Source: a virus. Taken from it: a stretch of 64,000 nucleotides of DNA. The stretch is taken from positions 1 through 64,000 of the IMG/VR virus record IMGVR_UViG_3300017917_002795. The stretch is one strand, 5' to 3'. The first letter of the stretch is position 1. Each line of letters opens with the position of its first letter. Made by a program: the position numbers and the translations under genes. Of the stretch, positions 1 to 64,000 are shown in pieces. The notes under the pieces are model-generated. The model saw only the letters and a list, made by a program, of their open reading frames with translations. It had not been told where the DNA came from and did no database searches.

Positions 1-100
1 AGACGCTAACTCGCAGATTGATAAAGTGGTGATACGGCAGAAGTTCGTATTCAATCGTATAAGAACCATCACTATACAGGTTCGAATCCTGTCCTGACTA
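1..100 (+). ncRNA. tRNA-like RNA copy 1 (5' end cut by window)
   Basis: D-arm end AGACGC, T-arm ACAGG-TTCGAAT-CCTGT and acceptor 3' strand CCTGACT-A, as in three other copies. Middle stem AGTGGTG/CATCACT; no canonical anticodon arm. Confidence 0.7.
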
Positions 101-114
101 CAAAAATAAAGAAT

Positions 115-504
115 ATGAAACGATTAATTTTAACGGTTGCATTGTTTTGCACCACAACATTAAATGCTCAATTAAAATATCTACCTGGATTTGAAAAGGG
201 CTCGTACGGATACACCAAAACAGTGTTTACTGAAGAAGAAGCCATTCGTTTATACAACTACGTATTGGACAAAAACGGTGTAGATACAGTGAATGGTGAC
301 TACCGTAGAGGAAAGAATCCAGTCATCTTTGATTTTTTCAAATTTAAGCCAGACGCAAAAAACGTTAACATTGGAGCAATCATTAACTATAACGGTGTAT
401 ATGATGTACTGTTCACAACAATTAAAGATGAAGATACTGTCTTGTTTACGGTAAAAGATGAGAACGGTAAATTACTTGATTTGATATACGAAAAGCCAGA
501 ATAG
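115..504 (+). CDS. Hypothetical exported protein
   Basis: Signal-peptide-like N-terminus MKRLILTVALFCTTTLNAQ; lies between two tRNA-like RNAs. Confidence 0.75.
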   Translation: MKRLILTVALFCTTTLNAQLKYLPGFEKGSYGYTKTVFTEEEAIRLYNYVLDKNGVDTVNGDYRRGKNPVIFDFFKFKPDAKNVNIGAIINYNGVYDVLFTTIKDEDTVLFTVKDENGKLLDLIYEKPE

Positions 505-512
505 ATTAAAAT

Positions 513-621
513 AGTCAGGTGGCGAAATTGGTTAGACGCTATTGAATGAGAAAAACGGTTAAGATTAACATGGATGTAAATGAGGAAGTTAATCATGCAG
601 GTTCGAATCCTGTCCTGACTA
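513..621 (+). ncRNA. tRNA-like RNA copy 2
   Basis: Acceptor AGTCAGG/CCTGACT, Leu/Ser-type D-arm GCG-AAATTGGTTAGA-CGC, T-loop TTCGAAT, long extra stem GATTAAC/GTTAATC. Confidence 0.75.
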
Positions 622-679
622 CGCAAAAAACACGGATGGAGTTTCCTTACCTCAACAGAGATGGGTTTTAGAAGTCCAG

Positions 680-687
680 ATATTTAT
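680..687 (+). promoter_or_regulatory. Putative late promoter ATATTTAT
   Basis: The same 8-mer precedes about 20 late or structural units in the window. Confidence 0.6.
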
Positions 688-1069
688 TCATGATAGTACC
701 TACCACGCTTTGGATTTGGGTGTCCCAGGTCGGCGTACCAGGGTAGGTCTTTTGCCCCACCGTTAGGCGCGCTAACGGAACCCTCTAGTTCTCCGGTTCT
801 AGAGTATAGTTCTTTACCTTTGGTACGGAATTTATAAAGGTTTTGTGCATTGAACCCGTAATCAATGTAACGCCACCCTGTGAATAGAATTCATAGGCTA
901 AGTACCATCGGGCATACCGTTAGATCTGCTCACTTAGATGGTCTTTTTTGATATCGGGAAATTGGACCTGCTTTATGGGTGCACGACGGTGCCTTCATGA
1001 ACAACCTTATAACCGGTATCGCCCCTTAGTAAGCCTGCTTGATCAACAGACACTGCTAAGGGTTTTTTT
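687..1069 (+). ncRNA. Large structured ncRNA candidate A
   Basis: No ORF of 60 aa or more, GC-enriched, at least 7 stems closed by TTCATGA/TCATGAA; late motif upstream, terminator downstream. Confidence 0.65.
1023..1069 (+). terminator. Intrinsic terminator
   Basis: CCCTTAGT...GCTAAGGG followed by T7. Confidence 0.6.
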
Positions 1070-1092
1070 GTGTTCTGATATTTATTAATGAA

Positions 1093-1245
1093 ATGAAAAA
1101 ACAAGTTAAACTCAAAACGGAACAGACTGCATTAATCAATGTGTTGACCAAGCTTCAGGAAAAATATGAACAGGTTCAATCCAAAACACTGAATGATGCT
1201 ATTACACATTTGCATGCAGCAATCCGAAGTTTAAACTGTGTTTAG
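1093..1245 (+). CDS. Small hypothetical protein (50 aa, MKKQVKLK...)
   Basis: Read by hand; follows late motif at 1078; its TAG overlaps the first base of tRNA-Ser. Confidence 0.6.
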   Translation: MKKQVKLKTEQTALINVLTKLQEKYEQVQSKTLNDAITHLHAAIRSLNCV

Positions 1246-1331
1246 GAGGCTTGGCAGAGCGGTCGAATGCGATGGTCTTGAAAACCATTTTACGGGAAAC
1301 TGTAACCGGGGTTCGAATCCCTGAGCCTCCG
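1245..1331 (+). tRNA. tRNA-Ser(TGA)
   Basis: Acceptor GGAGGCT/AGCCTCC, anticodon arm ATGGT-CTTGAAA-ACCAT, long variable arm, TTCGAAT T-loop, discriminator G; CCA not encoded. Confidence 0.95.
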
Positions 1332-1346
1332 CTAAATGAAAGGAAA

Positions 1347-1535
1347 ATGATGAATCATGTTACTAGTATTGCTGTGATATTGTTTTTAGGTGCAATGGGA
1401 GTATTATGGCCTACATGGTTGCGAGATGGATATCTTGATACCTGGTACTTGAAGATTGCAACATTTGTAGCAGTTTATGGTGGATTTGTAGGCAATTTGG
1501 TATGGTACATACAATATGTTCGACGCAATCGTTGA
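1347..1535 (+). CDS. Small membrane protein
   Basis: Two hydrophobic helices; start moved downstream of the tRNA. Confidence 0.7.
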   Translation: MMNHVTSIAVILFLGAMGVLWPTWLRDGYLDTWYLKIATFVAVYGGFVGNLVWYIQYVRRNR

Positions 1536-1929
1536 TATGATATGGTGGATACTCGCCGGCGTGTTGTGTGTAATTGCTGCAGCAGTTTGCGAAGGTGTTA
1601 TGGACACATTGCAGTTTCATTATATGCGATCAGTGTTTCATCAGTTCTCAAACAAAACGTTTTGGGATCCAACTATATCATGGAGAAACAAATACCGGGA
1701 CGGAGATCCTGCAGCAGGTCCACGCTTTCCAGGTTCCATTACCGTCTTCGTAGGCCTTACTGATGCATGGCACTTATTTAAACTGCTCCGCAATGTGTTT
1801 GTGTGTTTAGCGGTTTTCCTGCTGCTTAGTGCATTTATTTCTGTGTATTGGTCTATGTTATATGTTGTGTTGTATCGTGTTGTATACGGCTTTATTTTCA
1901 CCGTATCATACCGGAGGTTTTACGAATAA
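1516..1929 (+). CDS. Membrane protein (TDAWHLFK motif)
   Basis: Several hydrophobic segments; start uncertain (1516 or 1537). Confidence 0.75.
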   Translation: MFDAIVDMIWWILAGVLCVIAAAVCEGVMDTLQFHYMRSVFHQFSNKTFWDPTISWRNKYRDGDPAAGPRFPGSITVFVGLTDAWHLFKLLRNVFVCLAVFLLLSAFISVYWSMLYVVLYRVVYGFIFTVSYRRFYE

Positions 1930-1934
1930 TAAGA

Positions 1935-1965
1935 TTGGATATATTTAAAACATTTCATATATTAA
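1935..1965 (+). promoter_or_regulatory. Bacteroidota-type promoter, early/middle class TTGG-N19-TATATTAA
   Basis: Same geometry recurs near 2870, 6104, 7377, 9824, 11637, 14817, 31947, 32845, 54287. Confidence 0.65.
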
Positions 1966-1968
1966 GTT

Positions 1969-2688
1969 ATGAAACATAAGATTACCGTTATATCAGATAC
2001 ACACGGAAAGCATGCACAGATTACACAAGACCTACCAGGTGGAGACGTATTGATCCATGCCGGTGATTTCATGAATTCAGGTTACTATAAAACAGAAGCC
2101 ATTGAGTTCTGGAATTGGTTTGATGCAATTCCAAATTATGACACAAAGGTATTCATTGCCGGGAATCATGACCGCATAATGCAGGATGATCCAACATGGG
2201 CTACTGGATGCTTAACAGCATACAAAACAATAGAGTATCTGGCAGATGCAGAGTTAGGCGTATATCATGATGACTTGAACGGAGAGGGCGCAGAAGATAA
2301 CATTCACATATACGGTTCTCCATGGCAACCTGAATTTCATAATTGGGCCTTTAATCTTCCGCGGAATGGAGATGCCTTAAAGGCACGATGGGAAGCAATA
2401 CCTGCACAAACAGACATCTTAGTAACTCATGGACCTGCATTTGGATTCCTAGATATCCCAGGCTTTGGAGCTCCGCGCAACGTAGGCTGTGAATTGCTTA
2501 GATATCGCATTGATGTGTTACGTCCCAAGATTCACGTATGCGGGCATATACATGGCGGGTATGGTTATTATTTTAATGGACATACTCATTTCTTTAATGC
2601 AGCCGTGCTCAATGAGCGATACTCTTATTCAAATGTGCCGCAAACTTTTGTGTGGGACAATGTTACAAATGAAATAGAATGGATATAA
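1969..2688 (+). CDS. Calcineurin-like metallophosphoesterase
   Basis: Motifs ISDTH, HAGD, GNHD, THGP, GHIH. Confidence 0.92.
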   Translation: MKHKITVISDTHGKHAQITQDLPGGDVLIHAGDFMNSGYYKTEAIEFWNWFDAIPNYDTKVFIAGNHDRIMQDDPTWATGCLTAYKTIEYLADAELGVYHDDLNGEGAEDNIHIYGSPWQPEFHNWAFNLPRNGDALKARWEAIPAQTDILVTHGPAFGFLDIPGFGAPRNVGCELLRYRIDVLRPKIHVCGHIHGGYGYYFNGHTHFFNAAVLNERYSYSNVPQTFVWDNVTNEIEWI

Positions 2689-2695
2689 GGAACAT

Positions 2696-2905
2696 ATGAA
2701 ACAAGACTTGCCCGTACGATTTGCAAATGAAGGTTATTATGCTAATACGATTGCAATTGATGTATCTAAACTAACCGACATCATGAAATTCAGAGATGAA
2801 GTATTTGGCACCATTGATGGTATTCGTATTGCAATACGACGCGATGATTACGAAAATGCACTTCAAAATTTGGAAACGCCAAAAAATTTTCATATATTAA
2901 AATAA
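2696..2905 (+). CDS. Hypothetical protein
   Basis: Tightly packed + strand ORF. Confidence 0.7.
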   Translation: MKQDLPVRFANEGYYANTIAIDVSKLTDIMKFRDEVFGTIDGIRIAIRRDDYENALQNLETPKNFHILK

Positions 2906-2912
2906 AAGAAAT

Positions 2913-3137
2913 ATGTCGAAGGTAACTCTAGAATTTAATCCAATCGAAGATAGAGACGATATGGAGTCGGCTATCAATGGTTGGAAGTGGAAAATGTTAG
3001 TTTGGGATCTAGATCAGCATTTGCGATCTGAATTAAAATACAATGAAGAAGTTACCGGTGAGGTTTATGAAGCTTTGGAAAAGATTCGAGAACATCTTCA
3101 TGAATTACGAAAAGAAAGCGGTTTAACTTTAGACTAA
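2913..3137 (+). CDS. Hypothetical protein
   Basis: Promoter upstream; operon packing. Confidence 0.75.
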   Translation: MSKVTLEFNPIEDRDDMESAINGWKWKMLVWDLDQHLRSELKYNEEVTGEVYEALEKIREHLHELRKESGLTLD

Positions 3138-3140
3138 GTT

Positions 3141-3428
3141 ATGGCAAAGAGATTAACAAGAGAAGAAAAACAAAAACAAGCAGTAGTTGATTTGATCAAT
3201 GAAATGTTTCGTATTGCGGGTCATGATGCAACATATGATGATATGATATGTCGTGAAGATCAATGGTTTAATGAATATGAAATGACTGAAGAGCAATATG
3301 ATGAATGGAAAGCTTGGGGTAAAAAATACTTAATGAAAAACTTAGGTATGTATGCTGCACGTGCTGAAAAAGAAATGGCTTGGGCTGGATTGCAGTGGGG
3401 TTTAAAAATAAATTATGATGCAGAATAA
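3141..3428 (+). CDS. Hypothetical protein
   Basis: Operon packing. Confidence 0.75.
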   Translation: MAKRLTREEKQKQAVVDLINEMFRIAGHDATYDDMICREDQWFNEYEMTEEQYDEWKAWGKKYLMKNLGMYAARAEKEMAWAGLQWGLKINYDAE

Positions 3429-3726
3429 ACCAGCTTTAGAAATACTGTTAGGTGCATTGTCAGATGCCGAATGGATGCAACTTAAACAGTTACGTGAATC
3501 AAAGAACGCATTTCGTAATTCTGATATCGTTGTTGCTCGTAAAACGAGTGCCGTACAGTTTGCTAATTGGATCCTTAAACACGCCGTTAATCCAGGATAT
3601 GATGAGAATGGATGGGCTTGTTGGGTATTAGCAGATGGCACTGACAGAGTCTTTACATCAACGGAACTGTATGAAGCATATATAAACGGATTATTTGACC
3701 CAGAAGAAGATGACGAAGAAAATTAA
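3415..3726 (+). CDS. Hypothetical protein
   Basis: Operon packing. Confidence 0.7.
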   Translation: MMQNKPALEILLGALSDAEWMQLKQLRESKNAFRNSDIVVARKTSAVQFANWILKHAVNPGYDENGWACWVLADGTDRVFTSTELYEAYINGLFDPEEDDEEN

Positions 3727-4039
3727 ACAAATCAAACTACCTGTAGAGTTAGCAGACTTAGCAGAAGTAATCGCACAACCTGCTCCTAACTGGAAACTTG
3801 TTAGAGAACGAGACGGTTTAACTAAACAATCAACGGGTGTTACATGGATTGAATTCGGAGAAGATGGATACTATAAAGACCGACACGATGAACCAGCTGT
3901 TGGCAGATCTTTGTTAATGTCTCCATTCTCGCAGTTCTTTACATGGCAGACAACTGTCGTTACTGAAATTGTAGAGCAAAGGCCAGACTATGTTAAGTTT
4001 CATACCGGTAACAGTACTTATGAATTGTTTAAGATATGA
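3710..4039 (+). CDS. Hypothetical protein
   Basis: ATG at 3710; ATGA overlap with next gene. Confidence 0.75.
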   Translation: MTKKIKQIKLPVELADLAEVIAQPAPNWKLVRERDGLTKQSTGVTWIEFGEDGYYKDRHDEPAVGRSLLMSPFSQFFTWQTTVVTEIVEQRPDYVKFHTGNSTYELFKI

Positions 4040-4320
4040 AAATAGGTTTTGATACAACTCAATTGATAGGCAAACGTTTCCGGTACCGAAGCAAGTATGG
4101 AGTATCCGAATGGACTGATACGGTTTCTGATGTGGTAGCAATGCACGGTATCGAATTTGATAAACCTTGGCCATGGTTTAAAATATCTGCAGATGGTGAG
4201 AAATGTGATGCAGAACATACAAAAATCATTGGATACCATTATCGTCTGCATGTACGAGCAACCAGAACAAAACATATATATGAATTTGAAAATTGTATTT
4301 TTTTAAATGATGAAGAATAA
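4036..4320 (+). CDS. Hypothetical protein
   Basis: Operon packing. Confidence 0.7.
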   Translation: MKIGFDTTQLIGKRFRYRSKYGVSEWTDTVSDVVAMHGIEFDKPWPWFKISADGEKCDAEHTKIIGYHYRLHVRATRTKHIYEFENCIFLNDEE

Positions 4321-4891
4321 TTTATTAGACCGTATACAGCGTTGGTGGCGATTTGAAGGACGTCACATACCAAGAAACATCCGTGTTGGCATCCGTAACT
4401 TGTGGCGGTGGGCTCCAACCATATGGCGAGACCGAGATTGGGATGGTCATTACATCTACGAGCTCCTTCGAGTGAAACTAGAACACCAGGCTGCGTATAT
4501 TGGAGATCGAGATATTCGGGTGGAGTCAAAACGTGATGCTGAAAGGATGCGGCTTGTTGCTCGTCTCATAAAACTTCAACAAGATGAAACTTACGGAATG
4601 GAGTATATGGATTATCATGATACTAAATATGAGTTTGTTCCAACCGATGCATCGGAGAATTGGTATATTATGGAGGAAACTGAAATTTCTGAATGTTTTG
4701 ATGCATACTTTGCCAAGTATCCGAGACAATATAAACGAGTGATATCAGGAGAAATCAACAGATACCGCAGACCGCCAGAGAATAATGATAAGAAGCTTAT
4801 TGCAATGGAGATTGCTCATGAAAATCAATCACGTTGTCAGCGTTTAATATTTGATATCATGCACGACCACATTGAACGGTGGTGGGACTAA
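4307..4891 (+). CDS. Hypothetical phage protein (DRDWD...WWD motifs)
   Basis: 194-aa ORF. Confidence 0.8.
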   Translation: MMKNNLLDRIQRWWRFEGRHIPRNIRVGIRNLWRWAPTIWRDRDWDGHYIYELLRVKLEHQAAYIGDRDIRVESKRDAERMRLVARLIKLQQDETYGMEYMDYHDTKYEFVPTDASENWYIMEETEISECFDAYFAKYPRQYKRVISGEINRYRRPPENNDKKLIAMEIAHENQSRCQRLIFDIMHDHIERWWD

Positions 4892-4981
4892 AGAAACACA
4901 CAAAAACAACATAAAAAAAGGAAAATTATGGAAATTACATCATTTGTTTTAAGTTAATATATATTTATATAAAAGGAATAT

Positions 4982-5659
4982 ATGTCTAATGTTATATGTG
5001 TATATAAAATCATTTCGCCAAATGGTAATACATATATAGGTAGTACCATCAATCTTAAACGAAGATTAGCTGAACATAAAAAACATCCAGGTTGTCGTAG
5101 ATTACATTTTTCTATAGAAAAATATGGATGGGAAAATCATATATGTGAAGTTATTCAACATTGCAATATTGACGAATTGCGTGATTTAGAATCAAAATAT
5201 AAACAAATGTTTATCGATGAATATGGATGGGAGAAAGCATTGTTTTTTCAGATCGATGATAGGAGTTGTTATATCGCTCCAGAGGATTTTTCAGAAAAGA
5301 TGCGTAGACTTGCATTAGAAAATTGGAAGAAAAACCCATCGATGGGGTTTACGGGTAAAAAACATACTAAAAAAAGTAATATACAACGTGTTAATACTAA
5401 ACGTTTAAATGGTACTGATAAAGTTTCTGCAGAAACCCGGAAAAAAATATCTCAAGGTAATTTAGGTAAACGGATGAGCGATGACACGAAACAAAAAATA
5501 TCTCAATCTAAATCTGGAGTTAAATTATCTGCAGAACATGTAGCAGCACTGCGCGCAGCAAAAAGACCACAAAATGTAATTACATGTCCTCATTGTCAAA
5601 CGTCTGGTGGAAATGCAATGCATCGTTGGCATTTTAATAATTGTAAAAATAAAAATTAA
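4982..5659 (+). CDS. Free-standing GIY-YIG homing endonuclease with NUMOD3-like repeats and C-terminal Zn finger
   Basis: VYKI...YIGST...RRLAEH; repeats ETRKKIS / DTKQKIS / HTKKS; CPHC...HFNNC. Confidence 0.9.
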   Translation: MSNVICVYKIISPNGNTYIGSTINLKRRLAEHKKHPGCRRLHFSIEKYGWENHICEVIQHCNIDELRDLESKYKQMFIDEYGWEKALFFQIDDRSCYIAPEDFSEKMRRLALENWKKNPSMGFTGKKHTKKSNIQRVNTKRLNGTDKVSAETRKKISQGNLGKRMSDDTKQKISQSKSGVKLSAEHVAALRAAKRPQNVITCPHCQTSGGNAMHRWHFNNCKNKN

Positions 5660-5674
5660 AAAAAGGAGTTACTT

Positions 5675-6076
5675 ATGAATTTATTTGTATTAGGAATTTT
5701 ATCAACCATTGCTACCATAATGGTAGCAGTGATCGTTGTAGGTATTGTTAAGATATTGAAACTAACAAAACAGTTAAAGGATTTAGAAACAACGTTTTTT
5801 CAATCTCGCGGAGATTTGTATAGAAATATCGAAGAACGCATTCATCCAATTTGGAAACAGTTTGAAGATACAGGGCGAGACGTTACAATGGTTGAACAGA
5901 CATTACGTAATCAAATTGAAGAATCCAAACGCCAAACTGAAGATGCTGCAACGGCTATGTGTCATGCAGATAGAAGATACACAGATTCGCGTATCGACAA
6001 ACTCATTGACACTTATTTTGAACACGTAGGTGCCAAGAACCCATCAAAAAACAATAAAGAACTTATTAACGGATAA
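5675..6076 (+). CDS. Membrane-anchored coiled-coil protein
   Basis: N-terminal transmembrane helix then heptad-rich region. Confidence 0.75.
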   Translation: MNLFVLGILSTIATIMVAVIVVGIVKILKLTKQLKDLETTFFQSRGDLYRNIEERIHPIWKQFEDTGRDVTMVEQTLRNQIEESKRQTEDAATAMCHADRRYTDSRIDKLIDTYFEHVGAKNPSKNNKELING

Positions 6077-6149
6077 AAAATACAGTTTTTGTGTGTGAAG
6101 AGCTTGGATTCCAGGCTCTTTTTTGCTATTATATAGAAAATAAAGAGCT

Positions 6150-6380
6150 ATGACACTTAAGAAGAAAATTAGATCAAGAATGCTGCTCTCATTGAGAAGC
6201 ATAGGTTTATTGTGTAAACGACCTGTAGAGACGACACACAGGATCCGAATATCTCAAACACGTAATCCAGATGGTAGCATTACACATCATAAAAACCTAA
6301 CCAAGCAACCATTGGTAGAAGGCAGCACAGTTGAAACCGAATTGCATATATGGCAAGAAATTCACAAACAAAACAAATAA
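6150..6380 (+). CDS. Hypothetical protein
   Basis: Promoter at 6104-6134. Confidence 0.65.
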   Translation: MTLKKKIRSRMLLSLRSIGLLCKRPVETTHRIRISQTRNPDGSITHHKNLTKQPLVEGSTVETELHIWQEIHKQNK

Positions 6381-6381
6381 G

Positions 6382-6675
6382 ATGAACCAAGAAAAATTTG
6401 CCGAATGGCTACAATCACAAGGGCTTAATTCATATGATGAAGCCGTAGAACAATTCCTGAAACAAGTATCCGAGAACATTGATCCTCGAGACTACATGAC
6501 ACCCACTCAACGTGAGATTGCAGACCTACCTTTTGCAGAACTTGAAACGGAATATCAATTGGTACAGGCAAAGGCCAGCAGTCGAAGTGCTGCACAAAGA
6601 AAATTTATCACTCAACGCTATGAATATGAAATCTCTAGGCCAACAACCACTGAGCAAGATGATGCCAATGCTTAA
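6382..6675 (+). CDS. Hypothetical protein
   Basis: ATG at 6382 right after upstream stop. Confidence 0.7.
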   Translation: MNQEKFAEWLQSQGLNSYDEAVEQFLKQVSENIDPRDYMTPTQREIADLPFAELETEYQLVQAKASSRSAAQRKFITQRYEYEISRPTTTEQDDANA

Positions 6676-6768
6676 GATGATTGCTGCGGCTCATGGACTC
6701 AAACTTCATGTAGCTCGTGAATTCCGAATGGCTCGTTTACTTCTAGCTAACCAATACAGTAATGCCCT

Positions 6769-6951
6769 ATGAACAATAAAACTTACATTATATCAGTCTT
6801 GATTGGCATCGTAATAGGATGCTGCATTGGATACTGGCTGTCCCGACTCTATGCACAGACTCATCTAAGCAACGAAGCATTGCATCAGGAGAATCGAGAA
6901 CTCCGAAGAATTATATTTGAACAACACCAAAGATACTACGAAATCCAATGA
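6769..6951 (+). CDS. Small membrane protein
   Basis: N-terminal transmembrane helix. Confidence 0.65.
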   Translation: MNNKTYIISVLIGIVIGCCIGYWLSRLYAQTHLSNEALHQENRELRRIIFEQHQRYYEIQ

Positions 6952-7154
6952 GTGCAGTACATAAACCCAACTTAAACTTTGATAATGAAAAGCAAACTCA
7001 TATTCCATATCGGGAAGTTGTAAAAGCTAGTATGCGATCTGCATATGAAGATTTCATGCGACCCAAAAAGGTAACAACACTTAAAAAAGAAAAACGTGTA
7101 AAGGACACTAGCATCAATCCAGATACTAAGAATTTTCAAAAATGGTTCAAATAA
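6948..7154 (+). CDS. Hypothetical protein
   Basis: ATGA overlap. Confidence 0.7.
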   Translation: MSAVHKPNLNFDNEKQTHIPYREVVKASMRSAYEDFMRPKKVTTLKKEKRVKDTSINPDTKNFQKWFK

Positions 7155-7160
7155 AACGGT

Positions 7161-7394
7161 ATGAGTAAATTCTTCAAATATGAGTCTAAAGCAGAAACGA
7201 CTCCAGTAACAGGCGCCATTACGGATGCAGAATTGATGTCTTTGATTAGGGCTGAGTTAAAAGGTAATCTGAGCATACTGATTGATCCTAAGAAGAAGAA
7301 TAGTTTCGATACACATCGCATCAACACCTGGAGCAATGTTGTTTCAGAACGGGTGCTATATTATGTGAAGAATTGGTTGGAAAACTCCAAATAA
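7161..7394 (+). CDS. Hypothetical protein
   Basis: Operon packing. Confidence 0.7.
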   Translation: MSKFFKYESKAETTPVTGAITDAELMSLIRAELKGNLSILIDPKKKNSFDTHRINTWSNVVSERVLYYVKNWLENSK

Positions 7395-7413
7395 TTTCTT
7401 ATATTAAAGAAAA

Positions 7414-7815
7414 ATGGAAAAAGAATTTGTACCATATGAGTTAGCTTTAAGAATGAAGCAACTTGGATTTGATGAGCCTTGTTTAGCTTGGTATGATGGT
7501 AGATATACATCATCTATAAATGAAAATTACTGTAAAAATTCTGAAGAGTGGTTAAATACTATTCATTGTGCAGCACCACTATTCCAACAAGCATTTAGAT
7601 GGTTTAGAGAGAAGTATGATTTACATTATCAATTGATTCCTTTCTTTTCAGATAAAGAGAGTCATGCCGTAGACTATTATCTTGCGATTGCCCAACATAG
7701 ACCCCCAATTCAGGTAAAAACATTTGAAGAAGCAGAACTTGCTTGTCTTGAAAAACTAATTGAAATTGTAGAACAAACAAATGCCAAGATGGCTGCAAAT
7801 GGAGTATATAGATAA
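7414..7815 (+). CDS. Hypothetical phage protein (EFVPYELAL...LGFDEPC...QQAFRWFREKY type)
   Basis: Promoter upstream; motif-rich small protein. Confidence 0.8.
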   Translation: MEKEFVPYELALRMKQLGFDEPCLAWYDGRYTSSINENYCKNSEEWLNTIHCAAPLFQQAFRWFREKYDLHYQLIPFFSDKESHAVDYYLAIAQHRPPIQVKTFEEAELACLEKLIEIVEQTNAKMAANGVYR

Positions 7816-7821
7816 AAGGTT

Positions 7822-8214
7822 ATGGAAGACAGAATACAAGTTAATGGTATCTGGTATGTTAGAGAAACATCAGAAGTATCACCTAAAGAAGAACATTACG
7901 AAGTTTCAGATAGTTTGCAGTGTGTGTATGAAAATTCCGAATGGTGCTTTGAAGCCTCCATATTGTTAGAACGTGATGCAACGGAATTGACAGACACCGA
8001 AGGAACGCCATGGATCAAAATAACAGATAAAAGATTTAACGATCGAGATGTGTGGACAGAAGATACGGTAGACAGTTCTGACTGGATGTTAGGTGTATAT
8101 GATGGTGCGCCGGAGTCGATGCCAGAAGCAAACAAGATCTTTGATCGAGATGGGCTTCGTCATTTTACATCGTTCATAGGTAAATTAATTGAAAAGGGTT
8201 GGTTAAAAAGATAG
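7822..8214 (+). CDS. Hypothetical protein
   Basis: Operon packing. Confidence 0.75.
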   Translation: MEDRIQVNGIWYVRETSEVSPKEEHYEVSDSLQCVYENSEWCFEASILLERDATELTDTEGTPWIKITDKRFNDRDVWTEDTVDSSDWMLGVYDGAPESMPEANKIFDRDGLRHFTSFIGKLIEKGWLKR

Positions 8215-8218
8215 AGTT

Positions 8219-8446
8219 ATGGATAAAGAAACACTTGAAGAAGCTGCTGAAAGATTATTTCCAGATAGCAGTATTCAAAGAAGAATTTTTAAAAAAGGTG
8301 CTAACTGGCAAGCTAAAAGAATGTATAGTGAGGAAGAATTTAGATTATTTGCTAGACAATATTACAGAGAAATCAAGTTAGATAAATCAAATTTACTTTG
8401 GAATGATCTTGTGGATAAATGTTTAGAACAATTTAAAAAGAAGTAG
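8219..8446 (+). CDS. Hypothetical protein, LEEAAE/GANWQ/MYSEE/EQFKKK paralog 1
   Basis: Shares blocks with 8890..9213. Confidence 0.8.
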   Translation: MDKETLEEAAERLFPDSSIQRRIFKKGANWQAKRMYSEEEFRLFARQYYREIKLDKSNLLWNDLVDKCLEQFKKK

Positions 8447-8447
8447 T

Positions 8448-8888
8448 ATGGCAATAATAATTTTATTAGGGTTATTCTTTTTTGGTGGTGTATTATTTTT
8501 TACTGTATTAGGTTTCAAACCGGAAGAAACGGTATATGAGAAAAAAATAACAATAAGAATCGCTATATTTTTCTGGTTAGGATTTATATACATTTTAACA
8601 GTTAATTTCACAGCAACAAGAAATCCGGGTTGTGTAGAATGGCATTCATTTGGAAGTAATCCTAGAACGGTTACTGATGGAAAACGTCTTGTAAATAAGG
8701 TATGGAAAGATAATTCACATTTAGAATGGGATATTGATTATGTGCCTTATGATTGCGATTGCGTTACATATCATTGGTTGTTTGTTGCTGGTGATTGGAA
8801 TGATTTTACACAAGATAGTGTTATTAAGGGCCAATTCAAGGGACCAACAGTTAAACCTAATAAATTAATAAATTTTAAAAATAGATAA
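8448..8888 (+). CDS. Membrane protein
   Basis: Two N-terminal transmembrane helices. Confidence 0.7.
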   Translation: MAIIILLGLFFFGGVLFFTVLGFKPEETVYEKKITIRIAIFFWLGFIYILTVNFTATRNPGCVEWHSFGSNPRTVTDGKRLVNKVWKDNSHLEWDIDYVPYDCDCVTYHWLFVAGDWNDFTQDSVIKGQFKGPTVKPNKLINFKNR

Positions 8889-8889
8889 T

Positions 8890-9213
8890 ATGAAAAACAT
8901 TCCAAAAAATAAAATTGTTGAGGATTGGTTGGAAGAACACGGTGACCCTGAAATAGATAAGAAGGTTGAAAAACAATTAGAACTTGAAGAAGCTGCTGAA
9001 AAGTATGCAACAAATCATGGTATGATGTTATATGTTTTTCCAGAAAAAAGAGATAGTTTTATTGCAGGTGCTAACTGGCAAGCTGAAAGAATGTATAGTG
9101 AGGAAGATATGAATAGATATGCCGAATACTGTACAGGTCATGTTTTAAAATCAAAGATTGGTCATCCTTATTTATCAGTAACAGAATGGTTTGAACAATT
9201 TAAAAAGAAGTAA
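8890..9213 (+). CDS. Hypothetical protein, LEEAAE/GANWQ/MYSEE/EQFKKK paralog 2
   Basis: Shares blocks with 8219..8446. Confidence 0.8.
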   Translation: MKNIPKNKIVEDWLEEHGDPEIDKKVEKQLELEEAAEKYATNHGMMLYVFPEKRDSFIAGANWQAERMYSEEDMNRYAEYCTGHVLKSKIGHPYLSVTEWFEQFKKK

Positions 9214-9215
9214 TC

Positions 9216-9569
9216 ATGATACAATACTCGGTACTAAGTTATAGAGTGAATACGCATCCCGAAGAATGCATTGCGGTAGGTTTAGTTTTCATAGATACAG
9301 AAACAGGCGAGTTCAAAACCAGAATATCGGATGTGAAAATGAAGATTGCTCGTAAAATATTACCGGATAAGTCCGCGTTCAAATTGTTCGAATATTACGT
9401 AAAACAATTCGTTAAGGCAGAATGGACGGCGGATGTATTGGATCATAGTGCACGTCATCAAAACGGCCTAGTTAAACTTAGTAGACCAGCTCCCATTGCA
9501 TGCAACATGGATTACTTTGACACCATGTTCTTCAAACAACTGGAAGAAAATTTTATCAAGAAACCTTAA
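9216..9569 (+). CDS. DUF3037-like protein
   Basis: N-terminus QYSVLSY...EECIAVGLVF resembles the DUF3037 pattern Y-x-V-I-R-Y...E-x-I-N-V-G-V-V; later GLVKLSRP. Confidence 0.6.
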   Translation: MIQYSVLSYRVNTHPEECIAVGLVFIDTETGEFKTRISDVKMKIARKILPDKSAFKLFEYYVKQFVKAEWTADVLDHSARHQNGLVKLSRPAPIACNMDYFDTMFFKQLEENFIKKP

Positions 9570-9580
9570 AAACAAACAAA

Positions 9581-9841
9581 ATGGAAAAGATGGATAAATT
9601 ATTAATCGCGTTTGCCATCATTACTGTTATCGGCACTGCATTAATTTGTACGTATTCTATATACCGAGATGAAACAATTTGTGATGAACAAGTAACGTTA
9701 ACGGATGGCACTATAATAGAAGCTAGACAGGTTAATTCATATTCATCATTTATGACTGATATTCGATGTTGTGATGGATCATACGTTGAAGTCCCGACGA
9801 ATCGAATCAAAATGGTAGAAAGGTTGGATTCTGCTGAATAA
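9581..9841 (+). CDS. Membrane-anchored hypothetical protein
   Basis: N-terminal transmembrane helix. Confidence 0.7.
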   Translation: MEKMDKLLIAFAIITVIGTALICTYSIYRDETICDEQVTLTDGTIIEARQVNSYSSFMTDIRCCDGSYVEVPTNRIKMVERLDSAE

Positions 9842-9867
9842 ATTCTTATATTAAAGAAAAAAAGAGA

Positions 9868-10092
9868 ATGAAAGATTTATTTGAAACTCCAGAATTAATA
9901 CCAGATGCCGTTCAAAATATACTTGAATCATTTGATGAAGATGCACCTAACACGTATTTAGAACTAGATAGATTAACTCATGCGCTAAACGCAATAGGAT
10001 ATACATTTGATTACTTCCTAGATGCTGAACCATATGGACTAAGACCTATTAATGTAGATTTACAGGAGTTAGAAGGCTGGGAACATGTTTAA
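9868..10092 (+). CDS. Hypothetical acidic protein
   Basis: Promoter at 9824-9854. Confidence 0.75.
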   Translation: MKDLFETPELIPDAVQNILESFDEDAPNTYLELDRLTHALNAIGYTFDYFLDAEPYGLRPINVDLQELEGWEHV

Positions 10093-10112
10093 TTGTAAAT
10101 TTATAAAGTAAT

Positions 10113-10418
10113 ATGGTTGATGTACTTAGCATATTAAAAAATCGTTTAAGTAAACTAGGCATTGAACTAGAATTCGTAGGAAACTATCCATGGATCTATC
10201 TGGATCGAGTGAATGGCATTCGCATCCGCCAAGAAGATTTCACTGCCAATCATGGATTTAACATTGCTTGGTATGGCATCCGTAATGAAGATAAAATACG
10301 GTTAGCTGAAGACCCTAAAACAATCATTGCCTTGATACGTCGTTATGTGACAGAATCACGTCTAGCTCAAATGATGAAAGACGACGAAGCATCAGGATTA
10401 TATCAAAAACCAGAATAA
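10113..10418 (+). CDS. Hypothetical protein (GNYPWIYLD motif)
   Basis: Operon packing. Confidence 0.75.
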   Translation: MVDVLSILKNRLSKLGIELEFVGNYPWIYLDRVNGIRIRQEDFTANHGFNIAWYGIRNEDKIRLAEDPKTIIALIRRYVTESRLAQMMKDDEASGLYQKPE

Positions 10419-10419
10419 G

Positions 10420-10746
10420 ATGCCGGATTGGAAAAAACTACATGAAGAACTTGATGATGCATTGAATTCAATGACTGATGCTAAATGGCAGGAATTTCAC
10501 ATCAAATCAAAAGCAGATGCCTTAACGGAACGCTTCTATTACACACTGCCTAACAATGGATCTTTTACCGGACCGAACAATGTCAATGCGCGTTGGACGG
10601 AAGCACGACAATGTGCCATAGTATGCGTAAAGGAGATGTTAGATGAGGTAGAATGCATACAGTCACTCAATGAGTTATCCGCGGACTATGTGACGTATTG
10701 GACAGAAGTATTAACGGAATTGAATACATTAAACGAAACAGAATGA
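10420..10746 (+). CDS. Hypothetical protein, KA..L/A.QCA/YW..V..E paralog 1
   Basis: Shares motifs with 10743..10982. Confidence 0.75.
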   Translation: MPDWKKLHEELDDALNSMTDAKWQEFHIKSKADALTERFYYTLPNNGSFTGPNNVNARWTEARQCAIVCVKEMLDEVECIQSLNELSADYVTYWTEVLTELNTLNETE

Positions 10747-10982
10747 CACCAAAAGAAAAGGCAGAAGCGTTAGTAGATTCTTTCATGAATATAAAATCCA
10801 TGAAGCTATCAGATTATTCCATGATATATCATCCAACAGCCAAACAATGTGCTTTGATTGCAGTTGCGGAGATACTACTAACATTAAACAAAGACATCAG
10901 AGATTTAGATGTTGTAGGCAATGTGTTATTGGATTTAATTGAATACTGGCAACAAGTCGAACAAGAAATAGAAAACCTTTAA
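10743..10982 (+). CDS. Hypothetical protein, MTPKEKA/AKQCALIAV/YWQQV paralog 2
   Basis: ATGA-coupled start at 10743. Confidence 0.8.
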   Translation: MTPKEKAEALVDSFMNIKSMKLSDYSMIYHPTAKQCALIAVAEILLTLNKDIRDLDVVGNVLLDLIEYWQQVEQEIENL

Positions 10983-10985
10983 GAT

Positions 10986-11396
10986 ATGATGACAGAACAA
11001 GAGATGAACGAGTTCCTGCAATCCATCGGAGGATTGAAAAACGGATACTACTCAGACCGGGAACCTATAACCGATGCAGGATTTCTTTGCGTAGGCCTAG
11101 GCTGGTATCCATTGATCAAAGACCTGATTGAAGATCTCATTGAATTGGGTTGGGATCGAGAAGTGTGCCAAGTCAAAGAAAAGTTTGGAGGCCTTCGATT
11201 CTACATCAATGCCGCATCAGATGAAATGTATGATCGCATCAGCCAAGCAGAAAAGGAGAGCTATGAGACTTGCGAAGACACAGGACAACCAGGTAAGCTC
11301 CGTACGGATCTAGGTTGGTGGGTAACATTATGTGATGCCGAATACGAAAAACGATTAGCAGAAAAAATACGTAAACAAATAGAACAAAAACAATGA
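10986..11396 (+). CDS. Conserved phage protein (QVKEKFGGLRFY motif)
   Basis: Recognisable KEKFGxLRFY motif; function unknown. Confidence 0.8.
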   Translation: MMTEQEMNEFLQSIGGLKNGYYSDREPITDAGFLCVGLGWYPLIKDLIEDLIELGWDREVCQVKEKFGGLRFYINAASDEMYDRISQAEKESYETCEDTGQPGKLRTDLGWWVTLCDAEYEKRLAEKIRKQIEQKQ

Positions 11397-11632
11397 GTAA
11401 ACCAATTTTCATAGTAAGATTTCCAGCAGAGATTGTAATGGAAAATCGAGAACGTTTCGAAGAAGCTGCTGAGGCAATTCAACGCAAACTAAGTGACTAT
11501 CATGTACTAGTCGTAATGGAATCTGGATTAGAAGCCACCCAGTTTGAATGCTTCAATGCAGTCAATGCAACGGATAAAGACATTGAAGAACTCCGGGATA
11601 TGTGCTTAGATGCTATAAAAAACATCAAGTAA
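11393..11632 (+). CDS. Hypothetical protein
   Basis: ATGA overlap. Confidence 0.75.
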   Translation: MSKPIFIVRFPAEIVMENRERFEEAAEAIQRKLSDYHVLVVMESGLEATQFECFNAVNATDKDIEELRDMCLDAIKNIK

Positions 11633-11684
11633 CTGGTTGGATTCCTAACACGGTTTTCTTATATTATAGAAAAATAAAAAAGCT

Positions 11685-12056
11685 ATGAAAATAAGAATCA
11701 ATCAAATTGAATGTCGACACAGTCAAGGCCGTTATGAGATAGTTCGTTGGCAACCTAATTCATACTACAACAAGCAAGAAGAATATCTAGCTGATGGTTG
11801 GGAACGTACTGGAGGTTTTTATAGAAAAGATAACGTGAGCGTATCAGAAGGATGCTTTGTGAATCCAGAAACATGTTATACTGTTGCAACCTTACAGTAT
11901 CGTGCCGGAGAAGGTGACTGTGATATGCATACAGTAGGATCTCGCTTGTTGCAACTAGATCGGGCAGATCGCGAAGACTTCTTTGCAGTGTATGAATTGG
12001 CAGAAGACCGGATTCGTGAAGAAGCCCGGAACCAAGAAAAAGAATTGAACTTTTAA
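11685..12056 (+). CDS. Hypothetical protein
   Basis: Promoter at 11637-11667. Confidence 0.75.
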   Translation: MKIRINQIECRHSQGRYEIVRWQPNSYYNKQEEYLADGWERTGGFYRKDNVSVSEGCFVNPETCYTVATLQYRAGEGDCDMHTVGSRLLQLDRADREDFFAVYELAEDRIREEARNQEKELNF

Positions 12057-12067
12057 CGCAGAATAGA

Positions 12068-12346
12068 ATGGGTAAAACAAGAGAAAAATTATTGAATGCA
12101 AATAAGTATTGTCATATCTATGTAGATGATGACGGGATAACTAATTATCATGATACTGAAACAAATGAGACTTATAGGGTTATACCTGACACAGGAGCAT
12201 TAGGTTTTTATTTGGAGTATTTTAAAGATGGTGTATTAAAAGCAAGAAATTCATTTGAATTTAAAGAACTTAAAATACTTGCAAATCTTACTGGGAGTAA
12301 TTATTTACTAAACAATTTAATTGGTGGAGAACTTAAATCAGAATAG
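12068..12346 (+). CDS. Hypothetical protein
   Basis: Operon packing. Confidence 0.7.
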   Translation: MGKTREKLLNANKYCHIYVDDDGITNYHDTETNETYRVIPDTGALGFYLEYFKDGVLKARNSFEFKELKILANLTGSNYLLNNLIGGELKSE

Positions 12347-12347
12347 A

Positions 12348-12563
12348 ATGGATCAAACAGCAGTAGAATGGTTTGTTGGGCAAATGTTTTTGCAAGGTTA
12401 TCTTAATGATAGCCCAATGACCATTGTTAACATCAACCATTTTGTTCGACAAGCCAAATCCATGGAAACCAAACAACGTCAAGCAGACACCAATCACGGC
12501 TATGCACAAGGTTATGATGATGCTGCTCAAGGCAAGGAACCAATGCAACCAGAAATGCTTTAA
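12348..12563 (+). CDS. Hypothetical protein (QTAVEW...AKSME type)
   Basis: ATG at 12348. Confidence 0.7.
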   Translation: MDQTAVEWFVGQMFLQGYLNDSPMTIVNINHFVRQAKSMETKQRQADTNHGYAQGYDDAAQGKEPMQPEML

Positions 12564-12574
12564 CTCAGAACACC

Positions 12575-13186
12575 ATGAAAAGGCCTTTACTAACAACATC
12601 AACAGATTTTCATGAAGCGTTGTCTGCACATTATGGAATGTATGGACGACTAACACATCCGCGGGTAGAAGACATCTTACAACGTGCAATTGATATTGGT
12701 GCATTATATAATATATTTCATGGCAAAGTGCATGTTGATGTAGAACGGGTTACACATCAAGACAACGTGATACAGATCCCGGAACAGAACCTGCAAGGTG
12801 CAGCAACAGTGTATTTGGTTGATTCAGCAACATGGATAATGTTCTTGCAGAGTAATGTTGATCGCAGTGAAGCGTATGCTTGGCAGATTCCGGTCATGGA
12901 TTATTATCCAGCTTATCCAACAACATATCGCATAACACCGGTCAACCCAACGTTGTATCAAGAAGGGTGGCACATTGATGCTGATGCTAAGGGTGCATTA
13001 GGTTCTTATATAAGAAACCATACGGATCAACTAATTACGATATCAAGGAACTCTAAGTTAGCAGAGCCTCCGAAATTTCAAGTTACGCAACGGCTAGCAA
13101 CAGCAACATATCAGCAGTATCAGTTACCTCAAATAGATACTAAGAATGTCATTGATGAATTTATGAAATTTTGGGAAACAAATTAA
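12575..13186 (+). CDS. Hypothetical protein
   Basis: 203-aa ORF. Confidence 0.75.
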   Translation: MKRPLLTTSTDFHEALSAHYGMYGRLTHPRVEDILQRAIDIGALYNIFHGKVHVDVERVTHQDNVIQIPEQNLQGAATVYLVDSATWIMFLQSNVDRSEAYAWQIPVMDYYPAYPTTYRITPVNPTLYQEGWHIDADAKGALGSYIRNHTDQLITISRNSKLAEPPKFQVTQRLATATYQQYQLPQIDTKNVIDEFMKFWETN

Positions 13187-13196
13187 TATTGAAATC

Positions 13197-13586
13197 ATGA
13201 ACAAAATGGTACCATGGCTACTTAATTGGACGGCATTTGTTACAAGAAACACGCATGCGGTTATTGAAGGTGTATCATATGAAGATGGACCGATATGGTT
13301 CGAAGCAATGTGGGAGTTATGGCTGAATAATTCGGATCATGGACAACAACTAAAACAAAATAAAATGACAAGAACAACAACGGTATTTGAAGGCACGGCT
13401 CAATGGAGTCGTACGGCCTTTCTGCGTCTAGAAAATGATAAAGTCATATTTGATTGTTCAGACTCAGAATACGGCCCAATTGAGTTTCCTTTACAACAAC
13501 TCAAAGACGCAATACGGTATCATGATGAGCCAGAAGATTTTTCGGATTGGGATGCAACCTTATTGGACGGTTTAGAAGATTTATAA
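13197..13586 (+). CDS. Hypothetical protein
   Basis: Operon packing. Confidence 0.7.
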   Translation: MNKMVPWLLNWTAFVTRNTHAVIEGVSYEDGPIWFEAMWELWLNNSDHGQQLKQNKMTRTTTVFEGTAQWSRTAFLRLENDKVIFDCSDSEYGPIEFPLQQLKDAIRYHDEPEDFSDWDATLLDGLEDL

Positions 13587-14050
13587 TGCAACGGATAACT
13601 GAAGAAGAAGCTGCTGCATACATTGCGTGTGCCGAAGACTTTACGGAAGCTGCAGCAGCATACTACACCGTAACCCAAGATGGCACAGGATGGGACTTGA
13701 TAACATATTATACAGCAAAACGTCGTGGCATATATCATGGCAAGCAAGGTGATGAAATGGTGTATGTTTTATCCAATCCGGCCATGCCAGGACTTTACAA
13801 AATAGGCCACACTAAAAGTGATGCTGTCAACCGAGCCACACAGATATCACGTAGCACCGGAGTCCCACAGGATTTCCAAGTAGAATGGACACTGCGTTGC
13901 TTCAAAGCGGAACGCATAGAGCGAGAGACACATCGTCGTTTTAAAACACAAAGAGTGAACCGTCGCAAAGAATTCTTCCGCGCGGATATAGAAGACATCA
14001 AAATGGCCATCCAGCAGATTGCAGCCAAGTATGATGAGCTCCCAAACTAA
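13586..14050 (+). CDS. T5orf172/MUG113-type GIY-YIG domain protein
   Basis: VYVLSNPAMPGLYKIGHT...R...E..H..F...KEFF. Confidence 0.85.
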   Translation: MQRITEEEAAAYIACAEDFTEAAAAYYTVTQDGTGWDLITYYTAKRRGIYHGKQGDEMVYVLSNPAMPGLYKIGHTKSDAVNRATQISRSTGVPQDFQVEWTLRCFKAERIERETHRRFKTQRVNRRKEFFRADIEDIKMAIQQIAAKYDELPN

Positions 14051-14432
14051 TTAAAATCTACGCACTGTTACGGGTACTGCACACAAAGACACAGTATAAG
14101 CACACTAATAAAGCAAAGCACAATAAGCACAATAAGCAGTGAAATGTGATGATGGTTACTACCAGGGTGTCCCGGTGTCTAGAGTCTAGTAAGATTATGT
14201 GGTGTGGGTATCAGAGCAGCAGAATGCTAGTATTATTTTTAGACACTGTGGTGCTGTGGTGCCAGCAAAAGGAGTCAAGTAGATGGGTGACTGGTAGTAT
14301 ACAGATTTTCCTACCTGGATTCTGTATTTTTATATACCATAGTCTCTTTATCGCCAAGCATCTGGATATCTTCCCTATCCCGCCAGGTTAAACCGCATTA
14401 AAAGTGCTGTATTAGAGCGCCATGTTCTGTGA

Positions 14433-14797
14433 TTTTTAGAGCATTTTTAGAAGAATCCTGGTGTTATTTTTAGACTCGTTTTAGATGCATACGCTGCGCG
14501 TATATTCGGATGATTCCTAGTTTTAGTGCGATCACTAGCTATACGGAGTAAACCAGGACCTGCACTTTTGAGCCGTATACGGTGGTTTTGGTGGTTTTGC
14601 TAGCTATACGGAGTACTCTGATCTGGCTATTTTTAGGGGAGTTTTAGCAGAATACGTTGTGATTTTTAGAATTCCGGCTATTTTTAGACTCGTTTTAGCA
14701 GAATCTGGTGCTTATTTTTAGGCAAGTTTTAGTCCTATTTTTAGCAGAATCGCCGTTTTAGGCGTGGTTTCTTTTGGTTTGCTAGCTATACGGAGTA
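14433..14797. repeat. Non-coding repeat region: about 14 TTTTAG, many spaced 11-12 bp, plus three CTAGCTATACGGAGTA
   Basis: 16-mers at 14535, 14600 and 14782; TTTTAGCAGAAT x3; TTTTTAGACTCGTTTTAG x2. Confidence 0.85.
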
Positions 14798-14865
14798 AAC
14801 GTTTTCGGCGTTCCGGTTGGATTCTACCAGGAGATTTCATAATATATAGATGTAAATAAGACGAT

Positions 14866-14943
14866 ATGATCATAACCGGCATTGTATTTGGAGTAGCAGT
14901 AGCATTGGTGCTTCATTACCTGGATAATAAATTTAGATTTTAA
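14866..14943 (+). CDS. 25-aa hydrophobic peptide MIITGIVFGVAVALVLHYLDNKFRF
   Basis: Directly after promoter 14817-14847 and leader AAATAAGACGAT. Confidence 0.55.
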   Translation: MIITGIVFGVAVALVLHYLDNKFRF

Positions 14944-14945
14944 AC

Positions 14946-15129
14946 GAAGGGATCCGTGCCAGTGCAGGACCTTCACTCAATAGATGGGATCACGACCACA
15001 GGATGCTGCCGGCACTCCGAACACTGTGGTCCCATCAGGATATTTTCACAGAGCCTAGTTTCTCTCTCTTATTTCTAGGCCACCAAGCACCCGGGTTTCT
15101 CTCTCTTATTTCCCGGGTGCTTTTCTTTT
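14946..15129 (+). ncRNA. Structured RNA with twin hairpins carrying identical loops (candidate antisense regulator)
   Basis: Four hairpins; the last two share loop TTTCTCTCTCTTATTT; final stem is followed by a T-rich tail. Confidence 0.65.
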
Positions 15130-15232
15130 ATACACGAAAAATTGTGAATAACTTTTTTTAAACTTTTTCGCGAAAAGATTAGGATCGCATTATTTTTTTG
15201 CTTATCTTTAAGTATATAAAAAAATAAGAGAT

Positions 15233-15388
15233 ATGTATAGTTTGAATTGTGATTATTACACAGCAGAGTTTCCGACGCTAGGAGACCTTATCGCCCACAT
15301 TATGATTTCCGGGATGGATCCGAATTATGAGATCACTCGCAATGGCAAAGGCACGGGAGAAATGGCAATAGACTTTGTTGAATTTTAA
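15233..15388 (+). CDS. Small hypothetical protein (51 aa, MYSLNCDYY...)
   Basis: Read by hand behind cassette promoter and leader. Confidence 0.7.
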   Translation: MYSLNCDYYTAEFPTLGDLIAHIMISGMDPNYEITRNGKGTGEMAIDFVEF

Positions 15389-15467
15389 TTAAAAAAAGTT
15401 TGCAAAAGATTTGGCACATTGAAAAAAAATGCTTATCTTTATATTATTAATTTAAAACCAAAGAACA

Positions 15468-15752
15468 ATGTCACAGTCATTAGGAGTAAGAAATTTTAGT
15501 AAAAAAGGTTTAGCTGCAATGTGTATATATAAGGATTTATATGCTGCAGCAATCCAGAAGCGTCAGGCAAAAGGTTTAAGTGGTGTTGAATCTTTACAGC
15601 CAATTGTAACAGAAGCAAAGCGCTTAGCAGAAACATCTGAATTATTAGCATTAAGCCGCATCCAATTGGAAGCAAAGGCAACGGTGGTTAAAGGATGCAA
15701 TTCTTCTTGGGGAAGTTATTCAACATTTTCCAGCAGTCAATTTGCAGAATAA
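15468..15752 (+). CDS. Hypothetical pre-early protein
   Basis: Cassette promoter. Confidence 0.75.
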   Translation: MSQSLGVRNFSKKGLAAMCIYKDLYAAAIQKRQAKGLSGVESLQPIVTEAKRLAETSELLALSRIQLEAKATVVKGCNSSWGSYSTFSSSQFAE

Positions 15753-15769
15753 ACATAAAAATAAGGGAC

Positions 15770-15970
15770 ATGAAATTTAACGTAGGAGATGAAGTAGTAA
15801 TCATGAATTCGGATTGGAAAAATGCTAACTATTCCGGGGACACAGGAATTATCACGGAAATAGATCCTAGAGATGGCGATTGCCGAGTTCAGGTTGAAGG
15901 ACGCGCGAAAATAGGGAATTGGTGTCCGCAATCCGATTTAAAATTAATTCACGATAAAAAACAAGCATAA
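15770..15970 (+). CDS. Small KOW/SH3-like beta-barrel protein
   Basis: MKFNVGDEVVI...GDTGIITEID pattern. Confidence 0.7.
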   Translation: MKFNVGDEVVIMNSDWKNANYSGDTGIITEIDPRDGDCRVQVEGRAKIGNWCPQSDLKLIHDKKQA

Positions 15971-16206
15971 TGAGTTTAACTAAAAGATTATTAGCAGGAG
16001 GCTGGGAAGCAGTCAACTTAAAAGCCGGAAACGTTAAAGTAGGAGATAACATTGTGAATCGCAATGACCTATTTGGCACTCTCATTAAGATTACCGGCGG
16101 CAAATATGTAGTTCAGTTTGATATTGACTGGGATCGTCCCGAAGATGCACCGACAAAGTTCACAGCAGACGAGTTTGAAAGCTTTTTCCTTGTAGATAAA
16201 AGATAA
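15970..16206 (+). CDS. Small SH3-like protein
   Basis: VKVGDNIV...GTLIKI...YVVQFD. Confidence 0.65.
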   Translation: MSLTKRLLAGGWEAVNLKAGNVKVGDNIVNRNDLFGTLIKITGGKYVVQFDIDWDRPEDAPTKFTADEFESFFLVDKR

Positions 16207-16288
16207 ACATTTTTTGAAAAAAGTTTCAAAAAGATTAGGATCCGAACAAAATTATTATTATCTTTATATAAATAAAAAAATAAGAGAT

Positions 16289-16504
16289 ATGAAAAAAGAA
16301 AGAGAATTTAAAGTTGACATTACATTAGCCGCAGATTTTGCATTATTTTTGGAAACCTTGCTTGAAGCTGAGTTTAATGAGGAATTTGATGCTGAGGAGC
16401 CGGTAACAGACACATTCCTGGATTACTATATCCCAAACGGGATCGTGCCGGCGCAAGATTTAATTAATGCATTATTAGCATCTGGCATTGTAAAAAAAGT
16501 TTAA
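16289..16504 (+). CDS. Acidic hypothetical pre-early protein
   Basis: ATG after AAATAAGAGAT leader. Confidence 0.75.
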   Translation: MKKEREFKVDITLAADFALFLETLLEAEFNEEFDAEEPVTDTFLDYYIPNGIVPAQDLINALLASGIVKKV

Positions 16505-16577
16505 AAAAGTTTGCAAAAGATTAGGATCGCATTGATTTTTTCATTAAATTTATATTATTAATTAAAAAATAAGAGAT

Positions 16578-16829
16578 ATGTCATTTTCAGAAGCAAACAA
16601 AAAGGTTCACAAAGTAGAAGCGCAGTGGCACTATGAGACCATGATAAGTTACGGGTTTACTCCGATTGATAAGGAGGGAATAGGATTCGTTAGAAGTTAT
16701 AGGTATTCTAAAGGGGATAGAATAATCACGTGCAACACAGGGGCATCTGCAGATTATTGGAAGGATGAGACCACAAGGGCTGGAGGATTCTGGGCTTCAC
16801 TTAAGGAATATGTATCTAAAATAGTTTAA
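16578..16829 (+). CDS. Hypothetical pre-early protein
   Basis: Cassette promoter and leader. Confidence 0.75.
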   Translation: MSFSEANKKVHKVEAQWHYETMISYGFTPIDKEGIGFVRSYRYSKGDRIITCNTGASADYWKDETTRAGGFWASLKEYVSKIV

Positions 16830-16902
16830 AAAAAGTTCCAAAAAGATTTGGCAGATTGAAAAATAATCATTAAATTTATAGTATAATTAAAAAAAAGAGA
16901 AA

Positions 16903-17094
16903 ATGGCAAAAGGAAAAAGAAATTCAGGATTTTTTAAGCAGGAAGCAGTAGCAGGACGTTTTATGGCAGATGCTCGCAAACCGCAAGAGGTAAATGCAAT
17001 TGTTAAACAAGCAATGGCACAAGCAGATCGTAATGCGGTATACAGAGCCGAGCAAGAAGCTAAGGCGAAATTGAATCCTCGCTTCGTTAGATAA
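16903..17094 (+). CDS. Basic hypothetical pre-early protein
   Basis: Cassette promoter. Confidence 0.75.
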   Translation: MAKGKRNSGFFKQEAVAGRFMADARKPQEVNAIVKQAMAQADRNAVYRAEQEAKAKLNPRFVR

Positions 17095-17184
17095 TGTGGT
17101 GAACAACGCAGCACAGGAGTTGTACCTTTACGGTTTTGAAATGTGCTTATTAAATTAATAAAAATGAAATTAATAAAAATCAAA

Positions 17185-17391
17185 ATGTCAGAAAAAACAA
17201 AAAACACTTCCGGAGGTATAGGAATAGGAATGATTCTCTTTCTTATCTTCATGACTCTAAAATTAACCGGAAACATTGATTGGAGCTGGTGGTGGATAAC
17301 TGCACCGATTTGGATGCCAGCTGGATTAATTGCGGTGATGTTCATGATTGCTGGGATCGTTTTCTTGCGTGAAGTAAAAAGACGCAAATAA
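17185..17391 (+). CDS. Small membrane protein (LKLTGNIDWSWWWITAPIW family)
   Basis: Motif typical of phage transmembrane proteins; start uncertain. Confidence 0.75.
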   Translation: MSEKTKNTSGGIGIGMILFLIFMTLKLTGNIDWSWWWITAPIWMPAGLIAVMFMIAGIVFLREVKRRK

Positions 17392-17399
17392 TAAAAATA

Positions 17400-17477
17400 A
17401 GTCAGGTAGTGTAATTGGTAACACCCTAGCCCTCCTCTAAAGGGTAGAAGATGCAGGTTCGAATCCTGTCCTGACTA
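17400..17477 (+). tRNA. Atypical tRNA / tRNA-like RNA copy 3 (extended anticodon arm; TCT or CTA)
   Basis: AGTCAGG/CCTGACT, D-arm GTGT/ACAC, arm CTAGCCCT-CCTCTAA-AGGGTAG, T-arm GCAGG-TTCGAAT-CCTGT. Confidence 0.6.
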
Positions 17478-17491
17478 CAAAAACAAAATAT

Positions 17492-17575
17492 ATGAATACT
17501 TGTATTTATTGTAACATAGAAATTATTGATGAAGCTGAATTATGCGACGAGTGTAGTGCAGGAGAAGATATTTAA
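17492..17575 (+). CDS. 27-aa CxxC-CxxC micro-protein MNTCIYCNIEIIDEAELCDECSAGEDI
   Basis: Read by hand between two tRNA-like RNAs; A-rich leader. Confidence 0.55.
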   Translation: MNTCIYCNIEIIDEAELCDECSAGEDI

Positions 17576-17583
17576 AAAATTAT

Positions 17584-17683
17584 AGTCAGGTGGCGGAATT
17601 GGTAGACGCAATAAGTTGTTAAATCTTAACCTTAGAATACAATAGGTATTACTTATTCACAGGTTCGAATCCTGTCCTGACTA
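17584..17683 (+). ncRNA. tRNA-like RNA copy 4
   Basis: Same acceptor, D-arm and T-arm; anticodon arm replaced by AATAAGT/ACTTATT enclosing GTTAA/TTAAC and AATAC/GTATT. Confidence 0.75.
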
Positions 17684-17784
17684 CAAAAAAGTTTAAAAAA
17701 GTTTGCAAAAGATTAGGATCCTATCCGTATTTTCCTTATCTTTATGTATAGTAATTAAGAGTTATAAACCTAAAAAAGAGAGAA

Positions 17785-18525
17785 ATGGCAAAAAGAATCA
17801 ATGTAAGCAATGGCGTAATCATCACAGATACAGCAAGTATCCGTCAGTATGTGAAAGAAACCAAGAAACCGGCAACATTCAGTCTAGCTGAAGAAAAGAC
17901 GTTGTTAACCGCAGCACAATCCGGTGACCTCCAAGCACGAGACACAATCATCCGAGCCAACCTTCGCTTTGTGATTCAAGTAGCACGAAGCTTCCAGGGA
18001 ATGGGATTGGAATTGGAGGATCTCATTGCATTTGGTAATGTAGGTTTGTTTGAGGCTGTGGATCGTTATGATGCTGCAAAGGATTTCAAATTCATTACGT
18101 TTGCTGTGTGGTATGTGCGCGCTGAGATTCAAAAGGCACTCAATGACCTATCCCGCGTAGTTAGGATCCCTTCCCATAAGACTACCACAGAAACCCAAAG
18201 CATTAAAAGCATACACGCTCCGGTAGGTGAAGACGAAAACAAAGAGACATATGCAGATCGTTTCCTAGAAGCCGAGTCCGGTAAATCACAGCGCGACATC
18301 AATGACCTTCGCTTTGACTTGCACCGAGCATTGAATCAGCTGCCAGAGAAGCAAAGAGAAGCTGTGACACGCTTTTATGGTATTGATAGGGAATATGCTC
18401 AGTGCATGGAACAAATTGCTGAGGAGCTTAATATAACGGGAGAGCGTGCAAGACAATTAGTTAGAATGGCTGAGATGTCTTTGAGAGCTATGCCGGGTAT
18501 TAAATTGCTTGAGCAATATTTGTGA
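17785..18525 (+). CDS. Phage RNA polymerase sigma-70 family factor (RpoD/SigA-like)
   Basis: ANLRFVIQVA, DLIAFGNVGLFEAVDRYD, KFITFAVWYVR; region 4 IAEELNITGERARQ. Confidence 0.93.
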   Translation: MAKRINVSNGVIITDTASIRQYVKETKKPATFSLAEEKTLLTAAQSGDLQARDTIIRANLRFVIQVARSFQGMGLELEDLIAFGNVGLFEAVDRYDAAKDFKFITFAVWYVRAEIQKALNDLSRVVRIPSHKTTTETQSIKSIHAPVGEDENKETYADRFLEAESGKSQRDINDLRFDLHRALNQLPEKQREAVTRFYGIDREYAQCMEQIAEELNITGERARQLVRMAEMSLRAMPGIKLLEQYL

Positions 18526-18564
18526 AAAATTTGGAGTTGTGCATATTTATTTATATAATATAAT

Positions 18565-18931
18565 AGAATGCCTGAGAACCATTCTGCCATAATATGATAA
18601 ATAAAGTTGGCGCCGGGTGGAGTTCTCAGCAGCACAGGTGCCGACACGATATAAAGGGTGTCAGCAATGGCGCCCTTTCTTTATGTTACTGCGGTCCTGA
18701 GAACATCGCTGAATCTTTCAAAACAGATAATCGCCCTGAGACAACAGCGAGATATTGAGATGTGTCGATTCATTAGGGTAGTGCCGATGAGTCTTGCAAC
18801 ACATTGCATCATGTCGAGTTTATTTGCAGTCTTTCAAGTTTGGGCATGATCCTCATTAATCTGAGTCTACAGTTAAAATAAAGTACTGGTTAAGATATTT
18901 CCTTTCAGGTCAGCTCGATAAATCTTCGCTG
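18565..18931 (+). ncRNA. Large structured ncRNA candidate B
   Basis: Late motif at 18543; many G-U-rich stems, a GCAA tetraloop, repeated loop CCTGAGAAC complementary to loop GTTCTCAG. Confidence 0.7.
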
Positions 18932-19016
18932 AAAAAAGTTTAAACATTTCTGGAAAAAGATTAGGATCGCATTATTATTTTGCTTATCTTTATATTATAA
19001 ATAAAAAATAAGAGAT

Positions 19017-19259
19017 ATGAAAAATTTAACGATTAACGATTGGGACCTAGTAGAAAATGCGAAAACCTTCTTTAAAGGAGACGCTGACTTAGCACAAGAT
19101 TGGCTAGAAATGTTTTCAGATTTCGGAGACGTTCCGTTGTCGGAATTAGTTGAGCCAGCTGCCGAGTTTGCAATTGAGAACGAATTACCGTTCCGGGTAT
19201 TAGACGCGATAGATCAAAATGAGGACGGCGAAGTAACTTGGATTATAGAAATGCAGTAA
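19017..19259 (+). CDS. Highly acidic pre-early protein
   Basis: Cassette promoter; D/E-rich. Confidence 0.8.
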   Translation: MKNLTINDWDLVENAKTFFKGDADLAQDWLEMFSDFGDVPLSELVEPAAEFAIENELPFRVLDAIDQNEDGEVTWIIEMQ

Positions 19260-19337
19260 AAAAGTTGGAAAAAAGTTTGCGGATCGGTAGGTTCGCATTC
19301 TTTTTTTCCTTATCTTTATAGTATAAAATTAAGAGAG

Positions 19338-19424
19338 ATGAAAGACACCGCAAGCACGTTAATTTACCTGAGTTTTTTACTCAATGTAGTTTTAATCCTT
19401 AAATGTTTAACCCGTAAAAAATAA
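19338..19424 (+). CDS. 28-aa membrane peptide MKDTASTLIYLSFLLNVVLILKCLTRKK
   Basis: Behind cassette promoter 19288. Confidence 0.55.
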   Translation: MKDTASTLIYLSFLLNVVLILKCLTRKK

Positions 19425-19429
19425 GAGAC

Positions 19430-19522
19430 ATGAATCCACAAACACAAGAAGAATTCGAAATGATGGTAACACAGATTACCCTGGCAGTTGAGGCAGTGAT
19501 ATTATCCACGATCCGCAGCTAA
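19430..19522 (+). CDS. 30-aa peptide MNPQTQEEFEMMV...
   Basis: AAATAAGAGAC leader. Confidence 0.55.
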   Translation: MNPQTQEEFEMMVTQITLAVEAVILSTIRS

Positions 19523-19606
19523 AAAAAGTTTAAAAAAAGTTGCCAAAAAGGTTGGCACATTGAAAAAAAATCATTAAATTTATAGTATAATTAAAAAATA
19601 AGAGAT

Positions 19607-20548
19607 ATGATGAGTAATGTTTTTGAGCCAGTAAGAATTAAAGGCAAATTAGTAGCAAAAAATGTAGTAACCGGAGAGATTGCAGATCCTGGATTAATCC
19701 GAGGAATTGTTATCCGCGCAGCAGAACAAGAACGCCAAGTAATGATAGTGTCGGATACAGGCCGCGTAACAAGAATGTCAATGGCAGGCACTGGCGTCAC
19801 ACCAACTCCAGGCAAAATGTCCTTTATGTCGGTTAAGCAGCAACAGGATCCACAAGAGATGTTTGAGAACATTGAACGCCTAACCAAAATGGTAGGACGA
19901 GGGATCCAACCCAGCTTAGTAGTAACTGGTGGTGCCGGAATGGGTAAGACACACTTAGTTAAACAAACCCTAGAAAGCTTAGGTCTTCAAGAGTCATATG
20001 ACTTTGTGCACTTCAAAGGACGATGCACAGCAGCAGGACTATACATAACCCTATATGAGAATTCGGATAAGATTGTTGTGTTAGATGACTGTGACTCCGT
20101 GTTCCGAGATATGGATGCAGTTAATATCCTTAAAGGTGCCTTAGACAGTTACGATTCTCGTAAAATATCTTATATAACAAGCAAAACGTTTAAAGACGAA
20201 TTTGGTATGGAGGTACCTCGTCATTTTGAATTCACCGGCAAAATTATATTCATCTCAAATATATCTCAAAGTCGTCTAGACGAAGCAATCCGAAGCCGTA
20301 GCTTTGTGGCGGATGTGGACCTGACAACGGAACAAGTATTTGCTCGTATGCATCAATTAATTGACAAAATGGAACCGCGCATTCCCATAGCAGCTAAACA
20401 GCAAGCACTCGAATTAATGAGGGAGTTAGATGCGGATTTTGATGGCATTGAAATCAACCTCAGAAGCTTTATTAAAGCAGCTCGTATATGTGCAATGGGA
20501 TTTGAGAATCCAAAAATGATGATTGCAGAACAAATTTGCTCTCAATAA
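19607..20548 (+). CDS. AAA+ ATPase
   Basis: Walker A GGAGMGKT, Walker B VVLDDCD, sensor FISN, Arg finger AIRSR. Confidence 0.9.
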   Translation: MMSNVFEPVRIKGKLVAKNVVTGEIADPGLIRGIVIRAAEQERQVMIVSDTGRVTRMSMAGTGVTPTPGKMSFMSVKQQQDPQEMFENIERLTKMVGRGIQPSLVVTGGAGMGKTHLVKQTLESLGLQESYDFVHFKGRCTAAGLYITLYENSDKIVVLDDCDSVFRDMDAVNILKGALDSYDSRKISYITSKTFKDEFGMEVPRHFEFTGKIIFISNISQSRLDEAIRSRSFVADVDLTTEQVFARMHQLIDKMEPRIPIAAKQQALELMRELDADFDGIEINLRSFIKAARICAMGFENPKMMIAEQICSQ

Positions 20549-20555
20549 TATATCT

Positions 20556-20594
20556 CGGCAGGATCCGGCATCGCAAGGTGTCGGATTTCTGCTG
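20556..20594 (+). terminator. Long GCAA-capped hairpin (terminator or processing site)
   Basis: CGGCAGGATCCGGCATC-GCAA-GGTGTCGGATTTCTGCTG; no U-tail on +. Confidence 0.5.
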
Positions 20595-20680
20595 TAAAAA
20601 AGTTGGAAAAAAGTTGCTAAAAGATTAGGTTCATGTTGATATTTTCATTATCTTTATATTATAAATAAAAAATAAGAGAT

Positions 20681-20917
20681 ATGAAAAGAGAACAAATGAT
20701 TGCCGAAATCCAAAAACAAGAAGCAGCCCTATTCTTAATGCTCAAGCAGACAGAGCGTGATTATGGAACCGATGCAAGCCTCACCACACAATTGAGAACA
20801 CGTTGGGGCACCATCATTGACTTAATGGCGGACTTAGGCATTGAGCAAGACTTCATGCTGCCAGACAGCAAACAAGCCTTAGCCATAATACTAGCAGAAC
20901 GAGACAAGGCGGCATAA
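20681..20917 (+). CDS. Hypothetical pre-early protein
   Basis: Cassette promoter and leader. Confidence 0.8.
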   Translation: MKREQMIAEIQKQEAALFLMLKQTERDYGTDASLTTQLRTRWGTIIDLMADLGIEQDFMLPDSKQALAIILAERDKAA

Positions 20918-20954
20918 GATATCACAAGCAAACATCGGGTGCGAGAGACGCACT

Positions 20955-21272
20955 GGGAGGGGGGTGTATAGCCCCCCTTTCAACACCCCCGGTTAGCCCC
21001 CCTTAGACCCCCTTGTTTTGGGGGGTGGGGGAGGGTTTCATTAAGGGGGTAAAAGACCCCATCTAGGTATGGGTATTGATATATGTTTTTCTAGCACGGG
21101 TAAGATTTTTGCTATATAGGTGCTCTTTATTAGGATATGCGGTGCATATAATATATTCGTGCCGGCCCTGTATCTCCTAGCAGCTCCCTGGTATCTCCCG
21201 GTACTGCCAATACTGCCACCTATCTGCCAATACTCCCTAACAATCCTATTAGCACTTATTAGAACTTATTAT
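20955..21272. repeat. Non-coding G/C homopolymer tracts followed by short degenerate tandem repeats
   Basis: C5-6 x4, G3-6 x4, hairpins; CTGCCA x3; CTTATTA/CCTATTA x3. Confidence 0.75.
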
Positions 21273-21295
21273 CTAGGTAACGTATATTTATTAGT

Positions 21296-22024
21296 ATGAT
21301 ACGACTTAAAGACTTACTGCAAGAACGCATTGTGTATCCTCTAGACGTAGTGCAACGCGTTGCGCAGAGCATGGGTGAATCTGTAACTGAGGAATTAGGC
21401 CGTGGAGCCAATGGTGTTGCGTATGCCTTGGAATCAGGACGTGTCTTAAAGATTACACCGGATCAAGCTGAGGTAGCACTTGCAACTCGTTTGCGCACCA
21501 AGCGGTTATTCAAGCACATCGTAAATGTGTATGATGTGCGCAAGATGGCAGCGTCATACACAAAGGCTGTTGAATTTACTGCAGGTGACAATTGGGTGAT
21601 CATCATGGACCATGTAACACCACTCACAGATAATCATCGTCGCATATGGAATGAGATACGTTATACCTATATGGATCTGCGTGTTTCAGATGCCGAGTTA
21701 CGTGCACGTATACCTAAATTAATAGCCAATGACTTTAAAGCAGAACGAGATGATGCATTTATTCAGCGCATTATGCCACAGCGCAAAGGTCTCATGCGAG
21801 ACTTTAACGAGTTGCGCATTGTGCATCGCGAAGCACATGGGGCTAATATGGGATGGAATCGACATGGTAGCTTGGTGCACTTTGATGCTTGGCAACATGC
21901 CCATTACACCAAAGTACCTGTGTGGATGCACCATGCAGCCAAAACACAAGGCTATGAAATGCCGCGCAACATGGATCCTTATAAAAAGTCGTTGGGCACG
22001 GACATAAACCCGGAGACACTATGA
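21296..22024 (+). CDS. Protein kinase-like fold protein with shared N-terminal leader
   Basis: LGRGANGVAY, VLKIT, HGANMG, VHFD; E stands where the catalytic D is expected. Confidence 0.75.
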   Translation: MIRLKDLLQERIVYPLDVVQRVAQSMGESVTEELGRGANGVAYALESGRVLKITPDQAEVALATRLRTKRLFKHIVNVYDVRKMAASYTKAVEFTAGDNWVIIMDHVTPLTDNHRRIWNEIRYTYMDLRVSDAELRARIPKLIANDFKAERDDAFIQRIMPQRKGLMRDFNELRIVHREAHGANMGWNRHGSLVHFDAWQHAHYTKVPVWMHHAAKTQGYEMPRNMDPYKKSLGTDINPETL

Positions 22025-22551
22025 TACGATTCGCCGACTTGCTGGCCGAAATTACATTGGGAAACATTCAACCATATGCTCGTCAGTTCCCATGGGAATC
22101 AATGTCAAATATCGATGATGCATACGAGGCTCGATTCATGGCTGATGGCGTTGAAATAGTAATGACCATGATGCATGGAGGTGACAATGAATGGTATTTT
22201 GCGTTTTTAATGCCCACTGCACAAACGAATGCTTGGAACAGCGGACGGACTACTTCACATTCTAAAAGTGGTGCAGTGGGACAACTTAACTATTTACGGC
22301 TCATACGTACCGCTGGAGAAGCGATACTAGATTTTTGCACAACACACACACCCGGAGCTGTTAATATATCTGGAGCTGATAGTTCCGCGGACAAAGAATC
22401 GCAAAAGACACGTATGTATGCTGCATTTGTTAGAGACAACGCTGCACGTTTAGCAGCAGCAGGATACACCACAATGCATCGCGGAGATCAATTGTGGTTA
22501 GTGCGTCGTAGTGATGCTGATGCAACGGGAGTAGAATCAGAGTCCCGTTAG
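22021..22551 (+). CDS. Hypothetical protein with shared leader (MIRFADLLAE)
   Basis: ATGA-coupled. Confidence 0.8.
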   Translation: MIRFADLLAEITLGNIQPYARQFPWESMSNIDDAYEARFMADGVEIVMTMMHGGDNEWYFAFLMPTAQTNAWNSGRTTSHSKSGAVGQLNYLRLIRTAGEAILDFCTTHTPGAVNISGADSSADKESQKTRMYAAFVRDNAARLAAAGYTTMHRGDQLWLVRRSDADATGVESESR

Positions 22552-22636
22552 GGGCGTGAGTCAGCGGAGGCCTGTAGGGCTGCAGCGGACGAGCGTATTC
22601 ATACCGGGTTAATTTGTTATTCGGATATTTATTATT

Positions 22637-23140
22637 ATGATACGACTACGAGACTTATTGGAACAATTGGGACAACTAGATTCAGTACGAGATGAAATTC
22701 TCCGACGTGTGCCATTTTTAAAATCGTTCAATGTTTCTAATCATCCTCGCGATCCTAAACGTCTTGAAGCGCAACGCGTTGTATACAATAAAGATGTACG
22801 AACTACGATGGGCGATGACATAATTATATTTCCACAATTCAATGTATCATCTAACGTAACGTATTATCCGCATGTTGTTGATGCATATACATTTCATAAC
22901 TTTGTCGTTAAAAATGAAATACATGCAATGCAACCCAAGGATATGGATGATTTAACATTTCGTGTATTTTTATATGCAAAGAAATCGTTGGAAGATAAAT
23001 TGTCATATAGTAAAGAGTTAATGGTGCCAACCGGAGAACCTATACCGACGCAAGATATGAATGACATTGTTAATGCAATGAATAAAACATTTTTTGAAAT
23101 TGAAGAATATACTAAAAACCATAATATAGATTTGTTCTAA
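22637..23140 (+). CDS. Hypothetical protein with shared leader (MIRLRDLLEQ)
   Basis: Late motif at 22625. Confidence 0.8.
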   Translation: MIRLRDLLEQLGQLDSVRDEILRRVPFLKSFNVSNHPRDPKRLEAQRVVYNKDVRTTMGDDIIIFPQFNVSSNVTYYPHVVDAYTFHNFVVKNEIHAMQPKDMDDLTFRVFLYAKKSLEDKLSYSKELMVPTGEPIPTQDMNDIVNAMNKTFFEIEEYTKNHNIDLF

Positions 23141-23508
23141 TGATACAGTTAAAACATTTACTGGAGAATTTGGATACTTCGAAAATCAAAATTCGTAGTA
23201 CTCTAGTTAATGGTTTGCTGGTTTATTTGCCTACATATGATGGTGAACGTATGGGAGCATTTCGTTTACGTCCTCATGGTACGGATTGGCAAATTGATTC
23301 TGTTTTGCTTTACGATCGATTCAAAGGCGCGGGCATTGGTAAAGGGATGTATCGTTTCATTATCAAACATTTAGCACAACAACAGAAAAAATTGTATTCT
23401 GATAAGATGCAATCTCAGGAAGCACTTAATGTTTGGCAGAGTTTAGTTACTGCTGGACTTGCCATTCCTTTAGAAGGTGGAACATTTGTATCGAAGGTTA
23501 CAGCATGA
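23140..23508 (+). CDS. GNAT acetyltransferase-like protein with shared leader
   Basis: IDSVLL...FKGAGIGKGMY (motif A); SQEALNVW. Confidence 0.8.
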   Translation: MIQLKHLLENLDTSKIKIRSTLVNGLLVYLPTYDGERMGAFRLRPHGTDWQIDSVLLYDRFKGAGIGKGMYRFIIKHLAQQQKKLYSDKMQSQEALNVWQSLVTAGLAIPLEGGTFVSKVTA

Positions 23509-23951
23509 TATCACTTAACGGCATACTTACGGAACTTTTAATTGAACAGATTGCTGCTTCGCAAGTTGATCCCGTGCTAGACGGAGAAAATGGAAAGTTT
23601 TGGCACGTTACATTTGATTATACAGGCCCAGATGGCGTTACTTCTCAACGTTGGTGTCAATTATATCAGCGAAACATTACTACGCGTGGCAATGGCGCTA
23701 TATCTGCATATCAAGTATCACGTGATGGTCAATTAACAGGACCAGGTGGTGAATCATATGAAGGATGGAGAATATTTCGTTTAGACCGAATGCGCAACCT
23801 TAAAGTATCGCGTGTTCCTTTCTATCAGCCTCAAGCAGGGTTTAACCGTACTGGTAACCAAACTCCAAGTATCCGACAAACTGTTAAGATTGCTCCGGTT
23901 GGAACTTATCAATATAAGAATCCAAATTATCAGCCTAAACAAACTACTTAA
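23505..23951 (+). CDS. Stand-alone WYL-domain protein with leader
   Basis: VTFDY...AYQ...GWRIFRLDRM. Confidence 0.75.
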   Translation: MISLNGILTELLIEQIAASQVDPVLDGENGKFWHVTFDYTGPDGVTSQRWCQLYQRNITTRGNGAISAYQVSRDGQLTGPGGESYEGWRIFRLDRMRNLKVSRVPFYQPQAGFNRTGNQTPSIRQTVKIAPVGTYQYKNPNYQPKQTT

Positions 23952-24208
23952 AACTTTCTTGCATTTTTCTTGGTTTGCATCAATTTTTTTCTTATATTTA
24001 AGGTATAAAAATTAAACATATGAAAAAAGTATTCAAAACATGTTTGGTTATTGCAGTGTTTTTAGTTGCAATATATATCAAGTACAAATATATGCATGTA
24101 TATTATATAGTTGAATAAAAAATATATTATAAAGTTTCTGAATACACAGTAACTTTTTTTCAATTCTACGATATATCCTGATATTTATGGTAAATGAAAG
24201 GATAGGGG

Positions 24209-24475
24209 GTGATGGGACCGGAAGACATTGCGAAATTGACTCGAGATTTCGAACAGTTACGAGAATGTTATATACATTGGTTGGATCGTAATTTATATGA
24301 TTTAGCAGAAGAAGGTTCTATATCACATTATGATTATCAGCATGTTTTATTTGATGCATATGATTTTACCATAGATCCAACAGATTTCATCGATTTCATA
24401 AAACAAAAACATGGATTAGATACTGCTGAAGATATATTGCAATTTTTAAGTAGATTCTTGAAATGTATGGAATGA
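24209..24475 (+). CDS. Hypothetical protein
   Basis: Late motif at 24181. Confidence 0.6.
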   Translation: MMGPEDIAKLTRDFEQLRECYIHWLDRNLYDLAEEGSISHYDYQHVLFDAYDFTIDPTDFIDFIKQKHGLDTAEDILQFLSRFLKCME

Positions 24476-24506
24476 TATATTTATATGTGTAAAAGGAATT
24501 GAAAAA

Positions 24507-24878
24507 ATGTTAAAACTTAAATCTTTAATTAAAGAAGGTTTTGCGTGGGAACGCAAAGCAGATGGATCTTTGCCTACCCTTAAAGATGCTATAGCAGTAC
24601 ACGAAGCCAATCAGAGTGTTAAACCTGATTATATCGACCTAGATAAAGATGGTAATAAAAAAGAGCCTATGAAAAAAGCTGCTAAGGAAGTAAATGAAGG
24701 TAAAGATGATTCTATTCTAGACTTAGTTTCTAGAGCCGAAGATATGGTTCAAAATCTACGTAGAAATATGGCTACTAATAGTGTATTACAACGTGAAGAG
24801 AAAATGGGATATCTTCGAGCTTATGACGAATTGCTAGATGTATTGAGTGATATTGGCTACCAAGCTGAAATGGAATAA
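24507..24878 (+). CDS. Putative internal head protein (PDYIDLDKDGNKKEPMKKA motif)
   Basis: Leader MLKLKSLIKE; DxDxDG motif recalled from T4-like phage proteins. Confidence 0.75.
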   Translation: MLKLKSLIKEGFAWERKADGSLPTLKDAIAVHEANQSVKPDYIDLDKDGNKKEPMKKAAKEVNEGKDDSILDLVSRAEDMVQNLRRNMATNSVLQREEKMGYLRAYDELLDVLSDIGYQAEME

Positions 24879-24923
24879 AAATGCCTGCTACCTTAGGCAA
24901 TACGTTGTGAGGTAAACGTACGG

Positions 24924-24952
24924 AGTGCTAGTAGAAATATTAGCACTTTTTT
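24924..24952 (+). terminator. Intrinsic terminator
   Basis: AGTGCTAGTA-GAAA-TATTAGCACT plus T run. Confidence 0.8.
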
Positions 24953-25068
24953 ACTGTTTAGATATTTATTAATATGAAAAGTATATTTGCATTCTTAGTA
25001 GGTTGTGTAGCAATAATCGTGCTAGGACATTATGCATTTTACGAAATGTTATTTATCAAGGTCAATCA

Positions 25069-25575
25069 ATGAGTACAATTAAAACACCAAAAACATTAGC
25101 TGATGCATCCGTAAAAATTTTAACAGAACGGTTAGGGGATGAATACACAGCTCATTATTTTTATCGCAATGCAACAAATTGGTGTGCTGGGATAGGTTAT
25201 ATGAAAGCCGCAGCATTTTTTGCGCAAGAAGCCGAAAATGAATTAGAACATGCAAAAGGATTGCAGAAATATCTAGTAGATTGGAACGTAATGCCTTTAT
25301 TACCGTCAATCAAACCAAACATCACATTCACAGATCTAATTGATATAATTAATAAAGCATACGCATTAGAATATGCCTTATTTGAAGCGTATATGCGTGA
25401 TTCAAAATCTTTATTCGAAACAGATTTGAATACATATGATTTTTTAACTGCATACCGCACCGGGCAAAATGATTCAGTAATTGAATATTCTGATTTATTG
25501 AATGCTGCAGAACTGATTGATACAAATAATAAGTTTGAAATACTATATTTCGAACAAACATATTTTCAAGGATAA
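25069..25575 (+). CDS. Ferritin-like protein
   Basis: E..AHYFY...W...G...AAAFF..EA..ELEHA ferroxidase pattern; Q..S..E. Confidence 0.85.
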   Translation: MSTIKTPKTLADASVKILTERLGDEYTAHYFYRNATNWCAGIGYMKAAAFFAQEAENELEHAKGLQKYLVDWNVMPLLPSIKPNITFTDLIDIINKAYALEYALFEAYMRDSKSLFETDLNTYDFLTAYRTGQNDSVIEYSDLLNAAELIDTNNKFEILYFEQTYFQG

Positions 25576-25577
25576 CA

Positions 25578-25721
25578 ATGGCAAAGGTTAAAGCAAATAC
25601 CGTAAGTACACATATTAAACGTCCAAAAGTTAAACGTCCGGGCGTGCACGCAAAATCAAAATCATCTACAAACAAAACCAGTAAAAATTACGTTAAGTCA
25701 TATGTAGCTCAGGGAAGATGA
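25578..25721 (+). CDS. 47-aa basic protein (KRPGVHAKSKSS...YVAQGR)
   Basis: Read by hand; ATGA overlap with next gene; resembles phage YRGQG-ending basic peptides. Confidence 0.7.
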   Translation: MAKVKANTVSTHIKRPKVKRPGVHAKSKSSTNKTSKNYVKSYVAQGR

Positions 25722-27646
25722 TACGGTTAAAATACATATTAGAGCAAGCTAAAAATGCAAAACAGTCATCGAAACCAAAAAAACTAAATGTTCTTTTTGT
25801 TGGTGATGCTGATACAACTGCTACATTTAGTTATGCTCGAGATATTTTAAAAACCAGAGAAGTTAACGGCAATATTTCAGCTGCTAACATTTCAATTGAA
25901 CAATTTCCTAGATTATTGCAAACTGCAGATATGAAAAAATATAATGTTATCTGCATTATGTATAGCAATATTAAACCCGGTAAAACTACACGCGAAGAAG
26001 AAGTGTTACAACAAATGTACACAGATGCCAAAGATTCTGGTGCTATGTTGATTGCCATAACGCCGACTACCAAAGAATTTGTCGCTTATGGCCATATCAC
26101 ACACGAAAACAATGAAAGCATTGTGCAATGGGTATTAGAACAAAACATTGCAGACCATGTAATCGATGCATATAAATTAACGCGTAAGAAAAACTTTTTC
26201 AATAAAGATGGATTACTATTAAACGCAGAAGGACATGAACTCATTGCTCGTCAAGTTTTACGAGTATTAAATGAAATTGATTCGGATGTTGACGCTGCGG
26301 CAATTGAACGAGAAAAACAATCGGAGAAAGAAAAATCACGTAAAACGAAACGTAAAGATATTAAAGGTAAAGTTAAAAAAGCCGTTGAATTTAAACGCGG
26401 ATCCAAATCTCCTGATTTAATTGAAATACAACAACGTCTAGTTAAATTAGGATATGAAATAGATCCCGTAGAAATCAAACAAGGTTTATTCGGTGAAACT
26501 ACGGAAACTGCCGTAATGCAATTTCAAACAATAAATGATTTATCGGTAACTAGTAAATTAACAAAAACTGATATTAATGCAATAAAGTCATCTGGTGCTA
26601 AAAGTTATGGTACACTGTCATATATGGCAAAATCATTGGTTAATAAACCAGTTGAATTGCCAAAAGAAGAACCAGATTCTAAAGAACCAGATACACTATC
26701 AACACAATTTATAAGCGGTGAAAAATATGATGCTGAAACTTCAGATGATATTATTACACAAGCAGCTGCAATACTGCGATCTGAAGAAGGTTTTTCTACA
26801 AAACCACATTGGGATGTAAATAACTGGAGAATTGGATACGGTAGTAGCACTATTACAGATGCATCTGGTAAAGTAGTCAAACTATCATCAAATCGATCAG
26901 AACGTCCAGCTATTAAAATCACCCAACAAGATGCTGAACGCGATTTACAACGCAGATTACGAGATGAATTTATACCGCATACCAAAAAAAGTATTGGGAC
27001 TGGTGTTGATAAATTAAACAATGCTACTATTGCTGCATTAACATCAGTAACATATAACTACGGAACTTTGCCATCATCTGTAGTTCAAGCAGCTAGAACT
27101 GGTGATATTGAATCAATTGCCGATGCTGTTAGATCTTTAAGTGCTAATCGTAAAAGAAGAAATCGAGAAGCAGATTGGATCCAAAATAGTAAATCTAGAG
27201 AAGTCTCAAAAACTATAGCTACTGGAAATAATGGTAAACTGTCAGCTGGTGAATTAGTTAGTATTGGTGATGGGTTTAAATTAAATGCAGATGCTGCTGC
27301 TGATTTTCTAGAAATGAAAAAAGCTGCTAATGCTGATGGTGTACAATTTAAAATAACTGATGCATATCGACCATATGAAATTCAAGATGCTATTTTTGAT
27401 TGGGAACGATATAATAGAACCGGAGAAAAAAAGAAAAAAGGAACAAATGTAGCTGCAGCATTACCAGGCACATCCAACCATGGATGGGGTAAGGCAATAG
27501 ATGTTTCTCCAGCAGCTGCTCAGCAATGGATCAAGAAAAACGGATATAAATATAATTGGTCATGGTATGAGGGAAAGTCGCTTAATCCGCCAGAACATTG
27601 GCACTTTACATGGACTACAGATTCATCTAAATTAAAAGAATGGTAG
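25718..27646 (+). CDS. Multidomain cell-wall hydrolase: SGNH-like, PG-binding, GH24 lysozyme, M15B peptidase
   Basis: QQRLVKLGY..G.FGETTETAVMQFQ; EEGF...WD...WRIGYG; DAYR...PGTSNHGWGKAID...EHWH. Confidence 0.85.
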   Translation: MIRLKYILEQAKNAKQSSKPKKLNVLFVGDADTTATFSYARDILKTREVNGNISAANISIEQFPRLLQTADMKKYNVICIMYSNIKPGKTTREEEVLQQMYTDAKDSGAMLIAITPTTKEFVAYGHITHENNESIVQWVLEQNIADHVIDAYKLTRKKNFFNKDGLLLNAEGHELIARQVLRVLNEIDSDVDAAAIEREKQSEKEKSRKTKRKDIKGKVKKAVEFKRGSKSPDLIEIQQRLVKLGYEIDPVEIKQGLFGETTETAVMQFQTINDLSVTSKLTKTDINAIKSSGAKSYGTLSYMAKSLVNKPVELPKEEPDSKEPDTLSTQFISGEKYDAETSDDIITQAAAILRSEEGFSTKPHWDVNNWRIGYGSSTITDASGKVVKLSSNRSERPAIKITQQDAERDLQRRLRDEFIPHTKKSIGTGVDKLNNATIAALTSVTYNYGTLPSSVVQAARTGDIESIADAVRSLSANRKRRNREADWIQNSKSREVSKTIATGNNGKLSAGELVSIGDGFKLNADAAADFLEMKKAANADGVQFKITDAYRPYEIQDAIFDWERYNRTGEKKKKGTNVAAALPGTSNHGWGKAIDVSPAAAQQWIKKNGYKYNWSWYEGKSLNPPEHWHFTWTTDSSKLKEW

Positions 27647-27674
27647 ATATTTATTTTAAAAAACGGATAAAACA

Positions 27675-28118
27675 ATGAATTTTAAAAAACTTATAGCAAC
27701 TAATCCTACTTTTCGTAGAATTGTAACCGAAGAAGCAAAACGATTTGCTAAAATCATTAAAGAATATGAAGAAAAATCTAGTATCAATGAAGATCGAACT
27801 AATTTTCCGTTGTTACGTGGAATTTTAGGTATGGTTTTTGATGAAGAACGTTTTACAAATGCTGCAGATGTTAGAAAAACTTTAAAAACATTAATTAATT
27901 CATCTGGCGATGATGTTGATTCATTACGAATTGCATTATTTAAGTATAATGATGAAAATCCAGATAAAGTTTATGATTTACATAAACAAATAACCAAAGA
28001 TTTAATGTTTAGAAATCCAAATGAATTAACGTTTACAATTCATGATACCAATCCTCGTCAAACAACTGGTGGTGAACCAACACGTCAACGAGGTGGTGGA
28101 TATTGGACTGGCGATTAA
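27675..28118 (+). CDS. Hypothetical late protein
   Basis: Late motif at 27647. Confidence 0.75.
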   Translation: MNFKKLIATNPTFRRIVTEEAKRFAKIIKEYEEKSSINEDRTNFPLLRGILGMVFDEERFTNAADVRKTLKTLINSSGDDVDSLRIALFKYNDENPDKVYDLHKQITKDLMFRNPNELTFTIHDTNPRQTTGGEPTRQRGGGYWTGD

Positions 28119-28370
28119 TTGTTCTTTTAGGGCTTGGTTATGCAAAACTCAAACATGTTTCTTAAAGTTGATGTGTTAGATAAGCAAGGTAATGTGCATG
28201 TTAAGTACATTAATAAAAATCACATCATAACAATACGTCAGTCTGATGAAAATATCATAATCGAAATGACTGATTATGAAGAATTACGAGTTCCAAACCA
28301 AAATATACATGTTTTTATGGACCGTTTTAAGTGAAAACGGTATTTATATTTATATAAAAAGAAGGTTAAT

Positions 28371-28556
28371 ATGACATCACAAGAACTTTTCCAAGAAATG
28401 GAACAACATTGGTTATCGTTTAAAGAAAATCACGAACGTTTTACTGAAAAACAAGTAAAAGCAGCTGGAGTTAGAGCTCGAAAATCTATCAATGAACTTA
28501 AAAAACTTGCAAGTAAGTATAGATCGACCCAATTAGCTGAATCGAAAAATGCGTAA
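28371..28556 (+). CDS. Histone H1-like Hc1 family protein
   Basis: KAAGVRARKSINELKKL motif. Confidence 0.8.
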   Translation: MTSQELFQEMEQHWLSFKENHERFTEKQVKAAGVRARKSINELKKLASKYRSTQLAESKNA

Positions 28557-29109
28557 ACCTATCAATGAACATATCATCGTAACGACATTGCATCAGATGG
28601 TGTATGAACAAGCAGAAGCTGGTAAAATCAGCACTGATAATGCACCATCATCTGATCCTGAGTCTGCATTTACACCAGCTGAAAAAAGATTTTTGGGTAA
28701 ATTTGATGCGTATGGTTCTAATCATTTAGGTATCATATATTCTATTTCAGATGCTGGCATTCGAGAATTCATAGCAAGAAGCGGTAAAGACTTCAATTGC
28801 ACTCCAGACATCCTATTAGGACTTCTTAGAGACAAAATTATTAAGATTGTTCCTTATACCGGATTTGGTCGTAACAGTGATTACACAATCGAATTGCAAT
28901 TATCATTAGATGATGTTAAAGGTTTTGGTGCAGAAGATAAGGAAAAAGCTGAAAAAGGTGCCGAGGGGGGAGGGGGCGGAATGCCAGCTCCTGAAGCTCC
29001 ACCACCACCGCCTGGTCCTGAAAATGCTGGAGTTGTAAAAACTGGTACGGTACTAAAAGAATCTAAAGATATTTTAAGATCTGCTTTAAAGAAGTTATTA
29101 TCTAAATAA
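28549..29109 (+). CDS. Hypothetical protein with Gly/Pro-rich linker
   Basis: 186-aa ORF. Confidence 0.75.
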   Translation: MRKPINEHIIVTTLHQMVYEQAEAGKISTDNAPSSDPESAFTPAEKRFLGKFDAYGSNHLGIIYSISDAGIREFIARSGKDFNCTPDILLGLLRDKIIKIVPYTGFGRNSDYTIELQLSLDDVKGFGAEDKEKAEKGAEGGGGGMPAPEAPPPPPGPENAGVVKTGTVLKESKDILRSALKKLLSK

Positions 29110-29175
29110 TAATTTTGATCTTTAAAATAATTTTCTTATATTATTGATAAGAATTATTAATTTAAAAAACAAAAA

Positions 29176-29385
29176 ATGAGTTATTACACAGCAAAAGTTC
29201 AATTGATTGAATCAGTTGATACGCCAAAAGGCACAAAAGAAAAGCGCGTTACTGAAACGTATTTAGTAGAAGCATTATCTGTAACAGAAGCTGAAGCTAA
29301 GGTTATTGAAGATTTCAAAGGTTATAATTTTGATTTTGAAGTGAAATCAGTATCAGCAAATAAAATCATTAAAATTATCGAATAA
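29176..29385 (+). CDS. DUF4494-like protein
   Basis: KRVTETYLVEALSVTEAEAKV motif. Confidence 0.75.
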   Translation: MSYYTAKVQLIESVDTPKGTKEKRVTETYLVEALSVTEAEAKVIEDFKGYNFDFEVKSVSANKIIKIIE

Positions 29386-29657
29386 TGTCAATTCAAATAG
29401 GCGAAACAGTAATTGTAACTCAACAAGGAGTTAATCGTGTCGGTGTTGTTTTAGATAAATTCATTGCAAGTAAACGCACAGTATATGACGTTTTATTAGA
29501 AAATCGAACAGCCGTATGTATGATTGGTTCTACTCGTGCAGAAACATATGTTAATACTACACTAACAGATATGCTTTGCAAAACAGAACAAATTGAAACC
29601 ACAATTCCATATAAAGAATTATTGAATAATGATTTGTTACCTATAACTAAATCATAA
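29385..29657 (+). CDS. Hypothetical protein
   Basis: Operon packing. Confidence 0.7.
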   Translation: MSIQIGETVIVTQQGVNRVGVVLDKFIASKRTVYDVLLENRTAVCMIGSTRAETYVNTTLTDMLCKTEQIETTIPYKELLNNDLLPITKS

Positions 29658-29659
29658 TC

Positions 29660-30319
29660 ATGGAAAATTCAATAACACAAGAAATTCTAAAAAATTTAGA
29701 AAATACCGAAGATCAGTATAAAATATGGGATAAATTAACCGTAGAAGATCCTGATTACTTGATGCACAGTCCAATTCCGGTTGGATATAACACCACAGCA
29801 GAACAACGTTACCTAATGCAAAACGTATTAGTTGGATATAGCGGCGGATCATTGTTAGATATTGGGTGTGGTAGATGTGATTTATATGCCGTAGCACGCG
29901 ATTTGGCTGCGGCTAACAATGACATTGTAGCGTATAATGCCATAGATCATAATCCCGTAATGACGCAGTTAGGCGAAGTTAAATGGGGCTTAACGGATAT
30001 TCAAACGGGTGCATTTGAAACCGCTAAATTAGAACCACATGAATGGGTGGTTGCCAATGGTGTATTTACCCAACGACGATGTGAAACTGAAGATGCTGAT
30101 TTAACTAAACTATTTGAGGATGTTGACATTTTGTATAATGTGGCACAATCAGTAGTATCATTTAATCTTCTTAATCCAATTAACAATACCATCCATGAAG
30201 GATTCTTTTATGTGCATCCTGGTTTAATCATGGATATGTTGATTGAAAAATATCGTTTTGTAACGGTCCGAAACAATTATTCACCAGATGTATACACAGT
30301 AACAATTTATAAATTTTAA
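29660..30319 (+). CDS. Class I SAM-dependent methyltransferase
   Basis: SLLDIGCG motif I; YNAID; WVVANGVF. Confidence 0.85.
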   Translation: MENSITQEILKNLENTEDQYKIWDKLTVEDPDYLMHSPIPVGYNTTAEQRYLMQNVLVGYSGGSLLDIGCGRCDLYAVARDLAAANNDIVAYNAIDHNPVMTQLGEVKWGLTDIQTGAFETAKLEPHEWVVANGVFTQRRCETEDADLTKLFEDVDILYNVAQSVVSFNLLNPINNTIHEGFFYVHPGLIMDMLIEKYRFVTVRNNYSPDVYTVTIYKF

Positions 30320-30324
30320 ATATT

Positions 30325-30714
30325 ATGACAATAAGCAGCGTTAATCAGCCATGGGCTATTTCAGACAAAATCCGCAATCGATATGGAAATACTTGGGCGG
30401 ATATTGATTTTATATTCAATGAAAAAATTTCAGAAGAAGTTTTTCGTGAAGATCCAATGATGACTCAAATTGGTGTATTAGAAGTAGCAGGAGCTAAAAT
30501 TAAATTTCGATACAAAGATTTAATTTCATATTCTAAATCAATTGCAGAACAATCTTCAACGTATTCTAGATTTGGCAATGAAACAGCATTTCCGGTGGAA
30601 ATTAAAACATTTACTGTTAATTTAACACCACATGAAATAACCAGAGTTTCGGAAACTTTATCTGATGCGTTGATCACAACGACTAGAGCATACGAATTAG
30701 GTTTATATTTATAA
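30325..30714 (+). CDS. Hypothetical protein
   Basis: Operon packing. Confidence 0.75.
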   Translation: MTISSVNQPWAISDKIRNRYGNTWADIDFIFNEKISEEVFREDPMMTQIGVLEVAGAKIKFRYKDLISYSKSIAEQSSTYSRFGNETAFPVEIKTFTVNLTPHEITRVSETLSDALITTTRAYELGLYL

Positions 30715-30725
30715 AATAAAATAAC

Positions 30726-30920
30726 ATGAATACATATTCATATTCATATCAAATTGATAGTAAACGTGAGCCAATTGGCCGAGTTCATGCACAGAGCTTA
30801 GATGAAGCAAGACAACAAATAGCAGTTATTAAACAGTTACAACTAGAACAATGTGACGTGTTATTTGCAATTAAACAGGAGGAAAAGCCATGCAAACAGA
30901 TTTTACACAGATATTCATAA
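30726..30920 (+). CDS. Hypothetical protein
   Basis: Operon packing. Confidence 0.65.
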   Translation: MNTYSYSYQIDSKREPIGRVHAQSLDEARQQIAVIKQLQLEQCDVLFAIKQEEKPCKQILHRYS

Positions 30921-31345
30921 GTAAAGAAGAATTTAATTTTTTTCTAACATTGAATACACAGGACCGGATTGATTATTTATTTGGTTTATTTCATTCATAT
31001 GAAGCTGGAACTAATTTAGATTTATCTGATTTCTTTAAATCAGTTGCAGCTTCTTTAGAGGAAAAACAAGATTTGGATATAGAAGATGAATTTATAGAAT
31101 TAACGGATAAACGTGATTCAAATTCTAAATTACATCAAGTTGCTGTTATGATTGATGAAGAAAACATAATGATCGAAGCTAACAGTCTACGTGCAATTCG
31201 AGTAGTTATGAACAATTTCATGCAATCTGGTTATATATTGCAACGGGATAAACAAACAGAAAAAATGTTTTCTAAAGATAAGGTTACAAAATATATCCGC
31301 GTATTCAACATCATAGATCAAATTACCGGTATATGTTTTAATTAA
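30890..31345 (+). CDS. Hypothetical protein
   Basis: 151-aa ORF. Confidence 0.75.
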   Translation: MQTDFTQIFISKEEFNFFLTLNTQDRIDYLFGLFHSYEAGTNLDLSDFFKSVAASLEEKQDLDIEDEFIELTDKRDSNSKLHQVAVMIDEENIMIEANSLRAIRVVMNNFMQSGYILQRDKQTEKMFSKDKVTKYIRVFNIIDQITGICFN

Positions 31346-31351
31346 ACGGAT

Positions 31352-31918
31352 ATGGCAAAGAAACCTCAAGCACCAGAAAACATAGAAAAACAATTTAACA
31401 AGGCTCTCTTTAAAACCGGAGAGCCTGTTTATTTTACTTGGTTAGGTAGTAAAAAATACGGACATGTTACAAATCATAAACAAACTAATTGGGGCATTCA
31501 ATACACAGTTACATCGAATAATACACGTTATCCGTGTGGCATTCAAATCAAAGAATATGGAACCCAATACACCACCGGATGCATCTTCTTCGAAGAAACC
31601 CGAACTATTGGTGCAACGGAACTCAACCGACGAATTGCAGCAGGTGAACAGCCCAGAATCAATCTCCAAATTTATGAAAAGCCCGAAAGGCCAACGCCTC
31701 CGAGCAGAAATGATGATTCGAACAAGCGAAAGTCTAATAGAACAACTAGTGCTAAAAACAACGCAAATTCCTCCAGAACAAACAGCTTGGAAAATGGTAA
31801 TGAGTCTGGCTCTACACGAATGCACTCAAACAATTCAAAAAAACGAAAAGACCCTAAACTCGATGACGCAATCCAACGTCAACGAGACTTTTTAAATGGA
31901 TTTGTGAAACGAGATTAA
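31352..31918 (+). CDS. Hypothetical protein with disordered basic C-terminus
   Basis: 188-aa ORF. Confidence 0.75.
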   Translation: MAKKPQAPENIEKQFNKALFKTGEPVYFTWLGSKKYGHVTNHKQTNWGIQYTVTSNNTRYPCGIQIKEYGTQYTTGCIFFEETRTIGATELNRRIAAGEQPRINLQIYEKPERPTPPSRNDDSNKRKSNRTTSAKNNANSSRTNSLENGNESGSTRMHSNNSKKRKDPKLDDAIQRQRDFLNGFVKRD

Positions 31919-32017
31919 ACTTTTTCAAAACTTTTTTTGATTTTGGTTGGATCGTACTAATATATTTCTTATATTTATAGTATAATTAATTAGTTAACCA
32001 TTTAAAAAATTAAAGTT

Positions 32018-32251
32018 ATGAAAAAGTTGTTGTTTATTACAAATGTAGTTGTTATTAATACATTATTGTTGTCGGTATGTTTATGTACTATTAATCCATT
32101 TAATTTATCAGTTACTGAAATTATTAATAATGGTATTGAATGGCTGTTTTCGCCTAATCCGATTTATAATATTATTATGATTCTAAGTTTTATTAGTTTG
32201 ATCATTTTTAATATTAATCTAATTGTAGATAAAGTAAAATTTAATAAATAA
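32018..32251 (+). CDS. Small membrane protein
   Basis: Two transmembrane helices; duplicated promoter. Confidence 0.65.
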   Translation: MKKLLFITNVVVINTLLLSVCLCTINPFNLSVTEIINNGIEWLFSPNPIYNIIMILSFISLIIFNINLIVDKVKFNK

Positions 32252-32252
32252 G

Positions 32253-32288
32253 ATGGAAAATGGGGGTACATAACCCCCCATTTTCATT
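32253..32288. terminator. Hairpin terminator between convergent genes
   Basis: GAAAATGGGGGT-ACATA-ACCCCCATTTTC. Confidence 0.75.
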
Positions 32289-32304
32289 AATTTATTTTAG
32301 TATT

Positions 32305-32781
32305 TTAAATTCCACCAGCACCTAGAATACCAGAGTCCGACCATTCTTCGTTTGAGTTAAATTGCTTTAAATGCCTTTCGATACCACCGGTGATTTTTTC
32401 ATTTTTTGGATCAAATAATGATCGGAATGAATTTGGTTTCGTTTCTTCCATATCAGTACTTAACCACGCGAGTATAGTTTTATATTTCATTTTATTAACT
32501 AATGCTAATACTTGATCGTATATTTGTTTATTTTTAATACCTCGTACGACTGCGTTATAAACTGACATATTATCGGTACCTAAACCAGCCATGGCAGTTT
32601 TTATTTGCTGAATAATTGCATTAGGATTTAATTGTTCCAATAATGCTTTACGTACTTCTAAATACAAACCATGTTGTTCAATAGTTTCCATAATTGAGTT
32701 AACAACTAATTCTTTCTGTGCAGCTTCTGACAAATTTTTAGTTCCAAAACGCATCATGTTTTCTGCTAATGTGTTTTTCAT
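32305..32781 (-). CDS. Late protein with MKNTLAEN leader; annexin-repeat-like segment
   Basis: IKTAMAGLGTD resembles the annexin GxGTD motif; late motif on - strand at 32813-32820. Confidence 0.75.
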   Translation of the reverse strand: MKNTLAENMMRFGTKNLSEAAQKELVVNSIMETIEQHGLYLEVRKALLEQLNPNAIIQQIKTAMAGLGTDNMSVYNAVVRGIKNKQIYDQVLALVNKMKYKTILAWLSTDMEETKPNSFRSLFDPKNEKITGGIERHLKQFNSNEEWSDSGILGAGGI

Positions 32782-32915
32782 ATTTTTTTCCTTTGTGGTT
32801 ACTTTCTTTGATATAAATATAGTAATAATGAAAAAACATTTTATTTGGATATATGAAAATATTTTCTTATATTTATAGTATAATTAATTAGTTAACCATT
32901 TAAAAATAAGAGATC

Positions 32916-33536
32916 ATGAAAAAGTTAGCATTTATTTTTGTTTTATATACAAATACATTATTTTCACAAAATATAGTAACTGATTATTATAAAGAAATTG
33001 CAGCCCACTCTGAGTATGCAAGTGATGGTATTACTTCATTTACTCCACGTACATGGAAAACAGATATAAAAATATTTGTTAAAGGTAATAAAGATTCTGT
33101 AGCCTATTCAGAATTGATTAAAGTTATCAATGAATTAAATGAATTAATTAATACCATTGAAATTAAAATTGTAGATACAGAACCAGAAGCTAACTTAATT
33201 GTTTTCTTCGGTTGGTTTATAGATTATGAAAAAATTGATCCAAATGTTGCACCGTATACAGCAGAAAATTATGGTTTAGCTGCTATATATCACGGTGAAA
33301 ATAATAATTGGATCCGCGGGTCATTTTATGTTGATGTTGTAAGGTGTGAATGGTTACCAAAAGATCGAGCTGAATTATTAAAACGTCATGCTGTACGTGA
33401 AGAACTTACGCAATCATTAGGTTTAATGAATGATTCAATGAAGTATCCTGATAGTATTTTTTATCAAGAATGGTCATTAGTAACTGAATATTCAGATTTG
33501 GATAAACAAATTATAAAAATGCATTACGCATATTAA
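32916..33536 (+). CDS. DUF2927-like exported protein
   Basis: Signal peptide; REELTQSLGLMNDS...SIF. Confidence 0.8.
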   Translation: MKKLAFIFVLYTNTLFSQNIVTDYYKEIAAHSEYASDGITSFTPRTWKTDIKIFVKGNKDSVAYSELIKVINELNELINTIEIKIVDTEPEANLIVFFGWFIDYEKIDPNVAPYTAENYGLAAIYHGENNNWIRGSFYVDVVRCEWLPKDRAELLKRHAVREELTQSLGLMNDSMKYPDSIFYQEWSLVTEYSDLDKQIIKMHYAY

Positions 33537-33540
33537 TAAT

Positions 33541-34383
33541 TTATTTTATTTTATTAACATTAACCATCTCACCATAATGCCATGTTAGAACTTCGATATA
33601 ATCTGCATATCCCTTATATTCTGGACAATATCCATCCCCTAATCTTATTCGAATATAATCAACTCCAGCTTTTAATTTTGAACCATTTATATGAAGACTT
33701 TTTGGAATAACCGTTGGATCATCAAATGCTGCTAAAGCTTGATCTGCCCCAGCCCCAGCACCTCTTGCAACAAACAAATCTGATTGCTGTTCTATAGTAC
33801 GATCAGCTGATTCAGATGCTGTACCGTCACTTTGTATAAATGGTTTATTTGGATCTCCAGAATAGTTTGTGGTAACTGGCCGGTTAAATAAATATAAGTA
33901 TGTTGTACCAGATTTTAAATCTGCGTTGTTAGTTACACTACCATAATGTCCAACATAACAAGCTCTTGTCATAAATGAACCTACAATAATCTTATCTGTA
34001 TTATTATTTTCTAACTCTAGAAATCCGTAACCACCAGCACCAGCAACAGCTCCAGATTTAGGATCCCATAATACAAGTTTTTTTGCAAAAACTAAAATAG
34101 TTTTTCCAATTATTTTATTAAGATTGCCCTGATAACCTCCTATATATTCGATCATTGTTTTCCATAATCCATCAGACTTTAAAAACGATCGATTTGGATC
34201 AGATTTCGAAGGAGTAATTGAGATTCCAGGAACGGTCATTAATGATTTTGCATGAGTTCCGGTAATATTAGACTTACCAGAATCAGTTGGTTCTGTTGCC
34301 TGTTCTGCTAATTTAGATCGATCAGTTTCAGAAAGATTTTTTACGCCAAATCTAAGTAAATTTTCTGCTAATGTGTTTTTCAT
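33541..34383 (-). CDS. Late protein with MKNTLAEN leader
   Basis: Start set by 48-bp identity with the 32781 gene start; late motif at 34411-34418. Confidence 0.75.
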   Translation of the reverse strand: MKNTLAENLLRFGVKNLSETDRSKLAEQATEPTDSGKSNITGTHAKSLMTVPGISITPSKSDPNRSFLKSDGLWKTMIEYIGGYQGNLNKIIGKTILVFAKKLVLWDPKSGAVAGAGGYGFLELENNNTDKIIVGSFMTRACYVGHYGSVTNNADLKSGTTYLYLFNRPVTTNYSGDPNKPFIQSDGTASESADRTIEQQSDLFVARGAGAGADQALAAFDDPTVIPKSLHINGSKLKAGVDYIRIRLGDGYCPEYKGYADYIEVLTWHYGEMVNVNKIK

Positions 34384-34498
34384 ATTTTTTTCCTTTGTGG
34401 TTACTTTCATATAAATATACGAATAAAAAAAAATACCAGTTATTTGGATTTGTGAAAATGTTTATATAATATATAGTATAATCCATTAAATTTATTAT

Positions 34499-35530
34499 AT
34501 GATTCGTCTAGGTTACTGCTGCATTAATATGCAACTTTCATCTCAAGGCATCCGCACCGGTCGCACAATGATTGATCGCAAGTTCCGTCTTGGCGGTTTA
34601 CAATTAGCTTCTGACATTGCACTTGCCAATGCTAAAGATTTATTGACTATTCTGCAATGGAATGAATCGCAAGGTATTCGTCTATTTCGTATTGGTTCAG
34701 AATTATTTCCTCGTTGGAATCATTATGAGTTAGCAGATTTGCCAGGTATCGCGGAGATCACACATCATCTTCGCATAGCAGGTGATTATGCTCGTGCTCA
34801 TAATCATCGTCTTACGACACACCCTGGTCCGTTTCATATCTTAGGTAGTCCTGATGATGTGGTTGTTGACAATAGCATCATTGGCCTCGAGCGTCATAGC
34901 GAAATGTTTGACCTTATGGGTTATGCTCCTAGCTTTGACAATCTTATCAATATTCATATTGGTGCTACTTACGGCGATAAGCCTGGTACGGTTGCTCGTT
35001 GGTTGTTTAACTACGCACGTTTATCAGCGTCCTGCCGTGCACGGTTAGTTGTTGAGAATGATGATAAGGCTTCCATGTATTCCGTGCGTGAATTATATGA
35101 GATGGTGCATTCTGTTACGCGTATTCCTATTACATTTGACTATTGGCATCATACATTCAATACAGGTGACATCAGCGAGCAAGAAGCTTTCTTCATGGCA
35201 CGTGACACGTGGGCTATTCATGGTGCTACGCAATGCACTCATTACTCCGAGTCGCGACGTCGTGAGCAGCAACTTCTCATTGAGCGTATGTTTGCACATC
35301 ATGGCATTTCTTTAGAAACTATTGCACAATGGCCAACATTTCACAAACAATACAAAGAATTTACTAAGATCAAGGAGCAAGCTCATGCTGATTTTATCAC
35401 ACAGCTTCCGAATACATATGGTGTTGATGCATTAGATGTTGAGGTTGAGGCTAAGGCTAAAGAGCAATCATTGTTACAACTAAATGTAACATGTTGCCAA
35501 GAACAAAAAACTGCATTGATTTTAGATTAA
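34499..35530 (+). CDS. uvsE: UV damage endonuclease
   Basis: RLGYCCIN, IRLFRIGSELFP, RLTTHPG, NIHIG, LVVENDDK, FDYWHH, EVEAKAKE. Confidence 0.93.
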   Translation: MIRLGYCCINMQLSSQGIRTGRTMIDRKFRLGGLQLASDIALANAKDLLTILQWNESQGIRLFRIGSELFPRWNHYELADLPGIAEITHHLRIAGDYARAHNHRLTTHPGPFHILGSPDDVVVDNSIIGLERHSEMFDLMGYAPSFDNLINIHIGATYGDKPGTVARWLFNYARLSASCRARLVVENDDKASMYSVRELYEMVHSVTRIPITFDYWHHTFNTGDISEQEAFFMARDTWAIHGATQCTHYSESRRREQQLLIERMFAHHGISLETIAQWPTFHKQYKEFTKIKEQAHADFITQLPNTYGVDALDVEVEAKAKEQSLLQLNVTCCQEQKTALILD

Positions 35531-35566
35531 CCATATTTATTATAAATTTAAAAAAAAAGGATAGTT

Positions 35567-35746
35567 ATGGCTCATTACCGTTACAAAGCACAAATTACTG
35601 ATGATATTGAAGATGCAAGAGAGATTATCAGAAACACCGGACTTATGCTGCAAGAAGGCAAAATAGATAAAGCATCTGCATTGCATAATTTAGCAACCGC
35701 TCTTAAGAAATTAGATTCTGCACGTTATTTTATCGATAGAGAATGA
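35567..35746 (+). CDS. Small hypothetical protein (59 aa)
   Basis: Read by hand; late motif at 35533. Confidence 0.65.
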   Translation: MAHYRYKAQITDDIEDAREIIRNTGLMLQEGKIDKASALHNLATALKKLDSARYFIDRE

Positions 35747-35907
35747 GAAACACAAAATCAACAAAACCACCTAAAGGTTACAAAAAACTGCAATGTAAAT
35801 ATTGTGATGAAATTTGTCAACGAGTAGATGAAAAGGCAACTGCAATAACATGTTCAAAATGTGTTACAAAGCTTGTTGCAGGATTTGTATTGGAAATACG
35901 AAAATAA
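35743..35907 (+). CDS. Small zinc-ribbon protein (CKYC...CSKC)
   Basis: Read by hand; ATGA overlap. Confidence 0.65.
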   Translation: MRNTKSTKPPKGYKKLQCKYCDEICQRVDEKATAITCSKCVTKLVAGFVLEIRK

Positions 35908-35923
35908 TTCATTATAATAAGTT

Positions 35924-36700
35924 ATGTTAGAAGCAGAAAAAATCAAATCAAATTGGGAACGTTATCGCGGATTAGTTAATGATTTATTTCCATCCCGGAA
36001 AGGCGCATTAAATAAGATGTATGATGATTTCGAAGATCGAATGGCGTTAATGCCAGCATCTTCCATGGAACATTTTCATAATGCATTTGCTGGTGGATAT
36101 GTAGACCATGTACTTCGAGTAATGGATTGTGCGTTAACTTTGCATAATACATGGACAGTTTGTGGTGCTGATATGTCTGGTTATACTACGGAAGAATTGT
36201 TGTTTGCTGCAATGCATCATGATTTAGGTAAAGTAGGATTTCCAGGCGAAGGCAATGAAGTATATCAAGTAGAAACTTCGGATTGGCATCGCAAGAATCA
36301 AGGTAAATTATATAAAACAAATTCAAATATTCCATTCACAATGGTACCAGATTTATCAATTTGGTTGCTTCAAGAATATGGTGTTAAAATATCTTGGAAT
36401 GAGTATCAAGCAATCAAGATTCACGACGGAATGTATGATGATGCAAATAAACCATATTTTGTTGCTAGATCTCCACAAGCTAAATTGAAAACAAATCTTC
36501 CAATCATATTGCATCACGCTGACCATATGGCATCAACTATTGAATATGAGCGTTGGAGAAATGAAAAAGCATCATCTCCGGCTCCTGTTGCAGAAAAAAG
36601 TAAAATCACAAAAAGCAACGGTTTAAAAAACTTAGCAGAAAATAATCCAGATGTTGAAAAGACGTTAACGGATATTTTTAGTGCGTTTAATGCAGAATAA
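35924..36700 (+). CDS. HD-domain phosphohydrolase (YhaM-like)
   Basis: PAS...HNAFAGGYVDH, HHDLGK, IHDG, HHAD. Confidence 0.9.
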   Translation: MLEAEKIKSNWERYRGLVNDLFPSRKGALNKMYDDFEDRMALMPASSMEHFHNAFAGGYVDHVLRVMDCALTLHNTWTVCGADMSGYTTEELLFAAMHHDLGKVGFPGEGNEVYQVETSDWHRKNQGKLYKTNSNIPFTMVPDLSIWLLQEYGVKISWNEYQAIKIHDGMYDDANKPYFVARSPQAKLKTNLPIILHHADHMASTIEYERWRNEKASSPAPVAEKSKITKSNGLKNLAENNPDVEKTLTDIFSAFNAE

Positions 36701-36705
36701 TAAAC

Positions 36706-36993
36706 ATGATAGCACTTATATTATTATCAATCGTAGCCACAGGAGCCGCAGTATATTTTGGTTATAGAGCTTATATTTTAGCTGGCGTTTTAGCTGACAC
36801 TGATGAATTTTTTGAGTCGATTCAGCAAACAAATGAATACATGTATTCTAGAATTCAGCAATCATATGATGCCATGCAAAAAATTGATCGACTAGGAGCA
36901 TTTGAAAAAGATGATGAAGCTGGAACAACGTTTGATTTGTTAAAACAAGTAATTGAAGAACTTAAAGAGGAATTTGATGGGCAAGAGAGCTAA
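36706..36993 (+). CDS. Membrane-anchored hypothetical protein
   Basis: N-terminal transmembrane helix. Confidence 0.75.
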   Translation: MIALILLSIVATGAAVYFGYRAYILAGVLADTDEFFESIQQTNEYMYSRIQQSYDAMQKIDRLGAFEKDDEAGTTFDLLKQVIEELKEEFDGQES

Positions 36994-37681
36994 AAAACAA
37001 AGTAATGTATATTTTACAAAGATCACTGATATAGCAATTTGTGCATACAATAAAACGGAAGATCAACCTGCTTTTCGCGAAAAAATTTATCGCAGATTTA
37101 TATTTCCGGCATTCATGAAACTTGCAGAAAATTTAATCAACAAGATAAAACCTGATTACATTGATTCGACGTTTAATGATTTACAAACTGATTTAGTTAC
37201 ATTTTTAACGGCTCGTTTAGATAAATTTAAACCAGAAAACGGAAAAGCATATTCTTATTATACAAGAACGTCATTTAACTATTTAATTGCAGAAAATCAA
37301 AAAGGTTATGCAAAGGTAAAGGCTGATGCCCATGTTATTGATGTAGATGAAGATCGCAACATAATCACAGAAATTCACAATGATGAAATGCGTGAAACTT
37401 TAGAATATTTTATGGATGCTTACATTGAATATTGTTATGATAACTTAAATTATATATTTAATAATTCTACAGATATTCATGTTGCTGAATCTGTGTTGCA
37501 TATTTTTGAGACTCGCGAAAATATTGAAGATTTCAACAAGAAAGCGTTGTATATTTTAATTCGAGAACGCACTGGAATGGAAACAACTAACATTACCAGG
37601 GTTGTTAAGACATTAAAACAAATTTACGAAGATAGATTTAAAGAGTACGAACAAACAGACTTCATAAAATTGCCGTTTTGA
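36977..37681 (+). CDS. Putative late-transcription sigma factor (T4 gp55-like)
   Basis: Region-2-like KLAENLI...DLQTD...LDKFKPENGKAYSYYTRTSFNYLI. Confidence 0.7.
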   Translation: MGKRAKKQSNVYFTKITDIAICAYNKTEDQPAFREKIYRRFIFPAFMKLAENLINKIKPDYIDSTFNDLQTDLVTFLTARLDKFKPENGKAYSYYTRTSFNYLIAENQKGYAKVKADAHVIDVDEDRNIITEIHNDEMRETLEYFMDAYIEYCYDNLNYIFNNSTDIHVAESVLHIFETRENIEDFNKKALYILIRERTGMETTNITRVVKTLKQIYEDRFKEYEQTDFIKLPF

Positions 37682-37708
37682 TATTTATATTTATATAAAT
37701 GTTTTAAA

Positions 37709-38149
37709 ATGGATAGAAACGAAGAATTATTTAAAGGTACTACATTTGCTGATTTGATGTCTGATGTATATCATAATAGCAAGAAAAAAGATCGTCAGAT
37801 AACGCAACTGATTGCTCAGTTACAGCCGTTAATTAAAAATGCATCTGATGCAACTATCATCGTTCCTTTAATTAAGGAATATCTAGATGTTGCTGTTAAG
37901 AATGATGATCATCTAGTTAAATTAACTGCGATTGTTCAGCGTTATATTTCAACTAAACAAACTATTGCAGGTGCTGATTCATTGCTTAGCGATGAAGAAA
38001 AACAACAATTGATTCGAATGGCTGAAACTACATTAGAAACGGAATTGGAAGATGAAATTCGAGATCTTAAACAATTAGATGTAGAAGACGCAAATTTCCA
38101 GAACAAAATAAATCAAGCCAAAAGCAAGTTGACAGGTAATAATGAGTAG
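37709..38149 (+). CDS. Hypothetical late protein
   Basis: Late motif at 37681. Confidence 0.8.
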   Translation: MDRNEELFKGTTFADLMSDVYHNSKKKDRQITQLIAQLQPLIKNASDATIIVPLIKEYLDVAVKNDDHLVKLTAIVQRYISTKQTIAGADSLLSDEEKQQLIRMAETTLETELEDEIRDLKQLDVEDANFQNKINQAKSKLTGNNE

Positions 38150-39206
38150 ACCGTATTCAAATCCAGTTTGGTTTTATGTCGCTGAAGTAACTGCGGTTAC
38201 CCCAAATCCTACTTATGATTTATCAATTGATCGTAAAATAAAAGAAAAAAATCAACCTGCAGACCGCAATGTAAAAAACATATACATGATCGATTGTTCG
38301 ATTATTCAAACCGGTACATGGTCTCCTCCAATCATCGCTAAACCTGCGGATTTGAATACATCTAAAATTCCATTAGTTGGTGAACATGTACTAGTTTTCC
38401 GTGGTTATCGTGCTGATTCCAATGTTGAAAGTAGAAAAACAGAATGGTTTTATCTGAATACATTGTCTATAAGTTCTGATATCAATCTAAATGCTATTCC
38501 AGGTGTTTCTGATTCCAGAATATCAGGGTCTGCAGCCCCAGGTGATTCTTTTAAAGAACGTGTTGTATCCATACTTCAGCAATTTGAAGGAGATGTTGTA
38601 TTGCAAGGACGTTGGGGGAATAGTTTGCGGTTTAGTAGCACAATTGATACTAAAAATATAAAAGTAGAACAACAACCTACATGGATTGGTAACCGTACGG
38701 GAGATCCAATTACTATTATTTCAAATAACCGGATTAATGAAGATGATTCATATGGAATTGAGCAAATAAAAGATGAAAATGCGGCAATTTATTTAACATC
38801 AACCCAACAACTGCCAACATTAACATTAGGAACTTCACAAGAAAAAAATCCATTGCGTTGTTTTACTCCAACAGAATCACAGTATGCAAAATCTCAACTC
38901 ATCGGAACTGCTGATCGCATTGTGCTCAAAGCTAAAACAGACGTTGCAGTTATTGATGCACCGAAAGCAGTTATATTAAATACAACCGGTGATGTGAAAA
39001 TTGGAAGTGATGAAGCAAATATTTCCATGGTTCATGGAGATGTATTGCTTGTTATACTTCAAAAGATATTAAACCAACTCAATGTCCCGGTGCAAGCAGC
39101 TCATTTAACAGGTACGTTTTTAGATAAATCAAATATTCAATCAGCTCAACGTGATTTACAAAAACTACTTAGTTCTAAATATTTTATAAAACAACAAACA
39201 TATTAA
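38142..39206 (+). CDS. Putative baseplate hub/spike-associated protein
   Basis: PLVGEHVLV OB-fold-like segment, beta-rich C-terminus; upstream of gp25/gp6. Confidence 0.55.
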   Translation: MSRPYSNPVWFYVAEVTAVTPNPTYDLSIDRKIKEKNQPADRNVKNIYMIDCSIIQTGTWSPPIIAKPADLNTSKIPLVGEHVLVFRGYRADSNVESRKTEWFYLNTLSISSDINLNAIPGVSDSRISGSAAPGDSFKERVVSILQQFEGDVVLQGRWGNSLRFSSTIDTKNIKVEQQPTWIGNRTGDPITIISNNRINEDDSYGIEQIKDENAAIYLTSTQQLPTLTLGTSQEKNPLRCFTPTESQYAKSQLIGTADRIVLKAKTDVAVIDAPKAVILNTTGDVKIGSDEANISMVHGDVLLVILQKILNQLNVPVQAAHLTGTFLDKSNIQSAQRDLQKLLSSKYFIKQQTY

Positions 39207-39215
39207 GGTTATATC

Positions 39216-40064
39216 ATGTCAGCACTAACACCACCATTTGATATTGTTCCTAAATTACCTGGCAAAGGCGTCAATTTAATAGTTAAACAACTTGATCAGC
39301 AAACTAATCGGTTAGTTGAATCAGTAAATAAAACTGTACAAGATTCAATAAAATTACCGCGAGGTTGTAGTTGTGATGATCCTAATGTTAAAAAAATCAA
39401 AGATGATTTAGCTAAAATACAACAGCAAATCACTAAAGTACAACAAACAATTCCTGACATAAGTAAAACTATTAAGACAGTTCAAACATTAGTTAAAACA
39501 GCTAGTGCGGTAAAATCTGCAATTACTGCAGCTCAATTATTGAATCCGGTTACTGCGCCTTTATTTATTGCACAACAATTAACAGCAATACAGGATGCAA
39601 CCATAGCAAATGCAATTGCATCTTTAGAACAATTTAAAACTATACCAGATTCAATAACATCGAAACTTGCTACCATAGTGCCACCGTTAATCAATGCAAT
39701 ACAACGTATATCAGAAACATGTAATGGTGATTTAGATGGTTTAGAAAACTTACAACTACCAAAATCTGTTATCGATGATATTGATGGCGATTACAATGAT
39801 TTAATTGATTCTGACTTCTACAATGAATTAAATGTTTCTGATGATGATTTACAACAAAGGTCAGATACCATTGAATCTTTAGTAGCTCAACAACAATCAT
39901 TATTAACATCATTATTAGAAGCCCCAAGCCGAGTATATCAAGAAAATGGTGCACCAAAATCTAATTTAGGTAAATTGGGCGATTACTATATAGATATTCA
40001 AAATAGAATGATGTATGGTCCAAAATTAGATGCTCAATCATGGGGAACGGGCATAAACTATTGA
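39216..40064 (+). CDS. Structural hypothetical protein
   Basis: Helical region plus C-terminal GAP..LG..GDYYID...YGPK motif. Confidence 0.7.
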   Translation: MSALTPPFDIVPKLPGKGVNLIVKQLDQQTNRLVESVNKTVQDSIKLPRGCSCDDPNVKKIKDDLAKIQQQITKVQQTIPDISKTIKTVQTLVKTASAVKSAITAAQLLNPVTAPLFIAQQLTAIQDATIANAIASLEQFKTIPDSITSKLATIVPPLINAIQRISETCNGDLDGLENLQLPKSVIDDIDGDYNDLIDSDFYNELNVSDDDLQQRSDTIESLVAQQQSLLTSLLEAPSRVYQENGAPKSNLGKLGDYYIDIQNRMMYGPKLDAQSWGTGINY

Positions 40065-40092
40065 TCTTTATATTTATAATAAAAGATATCAT

Positions 40093-40599
40093 ATGGATTC
40101 AAAAACATTAATAAAAGCACTTAAAACCGCTGTACGTGAGGTTATAAAAGAAGAATTGACAGAAATTCTTCAAGAAGGTTTACAATCTACTATTAATGAG
40201 ATGAAAATGTCATCCGTAAAGAAACGTGTAACCCAAGAGCCAGTACGAAATAAAACTAGTATTGTTCCAGAAACACAACATGTAAAAAATAAAGTTCAAT
40301 TCAAATCAACCAGCTTTGCAAATATTTTAAACGAAACGCCATCTATGCGAGATCCAGGAACTGGTATATCTAGTTTTGCTGAACTAGTAAATGAAGATAT
40401 TGATACGTTGAGTTTTACATCTGCAGATGCACCTGGTTTTGGTATGATGCGAACAAATCAGCAGCCTAGTAAACCACAAACAATGCATGATCCAGAAACG
40501 GATAAAATTTTACAAGTTGATCCGGTAGTTGCAAAAGCCATAACAAGAGATTATTCTGCTTTGATGAAAGCCGTTGATAAGAAAAAAGGATTCGTATAA
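40093..40599 (+). CDS. Hypothetical late protein
   Basis: Late motif at 40070. Confidence 0.75.
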   Translation: MDSKTLIKALKTAVREVIKEELTEILQEGLQSTINEMKMSSVKKRVTQEPVRNKTSIVPETQHVKNKVQFKSTSFANILNETPSMRDPGTGISSFAELVNEDIDTLSFTSADAPGFGMMRTNQQPSKPQTMHDPETDKILQVDPVVAKAITRDYSALMKAVDKKKGFV

Positions 40600-41045
40600 T
40601 GTCATATGTTGTTGTATCTAGCGCGGAAAATGTTAGAACTAATAATACACCACTAGGAATTAGTATAAATTTTTCTAGACCGGGAGTATTTGAATCACTC
40701 ACAGATATTGACACGCAAGCTCGTAACAACTTAAAGAATTTACTCTTAACATTTCCTGGTGAACGATATGAAAATCCAACATTTGGATGTAATTTAAAGC
40801 GTATAATTTTTGAACAAAGCAATTTGTTTGTTAAAGAACAAATTCAAACACTTATAAATGCAGCTGTATCAAATTTTACACCATATATTAACATACAAAA
40901 TCTAAAAATCATTACAGTAGAAGATGACCCGACATTTGAACATTATATTAAAATAACAATTATATTTACTGTAGATCGATCAGCTTTTGAACAACAAATT
41001 ACAATTACTGGAACTGAAAATGGTCAAATAATTGTTGGAGATTAA
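40599..41045 (+). CDS. Baseplate wedge subunit, gp25-like
   Basis: NLKNLLLTFPGER...PTFGCNL..IIFE. Confidence 0.9.
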   Translation: MSYVVVSSAENVRTNNTPLGISINFSRPGVFESLTDIDTQARNNLKNLLLTFPGERYENPTFGCNLKRIIFEQSNLFVKEQIQTLINAAVSNFTPYINIQNLKIITVEDDPTFEHYIKITIIFTVDRSAFEQQITITGTENGQIIVGD

Positions 41046-41059
41046 CAGAAATAAACATC

Positions 41060-42931
41060 ATGGAAACAAAAAAAGAAATATCATATTTAGGAAAAGATTT
41101 CGGGCAATTCAAGAAAAACTTGATTGATTTTACTAAACAATATTTTCCAGATACATATACTGATTTTAGTGATGCATCTCCTGGCGGAGTGTTTATCGAA
41201 ATGGCTGCGTATGTTGGTGATGTTTTAAGTTTTTATGCAGATACCAATATTCGCGAAACGTTGATGAATCAAGCTTCAGAAACAGGAAATATATTTGATA
41301 TTGCTGCTACATTGGGATATAAAGCAAAAACTGTAACATCAGCACAAACAATGTTAGATGTATTTCATCTTGTTCCTGCTATAGGATCTGGTGTTAATGT
41401 TCGGCCAGATTTTGATTATGCACTTTCTATTAATAGTTTACGGGCACGATCAGGTGGTGTTGTATTTAGATCTACAGATTCATTAGATTTTTCATTTTCA
41501 TCATCTCTAGATCCAACTGAAATTTCTGTGTATGAAGCAGATCCTGCAACAAAAGCGCCAACATATTTTCTTTTAAAGAAACGTGTTAGAGCAGTCTCTG
41601 GTGAAATTCGTACACAATCATTTACCTTTGGATCTCCCGTTGCATATGATAAAGTTTTACTAAATGATACTAATATCGTAGAAATTTTATCAGTAGAAGA
41701 ATCTGATGGTGATAATTGGTATGAAGTTCCATATTTAGCCCAAGATACTATTTTTGAATCAATTCCAAATATCGCAGAAAATGATCCAGAACTTTCTGTG
41801 TTTAGGTCATCATCACCTAGTTTGCTTAAACTACGGAAAACATCAAAACGATTTGTTACTAGGTTACGCAGTGATAATCTTTTAGAAATGCAGTTTGGTT
41901 CTGGGGTATCATTTAACAATGATGAAGAAATTGTTCCAAATCCGGACAATGTTGGAAATGGATTAGCAGGATTTCGGCGAGATATTGATGTTGATATTGA
42001 TCCAGCAAACTTCTTATATACAAGAACATATGGGCAAGCTCCTGCAAATACAACATTAACCGTAACATATGTAGTATCAAATGGATTAGCAGAAAATGTT
42101 GCTGCAAATACTATAACACAATTAGATGTTGTGTCATATTATGATAACATTAATTCTACAACTAATGCAAATATGCTTAATTTTGTAAAATCTTCAGTTG
42201 CTGTTAACAACCCAGAGCCAGCTAATGGCGGAAAATCTGCAGAAAGTATAACAGATATTAAAAATAATGCGATGGCATATTTTGCAACTCAAAATCGTTT
42301 AGTAACCAGAGAAGATTATGTTGTTCGCACATATTCAATGCCAGCTAAATTTGGTTCTGTTGCTAAGGTATATATTGTTCCAGATGATCAAATTTCTCAA
42401 AAAGAAACATTAGATACTCGTATTGCAAATCCATTGGCAATGAATATGTATGTTTTGGGATATGATCAATCAAAACATTTAACTGAATTAAATCAAGCAG
42501 TAAAAGAAAACTTAAAAACATATCTTAGTTATTACAGAATAATGACTGATGCGGTGAATATTAAAGATGCGTTTATTATTAACATTGGCGTTGATTTTGA
42601 AATCACTGTTCTTCCAAACTATAATAGCAATGAAGTTTTATTGAAATGTATATCAGTATTAACAGACTATTTTAATCTCGATCGTTGGCAGATCAATCAA
42701 CCTATTATGAAATCTGATATATCTACTACGATTGCAAATGTTAAAGGAGTTCAAAGTGTTATAGGAGTTAATTTTTTAAATTTATATGATTCTGATTTTG
42801 GATATTCTGGTAATGTTTATGATTTAGATGGTGCAACGCGTAATGGTGTAATTTATCCATCTCTAGATCCTAGTATTTTTGAACTTAAATTTCCTAATAA
42901 TGATATTCGAGGAAGAGTAGTAAGTTATTAA
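41060..42931 (+). CDS. Baseplate wedge subunit, gp6/baseplate-J-like
   Basis: DF..FK..L, IEMAAYVGDVLSFY, FGSG, NPEPANGG..AES, QNRLVTREDY. Confidence 0.9.
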   Translation: METKKEISYLGKDFGQFKKNLIDFTKQYFPDTYTDFSDASPGGVFIEMAAYVGDVLSFYADTNIRETLMNQASETGNIFDIAATLGYKAKTVTSAQTMLDVFHLVPAIGSGVNVRPDFDYALSINSLRARSGGVVFRSTDSLDFSFSSSLDPTEISVYEADPATKAPTYFLLKKRVRAVSGEIRTQSFTFGSPVAYDKVLLNDTNIVEILSVEESDGDNWYEVPYLAQDTIFESIPNIAENDPELSVFRSSSPSLLKLRKTSKRFVTRLRSDNLLEMQFGSGVSFNNDEEIVPNPDNVGNGLAGFRRDIDVDIDPANFLYTRTYGQAPANTTLTVTYVVSNGLAENVAANTITQLDVVSYYDNINSTTNANMLNFVKSSVAVNNPEPANGGKSAESITDIKNNAMAYFATQNRLVTREDYVVRTYSMPAKFGSVAKVYIVPDDQISQKETLDTRIANPLAMNMYVLGYDQSKHLTELNQAVKENLKTYLSYYRIMTDAVNIKDAFIINIGVDFEITVLPNYNSNEVLLKCISVLTDYFNLDRWQINQPIMKSDISTTIANVKGVQSVIGVNFLNLYDSDFGYSGNVYDLDGATRNGVIYPSLDPSIFELKFPNNDIRGRVVSY

Positions 42932-42966
42932 TCCGCGTATATTTATACTAAAAGGATTAAATAATC

Positions 42967-43539
42967 ATGGGCGTATTATCTAATAATTATGCACAAATTG
43001 TTCCTGGTGCATTAATATCAGCAAGTTATGTGTCTGATATTTACGATGTATTGATGGGTGCAGAATCTGAAAACATAATGTTATCTGGTTCATTAAATGT
43101 AACTGGTAGTATTTATGGAACATTAACAGGAACTGCATCATTTGCTGTTAGTTCTTCTCAAGCAATATCCGCATCATATGTAGAATCATCATCATATTCA
43201 ATTAGTTCATCACATACATTATTTGCAGAAACTGCTTCATACGCTTTTTATGCAGTATCTGCATCATATGAAATTAATTATGAAACTTCTAGTTCATATG
43301 CAGAAACTTCAAGTATTTCATTGAGTTCATTATATTCGGTGACAAGCTCATATGTATCTGGTTCTGAAATATATGTTACATCTGGTTCATTGAATTATAT
43401 TAATGTTTCAGATACATTTATAACACAAGGAACAGTATTAATGTATACAGCATCGTTACCGGAAACAGATCCTGTTGTTAATGGACAGCTATGGAGATCG
43501 GGTAGTTTTCTAATGATTAGTACTGGTTCTGGCGTTTAA
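42967..43539 (+). CDS. Short fibre-like protein with S-A/S/G-S repeats
   Basis: Repeats of 6-7 residues; C-terminal LPETDP...GQLW. Confidence 0.7.
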   Translation: MGVLSNNYAQIVPGALISASYVSDIYDVLMGAESENIMLSGSLNVTGSIYGTLTGTASFAVSSSQAISASYVESSSYSISSSHTLFAETASYAFYAVSASYEINYETSSSYAETSSISLSSLYSVTSSYVSGSEIYVTSGSLNYINVSDTFITQGTVLMYTASLPETDPVVNGQLWRSGSFLMISTGSGV

Positions 43540-43553
43540 AAAAGGTTAATAAC

Positions 43554-44750
43554 ATGTTTAGAATATTCTATGCAGAACAAGATGCTACGTTATTTGAAGG
43601 TGCAGATTCTGGCAGTATTACTAGTTTTACAAATACTGGTTTAGATGAAATACTCGAAATTGGTAAACGTTTAGGAACAGATGGTTCTACATTATTAAAA
43701 TCTAGATCTGTTATAAAATTCAACATTACCGAAGTTTTATCAGTAGCTGAAAAATATGATGTAGATTTATCTTCATGTAAATTCATGTTACAACTTTATA
43801 CATCTCATGCAAAAAATTTACCAGCAGAATATTCAATTGATGCAAAAATTATCGCACAACCATGGATAAATGGTACAGGGTTTGCATCTTCAAATCCAGT
43901 AATATCTAACGGCGTTAACTGGGCAATGCCAATGGCAGATTGGTCTTTAGATTCACAAACAGGAAATTTATGGATTTCTAGTTCACAGCAAATTCAAGTT
44001 AATAATTCATCGTTACATGTATCTGGTAGTGGTCAGGGTGGTAGTTGGTTGTGGCAATCGGGTAGTGGTATATTTAATATTTCTAACTTCAATCAATCAT
44101 TTTTTACACAACCAGGTTTAGAATCTCAAGAATCATTTTCATATCGACCAACTGATATTAATATGGATGTGACAAATGCTATATTACTTTGGATATCTGG
44201 ATCTGGTGGTAATTCTATTCAAAATAATGGATTTCTTCTTAAATTTTCTGATGTAGATGAAACAAATTCTGCAGTAACTGGATATGTAAATTTCTTTAGT
44301 AGAGAAACACATACTATATATGTTCCTAGATTAACCATGTATTGGGATCAGAGTGAATATTCTTCTTCATTATCTAACATAGATTTAGATTCATTTACTG
44401 TGTTTACAAAAATGAAACCGGAATATAAAGATACTGAAGTAGCGCGTATTCGAATTTATTCTAGAAATAAATATCCCCAAAAATCACCAACTAACTTATT
44501 TCCAACACAAACCGTTAACCGGTTACCAGTAACAACTTATTATTCTGTCATTGATGCAGCTACAGATGAAGTCATAATTCCATATGATGATATTTATACT
44601 AAAGTAAGTTGTGATAATATAAGTAATTTCATTTACATCGATATGAATGGATTTATGCCAGAACGATATTATCGTTTACAGTTTAAAATTGTAGATGGAT
44701 TTACGGAACAATATGTTGATGATGACATTTATTTTAAAGTAGTTAGATAA
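43554..44750 (+). CDS. Virion structural protein (DNRLRE-like N-terminal domain)
   Basis: DATL...NTGLDEILEIG...RSVIKF...NNGFLLK...F.SRE...PRL. Confidence 0.65.
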   Translation: MFRIFYAEQDATLFEGADSGSITSFTNTGLDEILEIGKRLGTDGSTLLKSRSVIKFNITEVLSVAEKYDVDLSSCKFMLQLYTSHAKNLPAEYSIDAKIIAQPWINGTGFASSNPVISNGVNWAMPMADWSLDSQTGNLWISSSQQIQVNNSSLHVSGSGQGGSWLWQSGSGIFNISNFNQSFFTQPGLESQESFSYRPTDINMDVTNAILLWISGSGGNSIQNNGFLLKFSDVDETNSAVTGYVNFFSRETHTIYVPRLTMYWDQSEYSSSLSNIDLDSFTVFTKMKPEYKDTEVARIRIYSRNKYPQKSPTNLFPTQTVNRLPVTTYYSVIDAATDEVIIPYDDIYTKVSCDNISNFIYIDMNGFMPERYYRLQFKIVDGFTEQYVDDDIYFKVVR

Positions 44751-45889
44751 TGGAAAAAGTTGAAAAAGTACGTGAAGCTGAAATAGTACGTGAGTTAGCG
44801 GCGTTCGATTTATCTAAAGATAAAGAAAAAGTTATAATAACTACCGTTGATAGTGTTGTAAAAAATGAATTATTAGATCCAGTTCCACTACGACAACAAG
44901 CAAAATATAAAACTGGCGGGTTAACTGTAACATCTAATAACACAAGTATTATACCTCGAGATGGAGCTGGAAATATAATACTACGAGAAAACGAACAAAA
45001 TAATCCATTACTTATTATTGAACCAGTTGATACTACAATATTATTGGAATCGGTATTAAAAGTTTTAGATACGCGGTTTGAATATTTTAAATTCCCAGTA
45101 TCTACAACAGCAGTCGTCGATCAATCAGCACCAATAACTGAACTTTTAATTGAACCGGAGGTTATAGAATATACGTTTCCTATTTCATACGATTCACAAA
45201 ATCAACCAAATGAATTTTTGAGAATTAATACAACAGATGAAACAACATGGTTTTATAATGATGGAACTACTAGATCTAGCGGATTTAAACAGTTACCGTT
45301 TACCGGTGGTAATCAATCAAAACGAAATGGTTATACATTAACACAAGATGTTATCGATACATTAAAATCTAAGAATAAAACATTAAAATTTACCATTCAA
45401 ACGCAAGTTGCATATAAAACTGATAATTCTACAACACTGATACGATTACAACGTGAAAATGTAAAAGTTTGGAGAATTTGGGAATATCCAGAAATTAATG
45501 CAATTGCACAAACAACTAATCCTGCTCCGGTGTTATCTATGGAGTATGTTTTAAATATAAATGATTTGATAGCTGATGATTTTTATGTTGTAGAAGCAGT
45601 GTCGACTGCTCAAACTAATTTATATGTTGATAGTGCATATTGGACTATAGAAGAAATTGATATTCCTAAAACACGATCATTATCTAATAATGCAGGATAT
45701 GGAGTGTATACTGCTACCGGTGAACAATTACGTATCGTAAAATCATATGTAGATCCAGGACAAAATCCGGAGGTTTTAAAAATTAGTCTTAAGGAACCTA
45801 CTATTGTACAAGTTTTAGATAAAACAACACGTCCGGATCTTGAATCATTTCCCTCTTTTTTGAACCTAGATAGTAATCCTAACGAATAA
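44750..45889 (+). CDS. Structural hypothetical protein
   Basis: Within baseplate operon. Confidence 0.7.
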   Translation: MEKVEKVREAEIVRELAAFDLSKDKEKVIITTVDSVVKNELLDPVPLRQQAKYKTGGLTVTSNNTSIIPRDGAGNIILRENEQNNPLLIIEPVDTTILLESVLKVLDTRFEYFKFPVSTTAVVDQSAPITELLIEPEVIEYTFPISYDSQNQPNEFLRINTTDETTWFYNDGTTRSSGFKQLPFTGGNQSKRNGYTLTQDVIDTLKSKNKTLKFTIQTQVAYKTDNSTTLIRLQRENVKVWRIWEYPEINAIAQTTNPAPVLSMEYVLNINDLIADDFYVVEAVSTAQTNLYVDSAYWTIEEIDIPKTRSLSNNAGYGVYTATGEQLRIVKSYVDPGQNPEVLKISLKEPTIVQVLDKTTRPDLESFPSFLNLDSNPNE

Positions 45890-45900
45890 ATTGATCTATA

Positions 45901-48900
45901 ATGCTAACACAATATAAAAATATCGATCAAATTCTTTTAGCTACTAGTAGTATTTCAGCGGAACGGTTTTCTCGTAGTAAAACTGCATTCTTAAGTTTTG
46001 ATGCTGATGATTCTATTTATTTAAACGCTGATATCACACAACAGCGCGCGGAACAACGCGTTGAATTGCATGTATATAACAATCAAACATGGTTAACGGG
46101 TAATCATAATGTTACGTTGCAATCCAAGATTCCGGAATATCGCGACAATGTATCAAATAAACTTATAAAATTTGATGCACAACCAATAGCTATTGATTTA
46201 TATAAAGAATTTGAAACTTTAAAATTAACAGCTGGAAATTTTCGTATTGCAGTTAATTTTTTTAAGAATCTAATTGGTAATTATGAAAAACAACATTTAC
46301 GAATTGATGAAATTTCACCAGATCGTCGAGAAATTCGTTTACGTGCAATTGATTCAAAAGATCCAGAATTTCTACAACAAATTACAAACTATATTAAAAT
46401 TGTTAAACAGACATCAAGACGTGTTTTTAGAACATATTTGTTGAATTTTAGCAGAAATACATGTATATCATTTATTAATAGTGTTGTTGTTGGTGAATAT
46501 TTGTATGTTAAATTAGAATCAGAACTACCAACTAATATTGATGTAGATTTTAAATGTTGGGTTGTTGAAGAACAAAAAGATTCATATATTGATCTCGTTT
46601 CTATTGTTACAAAAGAAATCCAACGAACTTTTAAATCATTATCAGGACCAAACTGGGATGCGAAAACAGATTCAGCATTATCATCAGAAACAGATTTTAA
46701 AACTTGGACTGAATTATTAGGATCGACAACACAAACATCTCAACAAATTGTAGATACATATTTTTCTGGGAGTTTAAGTGGAATTGAATTAAATATTGAT
46801 TATTCAGATTTTAATAATTTTATTTTTTATAGTTCTGCAGTAGAACGGTTGAAGAATTTTAAGTATAAAATTTCATTGCTTGAATATTATACATCTCAAA
46901 GTTTAATTGTTTCGGAAATTTCTGGTTCTACGGCACAAGCTAATCAACAAGAATATGAATCTTATAAAACTAATTTAGTTAGCGGATTTGATAGTTTCGA
47001 AAAATACTTATACTATCAATCAGCATCATATGTTGAAACTACATATCCTATTGCATCAGAAAAATTTATCGTATCAGATTTAACTGGTAGTTATATAAAA
47101 CCTGCTCCAAAGTCAGGCTCAGCATATCCATATGTATTATATCCGGTTAGTAGTCCGGAATTTACTACATGGTATGATAATTTAATTGATTCTGCATCGC
47201 AATATGATTCATTCAATCTAAATTCATTGGAATATGCACTTCCGGAATATATACGTTTTGATTCTATAAATCAATCAGTAATTACGTTTGTGCGGATGTT
47301 AGGTCAACACTATGACATCATTTACACGTATATTCGTGAAATGTTAAAAATTCAAAAGCGCGAAGAAAATCCTAAATTAGGTATGCCAAATGAATTGTTA
47401 TATTCTGTAGCAAAACAATTTGGATGGACTTTGATTGACGGAAATCAACAACAAGAATTATGGTCATATGCTTTAGGTGTTGATGCAAATGGTGCACCGC
47501 AAACTGGTTCTAATTCAATAAATGGAACCTCGTTACCAGCCAAGGACAGAACGTATAACGTATGGAGACGCATCGTTAATAACTTACCTTATCTACTCAA
47601 ATCAAAAGGGACTAAGCGCAGTATACAAGCATTATTAGCATGCTACGGGATACCACAAAGCATGATATCAATCAACGAATATGGTGGCCCTAGACTTGAA
47701 CGAGCTCCAGTATATGAAAAGTTGAATTTTGATTATGCATTAGATTTAATTAACAATGCCGCTGGTATTGTAACAGTAAATTATACTACTCCGATACGTT
47801 CTGCGGAATTACGTTTACGAACTGTGGATGTTATAAAAAATCCGTTAGTTCCAAACACGCAAAATATCATAACAGTTGGCGGAAACACAGTAACATTAGA
47901 TTTTGTTAGTGGGAATCAAGGTGTATTTAATATCAACGGAAATGCTACTGCGCCAATTGAAATATACAATGATGATTGGGTGACATTGCTTTTACGAAAT
48001 GACGCAACCGATTCGAATTGTGAATTAATAGTTAAAAAATCTAAATATGGTAAAATAGTTGCAGCTGTATCTGCGTCAGATTCAACCCCATTTACTGCAG
48101 GATCAAATGCAGTAGTTTTAGGTGGTACTACGAATGGTTCTAGATTACAAGGACAACTCCAAGAATTACGATTATGGTCATCGAGTTTGCAAGATTCTGC
48201 ATTTAATAATCATGTTAAAGCCCCGGCTGCGTATGATGGAAATGTAGATGCATATTCTGAATTGGTATTTAGATTACCATTAACACAACGCATCGATCAT
48301 GCAGCTACTAGTAGTTTAACTGGTGTACAACCCGTGTCTTCTAGTATTTCTGCATCATTTACCGGTTGGACAAATGCAATACCATATGATTCAATTGAAG
48401 AAACATATTATTATGATGCTATATCATTAGGCGCTGGTACATTTGATGATAATAAAATACGTATAGAATCAAATGAATTGGTTGGCGTATTAGATGTTAA
48501 AACACGAGCAGAACGTAGTCAATTTGATCGAGCTCCATTAGATAATAAAAACTTAGGAGTTTATTTTTCTCCACAAACAATGATTGATGAAGATATCATT
48601 GCACAATTAGGATTCGTTAATTTAGATGAATATATTGGAGATCCTGGAGAAACTAGTGAAACTGAATATCCGGAATTAATTCGTGTTGCTCAAGGATATT
48701 GGAAAAAATATGAAACGCGCAATGATATTAATGCTTATATAAAAATGTTTTCTTTGTTTGATTTATCGTTTTTCAAACAACTAGAACAATTATTGCCAGC
48801 TCGTGTTAATAAAATGACTGGCGTGCTTATTCAGCCTAACATATTAGAACGAAACAAACAAACAATTGTTCCAAAAATACTTCGAGAAGATGTTGCATAT

Positions 48901-49413
48901 TCAACATTAATTCAAAATAATGATGTTTCTGCATCTGGAGATTATTTACATTTACAAGGTCTTGTTGATGGTAAAATACTGCAAATTGAAGGTATAGATG
49001 ATGATCAATGGCAAATGTATTTAACTGCATCACAAGAACAACGATATGGTGGAACAATATATTCACATCAATACTTAATATTATCTGGAAGTGAATATAT
49101 AACTGGTTCAACGCCATATTGGCAAAGTGAAGCCGTATGTCCGACCATAACTAGTAGTATATTATCAGAATTTAAACAAACAAAATTTATAATTCAAGAC
49201 ACAGCTAGTTATCAAGCAGCTCGTGTAACTGATTTTTTTCCAGCAGGAATAGATAATCAACGTTATTCAGGTGTTAAAATGACTAGTCCAGCATTTAATG
49301 TAAATTCAAAACAAACATATGATGGTGGGCCAGTTGTGGAATGGAGATCTGCAAATCCAAATCAATTAATATACCAACGACTCGGCGAACAAGGTAGTTT
49401 CAGAATAACATAA
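45901..49413 (+). CDS. Large baseplate/tail protein with LamG-like domain
   Basis: LKSKGTKRSI wedge-like motif; GQLQELRLWS. Confidence 0.7.
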   Translation: MLTQYKNIDQILLATSSISAERFSRSKTAFLSFDADDSIYLNADITQQRAEQRVELHVYNNQTWLTGNHNVTLQSKIPEYRDNVSNKLIKFDAQPIAIDLYKEFETLKLTAGNFRIAVNFFKNLIGNYEKQHLRIDEISPDRREIRLRAIDSKDPEFLQQITNYIKIVKQTSRRVFRTYLLNFSRNTCISFINSVVVGEYLYVKLESELPTNIDVDFKCWVVEEQKDSYIDLVSIVTKEIQRTFKSLSGPNWDAKTDSALSSETDFKTWTELLGSTTQTSQQIVDTYFSGSLSGIELNIDYSDFNNFIFYSSAVERLKNFKYKISLLEYYTSQSLIVSEISGSTAQANQQEYESYKTNLVSGFDSFEKYLYYQSASYVETTYPIASEKFIVSDLTGSYIKPAPKSGSAYPYVLYPVSSPEFTTWYDNLIDSASQYDSFNLNSLEYALPEYIRFDSINQSVITFVRMLGQHYDIIYTYIREMLKIQKREENPKLGMPNELLYSVAKQFGWTLIDGNQQQELWSYALGVDANGAPQTGSNSINGTSLPAKDRTYNVWRRIVNNLPYLLKSKGTKRSIQALLACYGIPQSMISINEYGGPRLERAPVYEKLNFDYALDLINNAAGIVTVNYTTPIRSAELRLRTVDVIKNPLVPNTQNIITVGGNTVTLDFVSGNQGVFNINGNATAPIEIYNDDWVTLLLRNDATDSNCELIVKKSKYGKIVAAVSASDSTPFTAGSNAVVLGGTTNGSRLQGQLQELRLWSSSLQDSAFNNHVKAPAAYDGNVDAYSELVFRLPLTQRIDHAATSSLTGVQPVSSSISASFTGWTNAIPYDSIEETYYYDAISLGAGTFDDNKIRIESNELVGVLDVKTRAERSQFDRAPLDNKNLGVYFSPQTMIDEDIIAQLGFVNLDEYIGDPGETSETEYPELIRVAQGYWKKYETRNDINAYIKMFSLFDLSFFKQLEQLLPARVNKMTGVLIQPNILERNKQTIVPKILREDVAYSTLIQNNDVSASGDYLHLQGLVDGKILQIEGIDDDQWQMYLTASQEQRYGGTIYSHQYLILSGSEYITGSTPYWQSEAVCPTITSSILSEFKQTKFIIQDTASYQAARVTDFFPAGIDNQRYSGVKMTSPAFNVNSKQTYDGGPVVEWRSANPNQLIYQRLGEQGSFRIT

Positions 49414-49456
49414 ATTTCGAAAACGTTATATTTATATAAAAATTTAAAAGGTAAAT

Positions 49457-50107
49457 ATGGGATACTTAGATAATTCAAGTGTAACAATTGATGCGATACT
49501 TACACTAAAAGGTCGTGAATTATTGGCAAAAGGTGGAAATGCATTTCAAATCACTCAATTTGCATTAGGAGATGATGAAATTGATTATTCATTATGGAAT
49601 CCGGATCATCCACTTGGAACAGCATACTATGGTACGATTATTGAAAATATGCCAATAACAGAAGCGATTCCAGATGAAACACAAGCATTAAAATATAAAT
49701 TAATCAGTTTACCGAAACAAACAACTAATATTCCAGTAATTAATGTAGGAAACACTTCAATTACATTAGCAGCTCCAGGAAATAGTTCAATAATTGCACC
49801 AAACACAAGTAATTTTAAAGGCGGTAATGCAACTTTAGGATACACGGCAATATTATCAGATTCTACTGTAGCAGATATCGAAGTAACTAGAGTATTACAA
49901 ACCACAGTTCTTCCTACTACTCCTAGATTTATCGGAGATAATGAAGATGCACAAAGTGTAGCTGTATCTGGTTATGAATTCCGTGTTGTTGCCAAAACAC
50001 ATCTTCTAGAAGACAAACAAGCAACTATTACTATAATAGGTAATGAAACGGGTGGTAGTGTAACAATTACATTAACTGTTAAAAAAGCAACTACAGCAAC
50101 ATTATAA
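49457..50107 (+). CDS. Baseplate/tail-fibre attachment protein
   Basis: AILTLKGRELLA...ITQFALGD resembles the N-half of tail-collar domains. Confidence 0.65.
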   Translation: MGYLDNSSVTIDAILTLKGRELLAKGGNAFQITQFALGDDEIDYSLWNPDHPLGTAYYGTIIENMPITEAIPDETQALKYKLISLPKQTTNIPVINVGNTSITLAAPGNSSIIAPNTSNFKGGNATLGYTAILSDSTVADIEVTRVLQTTVLPTTPRFIGDNEDAQSVAVSGYEFRVVAKTHLLEDKQATITIIGNETGGSVTITLTVKKATTATL

Positions 50108-51399
50108 TGGAAAATATTATGATTGATATAACAACATTAAAACAACAACCTAAACAAGGCCAAATGCGAGAAGCTAGAGAAACTAGACAACAAGCAATAA
50201 CAACTGCAAATGTAAATAGTGATATTACACGAGCAGATGCAATTACACAAAACGTACAACAATTAGCTCAACAACTTGCAAATCAAATGATTGCTGAAAT
50301 GCAGCAATCGCAATTAATGGCTAGAAATGGCCGTACTTTTACTAAATTTGATGCTGTAAATGATATTATATCAAATCAAATTGAAGTAGTAACTGGCGGA
50401 GTATGGTCGGATAACGTTGCAAATTTAGAAACATTTTTTACATCATCAGCTCAAACTAATACGCAGAGAAAATATTATGTTGATGTACTTCATAAGAATC
50501 CAGCAGAAACCGGTTCAGCTGTACAATATTCATTAGCATTTGGCCATGCATTAGGCAGCGGTTCTGATTCACAAGGTCAGCTAAATGATTCTCCTAGCAA
50601 GGCAATATATTCACAATATCGACAACTTCTTTTACCTCCAAGTGATACGAGATTTACAACAGCTGGTTCTGGAAGTACTGATTATATTTATGTGATTAAC
50701 TTTAAACGCAATCGATTAAAAGAACGTTTAGATTCAGGAAATTTTGAAATTCCATTGCGTCAATTAGCTAGTGGTCGAGCTTTAAATGCAACTGGAAGTG
50801 TTCCTATTTCTTCGTCAACGAGTGTTATAACACTTATCGATGATTCATCTGCTGCATTACCTAAAATTGGTGAATCTGGAAAAGTTTACAATATCGTATC
50901 TGGATCAATTAATTCAGGTATACATAATCCAACTGCTCCAGTTTATTTTGGATTAGCATATCCAGATTATGGAACTTTGATATTAGATGGAAAAATGTTA
51001 GATCAACATCTTAATTTTCAAACTAACACTGGTTCTAGTTCAGAAGGAAATAATCATTTTGCATTGCACCATTCAATTTCAGCATCAGCACTCATAACTA
51101 ATCCATCAACATCAGATCCATATGGGTTTTTAGCACGTAATTCTGAAAAAGTTACAAGTACACATTATTTTGTGCGTGTTAAAAATGCTGAATATAATTT
51201 TTCAAATAATCCTTCGTATGTAACAGGAAGTGTTGGTCAACTTGCACAATCAACGTTTGTTAATGATCCTAAAACATATATTACTACGGTTGGATTATAT
51301 AATGATAGTCAAGAATTATTAGCAGTATCAAAATTAAGTAAACCATTACTTAAATCATTCCAAAGAGAAGCTCTTATACGAGTTAAGTTGGATTATTAA
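50107..51399 (+). CDS. Baseplate/tail structural protein
   Basis: C-terminal YITTVGLYNDSQELLAVSKL. Confidence 0.7.
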   Translation: MENIMIDITTLKQQPKQGQMREARETRQQAITTANVNSDITRADAITQNVQQLAQQLANQMIAEMQQSQLMARNGRTFTKFDAVNDIISNQIEVVTGGVWSDNVANLETFFTSSAQTNTQRKYYVDVLHKNPAETGSAVQYSLAFGHALGSGSDSQGQLNDSPSKAIYSQYRQLLLPPSDTRFTTAGSGSTDYIYVINFKRNRLKERLDSGNFEIPLRQLASGRALNATGSVPISSSTSVITLIDDSSAALPKIGESGKVYNIVSGSINSGIHNPTAPVYFGLAYPDYGTLILDGKMLDQHLNFQTNTGSSSEGNNHFALHHSISASALITNPSTSDPYGFLARNSEKVTSTHYFVRVKNAEYNFSNNPSYVTGSVGQLAQSTFVNDPKTYITTVGLYNDSQELLAVSKLSKPLLKSFQREALIRVKLDY

Positions 51400-51465
51400 T
51401 ACAATAAAAATATCTCGAATTTGGCCCTGTTATATTTATATTAAATGTAGCAGGGTTTTTACTAT

Positions 51466-53097
51466 ATGGCAGAATCTAAATTAAAACAACAAGATACGTA
51501 TCAAGGAATATATCCTACAGTTTTTAAAAAGATTGATGCTACAGATATTAACGTTAGTCCGTTTCAATCATATAAAACATGGACATTTACAAACAGTAGT
51601 CCTACTAGTAGTATACAAATATTAAAAGGTATATATTCAGATCCAAATTTTTTACCAGCATTAGGTACTAACTTAACGTATAATGATGCTGTGAATAATG
51701 ATGGATCATTGCAAACGCTTACATATTTTTCTATAAATCATTTTTATTATAAATACAAAACAGAACCTACTAAAACTTTTGGTCCTACAGATCTATCTCG
51801 AACTAAAAAAGTTTTATATGAATCTGCTTCTGTTTTTTCTTTTCCACAACGACAAATTGGCGATGGTATTAAACCAGGATCTTTTAAAATAAACGGAAAT
51901 TTCCAAGCTTCGGGTATTTACGGGGTTGGGATTTATGGAAATAGTATATATGGTAATGCTATAAATTCAAATGTTACTATTGTTTCTGATAGATATGGTA
52001 ATTTAATACATTCAGAATATCCAACAGCATCGATTATATCTAATGTAATGTGGTATGAAGGATTTAATGAATATTTTGATACAACACGAGTTGCATATTC
52101 ATCAGCTAATGTTTCATATATTCCAGGAATTTCATATAATTCAGGATCTGGATCATATGGTTATCAAGCTAATTTTGCTGGTGATGGATATATTAAAACA
52201 TCAATCGATGGTTTATATGATCGCAATCATAATTATGCAATTTCATTTTTTATTAAAGCAGAAAATAATACTGCAAATTCTAACATCATTTTAACCAAAT
52301 CTACCAGTTCATTAACACCTCAGTTTCCATTTAAAATTGAATTAACACCAAATAATTACATTGATTTTACGATTGCTGGAAGTACATCAGTTAAAAATAA
52401 TATCACATCTTCTATTGCAATGAATTCAGTTGAACGGCATATATTGTGTCAGAAATCTGGAAGTGTTATGCAGTTATGGATTGATGGTATATTGCATGCT
52501 TCAGCTAGTAGTACGTTTTTAACAGATACCAATTCACCATTAGTAGAATCTGCGCGCATTGATAACGCAGATCCGGTGTTTATTGGTGGATATGAGACTT
52601 CTGGTAGTGGATTAGTTGGTAATATAGATGAAATTCGAATTTATAATAAAGCATTAACATCCACAGAAATTGGTTATTTATGTGATATTAATTCCAATTT
52701 GACATTCATGCAAACTAATCATGTGGGTAACGTATTTTCTAAACAAGGAATAGCCGTAATTTCATCCCCGGATTATCGTTTTGATTACATCGTTAATAAC
52801 AATTTTGAAATTTCATACCGAAGCACCAAAACAATTCATGAATTATCGGTGATTGCTAATGTTAATTCAGGTGATTTTAATATGTCAACCAATTTAACAT
52901 TAACTAAAGATGATGATCAAACATATAAATCATTTGTTAGTAGTAGTAGTTTTTCACCATACATAACTACAATTGGATTATATGATGGCAATGGCCAATT
53001 ATTGGCAGTCGGAAAATTAGCTCAGCCAATACGTAAGCTTACTGATGTTGATATGAATTTATTGGTTCGTATTGATTTAGATAGGAATATATCATGA
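51466..53097 (+). CDS. Tail structural protein with LamG/ConA domain
   Basis: LWIDG, FIGG, GNIDEIRIYNKALT; C-terminus paralogous to the preceding gene. Confidence 0.75.
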   Translation: MAESKLKQQDTYQGIYPTVFKKIDATDINVSPFQSYKTWTFTNSSPTSSIQILKGIYSDPNFLPALGTNLTYNDAVNNDGSLQTLTYFSINHFYYKYKTEPTKTFGPTDLSRTKKVLYESASVFSFPQRQIGDGIKPGSFKINGNFQASGIYGVGIYGNSIYGNAINSNVTIVSDRYGNLIHSEYPTASIISNVMWYEGFNEYFDTTRVAYSSANVSYIPGISYNSGSGSYGYQANFAGDGYIKTSIDGLYDRNHNYAISFFIKAENNTANSNIILTKSTSSLTPQFPFKIELTPNNYIDFTIAGSTSVKNNITSSIAMNSVERHILCQKSGSVMQLWIDGILHASASSTFLTDTNSPLVESARIDNADPVFIGGYETSGSGLVGNIDEIRIYNKALTSTEIGYLCDINSNLTFMQTNHVGNVFSKQGIAVISSPDYRFDYIVNNNFEISYRSTKTIHELSVIANVNSGDFNMSTNLTLTKDDDQTYKSFVSSSSFSPYITTIGLYDGNGQLLAVGKLAQPIRKLTDVDMNLLVRIDLDRNIS

Positions 53098-53639
53098 TAC
53101 GTTTAAAACATTTATTAAATGAAATTTCACAACCAGAAATTCAGCGTTTATTAGAAAAAATCAAACAAAAACAATTTCGTTTATTAGCAACCGGTGATAA
53201 TGGTCGTGTTTATGAAATTGATGGGGAAGATAAAGTTTTTAAAATCACACAAGAACGAGATGAATTAGATGTTGCTTCGGTTATTGTAGGTCGTTGGACT
53301 GAGTTTACTACTTTTATTCCAGTATATTACATTAATAACCGGGAATCAATGTATATCATGGCTAATGCTAATCAATTAACTAGTTCTGATAAAATGTATA
53401 TCGATGAATTTATGTCTAGATATAAAGATTTTGCACGTGCAGAAGGAGGCGAAGTTTCAATTTTTGATTTTTTAGATGCAGATGGTGCTCGTAATACTGA
53501 TGTTAAATTAGTGAATTTTTTACGGTCATTACAAACAGATGTTAGCAAAATAGGTATTGATGAATTAGATTTAGATCTTGATTTTAGTTCTAATAATGTT
53601 ATGATTTGGAATGGTAAAATGGTATTAGTTGATTGGTAA
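53094..53639 (+). CDS. Minimal protein kinase-like protein with shared leader
   Basis: LATGDNGRVY, VFKIT, DFSSNNV, VLVDW. Confidence 0.75.
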   Translation: MIRLKHLLNEISQPEIQRLLEKIKQKQFRLLATGDNGRVYEIDGEDKVFKITQERDELDVASVIVGRWTEFTTFIPVYYINNRESMYIMANANQLTSSDKMYIDEFMSRYKDFARAEGGEVSIFDFLDADGARNTDVKLVNFLRSLQTDVSKIGIDELDLDLDFSSNNVMIWNGKMVLVDW

Positions 53640-53652
53640 AAAATAATTAATT

Positions 53653-54135
53653 ATGAGAAAAAATCACTTTCATAGTGCTGGAAATTCAAAACGAGCTGCA
53701 GCACTTAAATATGGTTATAAATCTGGTTTAGAACATGTTGTAGCAGAATACATAAAAAGTACTGAATATGATTTGAAATATGAAACAGAAACCATACATT
53801 ATATAGTACCAGAGCGCAAAGCAAAATATACACCAGATTTTGTTTTTACGAAACGCAATGGAAATTTTATGTTTATAGAAACAAAAGGACGTTGGACTAC
53901 TGCAGATCGACAAAAAATGAAACATGTATTAGCATCAAATCCTGGAATTGATATACGAATGGTATTTCAAAATCCAAATCAACGCCTATCAAAAACCAGC
54001 AAAACAACATATGAAGAAGCTGCTCGTAAAATGGGTATTATGTATGTTGCAAAAAAAGATATTCCAGCTGAATGGTTAACAGAATGCGTAAAATCGGGCG
54101 AATCTCCGGCAGATGTGAAACGTTTTTTTAGTTAA
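53653..54135 (+). CDS. T7 endonuclease I-like Holliday junction resolvase
   Basis: YKSGLE, YTPDF, IETKGR, DIRMVFQ. Confidence 0.9.
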   Translation: MRKNHFHSAGNSKRAAALKYGYKSGLEHVVAEYIKSTEYDLKYETETIHYIVPERKAKYTPDFVFTKRNGNFMFIETKGRWTTADRQKMKHVLASNPGIDIRMVFQNPNQRLSKTSKTTYEEAARKMGIMYVAKKDIPAEWLTECVKSGESPADVKRFFS

Positions 54136-54320
54136 GGTTTGATATTTGAAAAATTTTTAATATATTCATGAAGATTAATGAAATTTATTTAATTAATAGA
54201 TTGAATGAAATGTTAATGTAATGAAATCGTTAGATCAGTAATGAAATGTATGTATCTAACCAATATATAATAATTTAATATATTAATTGGAATCCTTACA
54301 GAATTTCATTATAATAAAAT

Positions 54321-55265
54321 ATGAAGAATATTAAACTTTTGCAATTACTAGAATCAATTCTAGGCAAAGGTAAATCAACTTCCGGAAACAATATTGCATT
54401 TTTCTCACCGTTTGTTTCACACTACAAGCCAAAATTAGAAATTGATATCAACACCAATTCTGCCGGTGAAAATGCTTGGCATTGTTGGATATCTGATAAA
54501 AAAGGTCGTACAATTTCTTCATTGTTTAAACAATTAAATTTACCAAAAGAACGGTTTGAACAACTTGCTAAAATAATAGAATCATCACGATACCGTAGTA
54601 CATCGGCAGAAACAAAACCTGCGCAAATTCTGCAACTACCAGCAGAATATATTCCACTTTGGAAAAAGAAATCTACACCAGATTACCGCAATGCAATGTA
54701 TTATTTATCATCACGTGGTATAACTATGTTCGATATTTTAAAATATAGAATAGGTTATTGTGAATCTGGAGAATATTCCGGTAAAATCATAATACCAAGT
54801 TATGATGCGATGGGACAATTAAATTATTTTGTAAGCCGAGCATTTTATAAAGCAGACACTCAAAAACATAAAAATCCAAAAGTTTCCAAAGATATTATTG
54901 GGTTTGAAATGTTTATCAACTGGTCTCAACCTATCATCTTATGTGAAGGTTCATTTGATGCAATTGCCGTTAAACGCAATGCAATTCCACTTTTTGGAAA
55001 AATAATTCAGCCAGCATTACAAAAGAAGATTATTGAAGAACGTGTACGAGATATATACATTTGCCTTGATGCCGATGCGTTGAAAAATGCATTAGATATT
55101 GCCGAAAGATTTATGGGTGAAGGTTTAAATGTATATTTCGTAGAGTTAAAAAATCAAGATGCATCAGAATTAGGATTCACTCAAATAAGAAAAATTATTG
55201 AAAATACTGATCTATTAACATTTGAACGTGTTATGGAATTAAGAATGGGTTTAATATGGATATAA
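54321..55265 (+). CDS. DNA primase (DnaG/TOPRIM)
   Basis: YL..RGI, IIIPSYD..G, ILCEGSFDAI, CLDADA. Confidence 0.9.
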   Translation: MKNIKLLQLLESILGKGKSTSGNNIAFFSPFVSHYKPKLEIDINTNSAGENAWHCWISDKKGRTISSLFKQLNLPKERFEQLAKIIESSRYRSTSAETKPAQILQLPAEYIPLWKKKSTPDYRNAMYYLSSRGITMFDILKYRIGYCESGEYSGKIIIPSYDAMGQLNYFVSRAFYKADTQKHKNPKVSKDIIGFEMFINWSQPIILCEGSFDAIAVKRNAIPLFGKIIQPALQKKIIEERVRDIYICLDADALKNALDIAERFMGEGLNVYFVELKNQDASELGFTQIRKIIENTDLLTFERVMELRMGLIWI

Positions 55266-58200
55266 AGATTGACAAAATATTTCACATTTCAGACATACAT
55301 ATTCGCACTTTAAAACGTCACGCAGAGTATCGTCATGTATTTGAAAATTTATTCAATTATATTAATCAACATAAAACTGAACATAGCATAGCAGTTGTTA
55401 CTGGAGATATTGTGCATAGCAAATTAGATATGTCACCAGAACTTGTTCAAATGCTAGTTGATTTTTTCAATGGATTCACATTACCTACCATTGTTATTCT
55501 AGGTAACCATGACATGAACTTGAACAATATGCACCGCGTAGATGCAGTTAGTCCGGTGTTAGATGTTATAGGTAATTCAAATATTCGGTTTATCAAAGAA
55601 AATGGCACGTTTGAGTTTGGTGGCATTACATGGAATCATATGGCTGTTGATAAGACACCTGCAGATTATGTTCGAGCTGAAGATTTTACAGCTTCATATA
55701 AAATTGCAATGCACCATGGAGCTGTTCACACTGCAAAAACTGATATTGGATATGAAATTTCAAATGATCATGTTACCACAGATTTATTCGAAGGACATGA
55801 TATTACATTGTTAGGCGATATTCATAAACCAGCTCAATTCTTAGATGATGCTCAAAGCATTGCATATCCCGGTTCGTTGATCCAGCAGAACCACGGAGAA
55901 GCATTAGACCATGGAATTTTAGTATGGGATGTTGCTAGCAGATCAGCTGAATTTGTTCAAATTGAAAATGATTACGGATATGTTACATTAGAAGTGCATG
56001 GTGATAAAATTGTATCACATCCACACCGAATGCCACGAAAACCTAGAATTCGTATTAAATTCAATGATACTAGTGCAGCGGATATGAAAAAATTGATTGC
56101 AACTATTCGCAAGAAATATGATGTTCAAGATATCACAATACAACGAACTATTAACACTGCACAACAAGGCAATATTCAAAATTTAGCTATTGGAAATGTA
56201 CGTGACGTTGAATATCAAAACACACTTTTATCAGATTATATTGATTCAAATTTTCCACAAGCAACGGCAGCTGAAGTTGACGCAATACGACACATTAACA
56301 GAACCATTAATTCAAAACTCCCGGCAGTAGAATCAATTCGTCATACCACGTGGCATCCGGTGTCATTTGAATTTGATAACATGTTTTCATATGGAGAAGG
56401 CAATGTTTTAAATTTTGAAAATTTGTCAGATGTGTGTGGTTTATTTGCTGCTAATACTTCTGGTAAATCTAGTTTACTTGATGCTATTACATACACAATA
56501 TTTGATAAATGCAGTAAAACTGGCAAAGCAAATGAAGTATTAAACAACAAGAAAACATGGTTTCGTGGAGTATTTCGTTTTGAAATGAATGGCATTATGT
56601 ATACCATCGAACGACATGGAACTCAGAATAAAAAACATAAAACTCATGTTAAAGTTGATGTTAATTTTTATACTGATTCGGAAAATCTAAATGGTGAAGA
56701 ACGAAGTGATACTAATAAAAATATACGTAGATATTTAGGAACATATGATGATTTTATTTTAACTGCATTTTCACTTCAAGCAGATAACAACAACTTCATT
56801 GAAAAATCACAGAAAGAAAGAAAAGATTTGCTTTCACAGTTTTTAGACATCACGGTGTTTGAACAACTATATCAACTTGCTGCCGATGAAATCAAGGAAA
56901 CCGCCGGGCGATTAAAAGAATATAAGAAAACGGATTTTGCAGAAATCATTGTTAATGCAGACCAAATCATTTCAGAAAATCAACACACAATTTCCACATT
57001 AGAAAACACAGAAGATGAATTACAAGATAATAGAAATGCAATGCAAGAACAAATTGTTTCGTTGATTGAAACTAAAATGCCAACAACATATGATGGACCA
57101 AATATCAATGCACTGAAACAACAAGAAGCCACATTAATACAACAAATAGAAACAATTCAACAAGACATAGAAACTGCGGAACATGATTTAGATGTATTAA
57201 CTGATAAAATTGAAACACAAGAAACACAATTATCAGAATTTGATATCAATGATATAAACGAAAAAACCAAACAATATTCTAAAATTGAAAACACCGTTAA
57301 TACACTTTTACAGAATCATCGTCAACAAAAGGAAATAGTAAATGGCAAACAAGAGAAAATTGATCACCTTGCAACACACGAATATGATCCGCAATGTAAA
57401 TACTGTACATCTAACGTTTTCGTGCAAAATGCAATCGAAGCCCAGAATACAATTGATTCGGATAGAGCGGTATTAAATGACATTCAAACCCGTATACATG
57501 ATTTGAATTTGGAATTAGATGCTTTAAAGCCGGTGTTTACACAAACTGAACAATATAACGATTTGCAAACTGCAATCAAAACAAACAAGATTACATTGGA
57601 ACGCAATGAACTTCAACTTCAAATTTTAGAAAGCGATTTGCAAACACGTGAATCTGAATTAGAAACTGTTGTTGAACGCCAAGAAATGTTTCGTCGCAAT
57701 GAAACGGCTATCGCTCATAATGAAACTATCGATGTGCAAATTGAAACATGCAAATCTAAAATAACGACCTGCACTGAAAACATCAAACAAATTCAAACTA
57801 AAATCAAATCATTGCATGGGGCTATTGAAGTTTCTAAAACAAAAAAGGCAACAGCATTGCAACAACTTGAAATATATCAACAGTTAGAAATAGAATATAA
57901 AGCATATGAATATTACCTAGCTTCAGTTAAACGAGATGGAATTCCTTATGAATTAATTTCTAAAGCTCTTCCAAAAATTGAGGCTGAAATAAACAATGTG
58001 CTTAACCAAATAGTTGATTTTAATATGGTGTTAAACACGGATGGTAAAAACATTAACGGATACATCATTTACGATGAAGATAATTTTTGGCCATTAGAAT
58101 TAACTAGTGGAATGGAACGTTTTATTTCATCTCTAGCAATACGCATTGCACTTATTAATGTTTCAGCACTACCGCGTCCAAATTTCATTGCAATTGATGA

Positions 58201-58378
58201 AGGCTGGGGTTCATTGGATTCAGACCACATTTCTTCAGTAGTAAACTTATTTGAATATTTTCGTACTAAATTTGACTTTGCTATTATTATCAGTCACGTT
58301 GATTCAATGCGAGACATGGTAGATAATCTTATCGAAGTTAACAAAACATCAGGATATAGTCAGATTAATCATGTGTGA
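55256..58378 (+). CDS. Fused SbcD(Mre11/gp47)-SbcC(Rad50/gp46) nuclease-ATPase
   Basis: SDIH, TGD, GNHD, GDIH, YPGS; Walker A NTSGKSS; hook CKYC; signature TSGME; IDEGWGSLD; IISH. Confidence 0.92.
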   Translation: MDIKIDKIFHISDIHIRTLKRHAEYRHVFENLFNYINQHKTEHSIAVVTGDIVHSKLDMSPELVQMLVDFFNGFTLPTIVILGNHDMNLNNMHRVDAVSPVLDVIGNSNIRFIKENGTFEFGGITWNHMAVDKTPADYVRAEDFTASYKIAMHHGAVHTAKTDIGYEISNDHVTTDLFEGHDITLLGDIHKPAQFLDDAQSIAYPGSLIQQNHGEALDHGILVWDVASRSAEFVQIENDYGYVTLEVHGDKIVSHPHRMPRKPRIRIKFNDTSAADMKKLIATIRKKYDVQDITIQRTINTAQQGNIQNLAIGNVRDVEYQNTLLSDYIDSNFPQATAAEVDAIRHINRTINSKLPAVESIRHTTWHPVSFEFDNMFSYGEGNVLNFENLSDVCGLFAANTSGKSSLLDAITYTIFDKCSKTGKANEVLNNKKTWFRGVFRFEMNGIMYTIERHGTQNKKHKTHVKVDVNFYTDSENLNGEERSDTNKNIRRYLGTYDDFILTAFSLQADNNNFIEKSQKERKDLLSQFLDITVFEQLYQLAADEIKETAGRLKEYKKTDFAEIIVNADQIISENQHTISTLENTEDELQDNRNAMQEQIVSLIETKMPTTYDGPNINALKQQEATLIQQIETIQQDIETAEHDLDVLTDKIETQETQLSEFDINDINEKTKQYSKIENTVNTLLQNHRQQKEIVNGKQEKIDHLATHEYDPQCKYCTSNVFVQNAIEAQNTIDSDRAVLNDIQTRIHDLNLELDALKPVFTQTEQYNDLQTAIKTNKITLERNELQLQILESDLQTRESELETVVERQEMFRRNETAIAHNETIDVQIETCKSKITTCTENIKQIQTKIKSLHGAIEVSKTKKATALQQLEIYQQLEIEYKAYEYYLASVKRDGIPYELISKALPKIEAEINNVLNQIVDFNMVLNTDGKNINGYIIYDEDNFWPLELTSGMERFISSLAIRIALINVSALPRPNFIAIDEGWGSLDSDHISSVVNLFEYFRTKFDFAIIISHVDSMRDMVDNLIEVNKTSGYSQINHV

Positions 58379-58402
58379 TATTTATATTAAAATGTCATAT
58401 AC

Positions 58403-61400
58403 ATGAAGCGTAAAGAAGCAGTTTATAAAGGAGTAAATCTTACGGAAGTTTATTTTGAAGATACATCATTAACATCACCAGAATATTTTCAAATATCAGA
58501 ATTTCCAACACGTTTAACTGCTGGGAAAAATCTATTTAAACTTCGAGGACATCCCACAAATTTACGGGTTGGTGGTGTTTTAAATTTAGAAGTATTAGAT
58601 TATAACGGTGATCCTATCTACACAGAAATTGTTGATTATCTTGAAGAAGATAAGTCCCGAGTTATTGCAATCTATATTTATTCTGAAACATCACCGGGCG
58701 ATTGCACAGTAACATTAGTAGCTGAAGCAGTAACGATACAAGGTGCACCAGTGCCAATTGAATGGCAAGGACGTCCTAACGTTAAATGGTCTAGAACTGT
58801 CCCGGTTAATCCAAACGTTTCCAATGAAACTGAAATCATATTTACCAAATCACCAGCAATCATAGTATCAGAACAGATAGGAGTACAATTAAATCGTATA
58901 TATCCATCCAATGAACAATTTCCAACATATACCACCGGTCAAGTTCGTTATTTTTCATTGAATGGGGAGCCTGCTATTGAAATTTCCTCCGGGAAATTCT
59001 CCGGAGACATGAAAACTGGTACTATAACTGTACCGGCTCCAGTAAACCCTGCCCCTACACCTAATTTTCCGGTGGTTTCCACGCCTTACGTGTCTACGAT
59101 AAAAAAGATATTATCTGAAACAACGGCTTTGTTAGATCGCGAATATACGGCTTTTAGTAGCCAAAGCATTGCACCACATATATACACGGAATTTGCAGAG
59201 TCTGCATTTTCAATGTCATATGAAGCATCACCTACGTATGTGGCAACAGAAAACTCACAATCATTCGCATTGATACAACTTAAAGGATTAGATCCATCAA
59301 CTGGTGATGTGTCTCGAATCAAAGTTTATACCAATAACAAAGGTACGGTTGGAACATGGGAATTGGTTAATGATATTGAGTTAGAAGAAACGGAAATATT
59401 CGTAACTAGCACAGCATCATTATTTCCAGATGAATCTATAGGATCATTTGTATCACAGAGTATTATTGACACATATTGGGAAGGATTTACATATCAAGGT
59501 AAAACCACAGCAACTGCACCTGTATTAACATGGTCTACTGCATCTATGAATAATGCCATGGTAATTGGCAATGTTGTTGATATATCTGCTCTAAATGCAG
59601 TGAATGTTGTTCAAACTAAAGAAGCATTTAATGGGGTATTCATTGAAAAATCTGCATATAAAGTTACCATCGATGCAATTGGAAGTAGATCCGCAGATGG
59701 ATTGAATCCAAAACTATCCGTGTATGTGTCTGGATCTGCATTTTCATTTGATACTACCGATTACTTTAATCAAGAATTACCTAGAATTCTAGGTAAACGC
59801 ATCGGAGAAATTGAAATTACATCAAATTCACAACGCATTGATGATAAAGTATTTAATTTTGAATCTGATTATGATGGAACGGGTGCTTTACTATTTGTTA
59901 TAGAAGCTGGCAACTGGGAACTATCTGATGTGCGAACTACTACGGATAATGATGCAGGGTATTCGCCAAACTACACCAGATTGCGTTCTGTTATTAATAC
60001 TCCACATAAATCAAACAATCAGATTTCATTTAAAGTAGAATATTATAATGTTGCTGGCGTAAAGAGTAAACAAGAATCATATCTTTACAACAATTCATGG
60101 AAAGGTGGTAATCGTTATATTGATGGCGATTATTCAATGCTAACCGGTTCACTCTATGTTGCAGATTCATTGGAATCGGGTGTTGCAATATCCGGATATA
60201 AAGATACTGGTTTTGTTAGATCATTAGGATATGAAGGATTTGAAGCTGGATTTCCAGGATTCTTGCTTTGGAGTGGATCTGCATTATCTGGTTCAGCAGG
60301 TTCAAAAGGAGGTGTTCCTTATAGTGGCGTTGGATTAGAACTGTATGCCAATACCGCAAGTTATTTTAGATACTCGACTTCAGATTCAGAAATTGATGTG
60401 CGTACTGACAAATTCTTTTTTGGAAATCCAAATACTGCATATATCAGTGGTAGTAATGGCTTGTTAGAAATTTCATCATCTAAATTTTTATTAAGTAGTA
60501 GTGGAGCTGTTTTTATTGAAGGCGATGTTAATGCAACTGTTGGAAACTTTGAAGATGTGAATATAATAGGTATTCCGGTATTCCAATCAGGATCATTGCT
60601 TTATTTTTTAGAAACATGGTTTACATCATCAACGTATATTTTAAATGCATATAACGGAACACAATCAGCAGCTCCTGTTACATCATATTTTAATTATGGA
60701 TTATTAGGATGGTCTGCTAGTAACAGTGCATTAGCAACGCCTCTTTTTACATCATCGATCATGTCTGCGTCTAAATATTCTGGCGTAACAACTCCAAAAC
60801 CTCCTTTGTTTAAACAATGGTTTGAATATACGCATGACAATTCATATTATCCATATTATCCATATGGATCAAAACAATACAATCCAGTAAATAATGTACA
60901 ATTTAGAATTCCAGATGCTGGCACAGGAACGTATACAATAACTAGTGATATAATAACAATACCTGTCGACATATTATCATCTGATAACATGGAAGGATTA
61001 TTATTGCAAACAGTCGCAATGATTGGGCCTAGTTTTGGAGGATATTCGCCTAGCATAAGTGTTCAAATACAAAATGCTAGCGGAGTAAATTTAAAAACTT
61101 TAACATATACTGTTGATAATTCTAGATGGAATTATTTTAATATTGCATTAACACCTATATTAGTATCATATGATTCCTTTGGAAGCCTGACAATAACTAA
61201 TCAAATACGAATTCGATTAAGTTGGTCTGGTGCAAATACACCAGGGGGTGGTAATCTTAATTGGATTAGATGGGGAGAATTACGAATCATAAAAATACCA
61301 CAAGGACCAGGATTATCAATAACTAACGTTACTTTTGGTGATAGTGCATTATCCTCCGGACCATTATTTAATACATCTGGTAGCACTCAACATCTAGGAC

Positions 61401-61786
61401 ATTTTGTTCCAGAAGACGATAATGCTTATAATTTAGGTATTTCTAACCGTAGATGGGATGATATTTATGCTACTAATAATGTAATTCAAACTTCAGATAT
61501 ATCGCAAAAAGAAAATATAATAGATTCTGATTTAGGATTACATTTCATAAATTTATTGAGGCCGGTTAGTTATAAATTCAAAGAAAGATCTAGAACACAT
61601 TATGGGTTAATCGCTCAAGAAGTTAGTGCATCATTAATGCAATTAGATAAAACAACAAGTGAATTTGCTGGTATCGTGACAGGGTCTTTGCTTGGATTAC
61701 GATATATTGAACTATTATCACCTATGATTAAAGCAATACAAGAACTATCTACAGAAGTACAACAATTAAAATTAAATCAAAAATAA
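58403..61786 (+). CDS. Tail/fibre protein with C-terminal intramolecular chaperone (peptidase S74)
   Basis: TSDISQKENI...LRPVSY...GLIAQEV...MIKAIQEL. Confidence 0.85.
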   Translation: MKRKEAVYKGVNLTEVYFEDTSLTSPEYFQISEFPTRLTAGKNLFKLRGHPTNLRVGGVLNLEVLDYNGDPIYTEIVDYLEEDKSRVIAIYIYSETSPGDCTVTLVAEAVTIQGAPVPIEWQGRPNVKWSRTVPVNPNVSNETEIIFTKSPAIIVSEQIGVQLNRIYPSNEQFPTYTTGQVRYFSLNGEPAIEISSGKFSGDMKTGTITVPAPVNPAPTPNFPVVSTPYVSTIKKILSETTALLDREYTAFSSQSIAPHIYTEFAESAFSMSYEASPTYVATENSQSFALIQLKGLDPSTGDVSRIKVYTNNKGTVGTWELVNDIELEETEIFVTSTASLFPDESIGSFVSQSIIDTYWEGFTYQGKTTATAPVLTWSTASMNNAMVIGNVVDISALNAVNVVQTKEAFNGVFIEKSAYKVTIDAIGSRSADGLNPKLSVYVSGSAFSFDTTDYFNQELPRILGKRIGEIEITSNSQRIDDKVFNFESDYDGTGALLFVIEAGNWELSDVRTTTDNDAGYSPNYTRLRSVINTPHKSNNQISFKVEYYNVAGVKSKQESYLYNNSWKGGNRYIDGDYSMLTGSLYVADSLESGVAISGYKDTGFVRSLGYEGFEAGFPGFLLWSGSALSGSAGSKGGVPYSGVGLELYANTASYFRYSTSDSEIDVRTDKFFFGNPNTAYISGSNGLLEISSSKFLLSSSGAVFIEGDVNATVGNFEDVNIIGIPVFQSGSLLYFLETWFTSSTYILNAYNGTQSAAPVTSYFNYGLLGWSASNSALATPLFTSSIMSASKYSGVTTPKPPLFKQWFEYTHDNSYYPYYPYGSKQYNPVNNVQFRIPDAGTGTYTITSDIITIPVDILSSDNMEGLLLQTVAMIGPSFGGYSPSISVQIQNASGVNLKTLTYTVDNSRWNYFNIALTPILVSYDSFGSLTITNQIRIRLSWSGANTPGGGNLNWIRWGELRIIKIPQGPGLSITNVTFGDSALSSGPLFNTSGSTQHLGHFVPEDDNAYNLGISNRRWDDIYATNNVIQTSDISQKENIIDSDLGLHFINLLRPVSYKFKERSRTHYGLIAQEVSASLMQLDKTTSEFAGIVTGSLLGLRYIELLSPMIKAIQELSTEVQQLKLNQK

Positions 61787-61807
61787 CATATTTATATTAA
61801 AATTCAT

Positions 61808-63868
61808 ATGAACAAAATAACAGTGTTATTTCCTGGAGGATTCAAGCCTTTAACTGGAGCTCATCTTGCATTAGCCCAACGTTATGCTGCGTTACCCAAT
61901 GTAGACCGTGTAATACTGCTAATAGGTCCAAAAGATCGAGACGGCATTACACGTGAAAAAACCATTGAAATTTTCAACACATTGAATTCAAATCCACAAA
62001 TTGAAATTCAACCTACTCAATTCAACTCTCCTATTATGGCCGCATATGAATACTTATTTGCATTGCCTGAAGATGCCGTTGGTAATTATGCAATGGCCGC
62101 TTCAACCAAAGGAGATGATTATGTTCGAGCAAAAGCTTTTGTTCCAAACGTAGATAAATACCGAACCGTCGGAGACAAATCCGGACGTAAAATACCACAA
62201 GGTGTTAATGCAACGGAATTGAATTTAGATGTAGATCCATTACTATATAATTCAGGACAACCTATTTCAGCTACCATAGTTCGTCAAGCCATACAAAACA
62301 ATGATTATGACGAATTCCGTGCAGCATATCCAAATAATTCTGATGCTGAAGTACGTAATGCATGGCAAATACTAACCGAAGTACGAGAATCTAACACATG
62401 GCTAGATGAAATTTCTGAAGATGTTATCAAGTTTTTAGAAGGTTATATGGATACTAAAACTGCGGAAAAACACAAATCTAAAATTTCAAAACTAAAACGC
62501 TTTTTGGATTCTAATTTTGGAAAACCATTTACGTATGATTTTGATGAATTTGAAAAAACAGTGGTGGGTGTTAAATTGAATGAAGCTATTCAACTGTTTA
62601 AAGAAGGAGGTGCCGCAGGTCATATGTCACATCCATATGATGATTATGCATTATCTTTTGGTGATATGAAAGAAATTGTTGCTCGAGCTCTTTCTGGACG
62701 ATTAGATATCGAAGAAGCCGTTACTGAAAAGACTGATGGACAAAACATTCAAGTAACATGGAAGAATGGCCAACCTGGTTTTGCTAGAAACAAAGGAACT
62801 GTGATCAATCCAATGACTCCTGATCAGCTGATTGCGGATTTTGAAAGAAAATATCAAGAATCAATACAAAAGAATGGAGCTGAAGCGGCTGAAGGATATA
62901 AACGCGTTGTAGAAGCATACCGAGCATGTGCAGAAGATTTAACAAGCGCATTAACTAAACTTCCGGATGAAACCTTAGCAAAAATATTCAAAAATGGTCG
63001 AGTATTTGCAAACATGGAAATCATTTTTCCAGCCACGCGCAATGTTATATCATATGACAAAGCACATCTTCAATTTCACAATCTAGTTGAATATGATGAA
63101 GCAGGAAATCAAGTTGAAACTGATTTAACTGGAGGAGGAATGCTACAACGTGTCATACAAGATGCAAACGCTCACCTACAAAAAACATTTTCATTTATAC
63201 CACCACAACAAATCAAGATAGGACGCATCACAGATTTTGAAGATCAACAAGCAGCATTTTTCAGTGAAATTGATCAATTACGAAACAAATACAATTTAAA
63301 AGATACGGACCTAGTTTCAGAATATCATAGAGCATGGTGGGCAGATGTAATTCGCTCAAAAGCTCAAGAGTTAGGATATGAAATTCCAGATGATATTTTA
63401 ACCACATTAACTAATCGTTGGGCATTCGCAGATAAAAGCACTAATATATCTATGCTTAAAAAACAAATTGAAAATGCAGACTTTGCCGGTTGGGTAACTG
63501 AATTTGATAAACGTGATTTCAAAACATATCAAAAACAAAACATGGAACCGTTTGAAACAATATTTTTACGGTTAGGTGCAGTAGCATTACGAAATGCAGA
63601 AAATTTCTTAGCTGCAAATCCATCTGCATCAGTTCAACAAATCAAACAAGAAATCGCAGAATTGATCAAAGATCTACAAACACGTGGCGATGAAGCAACT
63701 GTAAAAAAATTAGAACATGAACTTCGTCGCATACAACGCCTAGGAGGTTTTGATGCAATAGTACCATCTGAGGGTGTTGTATTTGTGTACGGAGGGCATA
63801 CATATAAGCTTACAGGATCATTTGCTCCTGTTAATCAAATTTTAGGAGTATTGAAATACGCGCGGTGA
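61808..63868 (+). CDS. Cytidylyltransferase-like domain fused to a ligase-like nucleotidyltransferase domain
   Basis: PGGFKPLTGAH and ISATIVR; then GHMSHP, EKTDGQN (KxDG), EGVVF, YKLTG. Confidence 0.75.
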   Translation: MNKITVLFPGGFKPLTGAHLALAQRYAALPNVDRVILLIGPKDRDGITREKTIEIFNTLNSNPQIEIQPTQFNSPIMAAYEYLFALPEDAVGNYAMAASTKGDDYVRAKAFVPNVDKYRTVGDKSGRKIPQGVNATELNLDVDPLLYNSGQPISATIVRQAIQNNDYDEFRAAYPNNSDAEVRNAWQILTEVRESNTWLDEISEDVIKFLEGYMDTKTAEKHKSKISKLKRFLDSNFGKPFTYDFDEFEKTVVGVKLNEAIQLFKEGGAAGHMSHPYDDYALSFGDMKEIVARALSGRLDIEEAVTEKTDGQNIQVTWKNGQPGFARNKGTVINPMTPDQLIADFERKYQESIQKNGAEAAEGYKRVVEAYRACAEDLTSALTKLPDETLAKIFKNGRVFANMEIIFPATRNVISYDKAHLQFHNLVEYDEAGNQVETDLTGGGMLQRVIQDANAHLQKTFSFIPPQQIKIGRITDFEDQQAAFFSEIDQLRNKYNLKDTDLVSEYHRAWWADVIRSKAQELGYEIPDDILTTLTNRWAFADKSTNISMLKKQIENADFAGWVTEFDKRDFKTYQKQNMEPFETIFLRLGAVALRNAENFLAANPSASVQQIKQEIAELIKDLQTRGDEATVKKLEHELRRIQRLGGFDAIVPSEGVVFVYGGHTYKLTGSFAPVNQILGVLKYAR

Positions 63869-63907
63869 TATATTTATATTATATTTATATAGAAAATAGG
63901 ACGAGTA

Positions 63908-64000
63908 ATGGCTGAAAAACATAAAAGCAAATACAAGAAACCAGAAAATAAGAAACCAACATATCGTAAAGATTTAAAAGATTATACGATGGATGATAAA
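63908..64000 (+). CDS. Partial ORF (MAEKHKSKYKK...), runs off the window
   Basis: Late motif at 63870. Confidence 0.55.
   Translation, partial: MAEKHKSKYKKPENKKPTYRKDLKDYTMDDK

What the first reader, a model, noticed from the sequence alone, without database searches (positions are those of the whole stretch)
1..17683. Family of tRNA-scaffold RNAs with constant acceptor/T-arm and exchangeable structured middles, bracketing small genes
Seen: four elements (1-100, 513-621, 17400-17477, 17584-17683) share the identical 3' CAGGTTCGAATCCTGTCCTGACTAC, and the three complete ones share 5' AGTCAGGT. The region in place of the anticodon and variable arms differs in length and sequence, yet each folds: AGTGGTG/CATCACT; GATTAAC/GTTAATC; an extended stem; a three-way junction closed by AATAAGT/ACTTATT. 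They come in two pairs, each flanking one small ORF (115-504; 17492-17575). Established: RNase P, RNase Z and the CCA enzyme read the acceptor/T-arm. Inference: these are not decaying tRNAs. They may be processing punctuation, stable scaffolds displaying variable RNA modules, decoys for tRNA-targeting defences, or recombination anchors for gene-cassette exchange.
Basis: partly seen in the sequence, partly recalled or inferred. Interest (0 to 1): 0.88.

Follow-up and report, generated by a model that had tools for sequence, protein, structure and literature searches.

The report
Phage tRNA-shaped carrier RNAs
Four genes in this uncultured lake-type phage encode RNAs that keep the end and elbow of a leucine tRNA but carry unrelated folded inserts where the anticodon arm should be. 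They belong to a large phage-only family in which the insert is swapped like a cassette, and what the inserts do is unknown.

Summary
The 25-mer occurs four times (77, 598, 17454, 17660; none expected by chance), and element 1 is cut by the contig end.

The elements belong to a very large phage-only family, which this scan has already met on other genomes. The 25-mer is in at least 119 IMG/VR contigs. It is in 17 of 185,579 species genomes, all MAG contigs and mostly Bacteroidota, and in none of 50,697 cultured phage records. The frame is a leucine-tRNA top half; its D arm is identical to that of E. coli tRNA-Leu.

The middles are not introns or decay. ARAGORN finds no consistent anticodon. 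The same middle recurs at 82-100% identity in phages that share no neighbouring genes. Orthologous loci, including that of element 2, hold unrelated middles. One middle type also occurs free-standing.

U at -1, A73 and C74 match ordinary phage tRNAs, which points to RNase P and CCA maturation.

Best reading: the constant frame is a processing and stability carrier, and the middle is an exchangeable functional RNA of unknown role. "Bracketing small genes" is not a conserved feature. Expression could not be tested.

The parts
1..100 (+). Element 1, cut at its 5' end by the contig end. It keeps the end of the D arm, a 69-nt middle (nested stems AGTGGTG/CATCACT and ATACGG/TTCGTAT), the T arm, the 3' acceptor strand and A73.
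   Evidence: The full-length relative L230:20-140:- (121 nt) has the same middle, with one indel and about 6 substitutions including a G.U to U.G flip.
115..504 (+). 129-aa ORF with an N-terminal signal-peptide-like segment, lying between elements 1 and 2. It shows no link to the elements.
   Evidence: No PHROG hit. No homologue in about 225 related loci.
513..622 (+). Element 2, 109 nt plus C74. It has the chassis with a Leu-type D arm, a 23-nt A-rich single strand, then a 7-bp hairpin with an 18-nt loop, and no anticodon arm.
   Evidence: The middle is 58/58 identical in L229:5883-5991, at another genome position. The orthologous locus in 8 relatives holds 7 other middles.
623..760 (+). Conserved block that follows the chassis element at the orthologous locus in relatives. 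It is used here as the anchor of orthology.
   Evidence: 70-86% identity over the first 80 nt in 8 loci.
1245..1331 (+). Ordinary tRNA-Ser(UGA), the only canonical tRNA of the record. It shows that elements 1 and 2 lie in the phage's tRNA cluster.
17400..17478 (+). Element 3, 78 nt plus C74. It has the chassis acceptor and T arm, a class-I-type D arm, and a 7-bp bulged anticodon-like stem with loop CCUCUAA (the Arg-UCU loop with C33).
   Evidence: Relative L109:4133-4210 shows a compensatory D-stem change. Compare the true phage tRNA-Arg loop CUUCUAA in L089.
17492..17575 (+). 27-codon CxxC...CxxC mini-ORF between elements 3 and 4. Coding status unproven.
   Evidence: No homologue in related loci.
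17584..17684 (+). Element 4, 100 nt plus C74. Its chassis D arm is 22/22 identical to that of E. coli tRNA-Leu. The 49-nt middle has two near-equal folds: two hairpins, or a closed three-way junction.
   Evidence: No relative found.

Best explanation
The four elements are non-decoding members of a large phage-only family of RNAs derived from leucine tRNA. In my reading they work in two parts.

1. The constant frame. This is the acceptor stem AGUCAGG/CCUGACU, U8, a Leu-type D arm with G18G19, U48, the T arm, A73 and C74. It folds into the tRNA top half and elbow. Host RNase P can then cut at +1, the 3' end can be trimmed and completed to CCA, and a compact nuclease-resistant RNA of about 80-120 nt is released from the phage's early transcripts. 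In a minority of cases the RNA is made from its own promoter.

2. The variable middle. It sits where the anticodon and variable arms would be, and in some relatives inside the D loop. It is an autonomous folded RNA module and carries the actual function. It is exchanged between frames, genome positions and phages like an accessory-gene cassette.

Shown:
- membership of the family;
- absence of a usable anticodon arm in elements 1, 2 and 4;
- exchange and conservation of the middles;
- tRNA-like processing signatures.

Inferred:
- actual processing and accumulation of the RNA;
- that the middle is the effector;
- that its targets are host or rival-phage factors.

The frame also keeps every determinant known for leucylation, so the RNAs may be charged. 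Charging is not needed for this explanation.
For: Family:
- The exact 25-mer is in at least 119 viral contigs, with up to 6 copies each.
- I extracted 136 distinct elements of 54-182 nt, all with the same 5' and 3' parts.
- In 80 loci fetched through a protein anchor, so not selected on the motif, 28 carry 36 such elements. AGTCAGG/CCTGACT is by far the commonest acceptor.

Phage-only distribution: the 25-mer is in 17 of 185,579 species genomes, all MAG contigs and mostly Bacteroidota. It is in none of 50,697 cultured phage records.

Leucine-tRNA frame:
- Bases 5-26 of element 4 are 100% identical to tRNA-Leu in 5426 of 5426 E. coli genomes.
- Positions not fixed by my search are conserved: U8 129/136, G9 124/136, U48 114/136, R49 134/136.

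Processing signatures:
- U(-1) in 179/216 elements against 29% T in the background.
- A73 in 35/36, C74 in 36/36, and never C at 75.
- The same trailer is seen in 322 ordinary tRNAs of the same loci.
- The elements lie inside tRNA clusters.

Middles are selected modules:
- 141 elements give 117 middle types.
- Same-type middles are 82-100% identical in loci whose flanks are at random-level identity and which share no ORF.
- There are compensatory changes within types.
- The middle of window element 2 is 58/58 identical in a phage whose neighbouring proteins are only 72-79% identical. All 4 differences lie in the frame.

Exchange:
- One orthologous locus in 8 phages (flanks 85-95% identical) holds 6 different middles.
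- The locus of window element 2 holds 7 other middles in 8 relatives.
- Upstream of the sigma-like gene, relatives have one element with another middle, or none.

Autonomy of the middle: the middle type of L077 and L088 also occurs without any frame in L011.

Own promoter in some copies: L230 has a terminator, then TTTG-N19-TATATTTG, then +1 six nt later.
Against: - No expression, end-mapping or CCA data.
- No function, ligand or target is known for any middle. There is no Rfam family inside them, no shared motif beyond a modest excess of GUAA, and no antisense match in the phage beyond chance.
- No linked protein partner. The commonest neighbouring family is in 16 of about 136 loci.
- A carrier role alone does not explain why the acceptor stem is kept at the sequence level. 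Only single transitions to G.U are seen, never a compensatory pair.
- Most copies sit 10-25 nt upstream of a start codon, which also fits a punctuation role.
- Element 3 keeps an anticodon-like loop and could have a tRNA-related role.
- For the four window copies themselves, comparative support for the stated folds is thin.
Confidence: 0.5

Rival explanations
1. Leucine-accepting, non-decoding RNAs. The point of the frame is to be charged by host LeuRS and bound by EF-Tu. The charged RNA would then titrate these factors or supply Leu to a non-ribosomal acceptor. The middle would only tune this role or address the RNA to a partner.
For: The frame keeps every known bacterial leucine determinant: A73, the A15-U48 pair, G18G19 with the Leu-type D loop, and the D/T-loop contacts. 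[quoted passage not shown] LeuRS is one of the few synthetases that ignore the anticodon, which could explain why this tRNA type became the frame.
Against: The conserved tertiary nucleotides are also needed simply to fold an L-shape and for RNase P. Many members, including window element 3, have non-Leu D arms (only 53 of 136 fit a strict Leu pattern). This reading gives no reason for over 100 conserved, exchangeable middle types. G000 and the Bacteroides thetaiotaomicron control show no L/F-transferase. No aminoacylation data exist.
Confidence: 0.15
2. mRNA punctuation. The tRNA-like fold exists to let RNase P and the 3' enzymes cut polycistronic early transcripts between genes, and perhaps to cap the 3' ends of upstream mRNAs. 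The middle has little or no function.
For: Most elements lie between co-directional genes, with a start codon 10-25 nt downstream in 81 of 215 cases. U(-1) and C74 are conserved. Only 11 of 215 have a promoter motif of their own. In the window, elements 3 and 4 close a transcription unit just before the next promoter block.
Against: Neutral middles would not stay 82-100% identical in phages with unrelated flanks, nor show compensatory changes. Nor would one be 58/58 identical while its frame changes. Some copies are stand-alone genes with their own promoter and a preceding terminator. One middle type exists without a frame. Minimal hairpin-sized middles would suffice, yet lengths reach 182 nt.
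Confidence: 0.12
3. Decoys or dead-end substrates for tRNA-targeting host defences such as anticodon nucleases and tRNA-modifying toxins. The frame attracts the enzyme and the altered middle cannot be cut.
For: The hypervariable, horizontally exchanged pattern resembles arms-race loci. Element 3 and its relative carry the Arg-UCU loop with C33, or with A32 and C33, on a lengthened stem, close to the true phage tRNA-Arg loop. Phage tRNAs are known to counter tRNA-cleaving defences (PARIS and T5 tRNA-Lys, PMC11464382, listed).
Against: Most middles, including those of elements 1, 2 and 4, have nothing like an anticodon stem-loop. Known anticodon nucleases read the anticodon loop. No defence or counter-defence gene is linked.
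Confidence: 0.1
4. Recombination anchors. The conserved halves serve mainly as portable homology or as endonuclease target sites that move neighbouring protein-coding cassettes between phages.
For: There are two pairs flanking ORFs in the window. The block of an 82-aa gene, element 3 and the mini-ORF is absent from relatives that keep one element. Homing-endonuclease genes are common near the elements. T4 SegB is known to drive inheritance of the tRNA region (PMC2330249, listed). A 5'-truncated element exists in L114 and L166.
Against: The flanked ORFs have no homologues next to elements elsewhere. G000 has no integrase or reverse transcriptase. The D arm changes together with the middle, which leaves only about 10 constant nt on the 5' side, too few for homologous exchange. 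The idea does not explain tRNA tertiary conservation or conserved middles.
Confidence: 0.06
5. Degenerate or intron-bearing tRNAs. The middles are splicable inserts or mutational debris in former tRNA genes.
For: The Rfam tRNA model scores all three complete copies above its threshold. ARAGORN calls element 3 as tRNA-Arg. A canonical tRNA-Ile(UAU) with a near-identical acceptor and T arm exists in L068.
Against: In intron mode ARAGORN gives arbitrary anticodons and intron positions. Without introns, 29 of 136 are called, many with anticodons such as AAG, ATA or AGA, or with 2- or 4-base anticodons. There are no group I intron hits. Inserts of 20-130 nt are too short for group I introns. The middles are conserved across unrelated phages.
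Confidence: 0.03

Closest known systems
Phage T5 RNA1 and RNA2 (annotated 'tRNA-like stable RNA with unknown functions', AY543070 30501-30644 and 32959-33083)
   Same: Both lie in a phage tRNA cluster among small ORFs and homing endonucleases. RNA1 has a Leu-type D arm (GCCGGAATTGGTAGACGG), then an insert of about 75 nt, then a T arm and a closing acceptor-like stem. RNA2 has a T arm of the same sequence as elements 2 and 3, and a nested T-arm-like hairpin, as some family members have. Function is unknown in both.
   Different: The acceptor stem sequence differs, and blastn finds no homology beyond the D arm. T5 RNA1 is one orthologous gene, conserved over its full length in 487 T5-like phage records, with no insert swapping seen. 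T5 RNAs were seen as stable RNAs in cells, whereas these are predictions.
Phage T4 RNAC and RNAD (species 1 and 2 RNAs of the tRNA region)
   Same: These are small stable RNAs co-encoded with phage tRNAs, with biological role unknown (PMC3014915).
   Different: I did not compare the sequences here. There are two fixed genes in T4-like phages, not a multi-copy family with exchangeable middles.
Bacterial class II tRNA-Leu and its minimal derivatives
   Same: The D arm is identical to E. coli tRNA-Leu. A73, A15-U48 and G18G19 are kept. Published minimal tRNA-Leu molecules without anticodon and variable arms remain substrates of LeuRS (PMC9976931).
   Different: There is no 5-bp anticodon stem with a U33 loop at the right distance, so no decoding. 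The acceptor stem sequence is not that of any host tRNA in 185,579 species genomes.
Engineered 'tRNA scaffold' for recombinant RNA (Ponchon and Dardel 2007; from my own knowledge, not read here)
   Same: The design is the same. The anticodon arm of a tRNA is replaced by an RNA of interest, so that the chimera is processed and protected like a tRNA.
   Different: That is a laboratory construct. This would be a natural, evolving counterpart with hundreds of payloads.
tmRNA
   Same: It has a tRNA-like acceptor and T-arm domain whose anticodon side is replaced by a large structured insert, with charging independent of an anticodon.
   Different: ARAGORN finds no tmRNA. There is no G3:U70, no tag reading frame or pseudoknot series, the RNAs are far shorter, and there are many copies per genome.

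Membership tests
Canonical decoding tRNA (Rfam RF00005, ARAGORN cloverleaf) | 7-bp acceptor stem, T arm with a GTTCGAAT-type loop, and D arm with G18G19 | tested here: met
   (37-50 bits, threshold 29).
Canonical decoding tRNA (Rfam RF00005, ARAGORN cloverleaf) | 5-bp anticodon stem and 7-nt loop with U33 and a purine at 37, at the standard distance from the elbow | tested here: not met
   Elements 1, 2 and 4 get no ARAGORN call, and the Rfam alignment forces 30-39 nt into the loop. Element 3 has a 7-bp bulged stem, C33 and the anticodon at position 37.
Intron-bearing tRNA (group I or bulge-helix-bulge intron) | Removal of an insert at a fixed position restores a standard anticodon arm with a consistent anticodon across relatives | tested here: not met
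   ARAGORN in intron mode on 136 elements gives arbitrary positions and anticodons. No group I intron hit in Rfam.
Unnamed phage 'tRNA-Leu chassis' RNA family (IMG/VR; met before by this scan) | Acceptor AGUCAGG/CCUGACU, T arm RCAGGUUCGAAUCCUGU, A73 and C74 | tested here: met
   All four window copies. Family statistics.
Unnamed phage 'tRNA-Leu chassis' RNA family (IMG/VR; met before by this scan) | Leu-type D arm (3-bp stem, loop with AAUUGGUAGA) | tested here: met
   Element 4 is identical to E. coli tRNA-Leu over 22 nt. Element 2 differs by one substitution and one inserted U in the D loop, and element 1 matches in its surviving part. Element 3 instead has a 4-bp class-I-type D arm, as do a minority of the family.
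Unnamed phage 'tRNA-Leu chassis' RNA family (IMG/VR; met before by this scan) | A non-tRNA insert between position 26 and U48 that differs between copies and is exchanged between phages | tested here: met
Unnamed phage 'tRNA-Leu chassis' RNA family (IMG/VR; met before by this scan) | Accumulates as a processed, CCA-ended stable RNA | not testable with these tools
There is only indirect support from U(-1), C74 and the trailer shared with real tRNAs.
T5 RNA1/RNA2-type tRNA-like stable RNAs | Sequence homology to T5 RNA1 or RNA2 | tested here: not met
   blastn of element 4 against 50,697 phage records finds only the D arm of two tRNA-Leu genes. The architecture is alike.
tmRNA | G3:U70, a tag reading frame, and detection by ARAGORN | tested here: not met
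   The acceptor has U3-A70.
Integron-like cassette array (attC sites plus integrase) | A tyrosine recombinase encoded with the array | tested here: not met
   No PF00589 hit in G000, which is 83% complete.

The most novel reading that the evidence does not exclude
Phages of Bacteroidota run a natural 'tRNA scaffold' system. One leucine-tRNA frame serves as a universal platform for expression, processing and protection of hundreds of small aptamer-like RNAs. These would act on host defence or takeover targets, and would be shuffled between phages as RNA counterparts of anti-defence accessory genes. The frame itself may be leucylated.
Probability: 0.3. Interest if true: 0.9.

Novelty: new variant of a known kind. 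Interest (0 to 1): 0.72.

Why it matters
tRNA-like stable RNAs of phages T4 and T5 have been known for decades without a function. This family shows the same design at very large scale: one frame, hundreds of individually conserved and horizontally exchanged inserts, and several copies per genome.

If the inserts are effectors, they are an unexplored class of phage accessory RNAs, and a natural precedent for the tRNA-scaffold trick used in RNA engineering.

The family also matters for annotation. tRNA finders either miss these genes or call them tRNAs with spurious anticodons; here element 3 is called "tRNA-Arg". That distorts the tRNA repertoires and codon-usage arguments made for uncultured phages.

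Tried and rejected
- Spliceable introns: ARAGORN in intron mode is inconsistent and Rfam finds no intron families.
- Known RNA families inside the middles: none at E <= 0.1 in 18 loci, and none in the free-standing payload.
- Antisense targets of the four window middles in the phage's own transcripts: the longest matches, 10-12 nt, equal those of shuffles.
- A common motif in the middles: only a modest excess of GUAA and some C-rich words.
- A linked protein: no ORF family is near more than 16 of about 136 loci. The top families are DUF932, the terminase C-terminal domain, T5orf172/GIY-YIG-type endonucleases and unknowns.
- Enzyme families in G000: no CCA-adding enzyme, integrase, reverse transcriptase, RNA ligase or L/F-transferase.
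- Host tRNA or att-site origin: the 25-mer is absent from isolate genomes.
- Intrinsic terminators around the elements: at chance level.
- Amber-suppressor reading of element 3 (loop shifted to CUA): that register leaves a 3-bp stem in the window copy and fewer pairs in L109 (sequence).
- Relatives of element 4: none by an 18-mer scan.
- Literature: no paper among 8.4 million full texts prints either half of the frame. Keyword searches gave only T4/T5 stable RNAs and general tRNA-like surveys. PMC10690425 reports tRNA-like candidates in IMG/VR, but its supplements are not held.

Full report
**What is there**

The window is the first 64 kb of a 140,594-bp linear IMG/VR virus record estimated 83% complete. 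None is expected by chance, and there are no further copies in the record. The three complete copies begin with AGTCAGGT. Copy 1 is truncated only because the contig starts there. A relative, L230:20-140:-, gives the same element in full, 121 nt, with the standard 5' part.

ARAGORN finds just one ordinary tRNA in the whole record, Ser-UGA at 1245-1332. It calls only copy 3, as Arg-UCU with the anticodon at the abnormal position 37. The Rfam tRNA model scores copies 3, 4 and 2 at 50.5, 46.7 and 37.4 bits, but only by pushing 16, 30 and 39 nt into the anticodon loop.

Single-sequence folding is not significantly better than shuffles, and the three-way junction of copy 4 is one of two near-equal folds.

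**It is a family, and a big one**

- From these I extracted 140 elements, 136 of them distinct and 54-182 nt long. All have the same 5' part (acceptor strand and D arm) and the same 3' part. The middles are wildly different.
- Because that sample was selected on the 25-mer, I took a second, unbiased one: 80 loci fetched through the phosphoesterase gene at 1969-2688. Twenty-eight of them carry 36 such elements. AGTCAGG/CCTGACT is by far the commonest acceptor among all tRNA-shaped hits.
- Variants of the acceptor are single transitions that keep a G.U pair, never a double compensatory change.
- The 25-mer is in only 17 of 185,579 species genomes. All are MAG contigs, mostly Chitinophagia, Sediminibacterium, Flavobacterium and Saprospirales.
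- It is in none of 50,697 cultured phage records.

So this is not a host tRNA or an att site. It is a phage-borne RNA, probably of phages of freshwater Bacteroidota. This scan has already met the family on other genomes. My tests agree with those reports and extend them.

**The frame is a leucine tRNA top half, handled like a tRNA**

- Bases 5-26 of copy 4 are identical to the tRNA-Leu genes of all 5426 complete E. coli genomes.
- Among the 136 distinct elements, positions that my search did not fix are strongly conserved: U8 129, G9 124, U48 114, and a purine at 49 pairing with U65 in 134.
- In the unbiased sample A73 is kept in 35 of 36, C74 in 36 of 36, and position 75 is never C.
- The same C74/non-C75 trailer holds for 322 ordinary tRNAs of the same loci.
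- The base before +1 is U in 179 of 216 elements, against 29% T in the background. From my own knowledge, U(-1) is the preferred leader base for bacterial RNase P.
- The elements sit inside phage tRNA clusters.

All this says the RNAs enter the normal tRNA maturation route: RNase P at the 5' end, and 3' trimming with CCA completion.

The same nucleotides (A73, A15-U48, G18G19 with the Leu D loop, D/T-loop contacts) are the published leucine identity set. E. coli tRNA-Leu without anticodon and variable arms is still charged (PMC9976931). Leucylation is therefore plausible, but it is not shown.

**The middles are neither introns nor debris**

- In intron mode ARAGORN gives arbitrary anticodons and intron positions. 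Without introns it of 136, many with anticodons such as AAG, ATA or AGA, or with 2- or 4-base anticodons.
- No intron, ribozyme or riboswitch family is found in or around 40-odd elements.
- Clustering 141 middles gives 117 types, of which 101 are singletons.
- Yet a given type is conserved. Pairs of the same type are 82-100% identical while their 150-nt flanks are at random-level identity, and the surrounding several kb share no ORF at E <= 1e-6.
- Within types there are compensatory changes.

The reverse pattern also holds. In eight closely related phages one locus has flanks 85-95% identical, and neighbouring proteins up to 100% identical in the pairs checked. That locus carries six unrelated middles of 90, 93, 97, 110, 133 and 160 nt.

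**The same holds for this window**

- The locus of copy 2 can be recognised in relatives by the conserved block 623-702 (70-86% identical). There it carries seven other middles, in elements of 63-144 nt.
- Upstream of the sigma-like gene at 17785-18525, two relatives have a single element with yet another middle, and five have none.
- The middle of copy 2 itself turns up 58/58 identical in the closest relative phage, whose neighbouring proteins are 72-79% identical. It sits at a different genome position, and all four differences lie in the frame.
- Copy 1's type recurs in L230 as a stand-alone gene behind a terminator and a textbook Bacteroidota promoter, TTTG-N19-TATATTTG, with +1 six nt downstream. 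The promoter consensus is from my own knowledge.
- Copy 3's type recurs in L109 with a compensatory D-stem pair.
- Copy 4 has no relative.

**Further anatomy of the family**

- Inserts can also sit in the D loop, for example in the 135- to 182-nt members.
- One middle type (L077, L088) occurs without any frame, directly after another tRNA-like gene in L011. So the middle can be an RNA in its own right.
- L114 and L166 keep a middle plus only the 3' half of the frame, a decayed copy.
- L068 has a canonical tRNA-Ile(UAU) whose body equals that of the tRNA-Ile in L089, but whose acceptor stem is the family's. The acceptor module is therefore combined with real tRNA bodies too.
- Copy 3 carries the Arg-UCU loop with C33 on a 7-bp stem. 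The true phage tRNA-Arg loop in L089 is CUUCUAA.

**How it most likely works**

I read the frame as a carrier. It makes any RNA placed in it a substrate for RNase P and the 3' enzymes. A defined, compact and stable small RNA is then cut out of polycistronic early transcripts without needing its own promoter or terminator. Only 11 of 215 elements have a promoter motif of their own. The middle is the payload and carries the function.

The population pattern is that of phage accessory genes engaged with variable host factors: conserved types, wholesale replacement at fixed loci, and spread across unrelated phages. The actual targets are unknown.

I put this at 0.5. The rivals are:

- leucylated non-decoding acceptors (0.15);
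- pure mRNA punctuation (0.12), which the conservation of the middles argues against;
- decoys for tRNA-targeting defences (0.10), which fits copy 3 but not the others;
- recombination anchors for protein-coding cassettes (0.06);
- degenerate or intron-bearing tRNAs (0.03).

The two flanked ORFs have no homologue in about 225 related loci, and relatives do not keep pairs. The pairs look incidental to the clustering of these elements among small early genes. The 82-aa membrane protein gene at 17143-17391 (phrog_1374) does recur in 16 of the loci, but not in a fixed arrangement.

**Comparison with what is known**

The nearest described things are the "tRNA-like stable RNAs" RNA1 and RNA2 of phage T5, and RNAC and RNAD of T4, all without known function.

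T5 RNA1 has the same build: a Leu-type D arm, an insert of about 75 nt, a T arm and a closing stem. It scores 24 bits on the tRNA model. It has another acceptor sequence, and it is a single orthologous gene conserved over its full length in 487 T5-like phages, without insert exchange.

I found no paper that prints either half of the frame or describes the family. My search covers open-access full texts and bioRxiv only.

**What remains unexplained**

- Why the acceptor stem is conserved at the sequence level.
- How a middle is replaced so cleanly, when the D arm changes with it and only about 10 constant nt remain on the 5' side.
- What any payload binds.
- Whether these RNAs are expressed.

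Noticed in passing
window 687-1070: An ORF-free stretch just downstream of element 2 is conserved at 75-88% identity in many related phage loci (L148, L155, L149, L048/L200, L171, L170, L176, L199). It looks like a separate large structured RNA of the tRNA cluster. No Rfam family matches it.
   Followed up: partly
window 15140-20690: A block of about 90 nt is repeated at least ten times in front of small + strand genes (about 15140, 15389, 16205, 16490, 16817, 17685, 18930, 19258, 19520 and 20596). It also recurs many times in relatives L141-L147. It looks like a repeated promoter and leader cassette of an early-gene island. Elements 3 and 4 sit just before one copy.
   Followed up: partly
window 4982-5659 and 13547-14050: There are two free-standing homing-endonuclease-like genes (phrog_314, and a homologue of a T5orf172/GIY-YIG-type domain protein). 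Relatives of both are among the commonest ORF families near chassis elements in other phages.
   Followed up: partly
L068:4958-5031 and L089:3659-3732: Two tRNA-Ile(UAU) genes share the D arm, anticodon arm and variable loop exactly and differ by one or two bases in the T loop, but have different acceptor stems. One has the family's AGTCAGG/CTTGACT, the other GCTCTCG/CGGGAGT. The acceptor stem alone seems to have been exchanged.
   Followed up: partly
L011:8457-8532 (minus strand): A 76-nt RNA module that is a chassis insert in L077 and L088 occurs here without any chassis, right after another tRNA-like gene with acceptor AGTCGAG/CTCGGCT. No Rfam family matches it.
   Followed up: partly
L114:2457-2523 and L166:6391-6457: A half element: a known middle type plus the 3' half of the frame, with the 5' acceptor strand and D arm missing. 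It is apparently a decayed or recombined copy.
   Followed up: no
L018:4124-4186: A match to the Rfam freshwater-1 RNA (70.1 bits, threshold 72) lies inside a phage tRNA cluster that also holds three chassis elements.
   Followed up: no
window 546-671: A 41-codon ATG ORF starts in the single-stranded part of element 2 and reads through its T arm and 3' end into the next spacer. It is probably chance in AT-rich sequence and was not examined.
   Followed up: no
window 17785-18525: A 246-aa gene directly downstream of element 4 matches phage RNA polymerase sigma factor families (phrog_351, E 6e-45). It was used as a synteny anchor.
   Followed up: partly
loci L005-L227: 322 ordinary phage tRNA genes of these loci encode C at position 74 in 93% of cases and C at 75 in only about 1%. 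The usual trailer is N73-C-A-A, so CCA is not encoded but its first C almost always is.
   Followed up: partly

Follow-up and report, generated by a model that had tools for sequence, protein, structure and literature searches.

A phage RNA gene of hairpin modules in a tRNA cluster, with two modules probably homologous to the leaders of Bacteroidota AbiD/AbiF genes

The RNA gene and its surroundings

The DNA analysed here, referred to as the window, comprises the initial 64 kb of an uncultured-phage record that is 140.6 kb long and approximately 83% complete. Close to the start of the window, a non-coding stretch is flanked by a tRNA-like gene (513-621) on one side and by a small ORF and tRNA-Ser (1093-1332) on the other. 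The longest ORF within 680-1075 has at most 46 aa, and the GC content of the stretch is 0.42-0.50, compared to 0.33-0.37 in the flanks. The ORF-free, GC-enriched character recorded in the first-pass annotation, which had been made from the letters of the DNA, was thus borne out. When positions 622-1075 were folded, the minimum free energy was -143.3 kcal/mol (z = -3.96) and none of 100 shuffled sequences was as stable, so the stretch folds better than its shuffled controls. The hallmarks of tmRNA, RNase P and group I introns are absent, as had been stated. The coding reading was rejected because the substitutions in the stems are compensatory and the ORFs do not exceed 46 aa. A repeated element or CRISPR-like repeat was ruled out as well, the element being present in a single copy in the phage.

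With 16.6 copies expected, the window contains 34 copies of the motif ATATTTAT, a number that none of 100 shuffles reached; 28 of the copies are on the + strand. Since it also precedes tail-fibre and baseplate genes (it is found 13-27 nt upstream of tail and baseplate genes), a late-type phage promoter is plausible, and the copy ahead of the RNA is probably such a promoter, judged by its sequence and placement. A second copy follows module T, at 1078. A simple promoter and terminator scan of 450-1350 flagged nothing. Module T was missed by the terminator scan because its stem is interrupted by an internal loop; the stem and the U7 run are visible directly, and the stem covaries. The stretch had been described as running from a late-type motif at 680 to a terminator, and candidates for both bounds were found, namely ATATTTAT at 680-687 and a hairpin with T7 at 1023-1069. 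The RNA probably starts just after the motif and ends at the putative hairpin-U7 terminator, so its transcription and late timing are predicted from these signals. In several relatives, a tRNA gene begins 0-1 nt past the U-run of module T.

Positions 693-1069 of the + strand are one phage RNA gene of approximately 380 nt, which folds as a chain of independent hairpins (Table 1). In a cmscan of the window against Rfam, only tRNAs were matched, both at the gathering score and at E values up to 10. A blastn search of GenBank phages with the region, with an 8-kb flank, and with the stand-alone hairpin gave no match.

Table 1. Features of the RNA gene and matches of the leader and phage models in the window
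Feature	Positions	Strand	Remarks
Promoter-like motif ATATTTAT	680..687	+	8-12 nt before module A; same place in relatives
Module A, AbiFr-like hairpin, "A type"	693..753	+	matched by bacterial-leader model R1
Module B, hairpin CCGTTAG/CTAACGG	760..778	+	accessory, missing in several relatives
Module C, hairpin CTCTAG/CTAGAG, loop UUCUCCGGUU	783..804	+	accessory
Module D, hairpin CTTTA/TAAAG with inner hairpin	812..840	+	accessory; in the window, L009, L010, and L003
Module E, hairpin TGCATTGA/TCAATGTA, loop ACCCGUAA	846..869	+	accessory
Module F, hairpin CCTGTGAA/TTCATAGG	877..897	+	precedes G in most phage versions
Module G, AbiFr-like hairpin, "G type"	899..949	+	matched by bacterial-leader models R1 and R2
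Module H, long hairpin, internal loop GGGAA / UAUAACC invariant, inner hairpin variable	950..1020	+	covariation in helices 11-13
Module T, terminator-like hairpin CCCTTAG/CTAAGGG, inner-hairpin loop UUGAUCA, then U7	1023..1069	+	sequence reading
R1 match (12 bacterial A-type AbiD leaders)	693-753		49.4 bits, E 1.4e-10
R1 match (12 bacterial A-type AbiD leaders)	899-947		23.9 bits, E 1e-3
R2 match (33 bacterial G-type leaders)	900-953		25.1 bits, E 1.7e-3
R3 match (H-T of 16 other phages)	947-1067		66.1 bits, E 1.4e-10

Conservation and folding of the modules

Eighty related phage loci were gathered via the downstream metallophosphatase gene and not via the RNA, and the sample is therefore unbiased by the RNA itself. 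Homologues of the RNA were found in approximately 24 of the 80 loci, with identities of 72-88% and in each case on the same strand as the anchor gene. The homology between phages falls in blocks, which are named here modules A, B, C, D, E, F, G, H, and T. In an alignment of the full unit from 12 phages, the chain of local hairpins paired in 95.8% of the cells, and 40 of the 93 pairs had compensatory changes. None of 500 shuffles reached the values of the chain, and versions of the chain slid by 1-3 columns paired in only 33-38% of the cells. In the F-G-H-T part, for which 18 sequences were compared, 29 of 50 predicted pairs were kept through changes on both sides. The + strand was favoured by the many G-U pairs and by a better folding energy. 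An alignment of homologues had been proposed as a check on this RNA, and across the 12 phages pairing was kept and compensatory changes occurred, which supports the first-pass reading of a conserved, structured non-coding RNA gene on the + strand of a phage tRNA cluster.

Most of the local stems listed in that reading were recovered. ACCTACC/GGTAGGT, CCGTTAG/CTAACGG, CTCTAG/CTAGAG, TGCATTGA/TCAATGTA, and CCTGTGAA/TTCATAGG are real and conserved and show compensatory changes; CCTTT/AAAGG is likewise a real, conserved local stem, but its pairing is better drawn as CTTTA/TAAAG. Module A consists of an outer stem (698-704/742-748), an inner stem ACGC/GCGT (705-708/733-736), an extended apical hairpin (713-731), and, on the 3' side, the bulge ACCAG (737-741) and the tail CUUUU. 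Its outer stem and apical hairpin showed compensatory changes in 14 phages, and its folding energy was -25.2 kcal/mol (z -3.08) when it was folded alone. Compensatory changes were present at five of the seven pairs of module B (8 phages) and at four of the eight pairs of module F, where 100% of the cells paired. The same complete pairing was observed for module C in the four phages with the same variant, other phages having a second variant, and for module E in three phages. Module G comprises an outer stem (904-909/937-942), an 18-nt apex at 912-929 (GCAUACCGUUAGAUCUGC), a 3' bulge UCACUUA (930-936), and the tail CUUUUUU. In the phage alignment its apex is invariant while the stems covary, and the module is present once in the 140.6-kb record. 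Module H, folded alone, gave -24.8 kcal/mol (z -3.30), and module T had compensatory changes at four of seven outer and three of four inner pairs. Possible likenesses of module G to the L11-binding region of 23S rRNA and of module H to the direct repeats of Cas13b were considered and dropped.

The content of modules varies between the phages. Several relatives are without B-E, and in locus L004 module A is joined straight to H. L025 and L053 begin at F or B immediately after a tRNA. Other phages have just F-G or G-H-T, so modules are gained, lost, or re-ordered. In the scan of viral contigs, the apex of module G was found in many other phage contexts, and four forms could be told apart: the G hairpin with a U-run alone right after a stop codon; an F+G unit of approximately 75 nt behind a Bacteroidota-type TAnnTTTG promoter; G-H-T units of approximately 135 nt; and long versions like that of the window. 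The apex element often lies 0-15 nt from tRNA genes of the same strand.

The first-pass annotation had placed these hairpins inside one large ornate RNA of the GOLLD or ROOL kind, closed by TTCATGA(687)/TCATGAA(995). A length of approximately 380 nt, the position beside phage tRNA genes, and the many conserved hairpins would suit such a global tertiary fold. The long-range helices failed, however. The closing helix paired in 55% of the cells of 12 phages, and its 995 arm pairs locally within module H. The helix GTACCATCG/CGACGGTGC, of which the true positions are 902-910 / 984-992, paired in 61.6% of the cells and was equalled by 193 of 500 shuffles; both of its arms sit in local covarying helices. 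Neither helix beats its controls. As a set, the long-range pairs that had been proposed paired in 47.1% of the cells, compared to 44.7% when they were slid by one column. Two loop contacts had been proposed in addition. TACGG/CCGTA was comparable in three sequences only. For CCGGTT/AACCGG, a pairing of GGUU in the loop of module C with AACC in module H is possible and both sides are invariant, yet AACC is invariant even in phages without module C. The variants of the module T loop are palindromic, which could also be read in favour of tertiary contacts. Nevertheless, the hairpin modules are separate, come and go, and differ in order between relatives, and no Rfam family was matched even at E values up to 10. 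We consider a global fold very improbable.

Kinship with the leaders of AbiD/AbiF genes

According to PMC12737573 and PMC12948488, the HEPN RNases AbiF and AbiD are the toxins of type III-like toxin-antitoxin systems in which the partner is a small RNA encoded in cis, AbiFr, and Cas13 is held to descend from the AbiF family. PMC12737573 describes, citing Zilberzwige-Tal 2025, that AbiFr binds the Prevotellaceae AbiF (PbAbiF), is its antitoxin (complex PDB 8VZ6) and is processed by it, and that it binds each monomer, with a single-stranded bulge blocking the active site.

The exact 18-nt apex, GCATACCGTAAGATCTGC, also turned up in bacterial genomes, in at least 120 stretches that come almost entirely from Bacteroidota. 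Among 122 instances, an AbiD homologue started downstream in 90 (median 26 nt) and HsdR in 8. The distance from the bacterial hairpin to the AbiD start is 18-103 nt, and the hairpin sits behind a TAnnTTTG promoter. The protein encoded downstream matched Pfam Abi_2 (4e-55), PADLOC AbiD (5e-68), and PDB 8VZ6 (1.9e-37); for closer AbiD clades, the values against PDB 8VZ6 were 8.7e-73 and 6.2e-61. In bacteria, abiD typically has hsdS on one side and hsdR on the other within a type I restriction operon.

A sample of leaders independent of the RNA was obtained from 301 Bacteroidota genomes that were searched for the Abi_2 gene alone, of which 27 have it. Most of the genes in this sample carried an A-, A2-, or G-type (or T3) hairpin just upstream. 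The G-type leader is the one with the 18-nt apex. The A-type leader reads, in order, GUAC, an outer stem, ACGCU, a loop such as CCCGUMAGAWC, AGCGU, a bulge such as CCCAG or ACCAG, the outer stem, and GUCUUUUGC. A2 is a near variant of A and goes with the clade nearest to PbAbiF, and T3 is a third, distinct kind. The leader type tracks the clade of the AbiD protein with high support (A 97/97, A2 100/100, G 100/100), a clustering which relatedness alone can produce and which is therefore used descriptively only. In one bacterial genome, two AbiD genes stand in tandem, the leader of one being A-type and that of the other G-type. The Rfam model of the abiF motif, RF03085, matched neither the window (E up to 10) nor 12 bacterial loci (gathering score) nor the L222 leader (E up to 10); therefore, the Bacteroidota hairpin lies outside that model. 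This leader hairpin is missing from Rfam, and the cmscan runs on bacterial leaders, like those on the window, matched nothing except tRNAs.

Three models, R1, R2, and R3, were all built without the window sequence. As shown in Table 1, the leader models matched modules A and G, and the R1 and R2 matches ranked first across both strands of the 64 kb. The A-type model R1 also matched 23 places in the 80 phage loci, all on the + strand. The leader set of R1 is independent of the RNA. That of R2 was gathered with the exact apex, and for module G only the flanks and the stem therefore count as independent evidence. On this sequence evidence, modules A and G are very probably homologous to the 5' leader hairpins of Bacteroidota AbiD/AbiF (Abi_2, HEPN) genes.

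The relation to AbiF leaders had been overlooked in the first-pass annotation. Module T was also considered as a copy of the third leader type, T3, and this was rejected, as the likeness is one of general shape only and has no sequence support.

The remainder of the RNA behaved differently in the searches. The H-T model R3 matched the window, which served as positive control, and matched none of 98 bacterial (AbiF) loci and none of 151 Bacteroidota genomes; the H-T domain was found, and is conserved, in phages only. A BLAST search of 401 Bacteroidota genomes with the whole RNA gave only short chance matches inside genes. With nhmmer, single modules retrieved A-type hairpins and one D-E-like element only, leaving B, C, F, and H without a bacterial counterpart, and the profile of module T retrieved nothing. 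The D-E-like element, which has its own promoter and terminator, occurs once, in the MAG contig L269 beside PDC-M04 genes.

The 140.6-kb record yielded no Abi_2 gene, and tblastn with AbiD found none in the window. Since the bacterial gene lies within 18-103 nt of its hairpin, the copy in the window is an orphan homologue and not a cognate antitoxin. On the 140.6-kb record, homology and orphan status together thus describe a phage RNA that resembles a host antitoxin RNA, with no toxin gene found in the phage. As the record is incomplete, an AbiF gene elsewhere in the phage is possible, and the RNA would then be the cognate antitoxin of a toxin encoded outside the 140.6 kb, in a complete phage defence or addiction module. 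Such arrangements exist: L132 has AbiD beside the hairpin, and the C. difficile phage phi027 carries a complete system (bioRxiv 10.1101/2025.04.15.648962). However, the place where the bacterial toxin gene would start is occupied here by further hairpins, a 50-aa ORF, and a tRNA, and among approximately 200 viral loci with the hairpin, nearly all are likewise orphans, L132 being the only one with an adjoining AbiD. A cognate pair is accordingly judged quite improbable.

A DNA-level element, such as an attC-like hairpin recombination site or another single-stranded DNA signal at cassette junctions, was also weighed. The contexts of the hairpin vary, and in bacterial type I R-M operons hairpins bracket the abiD cassette (L225 and L237 have two copies each), as a recombination site might. 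Nevertheless, the hairpins are preceded by promoter motifs at constant spacing and followed by U-runs, in every case on the sense strand; read from the opposite strand, the G-U pairs would become C-A mismatches; only one copy is present in the phage; and the homologous bacterial element is, according to PMC12737573, a proven RNA partner of AbiF. Hardly any credence is left for a signal acting as DNA.

A possible antitoxin mimic and its relation to known systems

Since the record carries two AbiFr-like hairpins and no AbiF gene was found in it, we consider antitoxin mimicry the most likely mechanism. The RNA would be an orphan antitoxin mimic directed against two AbiF clades and working like the pseudo-ToxI of phage PhiTE, a reading to which we assign a probability of roughly 0.6; binding to AbiF and an antidote effect are what it predicts. 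During infection, the phage would supply stable AbiFr look-alikes of two cognate types. While transcription in the host breaks down and its own AbiFr is lost by decay, these look-alikes would keep the AbiF nucleases of two host clades inhibited, and abortive infection would thereby be blocked. B-F and H-T may serve as an RNA stabiliser, as the end of transcription, or for further targets. The direction of mimicry is not readable from the sequence.

Several observations stand against the mimic. The promoter looks late, and thus later than would be expected of a counter-defence, although other phages use the host-type TAnnTTTG for their versions. Where an apical loop is usual, module A has an extended hairpin, and L329 is the sole bacterial leader in which the same was seen. 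The 3' bulge of module G is absent from the bacterial G-type leaders, and the scores of the G model are moderate. About half of the RNA (B-F and H-T) is without an AbiF link or a bacterial counterpart, and in some phages the hairpin serves as a plain terminator.

There is a different explanation, in which the hairpins are AbiFr homologues that the phage uses for its own ends, as terminator, RNA stabiliser, or binding site of a phage protein, or in which the host leader is a copy of the phage RNA that lets the defence sense infection. The terminator-like G hairpins that stand alone with a U-run after a stop codon in many phages are in line with this, and so is the restriction of the conserved H-T domain to phages. 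Bidnenko et al. are said to have found in 2009 that the translation of abiD1 mRNA in Lactococcus is activated by a phage protein. However, a terminator role leaves unexplained why an 18-nt apex should be invariant on covarying stems and why there is one copy per genome. Furthermore, the leader types track the AbiD clades, as recognition of the RNA by the toxin predicts, and in the solved PbAbiF complex, as given in PMC12737573, it is the toxin itself that binds the RNA. We therefore regard use for the phage's own ends, or sensing by the host, as unlikely.

The antitoxin mimic can be extended to a multivalent, RNA-only counter-defence array. In such an array, A and G would be decoys for two AbiF clades, and H-T and B-F would be directed at other nucleases, possibly HEPN/Cas13-related ones. 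The array would be transcribed and processed together with phage tRNAs that replace the tRNAs cut by the same nucleases, and its modules would be shuffled to follow the defence repertoire of the host. This extension is tentative, and we rather doubt it. As for the position in a tRNA cluster by itself, it may reflect co-processing by the enzymes that mature tRNAs, or a role that the RNA and the tRNAs share in countering defences that cut RNA.

The HEPN suicide nuclease AbiF is widespread and has been proposed as the ancestor of Cas13; how a small RNA controls it became clear only in 2025. If toxin-less copies of AbiFr are indeed routine in Bacteroidota phages, this would offer a reason for some of the structured RNAs in phage tRNA clusters and a natural inhibitor scaffold for AbiF-type RNases. 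No published description of toxin-less AbiFr copies in Bacteroidota phages was found. An Rfam annotation of the abiF motif in a cyanophage, without an assigned function, is mentioned in a review (PMC12197685).

Like GOLLD and ROOL (bioRxiv 10.1101/2024.12.08.627333), the RNA in the window is non-coding, rich in hairpins, phage-encoded, and located beside tRNA genes. Unlike them, it has no Rfam match, is much smaller and modular, and has no supported long-range helix.

The likeness to AbiFr leaders is closer. Modules A and G have the same plan, with AGUAC as the 5' flank, an outer stem that covaries, a short inner stem, a single-stranded bulge on the 3' side, and GUCUUUU as the tail. Module G also has the apical loop CCGUWAGAUC, and module A has an extended apical hairpin as in L329. 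In contrast to AbiFr systems, no AbiF gene follows the hairpins and none was found in the record; two hairpin types and seven other hairpins are combined in one predicted transcript; and the RNA has its own phage promoter motif and a phage-only H-T 3' domain and lies among tRNA genes, not in a defence island.

RCd22 of the C. difficile prophage phi027 is likewise a small structured hairpin RNA, and it neutralises an Abi_2 toxin (bioRxiv 10.1101/2025.04.15.648962). According to the same source, RCd22 has two motifs in one RNA and a terminator end and is active in trans. It differs from the RNA in the window in that its toxin gene follows it, and the abiF RNA motif is represented in Rfam by RF03085, to which the window gave no match.

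Pseudo-ToxI of the Pectobacterium phage PhiTE differs in its target, which is ToxN and not a HEPN/Abi_2 protein, and in its build, with tandem 36-nt repeats compared to two diverged hairpins here. The escape of PhiTE was shown by genetics (PMC3475682). The resemblance lies in the proposed mechanism, as pseudo-ToxI is encoded by a phage, resembles a type III RNA antitoxin and holds down an RNase of abortive infection (PMC3475682), and the RNA in the window may act in the same way. If so, it would be the second case of antitoxin-RNA mimicry after ToxI/pseudo-ToxI and the first in which the AbiF/Cas13 lineage is the target, here with two toxin clades addressed.

tRNA-like genes and other elements in the phage

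In the tRNA-like genes of the window and its relatives, the acceptor and T arms were constant (AGTCAGGTGG ... CAGGTTCGAATCCTGTCCTGACTA), whereas the place of the anticodon and variable arms was taken by an insert of 30-60 nt that varied. These genes scored 37.4 bits with the Rfam tRNA model and were not detected by ARAGORN. In several relatives, such genes adjoined the AbiFr-like RNA, the phage RNA gene built of hairpin modules A-H and T.

The motif ATATTTAT occurred in the window at twice the expected frequency, with a strong bias to the + strand, and was located 13-27 nt upstream of genes that include those for tail fibre and baseplate. The phage may use this motif as a late promoter. An ORF resembling homing endonucleases was found within a few kb of the cluster of tRNA and RNA genes.

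In module T, the terminator-like module, the inner hairpin had a loop with a palindrome in every variant (UGAUCA, GACGUC and UAGCUA). Such palindromes would permit the formation of loop-loop dimers, or may reflect a palindromic DNA site.

Features and their locations (L-numbers, compared phage or bacterial loci)
Feature	Location	Remark
tRNA-like genes	window 1-100 and 513-621; L004, L025, L056, L143, L147, L161
ATATTTAT	window 680, 1078, 4961, 21284, 49428, 51432, 58378, 61788 and others
Module T loop palindrome	window 1036-1049	same module in relatives
ORF, 225 aa	window 4982-5659	similar to homing endonuclease families of phages (PHROG 314, 1e-21)
Composite phage RNAs with G apex	L086, L103, L148, L154, L164, L172	between tRNA genes
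Composite phage RNAs with G apex	L083, L118, L140, L151, L173
Two tandem AbiD genes	L252:5942-7999 (= L325, same place)	one bacterial genome
Hairpin-AbiD / type I restriction loci	L222:2779-7965; L216:6382-7998; L225; L237
Element resembling modules D-E	L269:2595-2690	MAG contig

Composite phage RNAs with the G apex

The invariant 18-nt apex of module G was common to further composite phage RNAs with different partner elements. One partner class, 'UCGAAA ... AAUCGUUAG', was found between tRNA genes; another partner was a variant of module H carrying GAAUAGCCCAAGGCAUAAG.

Bacterial counterparts of the modules

In the tandem AbiD pair, the first gene was preceded by an A-type leader hairpin (resembling module A) and the second by a G-type one (resembling module G). 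In a tree of 27 proteins, the type of leader tracked the clade of the AbiD protein. In Bacteroidota type I restriction operons, a hairpin-AbiD unit was placed between hsdS and hsdR, and in 8 cases the hairpin was located immediately 5' of hsdR without AbiD. The abiD cassette of L225 and L237 was flanked by two hairpins, 1.8-2.5 kb apart.

For modules besides A and G, the D-E-like element of L269 was the sole bacterial counterpart found. This element came with a TAnnTTG-like promoter of its own, as well as a U-run, and was convergent with the PDC-M04A/B candidate defence genes.

Follow-up and report, generated by a model that had tools for sequence, protein, structure and literature searches.

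A candidate anti-leader RNA with two identical loops, predicted to repress the early genes of a large uncultured phage

Introduction

Why would a phage genome carry two unrelated hairpins with the same loop, when this loop is complementary to the sequence found just before the start codons of a whole set of its own genes? The question was raised by a locus in a 140,594-nt (140.6-kb) IMG/VR virus contig (35% G+C, classed as linear, with an estimated completeness of ~83%), whose first 64 kb were analysed here (hereafter, the window). A preliminary description of this locus had proposed that one small RNA shuts off the translation of an entire early regulon, including a phage sigma factor. To our knowledge, a role has been assigned to very few of the small RNAs found in lytic-type phages. 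In Bacteroidota and their phages, translation mostly proceeds without Shine-Dalgarno pairing, and post-transcriptional control is poorly understood. We therefore describe the structure of the element, its predicted targets and its conservation, and then weigh the explanations that could account for them.

Results

The phage and its putative host

The contig corresponds to a large uncultured phage of virulent type, whose host probably belongs to the Bacteroidota. A bS21 homologue of 81 aa is encoded outside the window, at genome positions 72795-73040 (also L182:1429-1674; Pfam, 38 bits), and in a pattern-limited genome scan its closest matches came from Bacteroidales (40-43% identity). These matches, together with the promoter style, point to Bacteroidota as host, a wider group than the genus Flavobacterium named in the preliminary description. 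A nucleotide search of a cultured-phage collection gave no match to the phage, and protein searches against cultured phages returned distant matches only (27-38% identity), which leaves no cultured relative as a point of reference. Furthermore, a Shine-Dalgarno-like motif precedes none of the 13 genes of the early-gene island, versus about one third of the genes beyond 21 kb. This distribution suggests two translation regimes, with an SD-free island and a partly SD-led remainder.

Layout and folding of the RNA element

The element would be transcribed from the + strand between positions 14850 (approximate start) and 15131, the 3' half of the transcript being a putative structured regulatory RNA that ends with a terminator (Table 1). 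Upstream of the homologous RNA, the related phages present a matching promoter layout (GGTTGGAT, 16-18 nt, TAT(A/T)ATATA). In the window, the promoter-like element of the RNA gene shares its -35-like box and its spacing with the early cassettes, whereas the downstream box is different; only five sites of the TTGGAT-N17-TAWTATA type were found in the genome. As this promoter is similar to the early ones but with another downstream box, the timing of expression is not readable from the sequence, which does not imply a delayed shut-off either.

Table 1. Coordinates of the RNA element, of its predicted target leaders and of the cis elements of relatives (window positions, unless a contig handle is given).
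Feature	Position	Strand	Basis or remark
Promoter-like element of the RNA gene: TTGGAT, 17 nt, ATAATATATAG	14817..14849	+	Sequence; activity predicted
ORF of a 25-aa hydrophobic peptide, MIITGIVFGVAVALVLHYLDNKFRF	14866..14943	+	Between promoter-like box and hairpins
Hairpin 1	14946..14974	+	Minimum-energy fold
Hairpin 2, internal-loop motifs ACCACA and GAACAC	14983..15036	+	Minimum-energy fold; motif pair kept in most relatives
Hairpin 3, 6-bp stem GCCTAG/CTAGGC	15053..15080	+	Anti-leader loop 1 at 15059-15074
Hairpin 4, 11-bp GC-rich stem AAGCACCCGGG/CCCGGGTGCTT, then U-tract	15085..15131 (hairpin 15085-15122)	+	Anti-leader loop 2 at 15096-15111
Leader AAATAAGAGAT + ATG, 51-aa gene (15233-15388)	15222..15235	+	Duplex -10.1 kcal/mol
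Leader variant AAATAAGGGAC + ATG	15759..15772	+	AAATAAGGGA precedes gene 15770
Target leader + ATG	16278..16291	+	Duplex -11.3 kcal/mol
Target leader + ATG	16567..16580	+	Motif and predicted duplex
Leader AAAAGAGAGAA + ATG, sigma-70-family gene (17785-18525)	17774..17787	+	-11.5 kcal/mol, best predicted duplex of the genome
Target leader + ATG	19006..19019	+	Motif and predicted duplex
Leader ATTAAGAGAG + ATG, 27-aa hydrophobic peptide	19328..19340	+	TAAGAGAGA at 19330-19338
Target leader + ATG, 30-aa ORF	19419..19432	+	Motif
Target leader + ATG, 313-aa P-loop ATPase	19596..19609	+	Motif and predicted duplex
Target leader + ATG	20670..20683	+	Motif and predicted duplex
Sole leader copy outside the island, 206-aa gene	32904..32918	+	Duplex -11.0 kcal/mol
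Cis elements of relatives	L116:8720-8806, L122:9384-9466, L099:8176-8258, nine more		

A stretch of 189 nt folds into four hairpins at -67.4 kcal/mol (z = -4.7), and none of 200 shuffled sequences folded as well. In agreement with the preliminary description, hairpins 3 and 4 have unrelated stems and display an identical 16-nt loop, TTTCTCTCTCTTATTT (RNA: UUUCUCUCUCUUAUUU); both copies stay single-stranded when the full transcript is folded. The sequence directly 3' of hairpin 4 is TTTTCTTTT, with UUUUCUUUU as U-tract. Because this U-tract directly follows a GC-rich stem, hairpin 4 looks like a terminator, and it is likely an intrinsic (rho-independent) one with an unusually large 16-nt loop. 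It was missed by our terminator scan, which admits only loops of 3-8 nt.

The two upstream hairpins are less constant. A hairpin similar to hairpin 1 (GAAGGGATC...GACCTTC) was found in L103-L105 and L109 (handles in L designate contigs). The internal-loop motifs of hairpin 2 (ACCACA on the 5' side, (G/U)AACAC on the 3' side) recur in otherwise divergent RNAs, with counterparts at L115:5165-5235 and L118:5210-5285. The sequences GTGCC (14956) and GGCAC (15011), previously seen as complementary loops, both exist but lie mostly within stems in the minimum-energy fold, and L109 keeps GGCAC without a GTGCC partner. The AACACCUCC sequence carried by hairpin 2 in some relatives was considered as a mimic of the 16S anti-Shine-Dalgarno and rejected, CCUCC not being conserved (the window has GAACACUG). 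Searches against Rfam matched no family, either with the window (E up to 1) or with L115 (E up to 5).

The loops are complementary to the leaders of a set of early genes

We then searched the genome for the complement of the loop. AAATAAGAGA is found at eight + strand sites, all located in the window (15222, 16278, 16567, 19006, 19419, 19596, 20670 and 32904), and its only occurrences on the - strand are the two loops. By chance, 0.48 occurrences would be expected, and none of 100 shuffles reached 10. The earlier suggestion that these sites are tied to start codons was borne out genome-wide: 8 out of 8 + strand sites lie 1-2 nt upstream of an ATG, and seven of them are grouped within 15.2-20.7 kb. 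The variant sites announced for the genes at 15770, 19338 and 17785 are present as well. The eight exact leaders and the three variants (15770, 19330 and 17785) thus define a set of eleven genes. In the sigma gene, whose product has Pfam sigma-70 regions 2 and 4, AGAGAGAAA (17777-17785) spans the start of the gene itself. As a side observation, the stop codon of the 27-aa hydrophobic peptide gene (19338-19421) falls inside the leader of the next gene.

These leaders are part of a shared cassette composed of an A-tract, GTTT repeats, TTAGGATCGCATT, then TTATCTTTA(A/T)RTATA and a leader of ~17 nt. The promoter cassette lies upstream of about ten of the eleven genes, the exceptions being 15770 and 19430, which directly follow the preceding gene. 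For the exact 51-aa product encoded at 15233-15388, public assemblies have 55 blocks on record, and the neighbouring early genes differ between the contigs; such varying neighbours would fit a shuffling of cassettes.

When loop duplexes were predicted for 193 gene starts (crude calls), 8 of the best 11 involved genes of the leader set (hypergeometric p = 2e-9). At -10 kcal/mol, 13 starts were retained, against a mean of 6.2 for composition-matched shuffled loops, and 7 of 300 shuffles reached 13. The predicted duplexes are short and AU-rich (-10 to -11.5 kcal/mol), and pyrimidine-rich loops generally find some purine-rich starts. Since shuffled pyrimidine loops also pair with such starts, specificity lies in which genes are targeted and not in energy alone.

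Homologous RNAs are found in related phages

For the comparison with other phages, relatives were gathered through the 313-aa ATPase of the island, which gave 11 and then ~40 IMG/VR contigs (63-82% identity). A homologous RNA was found at the equivalent position, between the TTTTAG-repeat tract and the early-gene cassettes, in ~30 related contigs, and it is present wherever a family contig extends far enough upstream. A look-up of the exact 51-aa product added ten further close relatives from other metagenomes, one of them identical to the window; an identical contig is present in run SRR5831666. In addition, a scan of IMG/VR for the loop with its closing pairs returned 14 contigs, all belonging to the family: 10 were already known through the ATPase and the other four present the same layout. 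A scan of IMG/VR with the exact 16-mer returned 90 loci, nearly all chance single matches, with only two relatives among them.

In an alignment of nine sequences (mean column identity 55%), loop 1 holds 13 of the 35 invariant columns. The stems of hairpin 3 differ across the aligned relatives (GCCTAG, CCTGG, GCGTCTGG, GGG) around a near-invariant loop. More broadly, 23 anti-leader hairpins show 12 distinct inner stems, all of them paired, with loops almost unchanged; stem positions 3-10 occur as several Watson-Crick pair types, and the ten further close relatives add new stems. This comparison was made with an anchored pair table, the MAFFT alignment having placed the stems out of register. 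A run of T after the last hairpin is present in every relative, as is a promoter-like box on the + strand.

Beyond these features, the RNA is modular: the peptide ORF occurs in some lineages only, and the 5' hairpins come and go. What is constant is at least one single-stranded segment antisense to the early leader. The twin-loop format of the window is also that of L099-L101, L104, L121, L124 and further close relatives, while a single loop lies upstream of an ordinary terminator in L102, L103, L105, L109 and L118. L115, L116 and L122 combine a single loop with a linear CAUAUCUCUC, L114 has a 29-nt loop with two anti-leader copies, and L128 presents a plain linear seed ahead of the terminator. 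Given these varied formats, the anti-leader loop does not simply follow from how the terminator is built, and from the sequences compared, only its sequence and its single-strandedness appear to be retained. No anti-leader RNA was found in L132, nor in L134-L139 (ATPase 52% identical); these contigs, with different leaders or lacking an early island, are uninformative. Within the corresponding RNA region in L114 (4020-4105), we also noted a tRNA-like stretch with a CAU anticodon, judged by eye.

The tract that precedes the RNA gene, made of TTTTAG repeats with copies of GCTAGCTATACGGAGTA, is located at 14500-14800 in the window, and the same kind of tract was seen at L115:4600-5010, L128:3900-4230 and L118:5083-5130, with conserved synteny. 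From its repeats, it may be an origin or a packaging region.

Loops and leaders change together

Most phages of the family mix two leader types, AAUAAGAGAU and AAAGAGAGAU, and the loop UUUCUCUCUCUUAUU(U) covers both. Other leader variants (AGAUAAG, UUAAG, UAGAGA and GAGAGU) come with matching changes in the RNA. Thus, L121 and L124 have some AGAUAAGAG (AGAUAAG-type) leaders together with UUAUCU loops, but also retain AAAUAAG leaders that mismatch these loops. L126 has UAGAGAUAUG leaders and an RNA with CAUAUCUCUA, and L112 has GAGAGU leaders and ACUCUC loops. In L123, the AAAAAUUAAGAGAUAUG leaders find a 17-nt complement in the RNA, with one G-U pair. Conversely, UAAG leaders are absent from L118 and L128 and make up 1 out of 10 in L119, and the RNAs of all three lack UUAUU. 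The RNA regions of L123, L126 and L128 were located through the common CATATCTCT motif.

We quantified this correspondence in 17 phages as the longest complementary run between the 3' domain of the RNA and the island leaders, the matrix being double-centred to remove row and column effects (the raw own-versus-cross matrix is dominated by the purine-richness of the leaders and by non-island leaders that a loose promoter pattern had taken in). The mean advantage of own over cross pairs amounts to 0.61 nt, a value reached in 0 of 20,000 permutations (p = 1e-4 when G-U pairs are allowed), among sequences that are related, not independent, and with a signal coming mainly from about six lineages. 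Because most phages share one loop and one leader, the covariation rests on this handful of lineages. The comparative test suggested in the preliminary description, loops and leaders changing together while stems diverge (12 stems in 23 hairpins), hence comes out in favour of pairing.

Anti-leader segments in cis in the relatives

In many relatives, a junction between two genes is composed of a stop codon, CAUAUCUCUC, a GC-rich hairpin and the (A)GAGAGAUAUG of the next gene. A long-range stem buries the downstream start in 10 out of 12 cases, and at the junction of L116, CAUGUCUCUC stands opposite GAGAGACAUG with a two-sided compensatory change (CAUGUC/GACAUG). From its modelled fold, this cis element looks like a device for structure-based translational coupling or repression, and the junctions would be an independent sign of leader/anti-leader pairing.

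In most relatives, CAUAUCUCUCAA / CATATCTCTCAA is also found between the stop codon of the ATPase gene and its terminator hairpin (L115:10957, L116:10951, L109:7595 and others); the segment is degenerate in the window (20545-20600). Such a segment, placed 3'-terminally on an early mRNA, could serve for 5'-3' pairing or belong to a small RNA derived from the 3' UTR. We found no cis anti-leader copy in the phage of the window, so the twin loops are its only anti-leader elements.

Small peptides encoded beside the RNA

In the relatives, the peptide slot is occupied by single-helix peptides of 25-29 aa that fall into no fewer than four sequence families unrelated to one another; the peptides of the window, L100 and L104 have a YLD.(K/R)F motif in common. 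The peptide is conserved in type only. Single-helix membrane peptides occupying the slot beside the RNA were noted at 14866-14943 in the window and in L099-L109, L081, L128 and L123; in L128 the ORF lies downstream of the RNA. No peptide ORF was found in L115, L116, L118, L119 and L122, and all five keep the loops. In the window, the ORF and the hairpins are enclosed by one promoter-like box and one terminator; if they are carried by one transcript, the 25-aa membrane peptide and the anti-leader hairpins would make a dual-function RNA.

Discussion

The best reading of these data, to which we give somewhat more than an even chance, is that of a trans-acting anti-leader RNA repressing the translation of the early genes. 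Two stable hairpins would display the same single-stranded 16-nt loop, able to pair in trans with the 9-10 nt that immediately precede the AUG (AAAUAAGAGA or (A)AGAGAGAAA). The targets would be the very short leaders (~17 nt) of about eleven early-cassette genes, including that of the phage sigma factor. Since these SD-free genes presumably need an open A-rich start region for initiation, a duplex at this place should prevent it by blocking the binding of the 30S subunit, and would perhaps expose the mRNA to decay. In relatives, the pairing extends across the AUG. A single stable RNA with two sites could thereby damp or shut off the translation of the entire early set. We know of no RNA chaperone for such phages or hosts. 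As regards the small-RNA interpretation of the preliminary description, the specificity for the + strand, the loops as the most conserved part, the diverging stems and the loop-leader covariation stand, while transcription, action in trans, repression and timing are predictions drawn from sequence.

Action in cis only deserves attention, as the loops could pair with the 5' leader of the RNA itself (AAAUAAGA), folding back on the peptide gene, or with the first early leader on read-through transcripts. The 5' end of the RNA is indeed leader-like (AAATAAGACGAT in the window, AAATAAGAAG in several relatives), the first early leader is merely ~110 nt downstream, and anti-leader segments are clearly used in cis between genes of relatives. 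However, the loops are retained in the five relatives without the ORF, and also in L102, L103, L105 and L109, whose own leader (AAAAGGAAAUG type) is not complementary, so that fold-back on the 25-aa ORF, an alternative raised earlier, is not a conserved role. In a hok-like fold-back test, the window showed an 8-nt match to its own initiation region, lost in these same four relatives. The L118 loop is complementary to the early leaders and not to the UAAGAAGG 5' end of its own RNA, a strong terminator lies downstream in all relatives, and two loops against about eleven identical leaders fit an action in trans. We hold cis-only pairing to be unlikely. The pairing with leaders could also have a positive or neutral effect, by shielding the short 5' termini of the early transcripts from a nuclease or by sorting these mRNAs. 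The evidence from complementarity and covariation applies equally to this reading; the site is at most ~6 nt away from the inferred 5' end of the mRNA, a place at which decay that depends on this end could be blocked by a duplex, and the early-like promoter suggests co-expression. Nevertheless, the duplex abuts or covers the AUG, the anti-leader of relatives includes an anti-AUG (CAU) that is hard to square with activation, and the cis version sequesters the start codon; such an effect has a small probability in our view.

A different kind of explanation dispenses with leader pairing. As in CsrB, CU-rich loops could titrate a protein, such as S1 or an RRM/KH protein of the host or the phage, with an incidental complementarity to the leaders. 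Identical loops repeated on varied stems are also a hallmark of protein-titrating RNAs, and purine-rich starts pair to some extent with any pyrimidine-rich loop. There would, however, be little reason for a protein site to follow the leader changes of individual lineages or to reach into an anti-AUG, and the exact pairing register over 9-17 nt also argues against such a sponge, which we regard as quite improbable. Least plausible of all, and by a wide measure doubtful, is the absence of any RNA regulator, the hairpins acting as DNA (a replication or packaging site) or as a minus-strand mimic of the leaders. The element does adjoin the TTTTAG and 16-bp repeat tract resembling an origin or packaging region, and the minus strand folds as well; but every relative has its U-tract and its promoter-like box on the + strand, the A-tract that a minus-strand terminator needs ahead of the hairpins is missing, the anti-leader of L128 is linear and not a hairpin, and the leader covariation would be left unexplained. 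The minus-strand sponge that the preliminary description had offered as an alternative is likewise disfavoured, with neither promoter nor terminator on that strand. For a type I toxin-antitoxin arrangement, the search for promoter and terminator signals on the minus strand was also negative, which gives no sign of an overlapping or adjacent antisense RNA gene.

The trans-acting reading can be set beside known systems. By analogy, the design appears closest to that of Staphylococcus aureus RNAIII and of P1/P7 c4, and the purpose closest to that of T4 RegA/RegB, with homology to none of them. In S. aureus, RNAIII and the Rsa small RNAs with UCCC loops use identical pyrimidine-rich hairpin loops to block initiation on many mRNAs, and RNAIII encodes a 26-aa peptide. 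The phage RNA would similarly present several hairpins with identical loops against initiation regions and encode a peptide of 25 aa, versus 26 aa in RNAIII. Unlike RNAIII, to which it has no sequence or Rfam relationship, it is a phage RNA directed at SD-free targets that share one cassette leader, not at a generic SD, and both the regulator and all predicted targets are phage-encoded. The c4 antisense RNA of P1 and P7 is a structured phage RNA whose loops pair over a ribosome-binding site, with loop and target changes going together. The likeness lies in phage-encoded loops facing short initiation sites and in the joint change of loop and target between relatives; c4 however acts on one icd-ant operon, in temperate immunity, and is processed from the same transcript, whereas about eleven separately promoted genes are concerned here.

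In T4, two proteins, the repressor RegA and the endoribonuclease RegB, silence early mRNAs through a short motif of the initiation region. Global silencing of early mRNAs would be common to both cases, with the difference that the specificity would here come from an RNA. The post-transcriptional control exerted by RegA and RegB has been reviewed (PMC3014915). Other small RNAs are also expressed by phages, with base pairing as their proposed or demonstrated mode of action. Among them, PreS/LPR1 of lambda acts on host genes (bioRxiv 10.1101/2024.10.31.621285), and sRNA1/2 of PAK_P3 have no identified regulon, with single 11-nt matches inside phage ORFs (PMC4933390). In contrast to PreS and the PAK_P3 RNAs, the targets predicted here carry a leader common to the early genes of the phage itself. 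Our literature searches gave no description of a phage RNA complementary to a leader that several early genes of the same phage have in common. The promoter-early stem-loop cassettes of T4-type phages are repeated terminator-promoter-leader modules that flank small variable early genes. A modular spread of this kind could explain why one leader heads unrelated genes; we know of no leader-antisense RNA associated with T4-type cassettes.

The anti-leader RNA might also be one part of a two-part switch, a speculative extension that we consider rather unlikely. The RNA would silence the SD-free early leaders, with the help, in relatives, of the cis anti-leader segments (intergenic or in 3' UTRs), and the phage bS21 would favour SD-led middle and late mRNAs. 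If true, the reprogramming from early to late expression would take place largely at the ribosome, with the RNA as specificity factor for the whole regulon.

The family provides natural compensatory variants and at least three formats of seed display, which makes the hypothesis testable with reporters, and an anti-leader RNA may offer a compact design of programmable repressor for Bacteroidota. If it acts in this way, the element would be to RNAs what RegA/RegB of T4 are to proteins, and the cassette leader would serve these phages as a common address for the regulation of a set of genes.

Follow-up and report, generated by a model that had tools for sequence, protein, structure and literature searches.

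A non-coding accessory cassette behind the sigma factor gene of uncultured aquatic phages, with complementary hairpin loops in two matched alleles

In an uncultured aquatic phage, large and apparently non-temperate, the region 18530–18931 is a non-coding cassette that separates a sigma-70-like gene from the early promoter module following it (Table 1). Judged by covariation among its copies, the 5' half of this cassette encodes a plus-strand folded RNA with the four hairpins H1, H2, T and H3. The loops D1, A and D2, which are carried by H1, H2 and H3, respectively, switch together between two matched alleles. By analogy to P4, we tentatively read the cassette as a self-targeting antisense control module with a seqA-CI-seqC layout and two orthogonal specificities, which would gate a 3' RNA domain; we assign this reading a probability of about 0.4.

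The window analyzed here is a stretch of 64 kb, representing the beginning of a 140.6-kb IMG/VR virus record that is about 83% complete. No Phage_integrase domain was found in this record at the given completeness, so that an immunity role of the lysogeny type is left without support.

Table 1. Features of the cassette locus and of its two alleles; positions are those of the window.
Feature	Position	Strand	Details
Phage sigma-70-like factor gene, 246 aa	17785..18525	+	Pfam Sigma70_r2 (6e-14), Sigma70_r4 (6e-8)
Upstream stretch without variation, interpreted as a promoter of the cassette itself	18526..18564	+	37/37 columns invariant in six full copies
Accessory cassette, whole (~400 nt)	18530..18931	+	Filled versus empty sites in relatives
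Late-type motif	18543-18555	+	ATATTTATTTATA
TATAAT	18555-18560	+	Overlaps the late-type motif
Hairpin H1	18565..18585	+	AGAATG/CATTCT, 9-nt loop
Loop D1 of H1	18571-18579	+	CCUGAGAAC (DNA CCTGAGAAC); 8-nt match 18572-18579
Hairpin H2	18606..18645	+	GTTGGCGCC/GGTGCCGAC, 9-bp stem and 3-bp apical stem, acceptor loop A
Acceptor A, apical loop of H2	18622-18629	+	GUUCUCAG (DNA GTTCTCAG); 8-nt match over its full length
Hairpin T and U-rich tail	18653..18688	+	AAAGGGTGTCA-GCAA-TGGCGCCCTTT at 18653-18678, 11-bp stem, then tail
Hairpin H3	18691..18709	+	GCGGT/ATCGC, 9-nt loop
Loop D2 of H3	18696-18704	+	CCUGAGAAC; 8-nt match 18697-18704
Third, partial CCUGAGA	18735..18741	+	Outside the covarying set
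Near-invariant 3' domain	18746..18931	+	10/187 columns vary, six copies
Complementary ends of the 3' domain	18746-18760, 18914-18931	+	CAGCGAGATATTGAG with CTCGATAAATCTTCGCTG
29-codon ORF, doubtful significance	18761-18850	+	Inside the 3' domain
Repeated early promoter/leader module, outside the element	18932..19016	+	At least 9 further genome copies
80-codon ORF	19017-19259
Type I allele			Window, L026, L115, L109, L117; D1, D2 = CCUGAGAAC; A = GUUCUCAG
Type II allele			L025, L107, L113; D1, D2 = CCUGGAAAC; A = GUUUCCAG

Position and distribution of the cassette

The gap between the sigma gene and the 80-codon ORF, which holds the element, comprises 491 nt. Its last 85 nt belong to the promoter/leader module, which is repeated at least ten times in the 140.6-kb genome and precedes small genes of the region. 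The cassette itself is single-copy in this genome, and a reading-frame scan revealed no frame open across 18530–18931. In every known copy, it is directly preceded by the sigma stop codon. It is seated within an A-run, with GAAAAA as its left and AAAAAAGTTT as its right flank, while the empty sites of relatives read TAAAAAAAAGTTT.

Besides the window, seven contigs carry the cassette (L025, L026, L107, L109, L113, L115, and L117), always at the same site. L025 and L026 were the only carriers among 80 metagenome loci retrieved via the sigma protein; exact look-ups of closer sigma variants added the remaining five together with the non-carriers L108, L110, L111, L112, L116, and L118. Altogether, the cassette is absent from L001–L007, L022, L027–L029, L108, L110–L112, L116, and L118, with the empty site itself being read in L001–L007, L022, L108, L110, L116, and L118, and at least 11 close relatives with readable DNA are without it. 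In seven IMG/VR relatives (sigma 53–79% identical), the promoter module follows directly after the sigma stop codon, and the alignment of the much closer ENA contig L022 to the window skips from 18529 to 18932. Two more contigs were judged from their gene spacing to be free of the cassette, one of them encoding the same sigma protein as the carrier L107. Carriers and non-carriers are interleaved in a tree of the sigma nucleotide sequences. Gain and loss are most simply explained by homologous recombination within the sigma gene on one side and the promoter module on the other, which fits the shuffling of cassettes nearby, where the 80-codon gene is found behind a different gene in L024.

A patchy presence of this kind, an A-run site, and flanks that recombine readily would also suit an element that is not an RNA device at all, but a set of DNA-level repeats (sites for protein binding or recombination), a non-autonomous mobile element, or what is left of a decaying gene, the conservation of which would simply reflect its youth. 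Against mobility on its own speak the lack of terminal inverted repeats at the cassette, its single copy per genome, and its occurrence at one and the same locus in 7/7 carriers, none of which resembles a MITE or another non-autonomous transposon. The idea of a decayed gene was rejected, since no frame is open across the region and a search of 5.8 billion proteins gave no homologue for a 63-aa ORF, which shares its frame with the 29-codon ORF of the 3' domain that it overlaps. The pairing evidence given below bears on the remaining form of this explanation.

Searches of databases with the element resulted in no known relatives. Rfam, applied to the window at gathering thresholds and to the region at E<=10, returned only tRNA hits and noise, so that the check for a known RNA family, as proposed in the sequence-only reading, came out negative for the element. 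The C4 model (RF01695) gave no match at E<=10 in 18400–19100 and none in the whole 140.6-kb record, isrK (RF01394; P4 seqA RNA) was not among the E<=10 matches, and the covariance models of phi29 pRNA, ROOL, and GOLLD gave no match at gathering or E<=10 thresholds. Among 50,697 phage records, BLASTn revealed no match to the element. Exact-pattern scans of IMG/VR, from which the window's own record may have been absent, found nothing for the three-motif architecture, for the T hairpin, for two 19–22-mers of the 3' domain, or for a 24-mer of the promoter, and neither did the three-motif pattern among metagenome contigs. A match of a 3'-domain 20-mer to one Gemmatimonadetes MAG among genome contigs was dismissed as chance, with only those 20 bases agreeing. 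When 90 loci and the remainder of the genome were searched with a covariance model of the 5' domain (R1), neither additional nor diverged copies came up. In the collections searched, homologues of the cassette are confined to a narrow clade of uncultured aquatic phages and, with no Rfam match, it is a new RNA family.

Hairpins, promoter and loop alleles of the 5' half

The sequence-only reading had described H1 and H3 with one and the same loop, the complement of this loop inside another stem, a GCAA hairpin, and a third CCTGAGA, and all of these are present, coordinates included. That H1 and H3 share their loop exceeds chance, as CCTGAGAAC occurs twice in the 64-kb window compared to 0.19 expected occurrences; there are also two in the 140.6-kb genome.

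For the analysis of the fold, seven copies of the 5' half (18565–18712), six of them distinct, were aligned to a covariance model, and pairs were counted in the four hairpins together with D1.A or, alternatively, A.D2. Among the six distinct sequences, 98.8% of 246 pair cells were standard pairs and five pairs had changed on both sides, and the observed pairing or covariation score was reached by 0/500 shuffles. When the partners were slid by 1–3 columns as a control, pairing fell to 38–57%. An earlier alignment of three sequences, made before the model, had given the same picture of pairing and covariation.

Stem by stem, two pairs of H1 have changed on both sides (AU to UG and UA to GC), as has one pair of H3 (UA to CG in L025), while the stem of H2 is kept by a change from GU to AU and by a matched deletion of one base on both strands in type II. 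In T, changes from A to G in the stem yield G.U pairs, and the loop reads GCAA, GCGA, or GUAA across the copies, all of them GNRA. Overall, the alleles differ by about 32% in the 5' domain with every helix retained. The covariation derives wholly from the two allele classes, so that it represents few independent events.

Regarding the strand, the fold is better than that of shuffled sequences on the plus strand (z = -1.95) and not better on the minus strand (z = -0.31), and on the other strand C.A mismatches would take the place of the invariant U.G pairs of T and H2. Based on these G.U pairs and the GNRA loop variants, the structure was assigned to the plus strand. Structure at the level of RNA had been suggested before from the many G-U pairs, and the collection of homologues, named then as a way to check it, bears this out by its covariation.

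These observations argue against repeats acting as DNA. Though a concerted change of the three 8-mer copies could follow an altered DNA-binding protein, and the high identity of the 3' domain could stem from a recent sweep, neither process accounts for compensated stem pairs in H1 and H3, for a helix H2 kept by matched deletions, for G.U pairs valid on one strand only along with GNRA variants, or for alleles about one third different with all helices kept. Together with the single site and copy and the lack of an open frame or protein homologue, they make an explanation other than an RNA element very improbable.

A long-range extension of the A.D2 helix (16 nt, 81%) was also considered and rejected, since it is lost in L025, where H3 is kept; the local hairpins are therefore preferred.

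The upstream stretch points to a promoter of the cassette's own. The late-type motif represents an 8/9 match to a motif, ATATTTATA, which occurs genome-wide 35 times on the plus strand versus 4 times on the minus strand, mostly 10–30 nt upstream of ATG start codons, and a 13-mer identical to ATATTTATTTATA precedes the gene at 113518. A late motif at 18543, as assumed in the sequence-only reading, is reasonable on these grounds, and so is the prediction of a late-class promoter with a start near 18562. This predicted start coincides with the point at which the two alleles begin to diverge (about 18563).

Hairpin T, in which five of the 11 pairs are G-C and the loop has 4 nt, is followed by the tail CTTTATGTTA (UUUUUUCUUU in L025). 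It looks like an intrinsic (Rho-independent) terminator, with a G+C-rich stem-loop followed by a U-run, and transcription may end there in part. With 11 pairs, its stem is among the three longest of the terminator-like sites in 20 kb. With T in the middle of the element, only part of the earlier description as one ncRNA of about 370 nt stands: the structured plus-strand element was borne out, but a single transcript is not assured, and the RNA may consist of a short species of about 120 nt and a read-through product.

The two alleles differ in the loops in a coordinated manner. In all six distinct sequences, D1.A and A.D2 are 100% complementary over 8 nt in both alleles, with two double changes each for A versus D1 and A versus D2. 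Calculated duplex energies are about -11 kcal/mol for cognate and about -4 kcal/mol for cross-allele combinations. The loops D1 and D2 begin with a YUNR-type sequence, CUGA or CUGG, with CUGA in D1 of the window. The sole loop substitution within type I (C to A in L026, L115, and L117) concerns the one loop base of D1 that is outside of the 8-bp match. That several donor loops face one acceptor, as previously proposed, is hence supported for D1 and D2, which switch together with A while keeping their complementarity in all sequences. The third CCUGAGA, by comparison, has to be dropped as a donor, since it is unchanged in type II copies although the acceptor there is GUUUCCAG.

In L107 and L113, which originate from different samples, the stretch from the tail of T through H3 (18679–18712) is that of the window save for the two specificity bases 18700–18701, indicating that D2 tracks A independently of its own flanks. 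Sister pairs in the tree of sigma sequences combine the two types: the window (type I) groups with L107 (type II), at 98% nucleotide identity, and L025 (type II) groups with L109 (type I), so that the tree does not predict the allele type. Two orthogonal alleles reshuffled among near-identical genomes are as expected of a specificity determinant acting in trans.

Partners outside of the element were also considered. One other GTTCTCAG is present in the genome (130112), which is within chance expectation for an 8-mer in 140 kb, and loop targets were not enriched in non-carrier loci. GCTGAGA of the sigma gene itself (repeat at 18462–18475) was rejected as a partner, as it shows no covariation.

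The same contacts could be made within one molecule. According to this explanation, a single RNA of about 370 nt would act as a conformational switch in cis, with A pairing with D1 or D2, and CAGCGA with either TCGCTG (by H3 or at the 3' end), thereby opening or closing the 3' domain with no partner in trans. The pairings D1.A and A.D2 are both conserved. Constrained folds have nearly equal energies, namely -104.3 kcal/mol with A.D2, -102.6 kcal/mol with D1.A, and -96.9 kcal/mol with the local hairpins, not counting kissing energy, which renders the switch suggested in the sequence-only reading physically plausible. In addition, TCGCTGAA is duplicated (18706 and 18926; repeat family D9), offering two possible partners for CAGCGA at 18746–18751. 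However, an internal contact gives no reason for keeping two orthogonal alleles and reshuffling them among near-identical phages, and this pattern is left unexplained. Moreover, a terminator-like T with its U-tail would end many transcripts ahead of D2, and the CAGCGA/TCGCTG pairings are invariant and hence offer no covariation. Altogether, we consider a switch in cis rather unlikely, though worth keeping in mind.

The near-invariant 3' domain

The variable columns of the 3' domain lie mostly in one small patch just after 18855. From H1 to T (18563–18678), 42/118 columns are variable. Third codon positions of the sigma gene are 61–67% identical between carriers; neutral sites are thus near saturation, while the 3' domain varies in 10 of its 187 columns.

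The complementary ends of the domain had been taken for the closing helix of a multibranch structure. This helix is indeed present in the unconstrained MFE fold of the isolated domain, on which the evidence for it is based. By itself, the domain shows no unusual stability (z = -0.55). The few substitutions that affect predicted helices all permit wobble pairing on the plus strand, and otherwise the domain is too invariant for testing any fold. Neither a convincing gene nor a separate terminator was seen in it.

The 29-codon ORF in this domain is intact in all six full copies, with one synonymous and two conservative changes making up its three substitutions. It leads to another explanation, which takes the cassette for a module of the small-gene or 3'-UTR type: T would end the sigma mRNA, the 3' domain would be the folded mRNA of a 29-residue peptide with its start region sequestered by the closing helix, and the upstream hairpin RNA would serve as antisense, similar to a type I toxin-antitoxin system. 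In line with this, sigma is followed directly by the strong terminator-like site T, the closing helix spans the bases just upstream of the ATG, and GAGATAT ahead of the ORF resembles the shared leader AAGAGATATG. Conservation in the region of the ORF, however, is even across codon positions instead of codon-patterned and runs 80 nt past the stop codon, the peptide has no clear transmembrane segment, and the overlapping same-frame 63-aa ORF is the one without a homologue mentioned above. Furthermore, the start is not covered by D2, which lies at a distance of 57 nt from the ATG, and a separate promoter for the 3' domain was not seen. A peptide-coding module therefore appears quite improbable to us.

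Comparison with known systems and proposed function

With respect to their layout, P4 seqA-CI(seqB)-seqC and c4 of P1/P7 are by analogy the closest known systems, in place of the packaging RNA pRNA, ROOL, and GOLLD compared in the sequence-only reading. In P4, the CI RNA is processed from the untranslated leader and pairs with seqA upstream and seqC downstream, resulting in premature termination (PMC4825925; PMC3632133). The cassette resembles this system in having one strand and one predicted promoter, a presumably stable hairpin RNA complementary to two identical flanking targets, and one or more terminators or terminator-like hairpins in the leader, and in both alleles the antisense A is flanked upstream and downstream by same-strand targets, as for CI. 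Since neither sequence nor covariance-model similarity to Rfam isrK or C4 was found, the likeness is one of analogy only. While the cargo of P4 is a replication operon, here it is a near-invariant non-coding domain, and unlike the P4 immunity region, the cassette is accessory and belongs to a large phage in which no integrase was found. Heteroimmune relatives of P4 differ by matched changes in their seqA, CI, and seqC sequences.

In the immI operon of P1 and P7, the c4 antisense RNA and its targets are likewise encoded in tandem in one operon, where c4 acts on icd/ant. As Citron and Schuster reportedly described in 1990, P1 and P7 differ by compensatory changes of antisense RNA and target, giving two specificities. 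In contrast to c4, which masks a ribosome-binding site, D2 of the cassette overlaps no start codon; in addition, there is no Rfam C4 match and no repressor or antirepressor gene nearby.

Similarities to plasmid control by kissing-loop antisense RNAs (ColE1 RNA I/II, R1 CopA/CopT) and to loci of the hok/sok type concern the recognition between loops, alleles that differ only in loop bases, and the YUNR-type start of the target loops, a motif that has a role in such systems. The partners in these systems are true cis-antisense RNAs from opposite strands, whereas those of the cassette are all on one strand, and no replication or toxin function was identified for the cassette.

Phi29 pRNA, ROOL, and GOLLD share with the cassette that they are phage-associated structured RNAs with contacts via complementary loops. 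Self-assembly following their example, with D loops kissing the A loop of another molecule to form dimers or chains like the rings of phi29 pRNA or the cages of ROOL/GOLLD, would explain why complementary loops are on one molecule with their complementarity conserved, and the allele-specific pairing energies would keep such assemblies homotypic. With two donors per acceptor, a ratio different from that of pRNA and ROOL/GOLLD, no closed rings can result from these contacts alone. While phi29 pRNA is a core, universal component of packaging, the cassette is dispensable, being missing from most close relatives (see above), which argues against a core structural role of this kind. ROOL and GOLLD have a size of roughly 600–800 nt, about twice that of the element with its 370 nt or so. 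Taken together with the negative searches for all three RNAs and the ordinary stability of the 3' domain, the assembly suggested earlier is very doubtful.

According to the antisense reading that we prefer, the order of the cassette would be a promoter, the target loop D1, A on the stable H2, T, the identical target loop D2, and the 3' domain as cargo. H2, as part of a short terminated transcript or after processing, would use loop A to pair with D1 and D2 in RNAs transcribed from this element, whether by its own genome or by a co-infecting one. The amount of transcription, or of function, that gets past T and H3 and reaches the 3' domain would then depend on this pairing, and the two orthogonal alleles of specificity would circulate among near-identical phages. 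The fold, the coordinated change of the three loops, the two alleles, the accessory occurrence, and the pattern of conservation underlying this scheme were observed, while its promoter class, the termination at T, the action in trans, and the regulated output are inferred. With respect to the timing of such pairing, D2 is located downstream of T, so that A.D2 pairing is unable to decide termination at T co-transcriptionally. The same D1.A and A.D2 pairings are also accounted for by an intramolecular switch.

A more far-reaching version of the antisense reading, which we regard as speculative and on the whole unlikely, would be an RNA-only module for the distinction of self and non-self in lytic aquatic phages. 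Here, the late hairpin RNA would recognize matching loops in RNAs made by co-infecting relatives and control an ultra-conserved 3' effector RNA, with the alleles being kept by frequency-dependent selection. If this holds true, it would represent an antisense incompatibility or immunity system outside of lysogeny and plasmid replication.

To our knowledge, the target-antisense-target logic is so far known from the enterobacterial elements P4 and P1. If the antisense reading is correct, this logic would extend to large uncultured freshwater phages, in the form of a cassette that is gained and lost and that comes with two interchangeable specificities; the 5' half appears to apply a familiar principle in a new context. 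The cassette also supplies a compact natural pair of orthogonal 8-bp loop-loop interactions and draws attention to an RNA domain of about 190 nt, without known relatives, in which the nucleotide sequence is all but frozen. Even leaving the mechanism aside, it is a clean new phage RNA family from metagenomic data, supported by covariation.

Late motif and terminator-promoter junctions

Across the whole 140.6-kb record (G000), the motif ATATTTATA was counted 35 times on the plus strand and 4 times on the minus strand, mostly 10–30 nt 5' of start codons (example sites are listed in the table). It is probably the promoter for the later gene class of the phage, and the phage sigma factor may read it. 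Several hairpins have in common a TTTT(T)ACTGTT tail with ATATTTATA immediately next to it; hairpin, tail, and motif together form a recurrent terminator-promoter junction.

Coordinates of the sequence features detected in the window and in the whole genome
Feature	Window	Genome G000 	Details
Hairpin, tail, and ATATTTATA junction	24922-24959	about 75950, 101490, 102820	
ATATTTATA, example sites		24477, 28346, 42939, 75991, 101530	
Two neighbouring hairpins, common loop	15053-15130		stems GCCTAG/CTAGGC and CACCCGGG/CCCGGGTG
Rfam tRNA match	513-621		109 nt, 37 bits
Rfam tRNA match	17584-17683		100 nt, 47 bits

Surroundings of the sigma gene

Near its 3' end, the sigma-70-like gene (246 aa) contains the 14-nt stretch TAGAATGGCTGAGA (18462-18475), almost identical to TAGAATGCCTGAGA (18564-18577), i.e., the 5' half and loop of hairpin H1 in the non-coding cassette directly downstream. 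This near-repeat may be a remnant of the cassette's origin or may have arisen by chance. Both regions matched by the Rfam tRNA model are tRNA-like and over-long, the second lying just upstream of the sigma gene. ARAGORN called no tRNA at either, its only calls being a tRNA-Ser (1245-1332) and a tRNA-Arg (17400-17478).

Relatives show shuffling of the small genes that follow the copies of the repeated promoter module. In contig L024 (1-400) another gene precedes the 80-codon gene. In L107, L113, and L115 a 123-codon gene is inserted downstream of the cassette. One close relative, L109, harbors a second sigma-like gene (443-1000, 185 aa, Sigma70_r2 and r4_2) directly 5' of the 246-aa sigma gene.

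Paired hairpins with a common loop

The two neighbouring hairpins carry an identical 16-nt loop, TTTCTCTCTCTTATTT, which is the reverse complement of the AAATAAGAGAGAGAAA-like leader ahead of the small genes of this region, and the pair is followed 3' by a CTTTTCTTTT tail. The hairpins look like a second antisense RNA displayed on loops, whose role would possibly be the shut-off of the early cassettes.
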